Assembly (NCBI RefSeq): GCF_964355755.1 | Contig: NC_092670.1 | Coordinates: forward strand, 6,438,201 to 6,502,200 | DNA length: 64,000 bases | Direction: 5' to 3' | DNA from: Antedon mediterranea | Taxonomy: Eukaryota > Animalia > Echinodermata | Part shown: piece after piece, positions 1-64,000 of the stretch | Layout of the letters: each line of letters starts with the position of its first letter | How positions within the stretch are numbered: the first letter of the stretch is position 1 | Position numbers and translations under genes: made by a program | The notes under the pieces: model-generated | Database searches by the model: none | What the model was told of the DNA's origin: nothing | What the model saw: only the letters and a program-made list of their open reading frames with translations

Positions 1-570
1 TTGAAGAAACAGATCTTTAACAGATGGATACAGTACCTTGCAGAAACAGATCTTTAACAGATGGATACAGTACCTTGCAGAAACAGATCTTTAACAGATG
101 GATACAGTACCTTGCAGAAACAGATCTTGAACAGATGGATACAGATCCTGCAAACAGATCTTTAACAGGTTGATACTTGACAGAAACATATCTTGAACAG
201 ATGGATACAGTACCTTGAAGAAACAGATCTTTAACAGATGGATACAGTACCTTGCAGAAACAGATCTTTAACAGATGGATACAGTACCTTGCAGAAACAG
301 ATCTTTAACAGATGGATACAGTACCTTGCAGAAACAGATCTTTAACAGATGGATACAGTACCTTGCAGAAACAGATCTTGAACAGATGGATACAGATCCT
401 GCAAACAGATCTTTAACAGGTTGATACTTGACAGAAACATATCTTGAACAGATGGATACAGTACCTTGAAGAAACAGATCTTTAACAGATGGATACAGTA
501 CCTTGCAGAAACAGATCTTTAACAGATGGATACAGTACCTTGCAGAAACAGATCTTTAACAGATGGATAC
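1..570. repeat. 37-bp minisatellite with higher-order structure, truncated by window start
   Basis: Unit CAGTACCTTGCAGAAACAGATCTTTAACAGATGGATA; the variant TTGAAGAAAC recurs at 1, 215 and 466 (super-units of 214 and 251 bp). Confidence 0.95.
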
Positions 571-787
571 CTAAGTTGAAAGAATAGCTCTGGCATAAAC
601 CGATACATTTTATAAATAAATTTTGAAAAAAGCAGAAATTAAAGGTAATTTAGTAAATTAGATGGAAGATGGACATTCCAGTACTTGTTTACAGATGGAT
701 ATGGTGTAAATGTACTTTTTACAATGTTCAGAACAACTGGTAGAGCATTTCAGTAAACATGCTACTGTACTAATAAATGGATAACTA

Positions 788-1598
788 CCTTATATTTCGG
801 TGTATAAGTCGCACTTTTGACACGCAAATTTGACCTCTAAATTAAGGGTGCGTCTTATACACCGAACATAAATGCCTCACTACACAGAGTGTACATATCG
901 TCACCTCGTTGGCTAGGCTAGGCCTAGCTACAGTGTACTAACGTAATGGCAACCTGCTTCTGCCTAGTTTTCAAGGCATTTTAGCGTGATGTTATACTAA
1001 ATATGATGAAAAGATTTGTTTATTATGGAGCTGTTTTAGGCGCTCCGATAAAATTTCATTTGTAAACGTTTACGATTGGAATAGTATTTATTTATAGTTA
1101 TACGCACGATCGCCGACCGCCGTACCCCCAGCGCAAGCCCTTCTTGGCGGCCACATCTTGTACGGTATTCGACTAGTATATTCTCCAGATGATTATAGCA
1201 TGGACCTAGCGTACACACTTCTCGAATAAATAGATACTAATCGAATACGATTGTCCGTGAAAACGTGCGCCCTCTTGAAATGATCGAGCGTTACACACAC
1301 GGTCATGCACTCGATGTTGCGGGTGCGAAACTCATGAATAACAAGTTAGAAACAACTTGTTGAGGCTGGCCGCGGCCGAGCCTAGGTAAGAAAAACCCTA
1401 AATAAAGGACGCTGTTGTAGATATAACAAAATATATTATTACAATAAGATTGATTACAATATAAAAAAAACATTGTTTTGATGAAATATAAGGTGCGTCT
1501 TATACATCGACGATATAAAAAATACCGATATTTTACTCTCAGTTAGGGGGTGCGTCTTATACACAGGTGCGACTTATACAGTACACCGAAATATACGG
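788..1598. mobile_element. Tc1/mariner (Tc2-like) MITE, copy 1
   Basis: TIR CC(G/T)TATATTTCGGTGTATAAGTCGCAC with TA on both sides; internal GGTGCGTCTTATACAC repeats; homologous to 7677-8531. CCGTA termini with TA TSD are typical of Tc2-type elements. Confidence 0.9.
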
Positions 1599-2225
1599 TA
1601 CAGTATTTGCCAAACAACATTTTTATGATTTAATTTATTTTCTGTTTTTGCACTGTCAAGTTAGTACAGGAATATTTTAAAAATGTGAATTTCATGGTGG
1701 TTTGTTTCAGCAAATGGTTCATTAGGCAAGGAGATTTAAATATTGTCTGCTACATAGCTGCACGCTACACCAGAGATCAGATCACAATGGGGTCAACAAT
1801 ATTTGATTGTTTAAACTGTTTTGGTTGCTAAATGTCCATTATGTTATTGTTAATGATGGATATTTAAGTGTTTACCACGCATGATGTTAATCCTACTGTA
1901 GCAATCAGAGGGGGTGGGTGCTACTGTATACAGTAAGACAAACAGTAGGGTTGATGCTAGCTATGAATTTGTGTGGGTGCTTAAAATTATGAGTGAGTAC
2001 AGTGTTGAAAGGTTTTAAGAGTTTGGGTTGTGCTTGAAAAAACATGGTATGCATACAGACTATTCCATAAGAGTACAGTACACATTGCAATTTAAACATT
2101 GTTTTTGGTAAATTAGAATGTTTTACAGTAGGTCACCTTTTGAGATTTTAACAATTGCAAATTTATTGTTTGTCATGTTTCAACCAGGCAATAAACAGTC
2201 CTACCAAAACTTTCTAAGGAACATG

Positions 2226-2945
2226 GGGCCTGTTCGTAGGGGTTGAAAATACCAGCTTATTCCCGATTTCCGTTCGCGTGATCCAATTAACTTTTGCCTC
2301 AGGCTACAAAAAATTCGAGGTAAAATGTTCACCAAATTTGCAGGTTATTTCAGCGTTAATCCAATTATACTAGGCCTTCGAGGATAATAAATCTCCGATA
2401 GAGGCAATGTGTCAAATTTTGACAAACGTTCGCTGCCTAGGCCCGTTATTTCTCCTACGAAGCTCTTCCATACACGCTTCGAGAGCGATCGTCAGCTGGT
2501 GCTGTCCTTGTTGGTGTAGACAGACCGCTTAGTAGGCCTAGCTGGTCGGGGAGCCGCTGGTCGGTGGTGTTTCCGTCGTGTAACATTGGGCTCAAATTCT
2601 TCGTCAATGAGTAAAATAATGGTCGTCAGGAGAAGGCATATTTCGGCAGGATTATCGGCGTTAAGAGGCATAAGGTTTGTCGCAAGGATAAGCAGTGTAA
2701 AAGGTAGTAAGTAATTGTTATTGTAAAGAAAGATCGCGAGTAAAAAATATACAACACGAAACTAGCGTGCGAAAATGGGGTCGTAGGTTGTAAAGACAAC
2801 TGACCTTAAAACGTAATTTCCGGTTTGTGATTCGTCGATTAAGCATTTAAGCGGTTAAATATTTCAAGTACGAACAACGCTCAATTTATAACCCGAGGCA
2901 TGGGTGAAATTAAGCGCTTATTTTAACCACCGTACGAACACGACC
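2226..2945. mobile_element. PIF/Harbinger-like non-autonomous element
   Basis: Imperfect TIR GGGCCTGTTCGTA...TACGAACACGACC, 3-bp TSD ATG on both sides, CpG-rich interior. Confidence 0.7.
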
Positions 2946-3179
2946 ATGGAGCCTGATACCGACAATAGTCTCCTCCTGTCAACAATAGTCTCCTCCTGTC
3001 ACATGTGTTAATTGGTTCACTTGATGTGGCAACTTAAATTCTATAAGTCCAACCTCAAGCAACAAACAAATTAGCATTATATTATAATGATGTATCTTCA
3101 CAGTACAGTGTATGTTACAGGGTGGAGTTTGATTACTTCCTGAGACTAACTAACTGTTGTATTTTATTGTTTATTTTAG

Positions 3180-3237
3180 AATGGTCTGTCATCTAACATA
3201 GTGGATTGTTGACATTGAGTTGTGTAAGAAGTCAAAG
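3180..3237 (+). other. candidate 5' UTR exon of the WIPF gene
   Basis: Pyrimidine tract with TTTTAG acceptor and AAG/GTATAG donor; no coding similarity. Confidence 0.25.
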
Positions 3238-3713
3238 GTATAGTAAGCTTTATAAATATTGTTATGTATTTGAGCACAGTAAATGTAAAGATACTGTAGG
3301 GGAATTTATTACGATACACTATATTCGGCTTATCATTTCTCTTTTCTTTACGGCATTGTTATAAGACAGCAACACAATTTCCAAAAATGGGATGAATAAC
3401 GTTTCCTTGTATCCTTGTAATTTGGTCGCATTAAATTTACAGACCAATGTGTGCGTTTTCTTATGCTTTATAGTCCTAACTAACAGTACACTATTTTTAA
3501 AATGAAATGCATCATTTTAATGCATTAAACATACTGTACAGTACTTAAACAAGTTTATAAAGGTCAGCGAAATCCTCTGAACAGCGGCTATTTTTTTAAC
3601 CAATTCCCTACTCGTCTCGAATAAAGAACTGGTTTATAATATCCAAGAAAAACCACCTCCAAAATTAAAAGCGCATCCACCTCGAAACCATGCCGATATT
3701 TTTGGCTCTTTAA

Positions 3714-4311
3714 AGGCCAGGTACTGGCAAAAAATTTCTATTGATCATACATTCCAATAATTATCGATCTATAGTTTCCCCTATGTTTCATAATTTTTGG
3801 GATTTTATTTGTGTTAACAGGAGCTTTTTGAAAATTAGCACTTTCATATCAGTGGGGGGATAGTTCAAATTACACAGTAAAATCTCTATTCTTTTGTACA
3901 CAAATTTTGAAAATAGAGAGGCATTTTAAAAAGCTATGAAAAATAAACTGTGTGGTAAAAAATGTTATCAGATGACTAAATATAGGTAATATAACTTGAA
4001 TTTTACATTTCTGGTATTTTTATTCAACTTCAGAATTTTATTTTCATGCTATAGCAAAAATTATCCACCGTATATCCACCATCTTTTTTTCACCTTCTAG
4101 GGAGTCACCAGACATGTTATTACATTATGCTAACTACCTAACTACTGAAAAAAAGTCTTTCCTGTTTTTTTTTGGCAGAATTTTGCCAAATTTTGTATTT
4201 GACCATATTAGGGAAAATTCATGGTTTTTCGTCTTGATTTCTGTTACAAATATTTGATTTATGTACAATTAACCAGATATTATATTTAAAATTCATGCCT
4301 GTACCTGAGCT
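3714..4311. mobile_element. TTAA-targeting (Kolobok-like) non-autonomous DNA transposon
   Basis: TTAA|AGGCCAGGTACTGGC...GCCTGTACCTGAGCT|TTAA; a copy of one end lies at 56432-56570. Confidence 0.7.
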
Positions 4312-4778
4312 TTAAGTATGGTAACCAGTGCCCCTGCCTTAATCGCTCGGCGATTTTACTCGCATTGTGGTTGCAACATATTTCTCATATAATTCAAAGG
4401 AATCCAACAAAGTCTCTCCTTATTTGTACAGTAGATGTGTAGGTGTTAACTATACAGTAGGTTAAAATATATTACACTTTGTATTCATGGAAAAGTATAG
4501 GGGTTTCCTCTGAATAGAGGTACAGTATCGGTCTTTCTATAAGTATTTAATACACAATACGTATGTTGTTATTGTTAATTAATGTTTTCAACAGTGAGGA
4601 AATGTAAGAGTTTGAAATAACCAAATGTATATAAAGGGACCTTTGTTATATATTGTTTACAAGTTAGTATTATTATTAAGGCAGTTTGATATTAGTATTA
4701 CAGGAAGTGATTATTAGTATTGTGTACTGTACTGTAGTTATTTTCTTTTAAAAAAAATTTAGTTTTGTTTAAATTTAT

Positions 4779-5446
4779 AAACTAGAAAGCCACTCCGAGA
4801 GTGCATACCTCTGCCTACTGTAAAATTCTCCTACATAAGATTTCTCCGGTAAAAAAAAAAATATATATATTTGTGTGTGTCTTAATGCTGTTTGTGATTT
4901 AGGCTAATTTCACTACAAGCATGTGTATGCGAGTTTGGTGTAATGGTTATGTAACAAGCCTTTCAATTAACAATAGCTTCAGTTGACTAACAATAGAACA
5001 GCAACGCGAAAATCAAACGAGTAAATTTGAAAAGAAAATAGGTTTCTTAAACTACTGGGGCATAAAAAAACTTGAACATTAAATCAAATTATGTTTTAAA
5101 ATTACAAATCACAAATTATAACTCTTGCCTCTTGTACAAAAATGAAGTTTTTTGGACAAGTAGTTCTCGAGAAAATGCAATTTCAGTATACTTGTTACTT
5201 TAAGACTGCTCGCCGGCTTTTGAAAAATTCTGTCCTATCTTTTAACACTAGCAGGTCTGAAAAGTATACTAAAAAGTGGTCCAGAATTGGGACAATGGTC
5301 CCAAAATTTAATGGAATGGTCCTTGACCACATATCTATCTGTATATTCATTTTGGTAAAGATCTTGTAATTACTTTTTGAGTAATCCTGCAAACAAACAA
5401 ACAAACACACGCTACCGATTACATATACCTCCTTGGCGGAGGTAAA
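4779..5446 (-). mobile_element. Helentron-associated non-autonomous element (HINE/DINE-1-like)
   Basis: Minus strand starts TTACCTCCGCCAAGGAGGTA, then a (GTTT)n microsatellite; 3' end has subterminal IR GGCAGAGGTA, hairpin CACTCTCGGAGTG and CTAGTT. Confidence 0.75.
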
Positions 5447-7676
5447 TTATTATTGGTTTTAAACAAGAGCACAACAATCAATATACTTAACTTAGGATTC
5501 AAGAACTATCTACATTTGCTCGCCACTGCTGGACGGCAAGGAAATCAAAATATTACAGAAACCAAGTATTGTCGATGATATTAACAATAACATTATTAAT
5601 ATAATTTTTTTAATGTAAAAATATGTGACTAATAATAATATTAAGGCAATTAATATTAAAACGGGAACTTTGGCATTTTTTGCTTATTGTCACCCAAGCT
5701 ACAGTACAACAAGTTGTCTACTTTACCATGACAATCTGTTGCACTGCTTTTCAAAAAGAATTTTATTTTTAGGCAGAAATGTGTTTTAAAACACTAGTAC
5801 TACTGTATACTAGTACAGATATAAATTCAAATTTGATAATTATATGAATGATACGATAGTACAGTATTTATTGTAATTTGATTGAAAACACAAACTCAAA
5901 TCACAACATTCACGGTCAGTGTAAAGTAAGCTAAATGTGAACTTCAATATAGTTACGGTAAAGTTATTTCCTGGTTTCAGCCTATACTGTAGACTAACCA
6001 CTTACTACTACTGTACTACAGTAGGTAGTTTTAGTTTACAATGGTTATCTGTTTGCTAGTCTTTTGTCGCTAACAGTAACACTTACAGTTTTTGTATGCT
6101 GCTTCATTGATCATGATTATAACTTGCATTGATGTTCTGACTGCGATTAAATTCAAAATCTTCTTCTTTTCATTCAAGGCAAAACACAAAGTACTGATAC
6201 CAATGAACCTAATAATTGGTAATTCATTGTGGTATATAACTTTTTTGTATTTTGCATTTAAATAATAAAACTTCCATTTACAGATACTTAACTTCGTAGG
6301 AATACGATAGCTTTTCCACAATCTCCATGGACTTGTTCCCAGTTGGTATTGTTTTGAGAAAGCAATATCCAGGAGACAATATTTTGCAATGAGTGTTCTG
6401 TACTGTGCTCTATTAACAATGTAACAAGCATATGACATGAATCGACCGACGGCTAAACTTCTTAATTGAAGGACTATTTACTCATGTTTCATAAAGGAGT
6501 TTAAGGAGTTGATTCCTCAAATTTCATTTATTAGCAAATTCAAACTTTCAAAAGGTTCTATGATGTTCTAGGATTTTTGAATGCAATTTTGATGACTTAA
6601 ATTTTTGATTGTACAACATGGTTACTGTACAGTTAGTGATACAAGTCGTACTGTTACAATTCTGAAAATAGAAACTACATTGTACTTTTGTTATATTCAG
6701 TTATGATCTTCTGTTGATACATCAATATACAGTAGTACTGATAGCGAGTTGTATTGAAAGGAAATATTAAAAACCTTTCTAATCCAGTCTAGGCTGCTAT
6801 TTTACCATCATGTACTCTAGACAAGTCAAGATGTGAGAGGATTATTGTACCACAAGAAATCTAATAACAATTATAATCTTTAGAATCAAAAAGGCTTGGA
6901 CATTGAAACAATCTGTGCCTTGACAAAAAATTGTCATTGATTCAAAATCAGAACAACGATTTCATGTGAATTAATAAAATTTTAACGACATCCATTGAAG
7001 TTAGGTTTACAGTTTTTGGCCGAAAACACTTTATTGAATGCTATCAGCACTTTATTCCATTACCAGTAATCACAAATAAATATTTGATAATGTTGAATAT
7101 TGAATTCAAGTGTGCATACTGTACATTAAATAGCGTTTGTTCAGATTAGTTTTTTCTAAAATTTAGATGACATTAATTTCATCTTCAATCCGTGATGAAT
7201 TGGACATTGCTGTTAGTGTTAAAATTCTTACAGTAGTTGACGTCAGTAAGCAATCCGTTAAGGATGATCTGTTTAGAAGAAGTGCTTTACTTAGTTACAA
7301 GTACTCACTTAGTATTAAGTTCCATTTTTGATAACATTTTTAATGTTCCAGATAGCATTAATTTATTATAGAAACTAGTTTCCTTGGGAGGAGGTTTGTA
7401 GAACAAAGCTAAATGGTCGTCGTACTGTACTGTACAAATCTGTTCAAAATATTATTTAGTAAGAGTAAGACCACATGAATCAGAAAACATTTTTGTTATT
7501 GTTTGTTTATCTCAATAACAATAATTTTATGGGATGTCTAGCAATGTAGAATCCTAGAAATTACGTTCTTGCATACAGTACTCTCTATATGATGAAATTT
7601 AGGTGTAGTAGTGCGAGTAGGACTACAGTAGCATATCAAATGGTCAATTTCTGCGGCCATATTCCTTGTTGACCTA

Positions 7677-8531
7677 CCGTATATTTCGGTGTATAAGTCG
7701 CACTTTTGACACGCAAATTTGACCTCTAAATTAAGGGTGCGTCTTATACACCGAACATAAATGCCTCACCACACAGATTGTACATACTTTATAGGCCTAG
7801 GCTATCGTCACCTCGTTTGCTAGGCCTGAGTAGGCTAGTCCTAGCTACAGTAACTAACTAACGTAACGGCAACCTGCTTCTGCCTAGGCCTAGTTTTCAA
7901 GTTATTTTAGCATGATGTTATACTAAATATGATGAAAAGATTTGTTCATTATGGCGCTCCGATAAAATTTCATTTGTAAACGTTTACGTCGTACGATTGG
8001 AATTTACTGTATTTATACAGTAGTTATACGCACGATCGCCGTACCCCAAGCGCAAGCCCTTCTTTTGGTGGCACATGGTGTACGGTATTCAACTAGTATA
8101 TTCTCCAGGTGATTATAGCATGGACCTAGCGTACACACTTCTCGGATACATAGATACTAATCGAATACGATTGTCCGTGAAAACGTGCGCCCTCTCGAAA
8201 TGATCGAGCGAGGCTAGCCCACACACGTGCGTGTTACACACACGGTCATGCACTCGATGTTGCGGCGAAACTCATGAATAACAAGTTAGAAAGAACTTGT
8301 TGAGGCTGGGCGCGGCCGAGCCTAGGTAAGAAAAAACCTAAATAAAGGACGCCGTTGTAGATATAACAAAATATATTATTACAATAATATTGATTACAAT
8401 TTAAAAAAACATTGTTTTGATGAAATATAAGGTGCGTCTTATACATCGACGATATAAAAAATACCGATATTTTACTCTCAGTTGGGGGTGCGTCTTATAC
8501 ACAGGTGCGACTTGTACACCGAAATATACGG
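7677..8531. mobile_element. Tc2-like MITE, copy 2
   Basis: TA|CCGTATATTTCGGTGTATAAGTCGCAC...GTGCGACTTGTACACCGAAATATACGG|TA; colinear with 788-1598. Confidence 0.92.
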
Positions 8532-8925
8532 TACATGCAAAATTGAACTGTGTTGGAGTCCACTTTTATCCCATCTATTAAAGATAACGATTTAAAAGCA
8601 ACAGTCCATTTCACAGTATTCTTGTTGGCTTCTCAACTTGATGTGGTCACTTGAATGAAGTATAAAAAGCTATTGCAACAATCACGGGTGAGCTGATTAA
8701 GGTACCTGTACTGTAAAGTCAAGCAAAGGCTTACAGTACAGTTAGTACTCTGCCTGTACAGTAGCGTCAAAATGTTCAAGGTACACCGGTAAAAGCATAG
8801 GAAATTACTGGTAACAGTTTTCCTGTAATTGTTTCTTTCTACCTGTTTAGTTTTAGCATATATTACATGACAATTCATTATGGAGTATTCTTCTACCTAC
8901 CTTTATGACAATTAAATTACAATTA

Positions 8926-9091
8926 GGCCTTGTCTGCACTATCAAACTTTTATGTGAAAAATTTGATGTGCTGATATTGACATCATGATATCATATCACT
9001 ATCAGTATCATACAGTATTTAGGGATATCACTACCATATTTGGGACATCACATTTATTTTGTCTAACTAGTTTGATAGTGTTGACAGAGCT
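8926..9091. mobile_element. Harbinger/Tourist-like MITE (about 160-bp family)
   Basis: Degenerate TIR of family AGCTCTGTCTACACTATCAAAC; seven family members seen in this window. Confidence 0.8.
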
Positions 9092-9869
9092 TTTGAACTG
9101 CTCATTTGTCCCTTCATTTACATCATACTGTAAAGTTTCATCTAACAATTGTTCATTCACATATTGTGATTAAACTTAAATGGTGCAAGTCACTACTAAT
9201 ACCATGAATTTAGCTTGACTGCTTTGAATTTATTCTCGATTAGTACATTATATGATTATTTGAATTGATAAAATCAGCATGATCGGATAAGTCAAGCAAA
9301 CCCACTCGTCTACCCAGCCGATTACAGTTACTGTTTAAGCTTACTGTATGTGTTTGGCTTATTTCGCAGTGTTATCATTAAATATGCATCATTCATTACA
9401 GATAACAATTGAATTATTTTTATTGATGAATTAATAATTTGTAGCTCTGTAAAATTACTACTACTGTATTGGGAGTTGATAAGAGTGATTGTTCATCTTA
9501 CTAAATGAACTTTGAACCTCGTACAGGCTTACAGTTTACACAAAGAATATCCATTCTAAGATCTTTATACAGTCTCTCCTCCCATGAGTAGTACAGTCTG
9601 AGATATTAAACCTGATGGAGAGAGATTAGTTCGCTAATATCTTATAGGTGACCAAACCTTCTAATCTATTGTCTTTCCTGTATGGCCAACTAAGCAATAT
9701 ATTCTCAACAATAGATTAATAATTAGTACTTGAATGTAATATTCTCAACATTTTAGTGCGAACTTTGTTCCAATAAGACTTAATATACTATACAATTAAA
9801 AATCTCACAAAAAAAATAAAATATTGAATGCAATTGTTTCCAACACCACTCCTATCCCTTATCCATGTT

Positions 9870-10100
9870 AGCTTCATGTTTGTTATTATCCTGGCCATTT
9901 TTTGAATCAATCATGTATGGAAACATACTTCCATAATGCAGCTAATATACAGTAGTATTAATCAGCGTTGTGTCTTGACCTACATAACCGGGTACCCATT
10001 TATACACCTAGGTGGAGAGAGGCAATGTAAGGATACAAGCCATGTGGCAAAAGTTGAATTCAAACTCACAATCTTAGTAATCCAATAAGTATGCAGTAAA
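9870..10100 (-). mobile_element. degenerate tRNA-derived SINE with conserved central (Nin/Deu-type) domain
   Basis: Minus strand reads a degenerate B-box GAGTTTGAATT, then TGCCTCTCTCCACCTAGGTGTATAAATGGGTACC, a motif typical of invertebrate SINE central domains. Confidence 0.6.
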
Positions 10101-10827
10101 CAATTTAAAAGGGAAAGATAGAAACTGGAAAGATAGAAAACAGCAATAATAATTTTAATAAAAAGTGCAAATGTACTATAGTATATTGTCAATAGATTAA
10201 AATTACATTTACATAAAATGAATTGATTGTAAAGTATTATGACTAAAGGGAAGTAGTCATAACACCTAAACCAGTACTGTACCATTAAAAGCATACTGGT
10301 ATAAACAAATACATCCATTTTTAAAGTGTTTGATCTTGATACAACTCTCTTATTAATGCTGTAAATTAATTTCACTTAATAACCTATACTTGTTGAGTAG
10401 GTGGTTTGCATAGTTGCCGATGATGATTTTATTTTCTAATAGAGATGTTTATTTTGATATGCACTTTAAAGTCACAAACGCTGACATGTTGTCAATTCAA
10501 CGCTCTCCCAGCTAAATTATTTTAACTGTGGTGATGTACAGTATTGTGGTTGGAAATACTGTATAGTATGGCTATGATTTGTCCATTTTGTTTGGTCATT
10601 GTCTTGAAATCCAGCTTTACAACATTTATTTACTGTACCTACAATGAAAAATACTGCCCTCAATAGTTTCTTATGATTCTACAATGAGTACGATTCTAGA
10701 CGTCCTTTCACCATTTCCATCAGTCTATTCATGAATTGTGGCACATGCGGCATTCCATACATTCAATTGTGTTTTAGTCGGTGGCAGTTTCAGTTAAAGA
10801 TTATACAGTTTTCTATTTATCTCACAG

Positions 10828-10857
10828 GATGTGTAATGACCCACAGGAAGTAAATCA
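10828..10857 (+). other. candidate 30-nt 5' UTR exon of the WIPF gene
   Basis: TTTTCTATTTATCTCACAG acceptor and TCA/GTAAGA donor. Confidence 0.25.
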
Positions 10858-11851
10858 GTAAGAATTTGACCCAGAGGAAATATTAAACATGTTGGATTAC
10901 ATGTCTGTATTGATAGTGTAATTACAGTTTCTACAATCCAAAACTATTTTCACATTGATTACTAAATGTTTTAAGTTTCAATTAACATGTAACTGTATTT
11001 ATACATTTTTAGAAATAGAGAGTGAAATGCGAAGATAATTAGACATAAATAGCATAACATATATTACAGTATTGAGTAAAATATTATTTAAGCTAAGATA
11101 TGCTGATGGTCACACTTTTAAAATAAATTGAGATAATATCTTTTCACATTTCAACTCATAATATTTTAATCTGAAAAGCTATGTTATTGTTTTCACACAA
11201 TTTTATTGAATTCTGGCTGAAGATGTTGTCTACAGTATCATTCTCTGATATTATTGGTTAGTCCAATACAAGAGTGATCTCACACACTCGGGCAACGACC
11301 CGGAATATCTCAAATTTACCTCATAACACTGAATGTTTGTCAGTTGACGAAAATTACGATGACATAACCACCAACCGATTTTATTTTGAGCAATAATTAG
11401 GATGCAACATTGTCATTGTTTACTAACAACCATTTTTCGAAGAATAGGCCTACAGTATTATTCTTTATATACAGGTAGTTACTGTTTAGAAATAATATAA
11501 TATAATATAATACAAATAAACAAAACCAATACCAGATAAATTATTCTATACATAAATATATTAATATTTGTTATAGTCTACTGTATTGTACAATAGGGTC
11601 AATTATAATTTGAAATAGTATACCTAGGTAGTAGTATCCCTATTAAGGGCATACTTTTGAGAGCCAACAAAAGTGTCTCCTTATTACAAGCATCCCATGC
11701 TTAGGGGTGTCCCCTGAATTGGAATTGGCTGTTACGTATTGTTAAAAAAATATTTCCCCTCATTTCTTTCATGGAAAACCCTACCTAGGGTGTCCCAAAG
11801 GAGGGGTTCTAGTGATACTAGTTAAATTACATTGCAACACCCTGTACTCGA

Positions 11852-12052
11852 AGCCTTGTCTTTAAGGCGCGCGAGTGCGATCACTCACTTAACACTCCTC
11901 CTAAACTGCCCTTGAGGAGTGCAATTTACAACACGCTTAATTTTGGTAAACTTCTACTACACACCAAAATATAAAGAGCACACCTACAGCACCCCTGAAT
12001 ATATTAAGGAGCGCAATTTGTAGCACACCTATAATTTTCAAAAGACAAGGCC
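11852..12052. mobile_element. about 200-bp MITE with 9-bp TSD (Mutator-like)
   Basis: TIR (A/G)GCCTTGTCTTT...AAAGACAAGGCC; flanks TGTACTCGA and TGTACTTGA. Confidence 0.65.
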
Positions 12053-12561
12053 TGTACTTGAGCAAGTGTACATACAGTATGAGTATGACAACTGTTCAAA
12101 AGACAAGGCCTGTACTTGAGCAAGTGTACATACAGTATGAGTATGACAACTGTTCAAAAGACAAGGCCTGTACTTGAGCAATTGTACATACAGTATGAGT
12201 ATGACAACTGTTCAAAAGACAAGGCCTGTACTTGAGCAAGTGTACATACAGTATGAGTATGACAACTGTTCAAAAGACAAGGCCTGTACTTGAGCAAGTG
12301 TACATACAGTATGAGTATGACAACTGTTCAAAAGACAAGGCCTGTACTTGAGCAAGTGTACATACAGTATGAGTATGACAACTGTTCAAAAGACAAGGCC
12401 TGTACTTGAGCAATTGTACATACAGTATGAGTATGACAACTGTTCAAAAGACAAGGCCTGTACTTGAGCAATTGTACATACAGTATGAGTATGACAACTG
12501 TTCAAAAGACAAGGCCTGTACTTGAGCAATTGTACATACAGTATGAGTATGACAACTGTTC
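12037..12561. repeat. 58-bp tandem repeat, 9 copies
   Basis: Unit TTCAAAAGACAAGGCCTGTACTTGAGCAA(G/T)TGTACATACAGTATGAGTATGACAACTG with one variable position. Confidence 0.97.
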
Positions 12562-13468
12562 TGCTTCAATAATTTATTATTAATTATTCTCCTAATCTTC
12601 TGTACAACAAAAATAGAAAAAAAAAATCAATAATTTGCATATTATTAGTTGGTTCCTGTAACAACTTGTGGTTATTACTCAACATTATCCACACTTGTAT
12701 TTCCTGCTTTTCCTACTGATTATAAGCTTAGGTCATGTTTTTTATTAGGATTAAACAACTGACATTAAATAGCTTATTATTAAAGTTGGTAGCACCTTAT
12801 GTAATTAGGATTGTCGTGACAGGTCGCTTGGCTGAATAAACAGTAGCAAGGTAAATACAACTAATATCGGTGTTAGTCTGAATTAATTTACCTACCCTTC
12901 TTGAAAAGTAAGTGTACTAGGTTTCAAATGAAAGTGAAAGATAAAAAAACTTGTTCTATTGCAACCAATTTTTTGTTAAAATAAAACTGGCGTTGACATT
13001 GAGTTGACCTCAAATTCTACCTTCAAATTGAGATTGTTATTTTGATGGAAATTGTTTAGTGATGATACTAAATAAATTTGGGGTTTTAAAAACACTTTTT
13101 TAGAGGACATACAGTATCAATTTGCAAAAAGTATGTTTTTAAAGGATTTTGCCAAGGATTAGAGACTCTACTTCAGTGGTTTGGTATTAAACAATAATTT
13201 GTTTGGTTTTATCAACTGTAAATATAGGCATGTCAATACAACACAAATTCACCTGTAGGCCCATAAGTTTGAAATTTTAAAGGACTTTATTTACTTTACT
13301 ATATTGTATAGTAATTTTAATTTCTGAAAATGCGTTATGTTGTGTCGTTTTTTATTAGCAATATAAATCACATTTAACAAAATCCTATTTTATTTATTCT
13401 TTCAGATACACCAACAGGGCTGTATCAAGTGAAATCATTGAGGCAAAGGTGACCGCTGGACGTGGACT

Positions 13469-13652
13469 ATGCCACCACCTCCTCCGCCCCCTCCTGGACC
13501 TCCTCCGCCCCCAACTTTCAAGTCGGCAAATACAACTCCCCCTGTATTAAATAAAAATGAAGCAAAAAGCAGAAATAATTTATTAGGTGAAATACACAAA
13601 GGAGCAAGATTGAAAAAGACGGTGACAGTGGACAAAAGTAAACCAGTGTTAG
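13469..13652 (+). CDS. WIPF: WIPF coding exon 1 (poly-Pro and WH2)
   Basis: Acceptor TTTCAG ends 13405; MPPPPPPPPGPPPPPTFKSANT...LKKTVTVDKSKPVL; donor G/GTAGGG. Confidence 0.93.
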
Positions 13653-16600
13653 GTAGGGCAACTTTGAGCTTGTTCAAATCACAGTTAGTATTCTACACGG
13701 CATATATCAACTGACTGACTATTTTGCAGAGGTCGATTCGTCCCAAAACAGCATTTATTTGTCAAGCAAAGCAAAATTTTAATTGTGGGATTATTACAAA
13801 CTGGGCTAGCTTTACACAAGTATACATAATGAAAACAATAATTAACCAAGGCCTACAATATATTAATTGTTTTCACATTGGATCGTGGGACTGTAAGTTT
13901 TCTAGTCTAACATTCATCGCATTACTTGTGTTCATAAGCAAGACAATATTTGTCTCTCAGGGGTAAATGGTTACCTCTTAGGTTACTAGCTACACGTGTA
14001 TGTGAGCCATGTTTGATCCAATACATAATTATTTAGTCTAGTTTTAAAAAAATACTACAGTACCTTAAGTTTAAAATATTAACAATAGAGAGCACTATTG
14101 AAATGTTCTCATGCATTATCATGCAATTCCCTGAATTGATTGGTCGATTTTTAAAGGGCTTAACAACATTAACATGTTTCTTTTTATCTATACAGATAAA
14201 TAAATGTTCCTCCTGTTAACATGTTGTGTAATAATATTTTATAATGTTTTTTTAAAGAGCTTTTCCTCTTGTTAAGATTGAGTCCTCAAACAATCATTGC
14301 TTTAATTTTAAAAATCATTTTTCAGGAAATGCAAAACCTTCAGGAGGAGGCGGTGGAGGCGGCGGTGGTGGTTTTGGAGGCAGTTCAGGCAGTAGTGGTG
14401 GAGGCGGAGGCGGAGGTGGTTTTGGAGGCGGTGGTGGAGGCTTAGGTGGTCTATTTGCAGGAGGCATGCCACAGTTAAGAAAAACGGGTAATTTACCAGC
14501 AAATAGACAAAGTAATTTATGTTTTCTGTTTATATTATTTTTGTTTATCAATTATAGATTTAATTTTACAGAATTTTTATTTTTGGTTTATGTATTATTT
14601 TCTGTTTACATTTTATGTTATGTTACTTAATCTTATGTTTATATATTGTTTTTTATTTTAATTTTATTAAATCAAAACTAGCTACAGTCAAAATTTTAAA
14701 GCAGTCAAAAGAAAGAATAGATTTTTAAAATTGTTGCAAAATAATTGTTAATTTTTTCAGGTCCAGGCAGTTCTCCAAGGTCAAGAGGGCCACCTTCAGT
14801 TCCACGGTCAAACAGTAATGCTAGTACTGGGCCACCTGTTCCACGGTTCAACAGTAATACTAGTGCTGGGCCACCTTCAGTTCCACGGTCAAACAGTAGT
14901 GCTAGTACTGGGCCACCTTCAGTTCCACGATTCAACAGTAATAGTGGGCCAGCAGCACCAAAAATGGCTAATGGTCCACCACCTCCTCCTCCCAGCAGTC
15001 GTAGACCAGTGCAGAATGGAGCTAGGAATACAGGACCAGCTCGTCCTCCTCCAACAAACCGAATAAATAACTCTGCACCTCCACCACCACCTCCACAATC
15101 AAATAAAAATTTCCCACCTCCCCCACCCCCAGATAGACGCCCTATTTCAACGCATAATCAACCATTACCCCCACCACCTCCGCCCCAGGACAAAAAAAGA
15201 CCAGTGAATGGTATAGGAAGGCCGCCACCACCACCTAGTAATCGAGGTCAGCCACCTCCCCCTCCATCAAGAGGATCATCAGTTTTAACAAATGGACCAG
15301 AAGTACCAAAAAGAGACACAAATAGGGGGCCTGAGAGGAGGCCGCCTCCAACGCCATCAAGAGCAAATGGACCCCCTCCTCCACCTCCACCATCAAGAAC
15401 AGTGTCTACGGCGCCTAGGCCAGTAAACATGCCTCCACCCCCTCCCCCTCAATCGGCACGCCCGCCACCTCCCCCTAGCAGAGGCAGATCATCATCAACG
15501 TCTGGTCCTCCGCCACCCCCTAGAGCTAGGCCCAATTCTATAGCTGGACATCCAAATACAGCACCCCCACCTCCACCAAGTAGGGATAGTCGACCGCCTT
15601 TGACGCCTGCAACAAATAATGTAATGAATAATAATCGTGAGTATATTTATTTTGCTAGTTATACAATAGTCACAGATTCAATTAATAATGTACATGCATA
15701 TTTTTTTAAGTCTTTATTTGGTCATTTTTATGAACACTATATTGACCAATCAGAGCTGAGATAATGTGATGATTCATGAAGATTTACAATGTACTGTAAT
15801 ACCATACTTTAAATTTTTATACCAGATTTATTCTTTCTAGTCATTTTATCAAGTGTCATGAAATAAACCTTTTTAAAGAAAATTGGACTATAAGACTATA
15901 AGTCTATTAGACATGTGTTAGGAATTTTTGTATCAAGTTACTGTAACTCTAAATTATATGGAAAGAAAGAAATTGTCCGGCCAATAACAACATAAAAAAA
16001 AGACAAACATTAATTAAAATATAACTGTGTCACTAAGTCTAAGAATTTGGATTTTAAACAATGCAATACTTTTATATGCAATCACTATAATGTTCCTTAG
16101 TATTTTGTAAATTGTAATAAAATGTTAAAAAAGAAATACTGTATGTTAAATGTAGATTTCAATGCTGTTTTACTTTAAAAACATGATTGTAACGAATAAA
16201 GTTTGATTTGAAAATGTGATTTTCTTAATACATTTACATTTTTTTTTTCCAGATCCTTTTGAAAGTCGTTTTAAATTCCGCTCTATAAAAGATTTACCAC
16301 AACCAGAAGTTTACAAAAGTGCAGCAAAGACCTATCCTAGCAAATCAAGTAGACAAAGTTAGTATTGCATGCATGATTGTTTTATAATAAATGCTTCTAT
16401 AGCCTATTTTACTGGATGAGGTAAAATAATATATATATATATATACATATGCATACATAGTATTACTTAAATTTAAACCATCTTTAAATTAATCGTCTAA
16501 AAATATAGAGCTAGCAGTAGAAATTAGTTTTATTTAAATTGTTAAATAGCTGCACCATAGTTAATTCTGACCAGTTACATACTTATAATCGGTAAACGTT

Positions 16601-19600
16601 TTCCCTATGAAATCTGCAACCAGCTTAGGGTTGGGCTATGTTTATTAAAAGGGATAAAGATATACAGTTAAACATGCTGTAAAGTGGACACACTCAGGGG
16701 CCCTGAAAAAGTGGCATCCTGAGAGTTTGCAGCTTACAAAAAGTTTGGTGGGAGTTCAAAGGTCAAATTTAGTTTCAAGTAAAATTTTTGCAAAACACAG
16801 TGGAAACTAGTCTTAGAATGATTCGATTGAACCGTGTTTGAATTCCAATTAATTGTCAATAATAGTTCTATCTGAAAGGTCAGTAAGAATAAGGTTACCC
16901 CTGAGTTTAAAATTATATCAATATGAAATGCAAGCATTTCAAAACTAAATTGATAAAACTTCTTTAACCCTTGGTAAATGGTAATAAGTAGAGGGTATTA
17001 TAGCCTAGGATGTTAATTCCCCCATCTTAAGATTATAAAAAGACTAAAAGTCCTTCATTTATTTGTCCGGAACTTCAGAAGAAACAATGCTCTTGCCTAT
17101 TTTAGTAGTAGCAGCACTGTACCTGGTTTCTAGGTTTCTCTAAGTCATAGCACTCTCTATACCACTACTAGCCTCATCAAGACTTAAAGCTCTATCTACA
17201 CTATCAAACTTTATGTGACAAAATAATATGATGTGCCCATATATGGACATGATGATGCTATATTACTACCATATAAGCATATCACTACCATATCTGGGCA
17301 CATCACACTTGTTTTGTCAAACTTGTTTGATAGTGTAGACAGAGCTTAATGAGAATGCATACGCTTATATTAGTGCTAGTCCTACAATCACTGTATACTA
17401 TATACTAAATGATTGAAGTTTAGACTAACATTTCATACCATGTATTGTACAATAAAAAGTACTTCATACTATACATACTATTAGTGCTTCCTATACAGTA
17501 TGTAGACTAACTACATTATATACATATTAAATAACCATTTAGTGCACATTAATTACTTACAAAATACGAGAGTAAATTTATTTCATTACAAGAAATATAT
17601 ATATCAGAATCTGTGCATATTATTATATTCTTTTAATTCAATATTTTACTAATTTACTTTATTTTGCTATTTACAATTTAAATATTTTTTTAACCATCTG
17701 TCTATTTAGCCGTTTCAGGATTAACGGTCAGCCGGGTTTGAACTTTGACATGGTTAACTGAACAATTGTAAAGCAAATTGTTTTAATTTATTATTTAAAT
17801 ATTTTTATTCAATTTAATTTTTTGTTTTTATTTCAACTAATTATTATTTTAAAATTTAATTTTATTTAAAACTTATTTTTTATTTTTGAAAACAAATTAT
17901 TTGGCATGATTGCTTACTTTCACAAATTTTAAATTTGTTTCTGCTCAATTTGTGTTTAATAATACAATAAGTAATTCTATAAATATTTTCATATTATTTT
18001 GTTTGGGTTTTACCTTGCACCCATCAGAACCTCCCAATGAATTCCTAATAGATTATTATAGCTACCGTACTTGTTTGAATATGGGCATTTTGTGGGCTTC
18101 TGTTACTTTTATTCCATGAAAATCACAACACAAATTCACTCTAAAAGCTATCTAAAAAACTATTATTTATTAAATGGTATTCAAATAATGAATGTTATTA
18201 CGAATATAAAACATTATTTGCGTTTCAGCTGCTCATGATCTGGGCCCTAGGTTTAGCCAGTGAGTGGTCATAGCCATTAGGCTACAAAACTAAATTAGAC
18301 TAAAACAAAATTAACCAATCAGATAGTTCAGATACACAGTGTGTTATAATAGTTATCAGCACCCTTTAAACAAGCTTTTTAGTAATACAGTATAAGCTTC
18401 ACAACAATTTGCTCGATATTCTTCAAGTGGGTAGGGTACGTTGCTAACTAAGGTAATGGTTTTTTAAAAATGAATTTATTTCTTGCTCATCTATGGTGCT
18501 CTTCTCAAAACATTGCATACATTTGTGGGATGACATTTCCTTCTTGTTGACTGGGAATCACTTTTTATCAATGTGTTAGGCGTTATGAGTGATGAGTATA
18601 TGCCTTCTGAACTTGATATGAACGGTGAGTTTTACGTCGTCTATGTGCATGCTTTTACAATAATTGATATTTTTTTTTTGAGCTCTCATTGTAAAATTAG
18701 TCACATCTTTTTAAAAGGAGGGTCAAATCTTCGGTCGATGCCATGGAATACAGATGCATCATTTAGGAGTGGAGTTGTGGCTTGGTGGTTATGATGCTTG
18801 GCTACCACTCCATCACAAAAAAAAGCTGTTTGCTGTCCCAACAAGACGGTGATTCGCGGATTAAAATCTCTATTAATTATTTAAGATTTAAAAATCAGGC
18901 AAGCCAAAGCCATTACACAATCGAAAAAAAAAATTGTTACAAACACCTCAGTAGGCTATGTATTGCTGAATAGGTGTTCGACTCTAGCTCTACAATGTAG
19001 AAGAGGAGAATCCCATATGATGTAATGTTGTATGCGTCTTTATTTATTATTCTATGAGTTTGTTAATTGCCGAAGTCTCCGAGTAGCCAAATGATATATG
19101 TAGTTTGTTCGTATTTACCGTTTCACACACCGTTGAGTAAAAAACAACTTTATAGTACTTTCTCCTGATAATTTGTGTACTATCAATCTATGCGACAAAA
19201 ACGATTGGTTCGAATAATCTTCTGCTTTGAACCAATCAGACCTAGAATCTATGTATGCCATGATAATTATTATTGTTTGTGATGTGACTTAATTTGCAAT
19301 GAGGCCTCCTATACAGTAACCCATACAGTATGTTGCATGCATCTATATTTTTCTTAGTGTTTGTGCATCCATTGCATGTATAATAGTAAGTTTGCATGCT
19401 TTTCCACATGTTTTGTTGATTTTACTTTATCAGTCCATCTATTTGCTAAATTAGTTTTAATGTTGACATTTTATTGTACAGTATTTTTAACTCAATGTAA
19501 AAAGTTTACTGTAAAGACCTGTGAACTACGGTAAACATTCATTCTTACAGAAAATTCTTAGAAAAGTTTTCATCATGAACAGTAGAATAGATAAAATGTA

Positions 19601-21780
19601 TAACAAAACAATTGATATGATACGGTTTTATTATTTATCAACTTATTGTTGATCCTTATCTGTAGTATAAACAGGTCCCCAAAAGACATCTACACATCCC
19701 TATCCATTGGTTCATAAACCCAATTTGTACCACAGGGTGAAAAGCACTTTCTGCCTAATAGCCATGCCATTGGAACGTCCATAAAAATAGATCATCGACA
19801 TATTAAGCAGAATATGTGTGTCTTGATTGGAGTGAAATTTTTTAAAGAGTAATACTAGAATCACTTGTTGATGTTAGTTTGCTTGCCCTTAAGCTCTATA
19901 TGCACTATGAAACTTAATGCGACAACAAATATGATGTGCCCATATATGGCCACGATGACGTCATATCACTATCACGTCATATCACTATCACTATATTAGG
20001 GCACATCACACTTTTTTTGAAAACTAGTGTCAACAGAGCTTTATGCAATGTACACATGTATTTACAATGTTGCCATACCTTCACATACAGCCAATGGCAA
20101 GGCAAATATTGCTTTTCCCACCAAGAGTAAATATATTCAAATCAAAGTGTTATCACTGTATTACATACTGTAACATTAGCTTTGACATAACATGTTTGTA
20201 CAAGTATACTGTAGTATCGCGTGACTATGATAGCGTTTAGTTAAGGGAAAAAATAAACAACCTGGGCCATTTATTCAAGGGTGTGGGGGGGAGGGGGGGT
20301 GTATGTTCCAAACAATATTCCATGAGGAAGAAGAATTTTTTCAATGCAGAACATTTATGACAGAGGACTTTTGTATGACCGAAACAAAATTTAAATTTGT
20401 TTACAATTGCAACACAATAAGCCGCGATCTTAAGAAACTAAATATCCAGACAGCGACTTATAACAGTACACACAGATTTAGAGAACCTAAAAGAAATTGC
20501 AATGAATAGGAATCATTGGAAAACCCACATTGGGGAAATAAGCGGAGCAGCTGAAGGGGAGATGTCTGATATGAGGACTTCTCAGCGGAACTTATTAAGT
20601 CAAGTCACTAAGTCATTACATAAATTGGAGAAAAGAAAACCGCTGTAGCCCCCTCTATAATTTTCTCCTTTAATAACTTTGTTTATGAAATACAGACTTT
20701 GTCAAAGCATTATGAAATAATTTTTAGATATAATAATTAGTTTCATTAATATATCCTTATTTTACTAATGATAAACATAAACAAATTTCTTATGGCTTAT
20801 AATTTTTTATCTAAATTCACTTCTATTTTAACATGTTTTTTTAAAGTTTTAATTTATATAATATAACAAACTAAAAAGGTACAACTGTACTTACAACTAA
20901 TAGTAATACATATAATTGTAGATGGGTATTATTTCCAATCAATATTTGAACTAACTTAGTTTTTAAAGTTTTAATCTAAAAATTCATTAACTGTTGAAAA
21001 AATTTCCTGATAAAAATAACAATTACTCTGTTCTCATTATCAAGTTGCTATCATGACCAGCTGTGACATTTGACCTGTTTTTTAATCATGTGACTTGGAT
21101 TTACAAGGGTGGCTACTGTTTCTTGGGATCTAAAACATGATTTATGTGTTTGCCATGGAAAAGTAAGGGCGATGATCTACATCTATGTTGGTGGACATGT
21201 TTCTCCCATCCCTGGATCAGACATGTTTCTCCATCCCTGGATCTGCTCCAACTGGTTGAAAGCACTTGCTTTGTAAACAACAAATTTCTGATCAGTAGGC
21301 TAAAGTTACTGATTAGTGTACCTAAAATAAAGTTCAATAAACTCAACAATATATTTATTAAAGGGCAATAAATCAATAATATGAGTAGTATTAAAACCTA
21401 AATATTTTTTGATTACATTTAAAAAAGAGGCAAAAAACTCTTTCTTTGTAATTTTAATTTACACACAAGTGAGATAACTATCTATTAAGAGGTAGTAAAG
21501 GTTGTGATTTAGCTTATTAATTATAAAGACAAGCATATTGGCACATATGGCATGTCATACCCCTAAATCAGAGGATAGATTTTTTTTCCACAATTTGATC
21601 CTTCAATTGACATACAATTCTCTGTTGACCCACAGCAAGTTATTCTTATTTTGTATCAGAAATTGATCACTTACCCTCGTTTTTTTTCTTCATAATAGTA
21701 TATTGTAAATGATATTAAAGTAATACTGTTTTATTTTAGGTGTAAGACGAGGTCCTCCACCACAGCCACCAGTTCACTAG
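13469..21780 (+). CDS. WIPF: WAS/WASL-interacting protein (WIP/verprolin) family gene, spliced, about 463 aa
   Basis: join(13469-13652,14326-14511,14761-15636,16253-16357,[18580-18624],21740-21780); all introns GT-AG phase 1. N-terminal poly-Pro and WH2 (RNNLLGEIHKGARLKKT), Gly-rich linker with GGLFAGGMPQLRKT, Pro-rich core, WASP-binding FESRFKF..DLPQPE..KTYPSK, C-terminal RGPPPQPP. Confidence 0.93.
14326..14511 (+). CDS. WIPF: WIPF coding exon 2 (Gly-rich, second WH2-like motif)
   Basis: TTTTTCAG acceptor; GNAKPSGGGG...LGGLFAGGMPQLRKTGNLPANRQ; GTAATT donor at 14512, with an in-phase alternative at 14488. Confidence 0.88.
14761..15636 (+). CDS. WIPF: WIPF coding exon 3 (proline-rich region)
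   Basis: Lies in ORF 14745-15764; TTTTTTCAG acceptor; C/GTGAGT donor. Confidence 0.93.
16253..16357 (+). CDS. WIPF: WIPF coding exon 4 (WASP-binding domain)
   Basis: Poly-T CCAG acceptor; HPFESRFKFRSIKDLPQPEVYKSAAKTYPSKSSRQ; A/GTTAGT donor. Confidence 0.92.
17188..17346. mobile_element. Harbinger/Tourist-like MITE
   Basis: TAA|AGCTCTATCTACACTATCAAAC...GTTTGATAGTGTAGACAGAGCT|TAA. Confidence 0.88.
18580..18624 (+). CDS. WIPF: candidate 45-nt cassette exon of WIPF (SVMSDEYMPSELDMNG)
   Basis: GTTAG acceptor, consensus ACG/GTGAGT donor, symmetric phase 1, open in the required frame. Confidence 0.55.
19892..20040. mobile_element. Harbinger/Tourist-like MITE
   Basis: Same family as 17188-17346; TTA TSD on both sides. 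Confidence 0.82.
20410..20615 (+). mobile_element. 3' remnant of RTE-like LINE
   Basis: Translates across a frameshift to TISRDLKKL.../DLENLKEIAMNRNHWKTHI (A-x-N/DR-x-x-W C-terminal motif), followed by a TAAGTCAAGTC tail. Confidence 0.5.
21740..21780 (+). CDS. WIPF: WIPF last coding exon (SVRRGPPPQPPVH*)
   Basis: TTTTATTTTAG acceptor, phase 1; resembles the WIP C-terminal RG-x-PP-x-PP end; TAG stop. AT-rich 3' UTR follows, with AATAAA at 23207. Confidence 0.8.
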
Positions 21781-24681
21781 ATAGTCGAGCCTGGTGTATG
21801 TTGGCCGTAGTGAAGTCTGACGTCACTCAAAAGCTTTTAGAATGAACTTTGAACTTTGAAGGGGAGCTGGCATATTTGATGCATGTGTCTGATGGACTAA
21901 TGGTGGAAATGGTTGCTTCAAATTGCAGTTTGGTTCTTGACTATGCAGGTTTAAAACTATATCACTGTGACCTGCCATATCCAAAACTTATTTTCTACTG
22001 AGCTAAAACGATTCAACGAGGGAACTATTTGCTGCAAATGTTAAAAGATTCACTACTAGACGTTTTCGTCGATGGATTGGAAGTAAAATTAGGAAAACAT
22101 TGTTTCGTTGCAACTTCTATCCATCGTGTAAAGATACAGCCACGCCCGCGGAATTTTCTACCGTGAAATAGTGTATACTACTGCAGCCTAGTTGCACATT
22201 TTGTATACGAGCGTAAGATGACGCAAGTCTTAAATACGTAGATCAATCACGTGATGCGGTTGTCAACTGCTCTGTCGTCATAACACTGGACAACAGAGCG
22301 TGCTTCAAATCAAAAATTTTGCTCAAAAGTTAGAATAATATATAACACGTTTTGAAAATCATTATTTTTGAATTGATTTTTTTGTAGAAATATATATAAT
22401 AAAAATACATAATTATATATAATTAAAATATATAAAGAAAGAGAATATTTCTCTTACTAGCCTGCATTATATGTAAATATTTTTGGAAAATCACTGTATA
22501 TTATTTACTAAATTTCTGTTTTCTTTTGGTTATAATTATTATATATATTTTGTTTCTTCAGTTTGTAGATGGGACAGTTTTGTTGGATTTAACAGTTTTA
22601 TGATTATTTTTAATTTATTTTGGTAAACACTTAAAAACACTAATATTATGGACCAAAGTTACACAAATACCGTAAAACATGAATTAGTAAATCCAATGGG
22701 TTTTTTTTTTATTGATAAAATCACTTACAGTCTAGTGTCCTTTATATTTTATATTGATTTATGTAATATAAATATTATTATTTTTCTTGAAAAAAGGTTT
22801 CTTAGGCTTTTTGAAATTGTAGGTTATCAGATTGAAGGGCTTCTTTCCAAGATTAGCCCCACTGGGCTACTTACCGAGCTTAACCCCACAGGACTCCAAC
22901 ATGAACCCCATTAAACTTAATGCTGAATGCAGTCCAGTCCACTTACCTGAGTGGTTCAGTGATCTGGGTTGATTTTTATGCTATTTACAGTCCAATTCCA
23001 CATTTCTGTGTATCCTGGTATGTCCTGTGTTACACAGTTCCAGATCAACTCCACTTTTTTGCTGGTAGTGTAAAAGGGGTTAAAATGTCTTTTTGGGCTT
23101 CTTTTGAAGGTTTTAAAATAATATACTTGTTAAACCTTTAGACTATTTTTGTGAGCTAAGAAAGTGAAAAGTAATACCAGCAGCCAATGCATGTTGTGAG
23201 TGTACGAATAAAATACAATTTTACACAGTATAGTGCAAGGTAGTATTTTATTGTACATTATTGTAGTGTACTTATAATTATGTCTGACATTAAAGGATTA
23301 TAAAAAAATGTTATCGCTCACAACAAATTTCACAAAGTAACACATGTTTTTAAATCAAGGGTGACTTTTATTTTGATAGATTGCATTTCTATAGAATTAA
23401 AGGTAAAAGAAAAGAATAAACTATGTAGGACTTGTCACAACGACTTTAGATAGTGACTGATATCAATACAATATTAAAATAATAGATATACATAACATAT
23501 TTTCATGGAGATTTTCCAATTAGGGTATGAAGGTAAAATGAAGTTAAAAAAGTTAAATTTATAAATGAATAATAAAACTATATTTGCCCTCTAAAAGTTA
23601 GAGCAGGAAGTCAAATTATTAGTAATAAATAATCTATATATTTTATCTTTATTATTTTAAGCCAATTTCATAAGTAGCTCTTAGTTACTACTTACTATTA
23701 AAAGTTAATAATATTCTATAGTGTTATTTTTTCAATCATGAAGCCAACTTAATTTAATGGGAGTATTTTATTATTCCTTAACACAACACAAACCACTCTG
23801 TAACAGATTTGTTTTGAGTGAGGCGGCCCGAGTTCAAATTCTTTCTCAAGACAAAAACAACTCCCAAACAAGCTCCGCAGCCACTGGAGACCAGCAGCGC
23901 ACATTCTAGTAAGTAGGCTAAGCTTGCATAACAATTTGGCCAATCCTAACAGCATATTTCATCTACTAGGCTAAGCCTAAAGCAGTAGCATCCCCTTTTT
24001 TCCACCTAGTCCATAGTGCTAGTAACCCTGTAGAATTCTTGGCTACAGACTTGCTCAAAATCTTGTTACAAAAAGTTGTTATCTTTTGTAATGCCTAAAA
24101 AATAATAATTAGATGTCTGCTGTCTGTTTCATAATGTCACATGCAACCACAGTCCCGAATATGAATTGTGGGGGAGTAAGGTTTAATTATGTGTGTAATG
24201 TTTTTACTATGGGCTTCCAATTTCTGGTCTTCAAACTTGCTACAACTGCTTATACTCACTTAGATTTTTAAACTACTCTGTATTTTTCCATGTTTATTTA
24301 CTGGAGTGAAATTGGTGGAACATTTATTGAAACTGAAAGAAATTGGTTAATACCGCACTAATGTCAGTATAATCAACAATTGTAGGAATTGCAAAGATTT
24401 GTCTATTTCGTTCATTGATTTGCTGTCAGAGGGTGCAAATTTTACTCAAGAACATATTTAAAATGTCTTTCACACTTGCTCTGGTCCGTCTTCAGTTCGC
24501 ATCAGTTTGTGCGGACGGCATTAGAATTTTCGTTGTCCTGACGTGCATATCGAGCAGAAGGATTGGCACATAGACATGTTTAGTGTCATGAAAACGAAAC
24601 ACCGATATGGGATTTTATTTGCCAGAGTCGGAGGGGAGCAAGTGCCAGAGACACTTTTTACAGAGTACTGGTGTTGAGACA

Positions 24682-24825
24682 GTTGACAATAAACTTGTTG
24701 ACAGTGAACATGTTGACAATGTTGAATATGTTGACAGTGAACATGTTGACAATGTTGAACATGCTGACAATGTTGAACATGTTGACAATGTTGACAGTGA
24801 ACATGTTGACAATGTTGAATATTCA
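24682..24825. repeat. modular minisatellite (GTTGACAAT/GTTGAACAT/GTTGACAGT)
   Basis: Shuffled 9-nt and 6-nt modules that create stop-free ORFs in several frames. Confidence 0.9.
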
Positions 24826-25055
24826 ACAAAAATTTAATGAGTATGTTTGGATATAGAAAAACACTGAGCCTTTAACGGAAACATGTAATTAATTCATTCT
24901 TCACATTGAAAAATAATTTCAAAATAAATAGTATTGTCAACCATTGTTTCTAAAATAAAAATCTGTTTATAACTGTCATTTTGAAACTTGCATGTTTAAT
25001 CTTATTTAAAGGATATGCAATTTGGTTGCAAGTTCTGGTGGTGAGAATTGCAATG

Positions 25056-25330
25056 GCCTGGTTCATACTAGACCATTGGGGTAACTTTTAACCTGACAGT
25101 TAATCATTACATTTCAATGCCGTGGTTCACACTAGATTCTGAAGTAGATGTTAACAACAGTTAATTGGGTAACTGTTAACCAAACAGTTAATCAGGTAAC
25201 TGTTAACACAACAGTTAATCGGGTAACTGTTAACACAACAGTTAATTGGGTAACTGTTAACCCAACAGTTAATCATTATGTTTTGATGGCCTGGTTCACA
25301 AGATCCTTGGGTAGTTAATGTGACAGTAGA
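25056..25330. repeat. repeat cluster with GGCCTGGTTCACACTAGA motifs and 28-bp palindromic units
   Basis: Three GG(C/T)-TGGTTCA(C/T)A motifs and four AACAGTTAATyrGGTAACTGTT units; probably a degraded Harbinger-type end. Confidence 0.6.
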
Positions 25331-27422
25331 CCATTATTAATTTTCACATTTTGGAGTTTGCGTTTATTAAAAATTATTAAGAAATAAAAACAAATGTATA
25401 TGTACAGTTCATGGATTGATTATTATTATTTTTATGAACTGTTGAAATTATTTTTTAAGTACTTATAATAATTTATTTGCAATTATGTTGAATAAAAATA
25501 AATTGCACTTTGATCTCCTACAAAGTCTAGTTTGTTGTGATCAGTAGTGTTTTAATGTATATATAAATAAATTAGTACATTGGTCTAAAATAGTGACCTT
25601 GTTGCCATGGCGAGGGAGATTTCAACTCAAGTTTAATTAAATTCAATACAATTGAACAGTTGCTTTTATTGTTGTATTATTATATTTAAACATTTTATGT
25701 AGCAATTTTATAAAAATGCAAGAATCTACAGAACGCCTAAACGTTTTCTTTTTTTAAAATGTATTTATTTTTTTTTATTTCCACATCATCCAACAGCGAC
25801 AAGGTCGCCCATAACAGGATTAATACATAGAAAGACAAAATAATACAATGTATGTATATAATATATACAATAATAATAATAAAAAAAAAAAACCATTAAC
25901 AAGTGATATTAAAAATAACAGATACTTTTTACGAAAATAATACATGGAAAGGGGATGGAAACAAGTTTGTTTGATTACATTTTCCACACACATCAAATAA
26001 TACAGTTGTACATTCTAATTTTAACCCTTCACGGCGGAACCCAAAGGGAGGTCTCCTGAGACTATGCAAATGGCAGTAAACACAATGAACCTGGGTTGTT
26101 AAAATGTTTTTATTCAATCATTTTTTCAATAAACCTGTCCAACACCCTAACATTAATATACATTTTACATATTTTATTAAATTTCATATGCTAATTTTTT
26201 TTGGTTGTACAGTTTTTTTTGTATTCATATGTGACAGTACAATAAACTGTTCTTCACTCTTATTACATTAATTTATCTGCACATCAATGGAAAGCTCCAA
26301 TCTGAATACTGTAGTTTATGAACAAAATAAGACCCTATTTTTAATTTTTTTTCTATTACTAAATACATAGTTTCTTGTTTATGAGTATAAATAACACATT
26401 TTATGCCCAGATTCTTAATTTGAAGGCTTTTCATATTTGCCACAAACTTTTCAAATAACCGGGTGTGAATATTTGTCATTTTTCTACAAGGAATATGTAG
26501 GGCCTGTTTCTGCTGAGAAAAATAACCAGTTAATAATCGGTGAATAAATAAACAATGGTTATTTGATTGACCTTTAGTCAACTACTTTAAGATCTTCAAC
26601 CTTTGACCACCACCACATCGAATGTTGGTTTTGATGTTACCTTTTTTCGTCAACCACCACCTACCAAATCACGAGCAGAAATTAAGCAATAATGGGGTTG
26701 ATGCAGCATGTCACACAAAAACACACTAGGTATAAACTTCAGTTATGTCAAAATCTATGTACAATTTATACATATATAACAATGTACAATGAAATAGCTC
26801 CTAGCAGTGAAGGATAGACGCATGCAGATTTTATGTGAATAGTACTTAATCAGCTAGGGCCAGCGACTTCAGGTGACAGTCAGAAAATGTTTAAAGCTTT
26901 TTTTTGTCGTGAGGTGGTTTCCCGAATGATCGTAAAATCAAAACGGTACTGGGTATGACCAACTAGCGTTATTGTCACCGGCTAGTCATCCATTCATAGA
27001 AGTACTAATGTAGTAGCCTACCTGTACGGTGACCCGAGGCATGACTAACTACGACTTTTAGATGATAGAAAGTTGAGAAAAAATGTTACGAGTAGTTGTA
27101 CGTCATGAAGAGTTGAGTTAAACACTTTTTTTTTTTACATTCTTGTAAATAATCTAGACTGCCCGAAGAAAAAAAAAACCAAACATACAGCGAGATGCTA
27201 TTTCTGAATGATACATTCTTTGGGGTAAGTACTGTAGGCCAAATTGGGTCTTATGAATGGTTGCAATTGTCATGAAACTGACTTTGGCTAAGAACTTTAG
27301 CGCAGACCAATATAATAAAATAAAGCGGGCATTGCATGGATTCAAATGGTGTCGTTTACGATGCAAACTCGCACTGGATCAAGGTAATGTATTTAACAGT
27401 GTTATTGAATACATTCCGACTT

Positions 27423-27589
27423 CTAATAATAGGCTGAATTAGCTCCAGCAGCTCTAGTCGTATTCATACCAAGCTCTGATTGGCTGCGAAATGTTTCTAG
27501 TTCGTCTAGTACGGCATCATGCTGAATATTATAGCCTTTCATTCTCTCTTTTGATCTTTGGATAATTTCTGTTGAGGTTTGAAACAAAT
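27423..27589 (-). CDS. LRRC46: LRRC46 exon 7 (last)
   Basis: TTTCAG acceptor; DLFQTSTEIIQRSKERMKGYNIQHDAVLDELETFR...SAYY*. Confidence 0.8.
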
Positions 27590-30500
27590 CTGAAATAAAA
27601 AATTAATACTACTAGTTCAAAAATAGATTTCAATTTCTGTTGAGGTTTGAAACAAATCTGAAATAAAAAATAAATACTACTACTATAGTTCAAAATAGAT
27701 TTCAATTTCTTCCTTTAAAAAATGTCATCTTTCACCTCATGAATTTATTTGTACCATCGCACTCATAAAAATGCATTATTTGTTGTATAATATAAACATC
27801 TAGTCTTACCGTTTGAATCACCTGATAATTGAAGATTTCCAACATAAACCTGTAATTCTTCATCTTCAGTCTCTTCTTCATCACTACTTGACACCTCAAT
27901 ACCAACATCTTGTTTTTCTTGTTTGCTAATTTCAACATTATCTAGTTGTTTTAAGTTTCTTAGTGACTTGATAGTGTTCGGCCTATTAAGACAAACAGAA
28001 TTTGAATGACAGGTTTATCAGAGAAGGCTCCTAATTCTGAAGCGAAGGCATATTTGTGAATAAAGTCTAAAGCTCTGCCTGCACTATAAGAATAGTTTGA
28101 CAAAAAAAGTGATGTGCCCAAATATGGTAGTGATATGCCCAAATATGGTAGTGATATGACATCACCATGTCCATACAGTATATGGGAACATCACATTTTT
28201 ATGTCGCATAAAGTTTGATAATGTAGACAGAGCTTAAAAACTTCTATTTTCAAATCTGTCAAACAATTAAAAGAAAACCTACTTCATCTTACAAGGGATA
28301 ATGTGAAGGCTAAATCATTTCAGTTTGTGTTCCAATTATTAAGAAATAAAAACCATGGAAACTGTGGAAATTATTTTATAAGTACCACTTATAATTTATT
28401 TGCCATTATAATTTAAATTATAAATATATTAGTATATTGCTCTAAAATAGTAACATGGGGAGGGAGAAGTCAACTAATTAAATCCAACCCAATTTAATAA
28501 TCGCCTTTCTTTCTTTACTCTTAAGAGTTTATTAAAACCATGGTAATCTCTACTGGGCAGAAAAATGGTCGGTAAATGTAACCGACGTGGTTAATCAAAT
28601 CTTGAGGGAACTGTAACCAGCTTTCAGATTGGAATTTTCTTGGTCAATTTAGCTGGTTAATTTGACCAAGTGCTACTGAGGCTTAATGGCTAACTGTCAT
28701 TCCCAAAAACATGGTAAGCAATTGCGTTTAAAACAAAAACACCATATTACTTAGAGAACACCTTCTGAAACAAGCATTCCAGCTTAAAAAGGGTTCTGCT
28801 ATGTCATTTTTGTGTTTTTTTTCCTGGTGTTAAATGTTTATCAGTATCAGTATAACATAGCATTAATAAATATTAAAAACAAATGCTATTACTATTAGTA
28901 TTATATTACAATTGGTATTTTTTTCATTATGAAAATACTACCTGTAATTATTTTCTTTTGTGCATTCATTTCCAGACATGTTTAAAATGATCAAAGAAGG
29001 CGGCAGTTCATCTAGAAATAAAGAAATATATCATTTTAAATGTTATTCTATGCGTACAACTGGTTGATGGTATCACTCACCTTCAAGGTAGGCTTAAGTT
29101 GACTTGGAACTAAAAGTAACTAGTCGAGAGCATTCATACAGTATCAACTGAATAGAACTGAAATTTGAGATCCTTGCCATTTTAATTTAATTCCCAAGGT
29201 GAATTTCAAATGTTATAATACCCCGATAAAAAAGCAGTCAATATCTGTATAATAACACCCTTACTCTTCAAAGTAAATTGTTGTTGCAACGACGCAATTC
29301 AATGGTCAGGTCATCAGTTGGTTATCGTTATAACCGACTGATCAGTCTGTAATAAGTGATGTGATTCCATTTCGACCAATCACGTTCTTAAATAAATTAC
29401 CTATGTCCAGATGAACTATGAGGTTTTCAGATAAATCCAGAAACATGAGACTTTTGATTGAATGCAAATTCTTTACCTTCTCAATTTTATTTCCAGATAA
29501 AACAAGGAAACGAAGATGACAAAGAGATTCCAAGTTTTCAATTCTTTGAATCATATTCTAAAAGGCAAAAAGGAATTTAACATTATATAATAATAATAAT
29601 ATTTATTTCCACAAATAATAGAGCAAGATACAGAGTAACATAATAAATAAACAACCGATAATGAACATATATAATGCAAGAAAAGAAATATATAAGTGGA
29701 AAAGGGACACCACGGCCAGCAAGCTTTAAATTGGGCGCCCTGTCAATATTGAAACAATTAGAACTTTAACATTTTAAAAACAATTTATAATTGAATTATA
29801 TGTGATTACAAATTATACAATTTTCAGATAAACACATATTTACATTGTTCTTATAAGTTATATTCAATAATATAAAACCTGTTTTTCTTTTTAAATTATA
29901 CAAATTATTACTTGATCTAATTACGTTACTGATATTATTCCATATTCTTGGTCCTTCATAAAATATTCCTCTTTGTCCAATGTTTGTGTTTTTTGGCAAT
30001 GTACAAATTATTTTTGTTTCTCGTATCATGTACCTGTACAGAGTCATATGTTTGGAAAAGGGAATTAAAATTTGATATACAGTACCAAAACGATTTCCTA
30101 TTTCTGCAACTTGAATTCCTTAACCTCGAAGGAAACTGCCATAGCTTAAACTTAAAGTTGGTATGTATGATGCAATTTAATATAGGTATAAACCTTATGT
30201 TATTGTGAAAGGTATAAACGGCCTTACCATGTTTAAACACCAAAGTTACAGTAAGCAACGTCGGGCATGATTAGAGGTTGGATGGGAGACCATCTGGGAA
30301 TATCGGGAGCTGGGGTCCCATTAAGCATTGGAAATCAGCATTGATTACATTTATGGCAGCTAAAATCTGCCTCAGACATATTGGCGTATGCCTCGCCTAT
30401 GGTCAAGGTTGGCACTGGACGAGAGAACCCTTCGTCACTAGGACCAGCAAAAAGGTTTTTAAAAATAGAACAGTCAATTTTTCAACTAATGAAATAACCA

Positions 30501-33500
30501 CCCATAACATTCAATATTTGTATTCCAATTTATATGCATGTGTTATGCGCGATTTGCGCAATTTAAAATTGCGCAAAGACTTCCTTGCGCAATTTGAATT
30601 GAAACATCTGTTTCAAATTGCGCAAGCAACGTATTAAATTGCGCAAGTAATCTGCAAATTGTGCAAGGTTTTTCGACAGATTGTGAAATCATGCACACAC
30701 ATATTTTCATAGTAATTTCTAAGAATGATTCAAAATTAAAGATAATATCGCATTTCCTTATTTTAGTAGTGAAAATATTGTTATTGTTAGCATACCGTCG
30801 AAGACCCGACAAAGGTACCACAAAGGTGGTGTTCCCGGCGGGCGGCTAATACTACTCTAGCCTACTGATGGCTATGTTTTGATAGCAAGTCTAAACGTTG
30901 GTGGCGGTAGACTATGTTGTGTATTACTACATTAATTTTTGTTATTTTTACATTTATTTTGATTTATTTTAAGTTGCAATGAGTGATAATATTATTTAAT
31001 TGTGTATGCCATTGATGTTGTGTATTATACACATGTTATCTTCGCATTTATTATGTTTCATTTTGAGTTATTAGTTTCTAATAAATTATCATTGTTAACC
31101 GATCGTCGACGTTAGCACATGGTTAGCATGCACGCGCATTCTGAAGAATTCTGCTGCGCAATTTGACAATTTTACAAACTGTGCAGCGCAATTTGAAATT
31201 GCGCATGGATTTTCTTGCGCAATTTCAAATTGCGCAAGAATCCTTTTCGCAATTTCAAATTGCGCAAGAAATTTTGTGCGCAATTTCAAATTGCGCAAGG
31301 AATTTTTTGCAAAAATTGCATAGTCGACTGTGCCTATATAAAACTTTAAATTACATGCACAGTTGACTGTCCACCACTGAGAGCGACCACGCTTAAGTGG
31401 CTATAGACACTCACCTGCTGTAAATACAGATTGGTTACTGGTCCTAGCATCTCCAAGTTGTCTATATGCTCAATGTTTTCTCTATCCAATCGTACATGGC
31501 TAATTTTTGTTAGCGATTCAATACTGTGTGAACAAATAAATTACAGATTATTAGTAGAAATATTACAAAAAAAAGGGTAGTAACAAAGTGCGAGGCAGCG
31601 AGGCAGGGAAGGCATGCGAGGCAAGTCAGAAATTTATGCGAGGCATCGTTTTACCATCATCAAAAAATGCGAGGCATCATTTTATCCTTTCTCAAAATTG
31701 CAAGGCAGGAAATCACCGAAATTGAAGTAGCCTAGGCCTAGGCCCGCTAGGCTAGTTTCCTTTTGCACCTGCCTTGTATTTTAACCAACTTTATCCTGAA
31801 TACCACAGCTTAGAATTAGTAGGCCTACTTTAATGAAGAAAAATCACATAAAAGTAACAATAAATCCATTAAATTGGTGATTTTACAGACGATGTTTTTC
31901 TTGCATTTCGCACACTCAATGTTCAATATTTTGGTTTCTATGGAACGCCAAAAGAGCAAAATTAATTAGAGGGCTAAAAACTCTGTGGAATCCATTTATA
32001 TTTAACGCATTATTTGGTGAAAATCAAGTACAATTTCAATAGATTTTGTCACTGTCAGTAAGGAAAAATGTTACTGTTGATAATGTACACGGTTTCGTTA
32101 ACATTTTAAAGAATAAAATAGAAAAATTCATCATAATATCCTTAGTAGGATGTCCTAGGTCTAGACTAGGTAGTGATGTTGATTTAGGATCGATTATTAT
32201 TCTTTGAAAACAGAACAGTATCAGCAGTAACATATTACAGCATTTTTATTGACAAATTAACAAATATATTGAAATAAAATGTGTTTTTCACCAATAAATG
32301 CATGAGAAATTGACGCATTCCACTGAGTTTTAGTCCTCTATTATCGTTGCTCTTTTGGCGCTCCATAGAAACAAAAATATTGAACATTGAATAAGTGAAA
32401 TTCGCGAACAGTGTGCGAGAAACACGCCTGTAAAATCATTAATTTAAGGATTTATTTGTTACTTTTTATGTGATTCTTTCATTAAAGTACTCATGAGGTA
32501 TACTTCTAAGGTGTGGTATTCACACGATAAAGTTAGCGAAGGAAACTAGCGCCAGGTTTATTAATACGTACATGGACAACAATAAATAAAAATCGTTCGT
32601 AATATACCTAGCTTACTAAAACAGGAATAGTGTATCATTATTAAATATTACACCAATTATTATTATATCAAAATTGATTAAATTATTTTCTACATAGGCC
32701 TCTTATCTAGGTTAGGGCTAAGCATATTAGCTAAAGTTTAATGTTAGGCCTAGTATTACAATTGTCGGACGTAAGTCTTTTTTCACACGCGCTCCAGAAT
32801 TCTGTCGCAATTTTTTTCTTTGCGGCATGTTATTGGATCGCCATATCAGTTACCTTTTATTCACCGCCAGTTATTGAACTTGTCCTGGCAATCGCTGTTC
32901 ACCTTATTTGCGAGAGAGGTACACGTGTTGTTCCTAGAGAATGGAATGTCAAAAATGTCTTTGGCACGCCGCTCAGAGAGAAGTCTGTGCGTTGCTGCTG
33001 AAACCACGTGCTATAGGAGGGGAATGCACCACAATCCTCTGAGCTGAGGGCTGAATCATTCCGCTACCTGCTAAATAGTAAAGAGGGATTTTCCATCTCT
33101 CGGGTCTACCGGATCTAGGCGCAGGGGTGTGACAAAATATTATTTTCACTCTGCTATGTTCGAGAGACATGTGAGTGAACACGCTCGAAATGCCAACAAA
33201 CATTGCAATCATTTGATGAGTGTGTCGCTATAACAATTATTGTTTATCGAAAGTTAGAGACTGTCGTTCAGATTTTTGAACCGTAGTTTGGGCACTTTTG
33301 ACACGATATGACTTGAATGAAAAAACAATCGTTACATAAAAATAAACAACATGATGAGTGTATACACGAATCTATTTAGATACGCTTGTATCGATTGATT
33401 ATTAGGCCTATAATATAGCATAATAGCACGTTAAGATATGCCTCGCACCTTTTTGAAATTGTAAACTATATGCCTCGCACTTTTGGAAATGATAAAATGA

Positions 33501-36500
33501 TGCCTCGCACAAATATTTGGCATGCCTCGCTGCCTCGCACTTTGTCAACACTCCAAAAAAAAACGAAGTTACAGGCCTACACTGCAAGCAAATTAAATTT
33601 TCGCATGAGAATTTTAATGGCCATATGCTCGTAAAATGTGTAACAAAAGTTTTTTTGTATCTATAATTAATGTAATTCTTGCAAATGTTCATATTTAATC
33701 AGTTTAAGATGGAATTGTTGTTGTTATAGTTTTTTTTATTTTTGATTTCATGTACTTTTACTATTATATATTTATATTTTAGTCTACTCTGTAGCAATGT
33801 TAGTATACTTATAGGCATACGGGGGTCACGACTTAAAGTTCAGTGAACTTACTGTGACCTCCATTCACCCACATTTAATATGTTGTGTAAATTATATATA
33901 TATATATATAAGTGAGTGGAAAAAATAAATAAACGAAACGAAACCAAACCAGTACTACTACTTCTACTAGGCTCTAGGCCTACTGAGCATTAAGTCATTG
34001 TTGTTGTTTGCAGCTACAATAATATTTAAGACCTCCTTACCTAGGGAGTGTTGACAAAGTGCGAGGCAGCGAGGCACGCGAGGCATGCCAAATATTTGTG
34101 CGAGGTATCATTTTATCATTTCCAAAAGTGCGAGGCGTGCGAGGCATATAGTTTACAATTTCAAAAAGGTGCGAGGCATATCTTAACATGCTATTATGCT
34201 ATATTATAGGCCTAATAATCAATCGATACAAGCGTATCTAAATAGATTCGTGTATACACTCATCATGTTGTTTATTTTTATGTAACGATTGTTTTTTCAT
34301 TCAAGTCATATCGTGTCAAATTTTACTTTTACAAAAGTGCCCAAACTACGGTTCAAAAATCTGAACGACAGTCTTCAACTTTCGATAAACAATAATTGTT
34401 ATAGCGACACACTCATCAAATTACTGCAATGTTTGTTGGCATTTCGAGCGTGTTCACTCACATGTCTCTCGAACATAGCAGAGTGAAAATAATATTTTGT
34501 CACACCCCTGCGCCTAGATCCGGTAGACCCGAGAGATGGAAAATCCATCTTTACTATTTAGCAGGTAGCGGAATGATTCAGCCCTCAGCTCAGAGGATTG
34601 TGGTGCATTCCCCTCCTATAGCACGTGGTTTCAGCAGCAACGCACAGACTTCTCTCTGAGCGGCGTGCCAAAGACATTTTTGACATTCCATTCTCTAGGA
34701 ACAACACGTGTACCTCTCTCGCAAATAAGGTGAACAGCGATTGCCAGGACAAGTTCAATAACTGGCGGTGAATAAAAGGTAACTGATATGCCGATCCAAT
34801 AACATGCCGCAAAGAAAAAAATTGCGACAGAATTCTGGAGCGCGTGTGAAAAAAGACTTACGTCCGACAATTGTAATACTAGGCCTAAAATTAAACTTTA
34901 GCTAATATGCTTAGCCCTAACCTAGATAAGAGGCCTATGTAGAAAATAATTTAATCAATTTTGATATAATAATAATTGGTGTAATATTTAATAATGATAC
35001 ACTATTCCTGTTTTAGTAAGCTAGGTATATTATTATTACGAACGATTTTTATTTATTGTTGTCCATGTACGTACTAATAAACCTGGCGCTAGTTTCCTTC
35101 GCTTGTATTTTTACTCCAAATTTGATAACTAACTTTATCGTGTGAATACCACACCTTAGAAGTATACCTCATGAGTACTTTAATGAAAGAATCACATAAA
35201 AAGTAACAAATAAATCCTTAAATTAATGATTTTACAGGCGTGTTTCTCGCACACTGTTCGCGAATTTCACTTATTCAATGTTCAATATTTTTGTTTCTAT
35301 GGAGCGCCAAAAGAGCAACGATAAAACTCAGTGGAATGCGTCAATTTCTCATGCATTTATTGGTGAAAAACACGTTTCATTTCAATATATTTGTTAATTT
35401 GTCAATAAAAATGTTGTAATATGTTACTGCTGATACTGTTCTGTTTTCAAAGAATAATAATCGATCCTAAATCAACATCACTACCTAGTCTAGACCTAGG
35501 ACATCCTACTAAGGATATTATGATGAATTTTTCTATTTTATTCTTTAAAAGGTTAACGAAACCGTGTACATTATCAACAGTAACATTTTTCCTTACTGAC
35601 AGTGACAAAATCTATTGAAATTGTACTTGATTTTCACCAAATAATGCGTTAAATATAAATGGATTCTACAGAGTTTTTAGCCCTCTAATTAATTTTGCTC
35701 TTTTGGCGTTCCATAGAAACCAAAATATTGAACATTGAGTGTGCGAAATGCGAGAAAAACAACGTCTGTAAAATCACCAATTTAATGGATTTATTGTTAC
35801 TTTTATGTGATTTTTCTTCATTAAAGTAGGCCTAGTAATTCTAAGCTGTGGTATTCAGGATAAAGTTGGTTAAAATACAAGGCAGGTGCAAAAGGAAACT
35901 AGCCTAGCGGGCCTAGGCCTAGGCTACTTCAATTTCGGTGATTTCCTGCCTTGCAATTTTGAGAAATGATAAAATGATGCCTCGCATTTTTTGATGATGG
36001 TAAAACGATGCCTCGCATAAATTTCTGACTTGCCTCGCATGCCTTCCCTGCCTCGCACTTTGTTACTACCCTTACCTAGGCTAGGTCTAGCCTAGCTATG
36101 CCACAGTACTTACAGTTTTTCGTGTGGTCCATTGGCTACACTTGCAGCAAGGTTCCGTTTTGCTATCAGAGAAAATGAAATTCTGGCTGGGTTTGAAACA
36201 TTTTCTTTGAGATCCATGTGGTGGGCCAAAATGTAAAAAAAAAAAAAATTTTAATGACAATGTTAGTAGGGAGGTAGAGGCTCAAGTTGTGTAGGCCTAG
36301 CCTACTTAGCTAGGGCTTCTTCATAGCTAGGGCCTAGCCTAGGGGTGTGAGATGAAATCGGTCGCGTTTGAAAATCGGTCGCGATAAAATCAACTTCTGG
36401 TATTTTGTATGGCGCGCCGCTACAGCTATACTTTTGGTGATATCGGTCGCGCTATTTTGTATGGATCGAGCGGGATGCATCCTAGAGCGGGATATACATT

Positions 36501-38636
36501 TTTCGTTTATATAGATTTAATTGATATTTGTTAGGAACTATATTATTTATATGGATATTTTTTACTTGGTTAATAAATATTTATTATCAATCATTAAATT
36601 AATTTTTTTTTGTATTTCACAGGTCTCGGAGACTAGACTGTGTCTTTTCAAAATTGCCATTTCTAAACACGTTTAAATATTATATTAGGCATATTGTTAT
36701 ATTAGGCATATAATAATTTACCTCTATTTATATGTACTGTAATTAATATATTCTATAGAGAATAAACGTCTGTCGTGTCTTTTATTATGCAAACAATTAC
36801 GTATGGTTTTAGGATATTAATAAAATATATAGATAATATGCCGTTATAAATCATTCTACCGGCCTACAGTAGGACTATGATGTACAATGATAGATGTGAG
36901 AATAATAATGTATGGATAAAGGACACGATTCTCAAAAGAGGTAATCTGCACCGATATTTAAACATTTAGATTTACGAACGGCGTATGAATGTGAGACACT
37001 GAGTTGCAGTTGCAACTTAATTATTTACATTAATTGATTATTATAAATGAAGAAATAAAAGATATTTAAATTAAAATCTATGGTATAGTATCACCGACAT
37101 ATATGTAAATTATATACTGTATAAATCATACTGTCAAATTATAGAAACAGTACTTTATTCGGAATTATTATGGATAAGCAAGCCTGTGAGCTACAGCGAC
37201 TTTAATTGCTTTTGCTTATCCTTGCCTCCTTAGATTTCCACGTGTCTTTATTTTGTTACCTATGTTTTAATATTTTGATTTTAGAGGCTAAATAAAGAAT
37301 GAATGAATGAATGAACATGATCTGGGGTTTATTTCAGTAACTCGCCTTTTAACCATCCACATTATAATGATCATTTTACTAAAAACTATTTTAAACATTA
37401 GAAATAAAAATATACACGTGATTTGCCTCAACAATAATCATTATAAATACATAATAGAAAAATAACGCTTAAAAAAGAACGACGTTTCGACTCCATCATG
37501 GGGTAATTTTCAAGTCCAATGAATAAAATTTAAATAAACAACTAATTAAATAACAAAAGCCAAGGGTCAAAGTTTAAATAACAAAAGACCTATAATCATT
37601 ACACTTAATATTATCCTACATAACGGATAGAAATAAAAATAAGGTGATCGAATAGTATATTGTTAACGACATGGATATGATATAATCTGCCACAGTATGC
37701 ATAAGTATAAAAATAAATGGATACGTGGCTTTACGGGCTATATTGTAAAAATTATTGTTTTAAAATAAATTGTTCTCTTTTACGTAGGTCTAGTTGTTTG
37801 CATAATAAAAGACACGACAGACGTATATTCTCTATATAATATATTAATTACAGTACATATAAATAGAGGTAAATTATTATATGCCTAATATAACATTATG
37901 CCTAATATAATATTTAAACTTGTTTAGAAAATGGCCATTTTGAAAAGACACAGTCCTTCTCCGAGACCTGTGAAATACAAAAAAAAAAATAATTTAATGA
38001 TTGATAATAAATATTTATTAACCAATTCAAAAATATCCACATAGTATAGGCCTAAATAATAATATAATAGGCCTAGTTCCTAAAAAATATCAATTAAATC
38101 TATATAAACGAAAAATGTATATCCCGCTGTAGCATGCATCCCGCTCGGTCCATACACAAAGAAGCGCGACCGATTTCAAACGCGACCGATATCATCAAAA
38201 GTATAGCTCTAGCTAGGCCTAGCGGCGCGCCATACAAATTACCGGAAGTTGATTTTATCACGACCGATTTCATCGTAAACCAGCCAAGGCCGCCTCCCTA
38301 CTACTGTAGGCCTATCTACTCTAACCTACTAGCCTAGGCCTAGCGCTACGTACCTACATAGACTAGAGGCCTACCACACTGCACTACTGCCGGCCTAGCC
38401 TACCTACTACTAGCTACTAGGCCTAGGCAGGCTAGTCCTAGCTAGTAGGCCTCGTAGTCCTAGCTATAGGCGCGCCTATCTTCTTAGTTAGTAAATTCAA
38501 ATTAAATACATTTACCAGCTGTACCAAACGTCAATCCTTCATACTGATTTATGTACTCTTCTTCTAATTTCTTGTTATTTATAATCTGTTGTTTTTTAAT
38601 TTCTTTAATACTACTTTTGGAGCGTCGATTAGCCAT
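27423..38636 (-). CDS. LRRC46: leucine-rich repeat-containing protein 46-like gene, spliced, about 295 aa
   Basis: complement join(38636-38516,36204-36114,31523-31415,29557-29401,29011-28942,27982-27810,27589-27423); GT-AG introns, phases 1,2,0,1,2,1 consistent. Motifs LIAKRNL, VRLDRENI..IDNLE, NLYLQQNMIQRIENL, LRFLVLSGNKI, FLDLSENLI, PSLIILNMSGNEC..NYR and an acidic SSSDEEE tract match LRRC46. Confidence 0.9.
27810..27982 (-). CDS. LRRC46: LRRC46 exon 6
   Basis: RPNTIKSLRNLKQLDNVEI...SSSDEEETEDEE...; G/GTAAGA donor. Confidence 0.85.
28071..28234. mobile_element. Harbinger/Tourist-like MITE
   Basis: Same family as 17188-17346; TAA TSD on both sides. Confidence 0.85.
28942..29011 (-). CDS. 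LRRC46: LRRC46 exon 5
   Basis: DELPPSLIILNMSGNECTKENNYR; TTTCTAG acceptor, AG/GTAGTA donor. Confidence 0.88.
29401..29557 (-). CDS. LRRC46: LRRC46 exon 4 (LRRs)
   Basis: NMIQRIENLESLCHLRFLVLSGNKIEKVKNLHSIKSLMFLDLSENLIVHLDI; overlaps ORF 29342-29554. Confidence 0.92.
29583..30075 (-). mobile_element. 5'-truncated, frameshifted LINE 3' end (CR1/L2-group)
   Basis: FQTYDSVQVHDTRNKNN / TNIGQRGIFYEGPRIWNNI resembles the C-terminus of the RT ORF at 57861-58982; AATAAA plus (TTA)n tail. Confidence 0.75.
30214..30460 (+). mobile_element. 5S rRNA-derived SINE (SINE3-type) or 5S pseudogene with unrelated body
   Basis: ACGGCCTTACCATG...AAGCAACGTCGGGC...TGGATGGGAGACC..CTGGGAATATCGGGAGCTG matches 5S rRNA with an internal deletion; about 150 bp of non-5S body follows. 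Confidence 0.7.
30468..31334. mobile_element. non-autonomous TIR element with palindromic subterminal repeats
   Basis: Clusters of TTGCGCAATTTCAAATTGCGCAA-like motifs at 30545-30667 and 31155-31298; weak terminal IR ACAGTC...GACTGT. Confidence 0.55.
31415..31523 (-). CDS. LRRC46: LRRC46 exon 3
   Basis: LIESLTKISHVRLDRENIEHIDNLEMLGPVTNLYLQQ; CACAG acceptor, CAG/GTGAGT donor. Confidence 0.92.
31576..33554 (-). mobile_element. about 2-kb non-autonomous Mutator-like element, copy A
   Basis: Ends GGTAGTAACAAAGTGCGAGGCA...TGCCTCGCACTTTGTCAACACTCC; many TGCGAGGCA subterminal repeats; flanks AAAAAAAAG and AAAAAAAAA; reverse complement of 34045-36070. Confidence 0.85.
34045..36070 (+). mobile_element. 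about 2-kb non-autonomous Mutator-like element, copy B
   Basis: GG...CC termini; perfect 9-bp TSD CTTACCTAG at 34036-34044 and 36071-36079. Confidence 0.88.
36114..36204 (-). CDS. LRRC46: LRRC46 exon 2
   Basis: ENVSNPARISFSLIAKRNLAASVANGPHEK; CT/GTAAGT donor. The acceptor is the first AG after a TACTAAC and poly-T tract; an in-frame ATG at 36217 is an alternative start. Confidence 0.82.
36344..38281. mobile_element. about 1.9-kb foldback/Mutator-like element with about 460-bp TIRs
   Basis: 36344-36800 is the reverse complement of about 37790-38281; 8-bp flanks AGCCTAGG and AGCCAAGG. Confidence 0.85.
38516..38636 (-). CDS. LRRC46: probable LRRC46 exon 1
   Basis: MANRRSKSSIKEIKKQQIINNKKLEEEYINQYEGLTFGTA with G/GTAAAT donor, phase 1 matching the exon 2 acceptor; lies next to a CpG-rich promoter-like patch. 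Confidence 0.62.
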
Positions 38637-38800
38637 GACAACTGTTACAGTAATAACGCCCTCTATAACTGATTTACTTACCAGAGCCATATAAAGAGTT
38701 ACGACATTGAAAATTAGAAGCCATTTTTGTGTCAAAGAATTCGCACGCTGAGGGCGCGCGCGTCTCTTTTGTATAGCGTTTTCCTGTAGTTCCATGCATT
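38628..38800 (-). promoter_or_regulatory. putative LRRC46 promoter region with X-box-like motif
   Basis: GTTGTCATGGCTAAT (minus strand, 38642-38628) resembles the RFX X-box GTTGCCATGGCAAC; CpG cluster CGCACGCTGAGGGCGCGCGCG. Confidence 0.35.
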
Positions 38801-41800
38801 ATTTTTAGATTTTTTTGTCAATGAAATAACGCTTAGATTCCGTTTTTATTTTAGTAATTTATTTTATTACTTGTATTAATTTGGTAACATATATATATTG
38901 TGTCTATAATAACAAAAGAATAAATGCTAGGGCCTACATGCAAGTCAGGATACATCAAAGCATGAACCAATACAAAAAACACACAAATTCACCCCTCTTT
39001 TTATACATTATGCTCTCCGTGTGTTTTTGACACAAACTTTCAGAGACTCGTTCATCATTTCATTTGTAATAATTTGCCTTTATTATTTTAATATTGTTCA
39101 TACCCTATTCAATATATTAACAAATATATCCACGACACTTTATTATTTTATTTAGTCATCAAAGCATGCATTATGAATTGAAAATATTACATAATTGTTA
39201 TTAATAGGACGTAGTTATGGGATGTTTCGTTCCAAAATCAATCAATCGAACTTTATAATGTACTAGCGCACGCGCGCGCAATATTCTTTGCAGCAAGTAC
39301 TTCTGTACGCTGTGCACATCGATATTTCACCGTAAAATGTGTAATTACATTTTTTTAAATATAAGAAAAAGTTTAAAGTATTTTCTTGCTCCTGTACTTT
39401 ACATGCAATAACGGAGACAAGTTTGATACAAATTGATCTGCATATCACGTGACTATAATCCAATGTCGTAACTCTTTATATATATGGCTCTGCCCCCCCC
39501 CCCCCCACACGTCGTGCACCCCCTCTATCTCTCTCTAGCATGCAGCTCTCCGCGTTCGCGCTCTGCGACGGAAATTATCCTTAGGCTATTTTATGTATAC
39601 CCCTTTATGATGAATGGATTAACCCACAACTTTTCACAAAATTGTACCACACTTGTCAGCGACCTCCTCTCTCTGTGTTTTATCAATATTTAAAGCATGC
39701 TGGTTATAAAAAAACCCATGTTGTCAAATTTCTAAAAATAATTCATCTTTGACCTCTGACCTCAATTTGAATATTTTGACCCATTGAAACAAAATGGCCA
39801 TATCTTTGCAACTAATAATAGTGTCAAATTATTTGGAAGATGCATATTAATATTCGTTTTAATGGAACAGTCCAAAAATGGCCAGAAGTATGATTTTGGT
39901 ATTTTTAACCTTTGACCTACATATCATAACTCGGTAGCTAACAGTTGGACAAACTTTAAAAAGGGCTCAAATTAATCTGAAGGTATAATATGTTTCTATT
40001 TAGTCTAATAAGAACTTTTTCAAGATTGCGATAGTAAAACCGAATTTTCTCACAATCGCTTATCAAAACAATAACAACAAAAAAGGCATAGGCTTATAGG
40101 GCCTACAAACACCTCACTATTCAACTTTTGTTGTGAAGTGCTGATCAAAATGAGTTAATAACATACGTTGTAGTCTGATGACACCAGTCTTTTTGTAGTG
40201 TGCCATTTGTAATTAAAATAAAGTATTTAGAGTTGTGAACAATTTAAGTGGATGGCGCCTGACATTACAAAACATTCATATCCAATGATAAAATGAAAGG
40301 AAGTAGGCCTAGCCCCCTATATATGCTTCAATTCAAAATCAATAATTCATTTCACGGTCTCGGTCGCAAACTTGTTATTCACCCATAATATGACTATTAT
40401 TCGTTTTAACTGAAATCTATATTGACAATTTCTTTTTCACAAAATTTAAATTTCCTTTGAAATTTTATAATTACAATTCCAAACACCGTCGTTGCTAAAC
40501 ACCCAATGTGACATAAACAGCGAGTTTTTAGAAATGAATTAATTTATAGAAATCTCACGAAGAGAACACAGCTGATTTTCCGGAGATGAATATTAATTAT
40601 AGAATTCCTGGCGCTCTTTATTCATTATTTTCAACATATTGATTAATAAAGAGTAATAGAATAAATAAGAGTTACTAATATTTATGTTTCAAATAACAAG
40701 CAATAACATGAGAAACATGAGTCTTGCCTGATTATGAGTAATCATCTTATTATCTATTTATTGTGAAAATTGTTAATAAATGCTGAATAAATACTTCTGA
40801 TATTAAGTTCAGTTTTTTCCTATGAACTTTTTACTTTGTCTTTAAAAAAATATATCTATCTATTTATTTTTTAATAGATTGGGAAAATATAATGTATATC
40901 GGTCTTGTGGTTTAGGAGGACCCAACGAACACCATGGGTTAGTGTTCAATTATACAGTAATATGATGAATATAATATGTAGTAGGGCCTAGCCTAAAATG
41001 AGGTTAAAAAAGAAGAAAAAGCTGAAAAAGAAATAAAGATTAAAACTTATTATACAATAATAACGAAAAAACAAAGAACCATTCAAGGTATAACGGTACA
41101 ACAATTTCCGTAAGGCGTCAGGATATGACAATTACCAAAACAAAGATTCTGAATAAATACTTTTAATTAGATTTACCCAAACTATTAATACAATTTCCTC
41201 AAGTTAAATGGGGAGTAATTGGGCCTATTATTGTTAACACTCTCTTATACACTTGTTAAAACGACCTAAGTTTAAAGAACCAGAGTGCATCTTTCGAAGC
41301 AGTAATAGTTAGGCCTACCTGTACTGGCCCATCTCAGTCCCTGCCACTGTGGGTGGTGATGAGCGCCGTTGGTCATGGTCAATTATTTTCATTTTAATAT
41401 CAACTTGAGAGCTGCCTAATTAAATATTGATAATTTTATATATCATTGAATCATGTTTTTTGAATGAAGTGAAATCAGCGAATTTCTATTCATCAAAGGA
41501 CAAATACAGAGATTGTTGGTACATAAACTGATAAAAAGACACCCCTGCTATTATGTGTTATGAATATATTTTGATACAAATCTCTAAAATGTACAAGTCT
41601 AAAGCTCTGTCTACACTATGAAACTAGTTAGGACAAAAAAAAAATGTGTAAGCGAAGAATATCATCAAGTAATACAAGAAGAAACTGACATCTCGAATTA
41701 AATTTACATTTACATTGATGAACTTAAGATAAACAACAACAACTTTTTTACTATAGGCCTACATTGAAATTAAATTCGCTTTCTCTCATTCATTATGAAC

Positions 41801-42687
41801 GCGTAGCTTTGTCCTTAAAATGCTATTTCTAGTTTACCTACGTAATACGACTTTCAGATTTTCGAATATACAGATGTAGACTATAATTATAGAGTATATA
41901 AGCAATTTAATGTTTATTGTGCGAGCGTTTTGATGTGTATCCGGCCTATTTAGACCTATCCATATCCTTCCCGTGCACTTCAGTTAGTCATCTTCCTTGG
42001 CGTATAATGTGACTGATTGAAATGTATATTGGGCTTGAAAAAAGGTAAGTGCGGCTATAAACTTATACACATTTTTAATTGGATCATTACGATGGTTGAG
42101 AAAACATTGTGACGGTACAGGGCGTGGAAAAGTTTTGTTTTTTTCTGGTTTACAAAAAGCAATTATAACTGTAAATTATTAGTTAGGTAGGCAGGCAGGT
42201 AAACAAGTATTTATATACTGTAGTATACAGTTTGGAATCCCATTAATTCTCCTGAAAGGATGTAGGCCTATAGCGTACAGTTGTTCAGGTCTAGGCCTAA
42301 TTTTGTTCAAACGTTCGTACAACAGCAGTTGTGCTCAGTAAACAATAGTCAGAATCTTCAGCAGCAATTAATATAAGCTGGTAGGTTATGATCACAGTTG
42401 ACATAAACCATAATGGCAGTATTAAAGGCTCGCATTTTAGCTTGTAAAAACAATCACCTTGGTGGAAAAGTACGCATTAGAAATCTTTATTCGGGCCTAT
42501 GATTCATATTATTAACAGGTAGATTTAGTCATTTATACTGGTTGATGTTAGGAGATACACTTAATTATTATATTATTCGTATATTATCACATATTATACT
42601 ATTACTGTTTTGTATATTGGTATCAGATAAAGTTCAGTAACCAGGTTGCACCTAAGTTGTTCCTCATGCTCATAAATCGAGGTGGTA

Positions 42688-42830
42688 AGATCTGTCTAGA
42701 CTATCAAACTTTATGTGACAAAAAATGTGATGTGATGTGTCCAAATATGGTAGTGGTATGCCCAAAGATGGTAGTGATATGACATCATCATGTCCATATA
42801 TGGGCAGTTTGATAGTGTAGACACAAGACT
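42688..42830. mobile_element. Harbinger/Tourist-like MITE (a partial copy also starts at 41603)
   Basis: Same TIR and internal CCCAAATATGGTAGTG-like repeats. Confidence 0.8.
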
Positions 42831-43549
42831 TTATAAGTGTCATATTAATGTAAAATAATCTACTTACAATGTAGTAAAACATCCAGCTAATGTACAGTAG
42901 AAACACCAACAGCTTATGTATAGTAAAATAAAACCACCACCTAATAGGCCTAAACCTGATTTTAACCACCTGGTGTAACCCTGTTTACTAATAAAATTGA
43001 GTTAGAAAATTAGTTATTGACAAATTAAAGCGAACTTAGGTTCAATATTTGCCCCAAATAGGAGTGTTTTCCGATCGTGGTATACACTGTCTAATGGATG
43101 TCCATCTTGAAAAATAGCCGCACACAATAATACAAAGATGTTCCGCATTTACCTAATATCTCCTTCTACGATAATTGTTTTTAGTAGCTGAAACCGTTTG
43201 AACAGCTCGAGTAGGCCTACATCATCATAATGTTGAAGACAGACCGATTTCTTAAAAAATACTATTGATAGATAAAAATATAAACGTTGTAGTGCTGTAT
43301 CGTTACACTAGCTTACTATTTCAATCGACTATGAGACAGTTTTAAAAAATCAAATCGCAAATTTATAGGCCTAACCATGAACAAAATATTTCGTTTCGAG
43401 TGGATAAAGAATATATTTAAAAATTGTTCTTCTTTGTATCCATCCTCTTCTCCATCCCTCAACCCTATGTTACATACAAAGCAAAAATTGTGGATTATAA
43501 TTGTGTTTTAAATTAAGTTTCTATTATATAATTCATTTATTTAAAACAG

Positions 43550-43861
43550 GTGGGCTCGTTTTGTAAGTAAAAAAAGACCGGCATGCCCCCGGCATGACCA
43601 TGGCTATTCGATTTTTAAAAATTATTTTATGTGCGCTTTCATTGGGGATACCTGGTGTGTACGACGCTGGTTACGTACGTAAATGCGTGACGCGTGACAG
43701 TGGAAAACTGTTTACACTACGAAAGTGTAAACGACAGCCGCTCGATCTTACAGCAGTCAGATATTCTCACATGATCTTCTCCCTCTAGGCTTTGACCAGG
43801 CAAGAACCGATGTTTCAACCTGGTAAGGCCATAAACAGGACATTAAATCCGTTCAAAATAG
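43550..43861 (+). other. candidate non-coding 5' exon or promoter region, possibly of the NXPE gene
   Basis: CpG-rich patch with donors TG/GTAAGG (43823) and AG/GTAAAT (43862), followed by a TAGGCCTA cluster; another strong donor AAG/GTAAGT lies near 42045. Confidence 0.3.
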
Positions 43862-44129
43862 GTAAATATTTTTTTCCTGTAACATGTGAGTGAATGGCCT
43901 ATTTGGTACATCATAATACAGTACTAGCCTAGGCCTACTAGCCTAGTAACTACTGATACTAATACCTTCAACCGTACTAGACTAGGGCCTACTACTCTAG
44001 GTTTAGGCCTGGCCCTAGCTAGCTAGTAGTAGTAGTAGGCTAGGCCTATACTACTACTCCTACTACTAATAGTTAACTACTATTAGTATTAGGCCTAGTG
44101 TTTAGCCTAGGCCTAATACCATTGATATG

Positions 44130-44960
44130 ACTTGGCAAAGTGTTATTAATTATCATTCCTAATTATTGTTTCAGCGCCACATAATAGTCCCAATATTCCG
44201 CATGCGCGGCCTACGTACTAACACGAACAAAAAAAACTATTGTCCAAAATAAAAACGTAAATTGTTATTTCAATTTACAAGATGTATTGTTATACATGGT
44301 TTAGTACGAATTATTGCTTAACTAAACATCTTTAACTAACTATATATATATGCTATTCATTGTATATTCATCTGGTTTCGAATACCCCAATAGGCCTAAT
44401 TATTAATAATTATACTATGTCCCAATATTCCCCGCGTGCGCCCAAGGCCTACTAACACGAAAAAACTATTGTTCAAAATGGAAACGCAAATTATTATTAG
44501 TTCAATGTATGAGATAGATGTTTTGTTATACACTGTTTATAACGAATTATTCTTTCCATTTCCTTTTTTCTAACGATTTTTTTTAGTCCAATTTTAAGAT
44601 ACAGTAGATGTTTATTATAATTTTATACTGTTATCAAACGAATTATATTTTATCTAACGATATTCCATTGTTTGTAAATATTCATCTGGTTTTGAATACT
44701 ATAAATAATTTTTGACATTAATCCAATTTACAGGATAGCCAGTATATTTTTCATTATAATTTTATCGACATTTACCCTAGACCTTGAACGAATTATGTTT
44801 CAACTAACGATGTTTCATTGTAGGCCTAATTGTTCATCTGGTTTCGAAGAGTACTCCAATTATTAGTTTAATTTACAAGTAGCCTTTATCACTTTATTGA
44901 TATTGAGAGCGAATTTTAATTTAAATAATTAGCCTATATTCCATTGTAAATATTATAATA
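44130..44960. repeat. degenerate tandem repeat of about 180-250-bp units
   Basis: Recurrent ACGAATTAT, TATTC(C)ATTG and TTCATCTGGTTT(C/T)GAA blocks. Confidence 0.7.
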
Positions 44961-45879
44961 TGGTATCCGTATAGTAATTTGGAAGGCTAGGACGAAAAAC
45001 CTTAACAGAGACGAAGGTGAGCACCAGGTAGCCAAACTGTATTAAATGATCCTTATTATTAGACACCCAGAGCTCAGCTGTTAATTAAAAGCTGTTCGTG
45101 TAAGAAACAACGAATTTACTGTCACGGTAACTTTTTGCTATTACATAGCACTGTGGCTATCAAGGTTTTAATACGTTATCCCATAGAGATGATTATCCAC
45201 ACTAGGCGGATAACCTGCTGTGTAGTGTCCAATCATCAACATGTTTTGTTTGGAGTGTTCAATAATCTTAAAACTAAACCAGAGAAGAGTGAAATTATAC
45301 TCTTCTCTAAACAGAACATTTGTGTAATTTGCCCATTATCAGAATCACGCGGAGTAGTTACAATAGATTGTTAGAAAATCTACAGTAAGATTATCCATAA
45401 ATATTTTTGAAAACCAAACGACAGTTTTCAGTTAAACGTAACATAATTATAATTATATAAAAGTAAATTTTCATGTTACACAATAAACGTCACTCACACT
45501 CAATTAAAAAAAAACTCCCGCACAATTAATATTAATATCAAATTAGTATAGAGGTTTCGGGCAAGTTTATAAAACTAACTTTGGAAGCTGTTGCATTGAC
45601 GTGGCCTATGAATGTGCCTGAAGAATGACGTCATCATATGGTGGGTTTCCTAAAAATATATTTTATATATATAAAATATATTCATTTTCATCGCGTGCAA
45701 GATACCGCGCATCTCGCTTTTACGTGCCCGATTTTCTTCCAAATGTTAATATGTTCTTCCAAACATTCTTCCAAACATGTTATCTTTTATTTTGATGAAG
45801 TTATCGTGTTAGAAATTTAGGATATAAATGGGTCTCGTCACATACATTGATGTACTAAAGACGGATACTGGTATGCAGA

Positions 45880-46030
45880 GTCACAAGGGCAGATAGAAAG
45901 TTATTGATAAATCTAGTCATATAAGTTCGGGACGGTATGTCCCGAACTAAGTAAGTAAGTAAGTAAATAAGTAAGTAAGTAAGTAAGTAAGTAAATAAAT
46001 AAGTAAGTATGTAAGTAAGAAGTAAGTAAG
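45880..46030 (+). mobile_element. RTE-like LINE 3' remnant with (TAAG)n tail
   Basis: RADRK-type C-terminal peptide, hairpin AGTTCGGGAC...GTCCCGAACT, then (TAAG)n. Confidence 0.5.
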
Positions 46031-46679
46031 TGAAGTCGGTATACGCAAAATAGTAGACAGCCTGGCGCACAATATAATTCTGCTGTAATAGGTGCTTTAG
46101 GTCATAGAATGGAAGAAAATAACTTTCCGCGCTCAAATTTTAACGTACGTGGATGCTGCGATAACCTATAACTTACGTGTTTTAATTCAAATTCAAATAA
46201 ATCTTTTATTTTGGTATCATACTACAGTATAGAAAATAGCATAATTACGTCTAAAGTAAGAAAAAATAAGACGGCACTGACTATTTATAATAAGACTGCT
46301 CTCATCTCATGATGCCAATCCAACTGGGAAGCATATTTGACTTAGTTATACAATGCTTAATATGTAGATAATAACGTCTTATAAGACGTTATTATCTACA
46401 TATATTAGTAGGTCTCAAAGAAATAGTGGTTTTTTTATTGTAATGTTACCAATTTCCATTTAAAAGAGCTGATTAACATATTGATTTCCTTCGCTACAGG
46501 ATGCAATGAAAACAAACAACAATACAAAAATAATTACGTTTCATTGGAGCAACTATATATTAAAGTATATTAAATATTGCTGATTCAGGTTTCATCAGTA
46601 GTTTTTACTATTATTACTATTTAAAGATGTTTTATTGTCCCACTGAAAAAACTTAAACTTGAATATGTATGTATATTAA

Positions 46680-46752
46680 ACTTGAATATGCCAGCTTCCG
46701 CTGGCTGGGTCACCCTCGTGAAATATGGTTGAATAAATAAATAAATAAATAA
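46680..46752 (+). mobile_element. LINE/SINE 3' tail fragment
   Basis: CAGCTTCCGCTGGCTGGGTCACCCTCGTGAAATATGGTTG(AATA)n; homologous to 60290-60350. Confidence 0.6.
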
Positions 46753-47249
46753 TGTCACATAATAGTTATCCACTTTGACCAAAAAGTGGATCTAAAAAGA
46801 TTATTTAGGCCTACCTGAAAAAACTGTAAATTAAAGCAAAAAATCGTCAAATTCATGGGTGCCATCCAATGGGGTTTAGGTTTATTTCCACAATTTATTT
46901 TGTCATTTTATAGGTGAGTGCATACTTTTATTAAAGCTACAAATTAACCTATTAAAACTAATTTGATCAGTTTACTTGCCAATACGTAATTTTTTTCAAA
47001 CGTGCTTTTCTAATTACGACTTCGGGGCTGCTTATGCTGTGCGTTCGATAAGAGGACCATTTCGTAAAACCCCCGATGGTTTACGATGCCACAATATTGC
47101 ACATCATCGCATTTGATTATTTTTATTCAAAAATTGAACATTTGGTAGCATAATTGTTATGTTTTATTATATAATATTAAATAATTTAAGTGTTTGGAAA
47201 AACTATTTGGTATCAAATGAAAGCCCATCAAATATTCCTTTTTTCCTCG

Positions 47250-47927
47250 TTTTTAGTCGCGTGGACGCGACTCTATAGTTCACTATGTCGGTCGGTCGGT
47301 CGGTCTGTCGGTCCGGTATCACTATGCGTTTTATCGCTTTCTGACCTTATCTTGATATCAGTTTAATCTAGCTAAGTCAGTATATTCCTTATGGCCAGGA
47401 ATCGATGTGGTTATGTTTTCACGGTGCGCAATAAAAAATTTCGCGGTCTACGCAAGATTTAAAAAAATCACGTTTGTAATCATATCTTGTGTGATAAGTG
47501 AAAGATTAACTAATTTCATTAGCACTGGAACTATTACAGGAGCGCAATCCCTTAAAAGCTAAGTTGGAATAGGATCTAGCTCACAAGATATAATCGGGAT
47601 GCCTTGATCAATTTCTCGATCTCCTCATCTGTGGTTGGTTCAAGAATAGACAGTTGACAGCTTAAAGGAGCACTTGTACTTGCACGCATGTAACGCATGC
47701 GTACGCGCACTTAAAATTTTCAAAATTTATTTTCGATGAAATAAGAGTACGTTTCAGGCAATTTTAAGCGTTTACAAAATTGCCATGAGTGCGCACTCTT
47801 TTTGCCCGATTTCTGTTTTCTTGACTTACTTTTCAACTCGAAATTTCGGTCAGTTGGTAGGTTGGTCGGTCGGTCGGTCGGTAAACACTAATGAGCACGC
47901 GACTGCAGCCATCTATATGGCCTTGTT
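47250..47927 (+). mobile_element. Helentron-associated element (HINE/DINE-1-like)
   Basis: 5' TTTTAGTCGCGTGGACGCGACT, (GTCG)n microsatellites, 3' subterminal IR CACGCGACT, hairpin GCCATCTATATGGC, CTTGTT end. Confidence 0.8.
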
Positions 47928-48447
47928 TTTCTACAGAAGTGTATAATTTTATTAAAGCTATAAATTAACCTATTAAAACCAATTTGATCAATGCTAGCCA
48001 GTTTACTTGCCAATACGTAATTTTTTTCAAACGTGCTTTTTTAATTATGACTTCAGGGCTGTTTATGCTGTGCGTTCGTTAGGAGGACCATTTCGTAAAA
48101 CCCCCGATGGTTTACGATTGCACATCATCGCTTAACCATTGTATTATCGCTGGAAACTTCAATTTCGTTCTTTTACGATCGACTTATAAATCGCACAGAT
48201 GCAAAACGAATAATATATCAATCTCAAGCCATAGGCATAATTCATAGCTTTAACCAATCTGCCCTAACCTTAATATAGGCCTAGACCAACAATGCAGGGA
48301 ATTTTTATCGGAACGGGCACCACCTAATATTATTATTGAATTATGGTAACCCCTCTGGATCTGATTCTCGTCCAAAAACACATTTTTTTTTGCAATTGCA
48401 ATTCTAAGATGGTGCCACAGCTCGAATAAATGTCGTGTTTGTTGTTT

Positions 48448-50787
48448 TAGTCTAAGACCTGGGTCAGATTTGTATGCATTTAATTTAGGAGAGAATATCT
48501 CAACTGTTATAGGATAATTTGACCCCAACAAACAACATGGAATGTGTGTCAAATTGTTCAGAATATACATATTTATATTCGGTCTAACACAACTTTTAGC
48601 GAAAAAATGACCGGAAATGCTTTTACTGACCTTTGACCCAAAAATGACCCAAAACACATTTTCGGGTTAAATTATTCTTTGAAATTCCAATGGACAAACT
48701 GTATGGTATTAAATGAAAGCATACACAATATGCTACCCATTGATACCCAACTTGTATTGACAATTTTTAATTATGAATTGTATGGAAAATGTGCATATTT
48801 TGATTATTTTTATACAAAAATTGAACATTTGGTAGCATAATTGTTATGTTTATTATATAATATTAAATAATTTAAGTGTTTGGAAAAACTATTTAGTATC
48901 AAATGAAAGCCCATAAAATATTCTATCCATTGCTACCCAACTTGTATTAAAAATCTTTAATTATGATGCTAATTTTGTGAAAAATGTGCATATTTTATTG
49001 ATTTTTGAAAAAATGAGTATACTAGATAGTGTAAATTTATTTTGGTTTATTTATAATATTAAATAATTCAAGTGTTCTTTTGGTGTCAAATTGTTCAGAA
49101 TATACATATTTATATTTGGTCTAACACAACTTTTAGCGAAGAAAATGACCGGAAATGCTTTTACTGACCTTTGACCCAAAAATGACCCAAAAACACATTT
49201 TCAGGTTAAATTATTCTTTAAAATGCCAAACTGTATGGTATCAAATGAAAGGATACACAATATGCTACCCATTGCTACCCAACTTGTATTGAAAATTTTT
49301 AATTATGAAGCTAATTGTATGGAAAATGTGCATATTTTGATTATTTTTAAACAAAAAATGAATATTTTGTAGCGTAATTGTTATGTTTATTAATATAATA
49401 TTAAATAATTTAAGTGTTTGGAAAAATTTATTTGGTATCAAATGAAAGCCCATAAAATATTCTATTCATTACTACCCAACTTGTATTAAAAATCTGTAAT
49501 TATGATGCTAATTTTGTTAAAATTGTGCATATTTTATAATTTTTTTTACTAAAATGAGTATATTAAATAGTGTAAATTTATTCTGGTTTATTTATATTTT
49601 TTTTGTTTTTTTTTTGTATTTTGTATTAATATTTGTCCTCAGTGAGGAAATTCGGATTAGGCCCTCCACGGACCCACGGCAGCCAGCAGTGCAGCGCCTA
49701 CCAGATTAGGCAATGAGAGTTAAAGCATCTTGCCTAAGGATGCAATTAGTATGGTACAGATAACCTCGAACCCATGCCTATCACATGCTAGTCCGATATT
49801 ACCATTACACCATCACTCTCCAGTATATACAGCACCCGCCACGATTTCTAGACGGTCTCCCATCCAGAACGCAACCGGGCCCAACGTTGCTTAACTTCGG
49901 TGATCTGACGAGAACCGGTGTTTCAACGCAGTATGGCCGTATCTAATATTAACTAATTCAAGTGTTCTTTTGGTGTCAAATTGTTCAGAATATACATTAT
50001 TTATATTCGGTCTAACACCGAACAAATGTTTAATTATGAAGCTAATTGTATGGAAAAAAGGTAGCATATTGTGTATCATTTTTTAGTCAAAGGTCAGTAA
50101 AAGCATTTCCGGTCATTTTTTCGCTAAAAGTTGTGTTAGACCGAATATAAATATGTATATTCTGAACAATTTGACACCAAAAGAACACTTGAATTAGTTA
50201 ATATTATAAATAAACCAGAATAAATTTACACTATTTAATATACTCATTTTAGTAAATAAAATTATAAAATATGCACAATTTTAACAAAATTAGCATCATA
50301 ATTACAGATTTTTAATACAAGTTGGGTAGTAATGGATAGAATATTTAATGGGCTTTCATTTGATACCAAATAAATTTTTCCAAACACTTAAATTATTTAA
50401 TATTATATTAATAAACATAACAATTACGCTACAAAATATTCATTTTTTGTTTAAAAATAATCAAAATATGCACATTTTCCATACAATTAGCTTCATAATT
50501 AAACATTTTCAATACAAGTTGGGTAGCAATGGGTAGCATATTGTGTATCCTTTCATTTGATACCATACAGTTTGTCTATTGCCATTTTAAAGAATAATTC
50601 AAAGGAGATTGTCGAGATATAAGAACCACACATTTTTAACCATTGACCCCGATTTTGGGCATGTTCGTCCAGGATAGCGAATTTGGCACACATTCCATGT
50701 TGTTCGTTGGGGTCAAATTATCCTATAACAGTTGAGATATTCTCTCCTAAATTAAATGCATACAAATCTGACCCAGGTCCTAGACTA
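48448..50787. mobile_element. foldback-like element with about 100-bp TIRs and internal about 540-bp repeats
   Basis: 48448-48548 is the reverse complement of 50687-50787; direct units at about 48548, 49085 and 49975 (partial), and an inverted unit at about 50077-50600. Confidence 0.8.
49597..49943 (-). mobile_element. composite 5S rRNA + tRNA-derived SINE
   Basis: Minus strand: full-length 5S-like head, then tRNA-like A/B boxes (TGGTGTAATGG...GGTTCGA), TCCTTAGGCAAGATGCTTTAAC central motif, AATTTCCTCACTGAGGACAAATA tail, A-rich end; TA duplicated. Confidence 0.82.
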
Positions 50788-51351
50788 TTTTTATTCTTCA
50801 TTTAGGCTTAGGCCTAAGGCAAATTTGGAAAAGATAACCAAGTGAATGTACTGATTCACTATCCTTCTTTAGTACTCGAAAAATGTAAATATACGTACAA
50901 CTGTTACATTGCATTCGGAACTACTTTAACACCATTTAAACCAATTTACATTGCATACGATCAATAGTAAATAATTAACATACGGATTCTGGTAAAAGGA
51001 ATGTATTATTAAAACTTGCCTGTTCAAGTTGGTGACAGATGTAGAGGTGCTTACCGTATACAAGTAGGCCTATACGTTTGTTTTATACACAGCTAGCATA
51101 ACGGGTCGGTGGAATGGGAGAGGTGAGTATAGACGCAAATTATATTTTAAAAAGATCATAGTATTTTAGGATTAAGATCTGGCCTATTACAGGTTTGCTT
51201 TTGGAAAGTTCAGTCTTTCTATTTTCTTTACACCACATGATACTAGGGCTGTCGTCGGGTGGTGTATAATGTGCATTGATCTCCAAATCACCTCTATATC
51301 TGCTTCTCTTCTTTTCGTTATTAAACACTTAATTAATAATAATAAGTATAT

Positions 51352-53762
51352 GGGCAATTTCACAGTAACCTAGGCCGCAAGTGTCTCACAGGGTCAAAAA
51401 TTCGAAGTCCTTTTTTTACACATTTTCAATTAATTTTGAAACATACAGGTTTATATTTAATAAAAAATAATATTATAAAGCTACAACTATCCGGACATTT
51501 TCACAGTAATAGTAGGAATTTAGTAACTGGAAGAATTTTATTGAAAAATTTGGAAATCTACATCTCAATATTTTTTATTATAACACAAAAGTCACTGCTT
51601 ATTTGGCTAATATTTAATTACTAGTACAGAGTATCAATTAAAAAAATATACTCGCGCTTTATTTATATAAACATCATATGAGTGGAAAAATTGAATTTGT
51701 CTGAGAATTTTAACAATAAATGTTGAATAATTAGCCAACATTAGACTCAAATAAAAAATTTGTGGTATTATATAGCTACAAACACCATAAAACCAACTAA
51801 TTGCCACTTCTACAACTTACTGTGTTAACATTTTGTACTTTTTAAGCTTTACCATGATATAAACTGTAGTTTAACAAGGATTGTTCATTTGTGTCGGAGT
51901 GGACATTTTTGGACATGAATAACAGTATAAATAACTTAAAAATTTGTTATTATATTAAGCATGAATTCAATTTGCTATTTTATGCATAAGTACATGACAC
52001 CAATTGACACAAAACCAAAATGTACAACTATAACACTCATGACCACGCCTAAAACATCATCTGAGTAAGACAAAATTTAATTTGTCAGAGAATTTAACAA
52101 ACGTTTTATCCAAATGAAAAAAATAATGGTCCTACTATTCCATAAAGACATTAAAACCAACCAGTTGGCACTTCTAAAGTGTACAGTGTTAACATTTTGT
52201 ACTTTTTAAGCTTTACCATGAAAAAAACTGTCTTTTAATAAGAATTGTTAATTTGTGTCGGAGTGGACATTTTTTGGACATGAATAAACAGTATAAATAA
52301 TTAAAAACTTGTTAATTTTAAGCATGTTCAATAAATTCAATTTGCTATTTTATGCATTAGTACATGTCACAAAAAAAATGTACAACCATAACACTCATGA
52401 CCATGTCCAAAACATCATCTGAGTAAAACAAAATTGAATTTGTCAGAGAGTTTTAACAAACGTTCTATCCAAATATAAAAAATAATGGTCTTATCATAGC
52501 CAAACACCATAAAACCATCAGTTGGCATTTATCCATAAAGACATTAAAACCAACCAGTTGGCACTTCTAAAGTGTACAGTGTTAACATTTTGTACTTTTT
52601 AAGCTTTACCATGAAAAAAACTGTCTTTTAATAAGAATTGTTAATATGTGTCGGAGTGGACAATTTTTGGACATATTAAACAGGACATGAAAAACTTCAA
52701 TATTAAACATGTTAAATTTTTTTGGTGTTTTTTTTGCATTAAATACTTAAATTGATCACCTATAACAACCAGTATTATTAGTAATTCATAACTTTTGCCA
52801 TGGTGGCTTCAACTAGTTTAAAATTATTTTCTGAGAGGCTAAAATGCCACCTCGAAGCAGGTGCCGGTGGCTCGTTAATAATACTAAAAACACACTTAAA
52901 CAAGATTATTTTCACTTAAATAGCAATGACACAAACAGATAGAAATAAAATAACAATAACATTGTCTCATAGTTGTTACAAAATCAGCCATTTTACTTTG
53001 ATCAAATATGTGTGTCGGAGTGGACATTATGTGAACACCATATTAGAGTGCATTACAGTGAATTACTTGGGTTTAGAGACATTATATGTGCATTATATTA
53101 ATTGTAGTATGTCAGCTTATAATTTTTGCTGTGAATATTCAACTTTTTATATTATTAACATAAAAATTGATAATAGTTTATGAGGTGTCGGAGTGGACTT
53201 TTTTTTGGACGGACAGATTTCGATTCCCCGGCATTCAGCCAAATTGTCAGTTAAATATATTATTTAAGTTTTAATGTATGGTCAATCTTATTAGTGTTGT
53301 ATATAGATGAAAAACAGTAGACTTGCTTACTTATTTGCTCTGGATATAAGCCAACGTGTCGGAGTGGACATTTTGGACGGACAGAATTACAATAATGAAA
53401 ACAACAAAAAAGTTAAACATGTATACATTTCACACTCATTGTTTATACCTTATACGTTTGGGGGTAGATCAACCAATTTAAATGTACATAATTCATATAA
53501 ATATATATACATACAAACAACAACAATGCATTTCATAAAAATGATTTTTTGCAATGAGACACTCAATTTTGTTAAAAAACATGACATTTTTGGCCGCTGT
53601 AACAAAAGTTTTCATCGTAGCTCAATAAAATTTTTTTTGTAGTTTGCCCATCAGGTGCTTTATCAAAAATTACAAACTAAATTAGACAAATACAACCTGA
53701 TGAAGAGCTATTTGCTTATTTCTCAGTTATTACCGACGGCCTAGGTTACTGTGAAATTGCCC
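51352..53762. mobile_element. Sola-like non-autonomous DNA transposon (2.4 kb)
   Basis: Perfect TIR GGGCAATTTCACAGTAACCTAGGCCG, 4-bp TSD ATAT; internal about 360-390-bp tandem units and six GTGTCGGAGTGGAC motifs. Confidence 0.82.
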
Positions 53763-54112
53763 ATATGTTATATATATGGGTTACCAATACAGTAATAGGT
53801 TCATGGTTAGGCTGCTTCTTCTTTCGTGAAAGGTTGAGAAAAAGCCTTCAGCCGTGTACTATTGTACACATGCACAATAGGCCTACAAATATCTCTGACG
53901 CCATATTTTATGCCTAACTAATGTGTTTTTGTTTTCATTTCAATTCATTTAGCTGTTATACTTATGCATACAAAAAATATGAAACAATAACAAATCTTTA
54001 ATATTTACGATTACCACGCTCCCGTAAAATAGTCAAATGAGCTTGTACGTGTATATATTTTTCATTACGAACATTTTAAGCATATTAATAGTATAGGTTC
54101 AATGCCATTTTT

Positions 54113-54262
54113 AAAGGATTTATTTGTTACTTTTTATGTGATTCTTTTTCATAAAGGTTCTGATGAGGCCTAATTCTAAGGTGTGGTATTCACGATAATT
54201 TGCTTTTACAAATTTTGAGTGGAAATAAAAGATAGATACGTACGAAAGGCAACTAGTGCCGT
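54113..54262. mobile_element. fragment homologous to the nested inverted module of the 2-kb elements
   Basis: AAGGATTTATTTGTTACTTTTTATGTGATTCTTT...TTCTAAGGTGTGGTATTCAC matches 32446-32523. Confidence 0.7.
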
Positions 54263-55574
54263 ATTTTGTATCAATAATATAATAAAGAAATATGAAAATT
54301 TGACTTGTAGTTTTGTTAATACACTGTGCTCAAGTGGACTCAATTTGGCGACAGGGGAGCACAGTTATATGAAATAGAAATAAGTCACTGAATTTTAATA
54401 TCTTTTTGTACTTCACTGGTGTCAAATTTGGTTCACTGGACCGGTTACCGTAGTACTATTTCCTCTGCCATGAGTACTACGTGTTGTTGTCTTAAAAATG
54501 TATCTCTACATATTGTCGATTTTAATTCTCCTAATCGAACACTTTTTTCCTTTTTCCTGAACTTTTTTTTTGTCTGTGATTTCCTCTACCACCGGAAGGA
54601 AATATGAACACAGGCCTAATACAAACGTTTCAAATTAGAATACAATCAATTACACAAACGTTAGAAAAGGATTTATGGAATTGTATTTAACTGTATTTTT
54701 GTTTTATTGCTACTGAAAACATCATATACATAAGGGATCATGTCAAAATGATTACATTGTAGTTACTGCAGTAACTATTTTGTTTTTTTTACTGCAATCG
54801 TATTATTTTAGTTTGTTCCAATTTTTGGGAATCAGTCACTGCATCAATGTATGTTTATCCCCAACAGATTGCTTATTTTGTAATCTTATTTCAATGAATT
54901 GTGTAGATACTTGGGTTAATTTTATTTCCGGTGACCTATCTATTAATTAAGATTCAGTATGTCCTAGGAAGCATGTTATTTCATAAAAATAACTCAGATT
55001 TATGCTGTGCTTGACAGTTATTGTAACATTTATACAAGCCGTTCCTTGAAACGAAGAAATGCAATTCTATCACAACTTTTTACTGTTTTATTTTAAAATG
55101 TGTTTTTTTTCTTTTCAATTGCTGTTGCAAAGTTAGTACTTGTTTTTGTTTAAAAATAAGGTTTGTAATAGCGTTGAGTCAAAACACTGTTAAAAAAGTG
55201 TTGTTCCAAATAAATATGATTATTATTATTATAAATAGTGTTTTATAAAGACTACAGTTATTACCGCGTAAACATGGTAACGAAAAAAACACGGTAATTT
55301 GTTTCTATTGATTGTCGTTGTATTTGTATTAACCAATGCATTAATGACAACTATAAAGCAGAAATAAACCACTTTTGAAAATAAGGCTTAACGATCATCG
55401 TTCATACTTTATCGCAAATATCAAAAAACATAATATCTAATTCTTTTTTCAATCTCTTCCCAACAGATGTTACGGATAAAAAGAAACCTGCCACTGCTCA
55501 TGCATTTAAATTAAATAAATCAATAATCCGTCCGCCACATGACGCCTGATTGAGTGAACCATTATTATCAAAAA

Positions 55575-55640
55575 ATGGCCTGGAAATCGAAAATTGTTGT
55601 TGTATTGATCATAGTTTGGTTTGCATTAATTGTCCAATAC
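55575..55640 (+). CDS. NXPE3: NXPE coding exon 1 (signal anchor)
   Basis: MAWKSKIVVVLIIVWFALIVQY; TAC/GTAAGT donor; acceptor ends 55466. Confidence 0.78.
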
Positions 55641-58600
55641 GTAAGTATGGTTACATCGATAAAACATTATTAATAGGCCTATTATAATTGTTTTCTAATT
55701 CTTAATTAAAGTAATAAAATGTAACACTGTGTGCCCACTATTCCGTCCCTATCCACTTCAACTGTTCATTTCAAGAATAATAAGTAATGATACGGTAATC
55801 AATTTCGTCTTGCCAGATTTTCTTTATTTTATATATTCATGTTTGGTTTATAAACCGAGGTAAACATTGTTGTCAAAATTAAATTTGGTTTTTCCGGTTC
55901 CTGAAAGAGTGACTGAATGTTATTTTAAAGATAACTTATTGTAAATACTTCTTAAAACGCCAGTAAATTACGGAGAGGTTAGAAACAATAACAGTTTAGA
56001 CAACAATGGTCAACGCTTTAATATTATATTTGTCCAATTGCATGTTAACTTCAACCAATCGAATTTAATTTTTACCTTATTTAAGAATGATATATTATAC
56101 CATTTCATAATTATAGTTTTATTATTTTGATTAGAATACCAACTTCATTATACCAGGGCACATATCATACATCATTCCAAAACCAAAGCATTACAATAGT
56201 AACAGAGTAAGTAGTTTAAACACATGTTTATTTGTGTAGTAGTACTAGTAATTAATAATTAATAATTAGAAAATCGAAATTAATAACCGCTATGATGTCA
56301 AATCGGATCTCCCTGTGTTTTTGTATAGAGTTAAAAAAAAAGTAGGACCTACATGGGCCTAAAGTGTTGAATTATTAACCATGTACACAATAGCAGTAAG
56401 ACAATTGTTTATAATTTCACTTAAATCTTAAAGCTCAGGTAGAGGCATGAATTTTAAATATAATATCTGGTCAAATGTACTTAAATCAATATGTGTCACA
56501 GAAATCAAGACAAAAAACACATGAATTTCCCTTAAAATTACCAAATACACAATTTTGGCAAAATTCTGTTATAAACGCCAGACAGACTTTTTTATGATAA
56601 ATATAATATAATTATGTTTTTAAAACATAAAAAATACAACATTTAAAAGTACGAAAATTAGTAAAATAACAAGACACGAGTCTTTGAAACCTCTAAAAAC
56701 TACATCTGATGCTAATTACATTTTATTAATTAAACAGATCATTTCAGAATCAACTTTGAAGAATTATTCTGCGACGGAAGTGTATACAAATAGGTCTGAG
56801 TTTAAACATGCAGTACTAACAACAAATAAACCCAGAAGTACTATTCGTAACCTTATAGTATCCCTGACAGAGAACGTAGGAATGATTGATCTTATTAAAA
56901 CCACCTTTCAGCTGAAGAATCCAAATAGAACTGTTAAAGTCGGTGATTACTTTAATGTGACTATCGAGGCCCGTGATAGAAATGGTCGCCATCGCAAGAA
57001 GGGAGGAGATTTCTTGTTTGCAAGTATCAAAAGTAATAAAGGCAACTCGGCAGGAAAAGTAACAGACTTCAACAACGGGACATATGAAATAGTTTTCTTT
57101 GCCGGTTGGCCTGGCATTATCAGTATCGCGGTTGTCCTTGTACACCCGTCTGAGGCGGTAGATTATATCGAACAAGAAGTGTGGCCTATGAAGGAAAGAA
57201 TTGTATGGCAAGGGCGTTTCCAGACCGCCAATGCCAGTCAAATAACAACGTGCAGATTTCGTGATGATGTCTTGCTGAATTCATGTAATTATAGCTACCC
57301 ATTGGCTATTGGAAAGACGGCTTTCTACTGTGATAAGCCAGATCAAATTCCGTGTAACAAACTGATCAATCTTAAATCAGATGGCGATTACGTTAATAAA
57401 AAGTTTTCCAAATTCTATAACTCTCATCAAACTCTTTTCAACGGGTAAGTATGATATATTGTCGCTTCGTTAAATATAACAGTCAATCTTTCAACTCATA
57501 ACATATTTTCAACAATCCACCTCATAAATATTCATTATTTGTATATTAATGTATGGTCATGATATGGGACCGGTTTAGACTTCGTTATTTATACGGATAA
57601 GTCCGTTTCTACCAACCAAAGGTAGCGTTAATGATGTCCAAAGGCAATCTAAAAACAGGATGCTGAGCTCCAGAGATAAAAGAGTTTATCAGTTTATCTT
57701 GCAAAGAGAGGAACTCTTAACAGTCCTTTGTTCTTATATCCGGCTGCGACAGTACTATGTACATATTCTCCGTGGCGCGCGGTGCCTGTTGTGGTGTTGG
57801 TGTGTAACTGATCGTGTCACAGCCAGATATAAGATCAAATGACTGTTACGAGTTCCTATCTTGGCAAGGCAAACTGAAATGTCCTATTTTTACAATATCT
57901 TGATGAAACCCATCAATATGCTGATATATAAAATGGAATGCTATGGCATACGTGGTATTGTGTTAGACTGGTTCAGGAGTTACCTAAACCACAGAACTCA
58001 GTATGTTACTATTGAATCACACAAATCAATAAAAAGAGAAGTAAAAGTTGGTGTTTCACAGGGATCTATCATTGGCCCATTGCTATTTTTGTTATTTATA
58101 AATGACATATTTTGTGTAAGCAAAGTTGTCGAACTTATTATATTCGCGGACGATACAAACCTATTCCTCAAACATAATGACCCCATAGTTGCATGTAATA
58201 TACTAAACTGCGAATTACAACGACTAACCACTTGGTTTAGAGCTAACAAACTCTCAATTAATACAAATAAAACTAAATATATAATCTTTAGAGGGCGCCA
58301 GAATTTAACCGACTTCACAGACATGCAACTATACGTAAATAACACCACACTCGAAGAAGTAACCCATATCAAATTCTTAGGAGTTACCTTAGACAAATTT
58401 TTGTCCTTCTGTACCCATATTGATGGCATTGCAAACAAAGTTTCAAAGATAATAGGAATTCTGAATAAATTAAAGTATTTTTTACCATATATGACTCTAT
58501 TGCAAATTTATAAATCTATAATCCTTCCCCATTTAACGTATGCAATAGTAGTATGGGGCTCCTTCGGACCAAGTAAATTAAACCGACTTCACATCCTCCA

Positions 58601-61600
58601 GAAAAAAGCACTACGAATTATATGCAAAGTCCACTATCAACATCCTTCCCAACCGCTATTTATACAAACCAACACATTAAATATATTCGATCTTTATGAA
58701 AAACATATGGCAATACTACTCTTCCAATTTCATAATAAACAGCTCCCAATTACGTTTGACACTTACTTTCAAACAATTGAATCAACACATAATTATGATA
58801 CCAGGAATAAAAAAAACTATACCACTGTACTAAAAAGAACCAAAATAGGACAACAGAGTATATGCTATAGGGGTGCCAAGACATGGAATAGCCTTGAAAA
58901 CTCAGTAAGAGAAATCAGGAGTATAGGACTATTTAAAAAAACAATTCATACTAATCTCCTCAAAAAATATTCTAATACCTAAAATCACAACGTATTATGA
59001 ACAAAATATTTATCATTATCGATTTTTTTGGTGATTTTTTATGAATGATCTATTCTGGTCATATTTTTGAAATTGTTATTACATGTATAATAATATATAT
59101 ATTTTTTTATTCAACTGTCATTTATGATTATTGCTTATTGTCTCTATTGTTTACATATATATTTACTAATTGTTATTTTTTTTATTGTAATTTATTTATT
59201 TATTTATTTTTTCCAATTTTTAATTGTTAAATAGGACATAACATTTTAAAGCTTTGCTTATAGTGATGCTCGATTCAATCAATCAATATATAACTTTTGC
59301 TTAAAACCATGTTCAACTGTAGGCCGTTGCCAATATACAGTAATCTTCCTAAACACTGCTACTTTTAATACTTACATAATTATATGTTTTCATCTTTTCC
59401 ATTGATTGTAAACCTCTAATTAAACTTTCCAGTATTTTATTATTCAACTTCTGTTTCAAATAATAGTCAATATAAACAATTAATTTTTATTATTATCATT
59501 ACTGTAAATAATCATTGTATATATTTTATAATTAATATTTATATTGGTCTTGTTTTTTTGTAAAAATCTACTGTAATATTATACCTTATTGTGTTTACCA
59601 TTATAACAAATGTACGATTGATTGAATAAAGTTCACAAAGTTCATAAAGTTGCGGTACACCACGCATATTAGTTCTAAAAAGAAAGAGTTTCTCGACGTT
59701 TCAATCAATATGCTTTGATCGTCCACCTACGTGGTGTACCGCTACTTTATATCAACTTAGAAGACAATGGTTGTAATAGAAAACATTTTAAACTTCGTTT
59801 GTTTGTTGTAGGAAAAATTGACATATCTATCATCTATTTTCTTTTTTAAATATATTTTTGTCAATTACCGGTACAGTATATATCATATTTACCATTCAGA
59901 CGTACCTACAAAAATTGATTGCTTGATATCATAAGCATAACGTATATTTTTTGTTTGTTTTTATTAGAGACGTGGCGTACAAACTTTTGATCAATGGAAC
60001 GACTTCAGTCAATATAAGTCTTGCCGGTAAGAAAACTATACAATATTGTATACTTAAGCTCTGTCTACACTATCAAACTAGTTTGACAAAAATGAGATAT
60101 GCCCAAATATGATAGTGATATGCCCAAATATGGTAGTGGTATGACATCATTTAATTTAATCATTTAATTTTTTATTCTAAATTGTTTGTGCTTTATTTTA
60201 TCTTTATAAATTACATTTATTTTAATGTTATTTTGATTGTTACATGTTTACGTCTCATCATGATGTATTTTTGTGAGGGTCCCTAATGATCAGCTTCGGT
60301 TGGATGGACCACCCTCGTAAAATATTGTTGAAATAAAATAAAAATAAAATCATCATGTCTATATATGGGCACATCACATTTTGTTGTTACATATACTTTG
60401 ATAGACAGACAGGCAGAGTTTTAAGTGTATTATTCAAAAAGATCATACCATCAATGTGACATGAGTACTTGTTGCCTTATAGTAAACCAACAGAACATAA
60501 GTAGGGTGGGTGAACTAAAAAACGTAGATTTTATTCTCGAAATACGTCCATAAAGCAATATAAAATACGCTAATCTGTCCAAAAATTAAGGACGGAAAGC
60601 TTTTTCAAAATATTCTCCCCATTCAACGGTAACAGAATATTCATTATATGTTTTATAACACATTTACTGTTCTTAAGTAATTGTTTTATTCAATCTATCA
60701 GCCGCTTCCTTCTATTGCGTTGTTCAATAATTTAAAACAAAAGTTGACCGTGCAATAGTAACTTCAGTCGTTAAAATGGAAGAATATAAGGCAAAATACA
60801 CGGCACGTTTATACGAAATCAACCAATCTATAATAAACTTAGGTGTTGTCAAATGCTGTTAATAATAGGATTATTTGAATTGCGACGACCCACGACCAAA
60901 TTACGTCATGTTAGTACAGCATGCTGTAATTTTGTGCCTTCGTTCCTCACTTCGACAAAAGTTTGATGGTTTCTGGATCCAGGCGACGACTGACGAAACA
61001 TCTATTGATATCTGACATATCGCAAATCGAAAGCTTCCTATTGACTTTCTAGATGTGTGCCTAACTGTACAGCAAACTCATTACATTTGGGACTTCACAA
61101 CTTGCAATTATATTTGTACAAAAGGTTTACACAGATTAACCAAAATATTTTTCTAACACAAAACTAGTTACTGAGTAGCTATTTATATTGTTATTATTAA
61201 TTTCGTCTTAATATCCATACAACAGATAACCAAACATCTTTGTTTGCAAACATACCTGAGTGCAAGGCTGATTTACCCATTCCTCCTAGTGATGGATTCT
61301 GGACTGGAGCCACATGGAATTCCTTAAAGTGCAAAACAAAACAATGGACAAAACCCGAAATTATCGAATGTATAAAAGGAAAACATATTATATTAATGGG
61401 CGATTCTACGACAAGACAATGGGCTGAGGGATTGCTGGAAATCATGAAAGTCTCAACTAATGAAAACACGAGTAGACCCTCTGTCAAGCATTATCTACAC
61501 CATAGTGATATTATGAATTTGGACTTTTATTTCCATCCATATACAATTGGTAAAGCTGGAATGCCATACAGACTTGGAAAATGGGAGTATGAAATTCTAG

Positions 61601-61995
61601 ACAATCTTAACTATACTTCGTGTAATTACGTCATTATGGCGAGTCCGTGGGCTCATTATAGTCAATGGACAAAAAATAATGTTCTTAAGAGACTACAGTT
61701 GTTGCGGGAAACGCTCTTGAGATTTAAGAAACGCTGTCCCAACGCACCAGTACTCATGAAAACACCACACCCACGGGAACATAAAAACCAAGCTACACGA
61801 ATTTACATGAGTGATAGATTGTTGTATGATATACATGAACTTTATTTTAATATTTTCTCCGGTTTAGGTATACATATAATCGACATCTGGGATATGAACC
61901 TATCCTATCCACGTATAAATAATGTACATATGCCTATGCAAGTTATTTATCAGGAACTTTTTATGATGTTTTCTCATATATGTCCTGTAACTTGA
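55575..61995 (+). CDS. NXPE3: NXPE family member (neurexophilin and PC-esterase domain; NXPE3-like), about 557 aa
   Basis: join(55575-55640,56135-56206,56738-57444,59968-60026,61226-61995), phases 0,0,2,1 consistent. N-terminal TM anchor, GGDF, GKVTDFNNGTY, LVHPSEAV, catalytic GDSTTRQW, DIWDM and NVHMP. The paralog number is uncertain. Confidence 0.9.
56135..56206 (+). CDS. NXPE3: NXPE coding exon 2 (stem)
   Basis: 72 nt, phase 0/0, TTAG acceptor, AGA/GTAAGT donor. Confidence 0.65.
56432..56570. mobile_element. terminal fragment of the TTAA element at 3714-4311
   Basis: TTAA|AGCTCAGGTAGAGGCATGAATTTTAAATATAATATCTGG matches the reverse complement of 4175-4311. Confidence 0.75.
56738..57444 (+). 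CDS. NXPE3: NXPE coding exon 3 (Ig-like neurexophilin domain)
   Basis: Within ORF 56684-57448; AAACAG acceptor, GG/GTAAGT donor. Confidence 0.92.
57880..59647 (+). mobile_element. 5'-truncated LINE (CR1/L2/Crack-group) with partial reverse transcriptase ORF and 3' UTR
   Basis: ORF 57861-58982 contains GVSQGSIIGPLLFLLFIND, IFADDT and KFLGVTLD; long T-rich 3' UTR ending AATAAAGTTCACAAAGTTCATAA; inside an NXPE intron. Confidence 0.92.
59648..59746. mobile_element. 99-bp MITE
   Basis: TIR AGTTGCGGTACACCACG / CGTGGTGTACCGCTACT, flanked by TAA and TTA. Confidence 0.6.
59968..60026 (+). CDS. NXPE3: NXPE coding exon 4
   Basis: 59 nt, phase 2 to 1, bridging exons 3 and 5 exactly; GDVAYKLLINGTTSVNISLA. 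Confidence 0.82.
60057..60420. mobile_element. Harbinger/Tourist-like MITE interrupted by a LINE 3' end (60151-60350)
   Basis: Family TIRs with TTA flanks; insert ends in (AAAAT)n and is bracketed by CATCAT. Confidence 0.8.
61226..61995 (+). CDS. NXPE3: NXPE coding exon 5 (SGNH/PC-esterase catalytic domain)
   Basis: ORF 61240-61995 extended to the CAACAG acceptor; GDS and NVH motifs; ends SHICPVT*. Confidence 0.93.
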
Positions 61996-62050
61996 AAATT
62001 ACTGACGTTAATTACATTTATTTTAATTAGAAAATAAATTATAAGAAATT

Positions 62051-62238
62051 GCAATCGATCGCGTGTTAAGTTATTTCATATACAGGAGTTTCTAAATTTG
62101 GTAATTCGGATCGAAACGGCACACTCTCGTCCATGCTTACCTTAAGTGAAAGAGCAATCGATCGCGTGCTAAAGTTATTTCCGATACAAGAGTTTCTAAA
62201 TTTCGTAATTCGGATCGAAACAGCACACTCTCGTCCAT
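62051..62238. repeat. direct duplication (period 103 bp) just after the NXPE stop codon
   Basis: GCAATCGATCGCGTG...CACACTCTCGTCCAT occurs at 62051 and 62154. Confidence 0.9.
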
Positions 62239-64000
62239 ATACGTACTAATTATTTATAAAATAACGAGGCTGATTGTCAATGTTTTATTCCAGCTATCTA
62301 GGATTTAGAAATCTTATTCTTGAAGAAAATAACAAGATCTGTTGTCACAAACAACTAGAATTATAGATTGTACAATTTCACTAAAATACTTGTTGTGATC
62401 AATATTTTGAAACTTAAAACTTTTACATTTGTTCATTAGAACATAAACCCAGTTAAAGGAATTTTGGAACCTTTTGACCTTTTGACCTTTTGACCTTAAG
62501 CTTAACCACTTACATTGAATGGATTTTACGAATAATATATCATCACGTTTATTGCATATTCCGTGGACCTCCTGTCACAAAATTCCGTTATTTTTAATCT
62601 ACAGGTAGTAGGCCTAAACTATGATTTATTTGTAATTAGTATAAATTAAAAGAGAGATACCTAAATAAAGGAAATAGATTATAATTATTTCAATAATTTC
62701 TGCACATTGCTTTCAAATATATGGGTTTTATCAGGTAAAATCAAAGCAGGAACATAGAGTTATAATTAAATTAAACAAAAAACACAAGGACACAATTTTG
62801 TTACACATTGTCTTTAATTATTTTAAGGGTATTAAATTAAAACAAATATTGTTTAGGTTTTTATGCAACTGAGCGCCACGACGATTAAAAAAATACTGTA
62901 TTTAGTAAGATATGAATTCCGTATGAACAAACATTTAATAGCCATCAAATGAATATTGTTGAATCAAATATTTTTTTAAAAGAAAGTATGGTTATATAGG
63001 CTATAGGTAGGTGTCCAAAAATGTCTAAATATAAATCATTCCATATTTCAAAGGTCAGTTTTTCTCGACAGCAGTGGAATACGTTTCGTAATAAAATATT
63101 TCTGGGTAGGACTGGTTTTATAAGCATGGATCTAACTAAACTTTGTAAACGAGTTAAATTGAAAGGAGAGGTTTAGTAACATGACAAAATAAACACAAGA
63201 GTAAAAGTTTTTTTTTTCTCTTTTGTGGTTAACCACCACCTTTATTCATTCAATATTTCATACATATTTCGTTCACATTTCATTTTCATACATTACATTT
63301 CCGTTTTCTACTTTTTTCGTTTTTTTCTGATTTTTACTCTTTTAACCTTTATACATTATAGTGTTTTGATTATATGCATACAAAAACCATAACAATCTAC
63401 ACTTCATTTTGTACGTGATATAATACTGTACATTTTAAAATACAAATATGGATGCCACTTATAAGTTACAACATGCCTAGTGTATTCATATCTTTTAAAA
63501 TAGATTTAAACTGAATCCAGGGATTCTGGCATACAGGTTTTTTAAGTTCAGTTTTAATTTTAATTATGTATATGACGTACACAGCTATTGGATACAATTG
63601 ATTTTTTAATTCCTAACAGGAGTTCTTTGAACAAGCTACTGCTGTTATCTAGCTTTTTAAATATATTGTCAATTTTTTTTCCACAGTATTTGATTACGTC
63701 TACAATAGGCTAGTCAATCTAGCATTTTGAGTGAAACAAATTGCAAACAGAGATTTTTTTTTTTTAAATGGTTACATATGATAAGGTGATTATTTTTTGA
63801 GCATCACACCTCTGACACTCATCTCGAAGGTATGCAAATTAGCTTAAATATGCAAATTAGGGTGAAATTACAGGGTTACCATATCTTAAAAACTACTAAT
63901 CGTAGAGAGTTCATTTTTGCACAGTCTGGTTCAGAATATATACATCTATATTTGCTCTAATGAGACATTTTACATAAAAATGTCCGGAAGTACCAAATTT

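What the first reader, a model, noticed from the sequence alone, without database searches (positions are those of the whole stretch)
1577..44828. Pervasive TA-site micro-insertions: TACAGTA and TAGGCCTA appear as inserted scars in paralog comparisons
Seen: homologous repeat copies differ by TA becoming TA-CAG-TA or TA-GGCC-TA. CAG type: MITE TIR at 1577-1583 (GACTTATACAGTACACC vs GACTTATACACC); 8016-8022 vs about 1095; 9011-9017; 28174-28180 (CCATACAGTATATGG vs CCATATATGG near 42794); and inside a 5S head at 30247-30253 (AAGTTACAGTAAGCAAC vs AAGTTAAGCAAC). GGCC type: 7885-7892 vs about 965; 38047, 38068 and 38214 in one TIR arm but absent from the other; reciprocal insertions at 44391 and 44821 in sister tandem units. 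Known: Tc1/mariner excision leaves TA + 3 terminal nt + TA (TACAGTA/TACTGTA). TACCGTA/TACGGTA, also scattered here (e.g. 18064, 51053), would be the equivalent for the CCG-ended Tc2-like MITEs in this window. Inference: this DNA is heavily marked by insertion-excision footprints. TAGGCCTA, TAGGCTA and TAGCCTA would point to a GGC(C)-ended TA-targeting element or another TA-specific insertion process; I cannot find its source in the window and know of no description of it.
Basis: partly seen in the sequence, partly recalled or inferred. Interest (0 to 1): 0.85.

Follow-up and report, generated by a model that had tools for sequence, protein, structure and literature searches.

The report
Two segregated transposon scar types
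This animal DNA carries many 5-6-base insertions at TA sites, of two kinds (TACAGTA and TAGGCCTA) that sit in different stretches; they are likely scars left where cut-and-paste jumping genes landed and left again, but the jumping gene that would make TAGGCCTA was not found.

Summary
Confirmed. After masking repeats, TAGGCCTA occurs 38 times (1.1 expected), TACAGTA/TACTGTA 91 (16.9) and TAGGCTA/TAGCCTA 30 (8.2). The long form is the derived one: it interrupts a 5S head, one TIR arm, and sites that other family copies lack. The excess is about 138 scars in 58 kb, about 1.3% of the DNA. The CAG type is the canonical Sleeping Beauty-type footprint. The GGCC type fits excision of a GG[G/C]-ended, TA-targeting element, likely pogo/Fot-like, but no donor lies in the window and no genome is held. 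Corrections: the 7885 example could equally be a tandem duplication, and CCG scars are unsupported. Added here: CAG scars crowd the 5' part of a WH2/verprolin-like gene, while GGCC scars crowd a CpG-rich 31-48 kb block and form nests (KS p 1e-4 after collapsing clusters; one window only). The scan has already noted TAGGCCTA scars in other genomes. My ten paper searches found no printed description of it. New variant of a known kind.

The parts
1577..1583 (.). CAG scar (TACAGTA) inside the right TIR of a CCG-ended MITE copy
   Evidence: absent from the left TIR and from the sister copy
1599..1605 (.). CAG scar starting at the right TA target duplication of the same MITE
7677..8531 (.). TA|CCG...CGG|TA MITE (Passer/Tc2-like ends); the only TA-flanked TIR element found; carries compound GG-type insertions at 7785 (18 nt) and 7821 (10 nt) and the ambiguous 6-nt one at 7882-7893
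   Evidence: a Passer row with CCG ends in PMC7386202 supplement 3
2600..13400 (+). CAG-scar-rich block (44 scars on 1106 TA; 3 GGCC), likely the 5' intron region of a WH2 + polyproline (verprolin/WIP-like) gene; boundaries chosen after seeing the data
28174..28180 (.). CAG scar in a high-copy 160-bp TIR element
   Evidence: absent from three other copies
30247..30253 (.). CAG scar inside a 5S-derived head
   Evidence: absent from the 5S gene at 49824-49944
30500..48500 (.). GGCC-scar-rich block (28 TAGGCCTA and 16 TAGSCTA on 1729 TA after masking; CpG o/e 1.01); boundaries chosen after seeing the data
36256..36343 (.). scar nest, left half, likely split from the right half by the element 36344-38281
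   Evidence: the 8-bp target duplication is itself scar sequence
36344..38281 (.). GG...CC-ended TIR element with an 8-bp target duplication (1 mismatch); not the donor; right arm carries insertions at about 37787, 38047, 38068 and 38209-38221
38282..38480 (.). scar nest, right half (TAGGCCTA, TAGCCTA, TACTGTA, CTA/TAG runs)
37440..37603 (.). site where other family copies show either plain TATA or TAGGCCTA at the same TA; the window copy carries an unrelated 156-bp insertion there
   Evidence: tables 5 and 5c
43914..44116 (.). scar nest
44391..44398 (.). GGCC scar present in one degenerate tandem unit only
44821..44828 (.). GGCC scar (within an 8-nt insertion) in the sister unit only

Best explanation
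The TACAGTA/TACTGTA and TAGGCCTA/TAGGCTA/TAGCCTA words are net insertions at TA sites, likely left by germline excision of TA-targeting cut-and-paste transposons of the IS630-Tc1/mariner-pogo group and repair of the break. SHOWN: the excess, the insertion polarity, both orientations about equally common, clustering, and spatial separation of the two kinds. INFERRED: an element inserts at TA and duplicates it, is cut out a few bases inside its own tips, and end-joining keeps those bases. CAG...CTG ends with 3-nt overhangs give CAG or CTG. GG[G/C]-ended elements give GGCC, in one of two ways that my data cannot separate: both 2-nt GG overhangs are kept and joined (as Tc1 CA ends give TACATGTA), or 3-nt GGC overhangs pair by their GC. 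Partial products are GGC/GCC and GGGCC. Each scar adds a new TA, so repeated visits would build nests. The GG donor is inferred to be pogo/Fot-like and to favour CpG-rich, probably unmethylated DNA; it was not seen.
For: EXCESS: only TA-flanked cores stand out beyond simple repeats. ORIENTATION: 51:40 (p 0.29) and 15:15. POLARITY: 5S gene, TIR symmetry and three sister copies. In sequencing-run contigs, the decayed 6-nt scar at 37787-37793 is missing from all family depth in 4 of 4 runs; the 10-nt insert at 38209 is missing in 154.8 of 158.7 depth in run X1; one X1 copy across 37980-38190 has 25 gap letters, matching 11+12+2. At 37445, other copies show the plain site (depth 4666) or GGCCTA-filled sites (2172 and 1683). 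In other animal DNA selected for the word, 3 of 16 indels were TA to TAGGCCTA-type, one of them TAGGGCCTA. NESTING: 19 of 68 GG-type words lie within 12 bp of another, against a mean of 1.9 and a maximum of 12 in 2000 draws. LITERATURE: canonical CAG footprints and the 2-4-nt rule (PMC6943129); TACATGTA as a rare Tc1 footprint (PMC3520976); all three echinoderm pogo rows begin CAG; a Fot-like row with GGGGT ends and TA duplication exists (Entamoeba); Passer prefers genes and regulatory regions and leaves 0-4-bp footprints (PMC9976928).
Against: No TA|GG...CC|TA and no convincing TA|CAG...CTG|TA element in the window. No transposase family in 58 of 87 window ORFs or in 133 of 304 ORFs of the metagenome loci. 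No site was seen with the element still in place. In the pogo table rows I saw, no animal GG-ended element appeared and most GG-ended Fot rows have TAA or TAAA duplications (GGG places 13-55 of 99 not seen). For the 38209 insert, only 10 of 49,855 depth in run X2 and about 39% in X3 and X5 showed the deletion, so polarity there rests mainly on X1. The only single-copy indel shown in a nest (7 nt at 38407) is a tandem duplication, not a scar. Scar words account for only 6 of the 56 paralog indels of 3 nt or more. The one TA-flanked MITE that is present (CCG ends) has left no demonstrable scars.
Confidence: 0.8

Rival explanations
1. The GG-type insertions come from another TA-specific source: a Harbinger- or ISL2EU-like element that duplicates TA instead of TWA or AT, or a non-transposon process that adds GG/CC at a TA break (telomerase-like or templated fill-in).
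For: No donor was found. The rice Harbinger TIR consensus GG(G/C)CC resembles the cores GGCC and GGGCC (PMC4423477 passage). ISL2EU TIRs start with GG (PMC4482050).
Against: ISL2EU duplicates AT and Harbinger TWA. TTAGGCCTTA and TAAGGCCTAA are 0 and 0, and T before the scar is depleted (15 of 76). Telomere words are not in excess: TTAGGG 14 vs 21.8, TAGGGTTA 0 vs 2.1; TAGGGCCCTA 0.
Confidence: 0.1
2. Slippage and short tandem duplication, perhaps with selection for a palindromic protein-binding site, produce and spread the words without any transposon.
For: 7885 is an exact duplication of GCCTAG. The 38407 indel is a 7-nt duplication. Nests hold CTA/TAG runs. A similar word, TACATGTA, was read as a binding site in Phytophthora (PMC3520976). 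GGCC words track CpG-rich DNA.
Against: At 30247, 28174, 1577, 38068, 44391 and 37445 the inserted letters have no adjacent template. Selection would not insert fixed words into decayed transposons and a 5S pseudogene head. The CAG core equals a known transposon tip.
Confidence: 0.07
3. The long form is ancestral and the short form arises by deletion between the two TA dinucleotides.
For: TA is a 2-bp microhomology, and a pairwise alignment alone cannot polarise an indel.
Against: The 5S gene, the opposite TIR and the majority of family copies carry the short form. Deletion cannot create a 35-fold excess.
Confidence: 0.03

Closest known systems
Sleeping Beauty canonical excision footprints TACAGTA/TACTGTA (PMC6943129, passages; bioRxiv 10.1101/659086, abstract part and passages)
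   Same: Identical 7-bp words, both orientations, TA on each side. The minor SB products TACTA and TAGTA resemble the runs inside the nests.
   Different: Here they are natural, inherited and dense (about 74 in excess in 58 kb). The donor family was not seen.
Tc1 footprint TACATGTA of C. elegans (PMC3520976, one passage citing earlier work)
   Same: TA + 4-nt palindrome + TA, read as both 2-nt tips kept: the direct analogue of TAGGCCTA.
   Different: The core is GGCC, it is the main product rather than a rare one, and TACATGTA itself is not enriched here (1 vs 3.0).
pogo superfamily, Fot/Fot-like and Passer families (PMC7386202, passages and parts of supplement 3; PMC9976928, passages)
   Same: GG-starting TIRs occur in Fot and Fot-like elements, in one seen row with a TA duplication. 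Passer has CCG ends like the window's MITE, leaves 0-4-bp footprints and prefers regulatory regions.
   Different: The GG-ended rows I saw are from fungi, red algae, oomycetes and an amoeba, mostly with TAA or TAAA duplications. No footprints were described for them in what I read.
ISL2EU and PIF/Harbinger (PMC4482050 and PMC4423477, passages)
   Same: GG-starting TIRs.
   Different: Target duplications AT and TWA, which these scars do not show.

Membership tests
Tc1/mariner-pogo excision footprint | core flanked by a duplicated TA | tested here: met
Tc1/mariner-pogo excision footprint | net insertion relative to the empty TA site | tested here: met
   5S gene, TIR symmetry, family majority
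Tc1/mariner-pogo excision footprint | both orientations of the asymmetric core about equally frequent | tested here: met
   51:40 and 15:15
Tc1/mariner-pogo excision footprint (CAG type) | core equals the terminal 2-4 nt of a transposon present in the genome | tested here: inconclusive
   matches known CAG ends, including 3 of 3 echinoderm pogo rows, but no such element in the window and no genome held
Tc1/mariner-pogo excision footprint (GGCC type) | core equals the terminal nt of a TA-flanked GG-ended element in the genome | tested here: inconclusive
   none in the window or in 117 loci from other animals and sources; the window's GG-ended elements have 8-bp duplications; no genome held
Tc1/mariner-pogo excision footprint | one site seen empty, occupied by the element, and scarred | not testable with these tools
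   empty and scarred forms seen together at 37445; an occupied form was not shown, and most rows of the answer were cut
pogo/Fot-like donor | DDE_1 (DD35D-type) transposase between the GG TIRs | tested here: inconclusive
   no transposase hit in 58 of 87 window ORFs or 133 of 304 locus ORFs; far too little DNA to exclude one
ISL2EU footprint | AT target duplication | tested here: not met
   the duplication is TA; AT-x-AT shows no GG-core excess
PIF/Harbinger footprint | TWA 3-bp target duplication | tested here: not met
   TTAGGCCTTA 0, TAAGGCCTAA 0

The most novel reading that the evidence does not exclude
Excision scars are a major, self-feeding class of small mutation in these animals, and each transposon family writes its own tag into its own chromatin compartment: an undescribed GG-ended group marks unmethylated regulatory DNA and builds nests on its own scars, while CAG-ended families mark gene introns. 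The two words could then be read genome-wide as a fossil map of germline chromatin and of millions of past jumps, without any experiment.
Probability: 0.3. Interest if true: 0.72.

Novelty: new variant of a known kind. Interest (0 to 1): 0.45.

Why it matters
Footprints are known from excision assays, one site at a time. Here they would make up about 1.3% of the non-repeated DNA of the window (my arithmetic), so excision would be a main source of small insertions and of the most over-represented words in this genome. That matters for motif discovery, where such palindromes get read as binding sites, and for indel mutation models. If the separation of the two scar kinds holds genome-wide, it gives natural target-preference maps for two transposase groups. 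The GGCC scar also predicts a findable animal transposase with GG tips.

Tried and rejected
(1) Whole genome: none is held, so no genome-wide counts or donor search. (2) Donor in the window: TA-flanked TIR searches gave only the CCG MITE; the 4 GG candidate pairs lie inside a duplicated 2-kb element and the 2 CAG pairs score at chance level. (3) The 156-bp insertion at 37443-37600, first suspected as donor, has a roughly 10-bp direct repeat at its flanks and no GG tips. (4) The GG-ended elements 36344-38281 and 34045-36071 have 8-bp duplications, so they are not donors; calling them Merlin-like rests on recall. (5) ISL2EU, my first guess, was dropped because its duplication is AT. (6) CCG scars: no support. 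(7) Telomere-type addition: no support. (8) Allelic scars: one single-copy contig at 30004-30598 has 5 gap letters, but its row was among the 395 not shown; the one allelic-looking indel shown in the nest is a duplication. (9) Metagenome scan for triple scars: 118 stretches reported, 117 in the file; no donor and no transposase, no similarity to the window; their counts are biased by the selection pattern. (10) No scar in 336 TA of five long ORFs, partly circular because ORFs are chosen for lacking stops, so I give it no weight. (11) CAG density against CpG o/e was not significant. (12) PMC9179366 and PMC7325037 (passages) added nothing on ends. Paper searches with no description of natural TAGGCCTA scars among the listed titles and abstract starts: 30 of 283 listed; 24 of 27; two searches were for family features. 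Subscription journals, Repbase Reports and unseen supplements may hold a description.
Full report
Setting. The window is animal DNA of about 33% G+C. It holds a WH2 plus polyproline gene (Pfam WH2 at 13442-13711; proline-rich ORF 14745-15764), an LRR exon, NXPE-family exons, a reverse-transcriptase fragment, one 5S gene and many non-coding repeats. Earlier scan notes call the genome a feather star; I did not test this. No whole genome is held.

Noticed in passing
31575-33554 and 34045-36071: Two inverted copies (95% alike) of a 2-kb non-coding element with GG...CC ends; the second has an exact 8-bp target duplication, the first A-run flanks. Each holds a nested ~750-bp inverted-repeat element. 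It looks like one 4.5-kb foldback but is two insertions.
   Followed up: partly
51351-53763: 2.4-kb TIR element with GGGC-starting ends and AT on both sides, the pattern described for ISL2EU; carries an internal ~380-bp tandem repeat.
   Followed up: no
17187-17347, 28066-28238, 8923-9096, 19889-20045, 42686-42823, 60052-60404: Very high-copy ~160-bp TIR element with TTAA-like flanks and an internal 21-bp repeat (depth in the millions in run X2 against about 280 for single-copy contigs). Kolobok-like by recall only.
   Followed up: no
48448-50787: Nested inverted repeats around the single intact 5S rRNA gene at 49824-49944.
   Followed up: no
38689-39481: High-copy ~800-bp TIR element flanked by TA-repeat runs; family copies vary by ATAT at its left end.
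   Followed up: no
5-570 and 12037-12561: Two tandem arrays (37-bp and 58-bp units) whose unit contains TACAGTA, so a possible scar was amplified with the array.
   Followed up: partly
7985-7995: A 7-nt TA-CGTCG-TA indel in the MITE pair; not an enriched word and possibly a local duplication.
   Followed up: no
L046, L052, L070, L076: Metagenome loci rich in TAGGCTA/TAGCCTA; in L046 and L076 runs of several hundred bases are built almost wholly of TAGG/CCTA-type words, extreme versions of the nests or telomere-like arrays.
   Followed up: no
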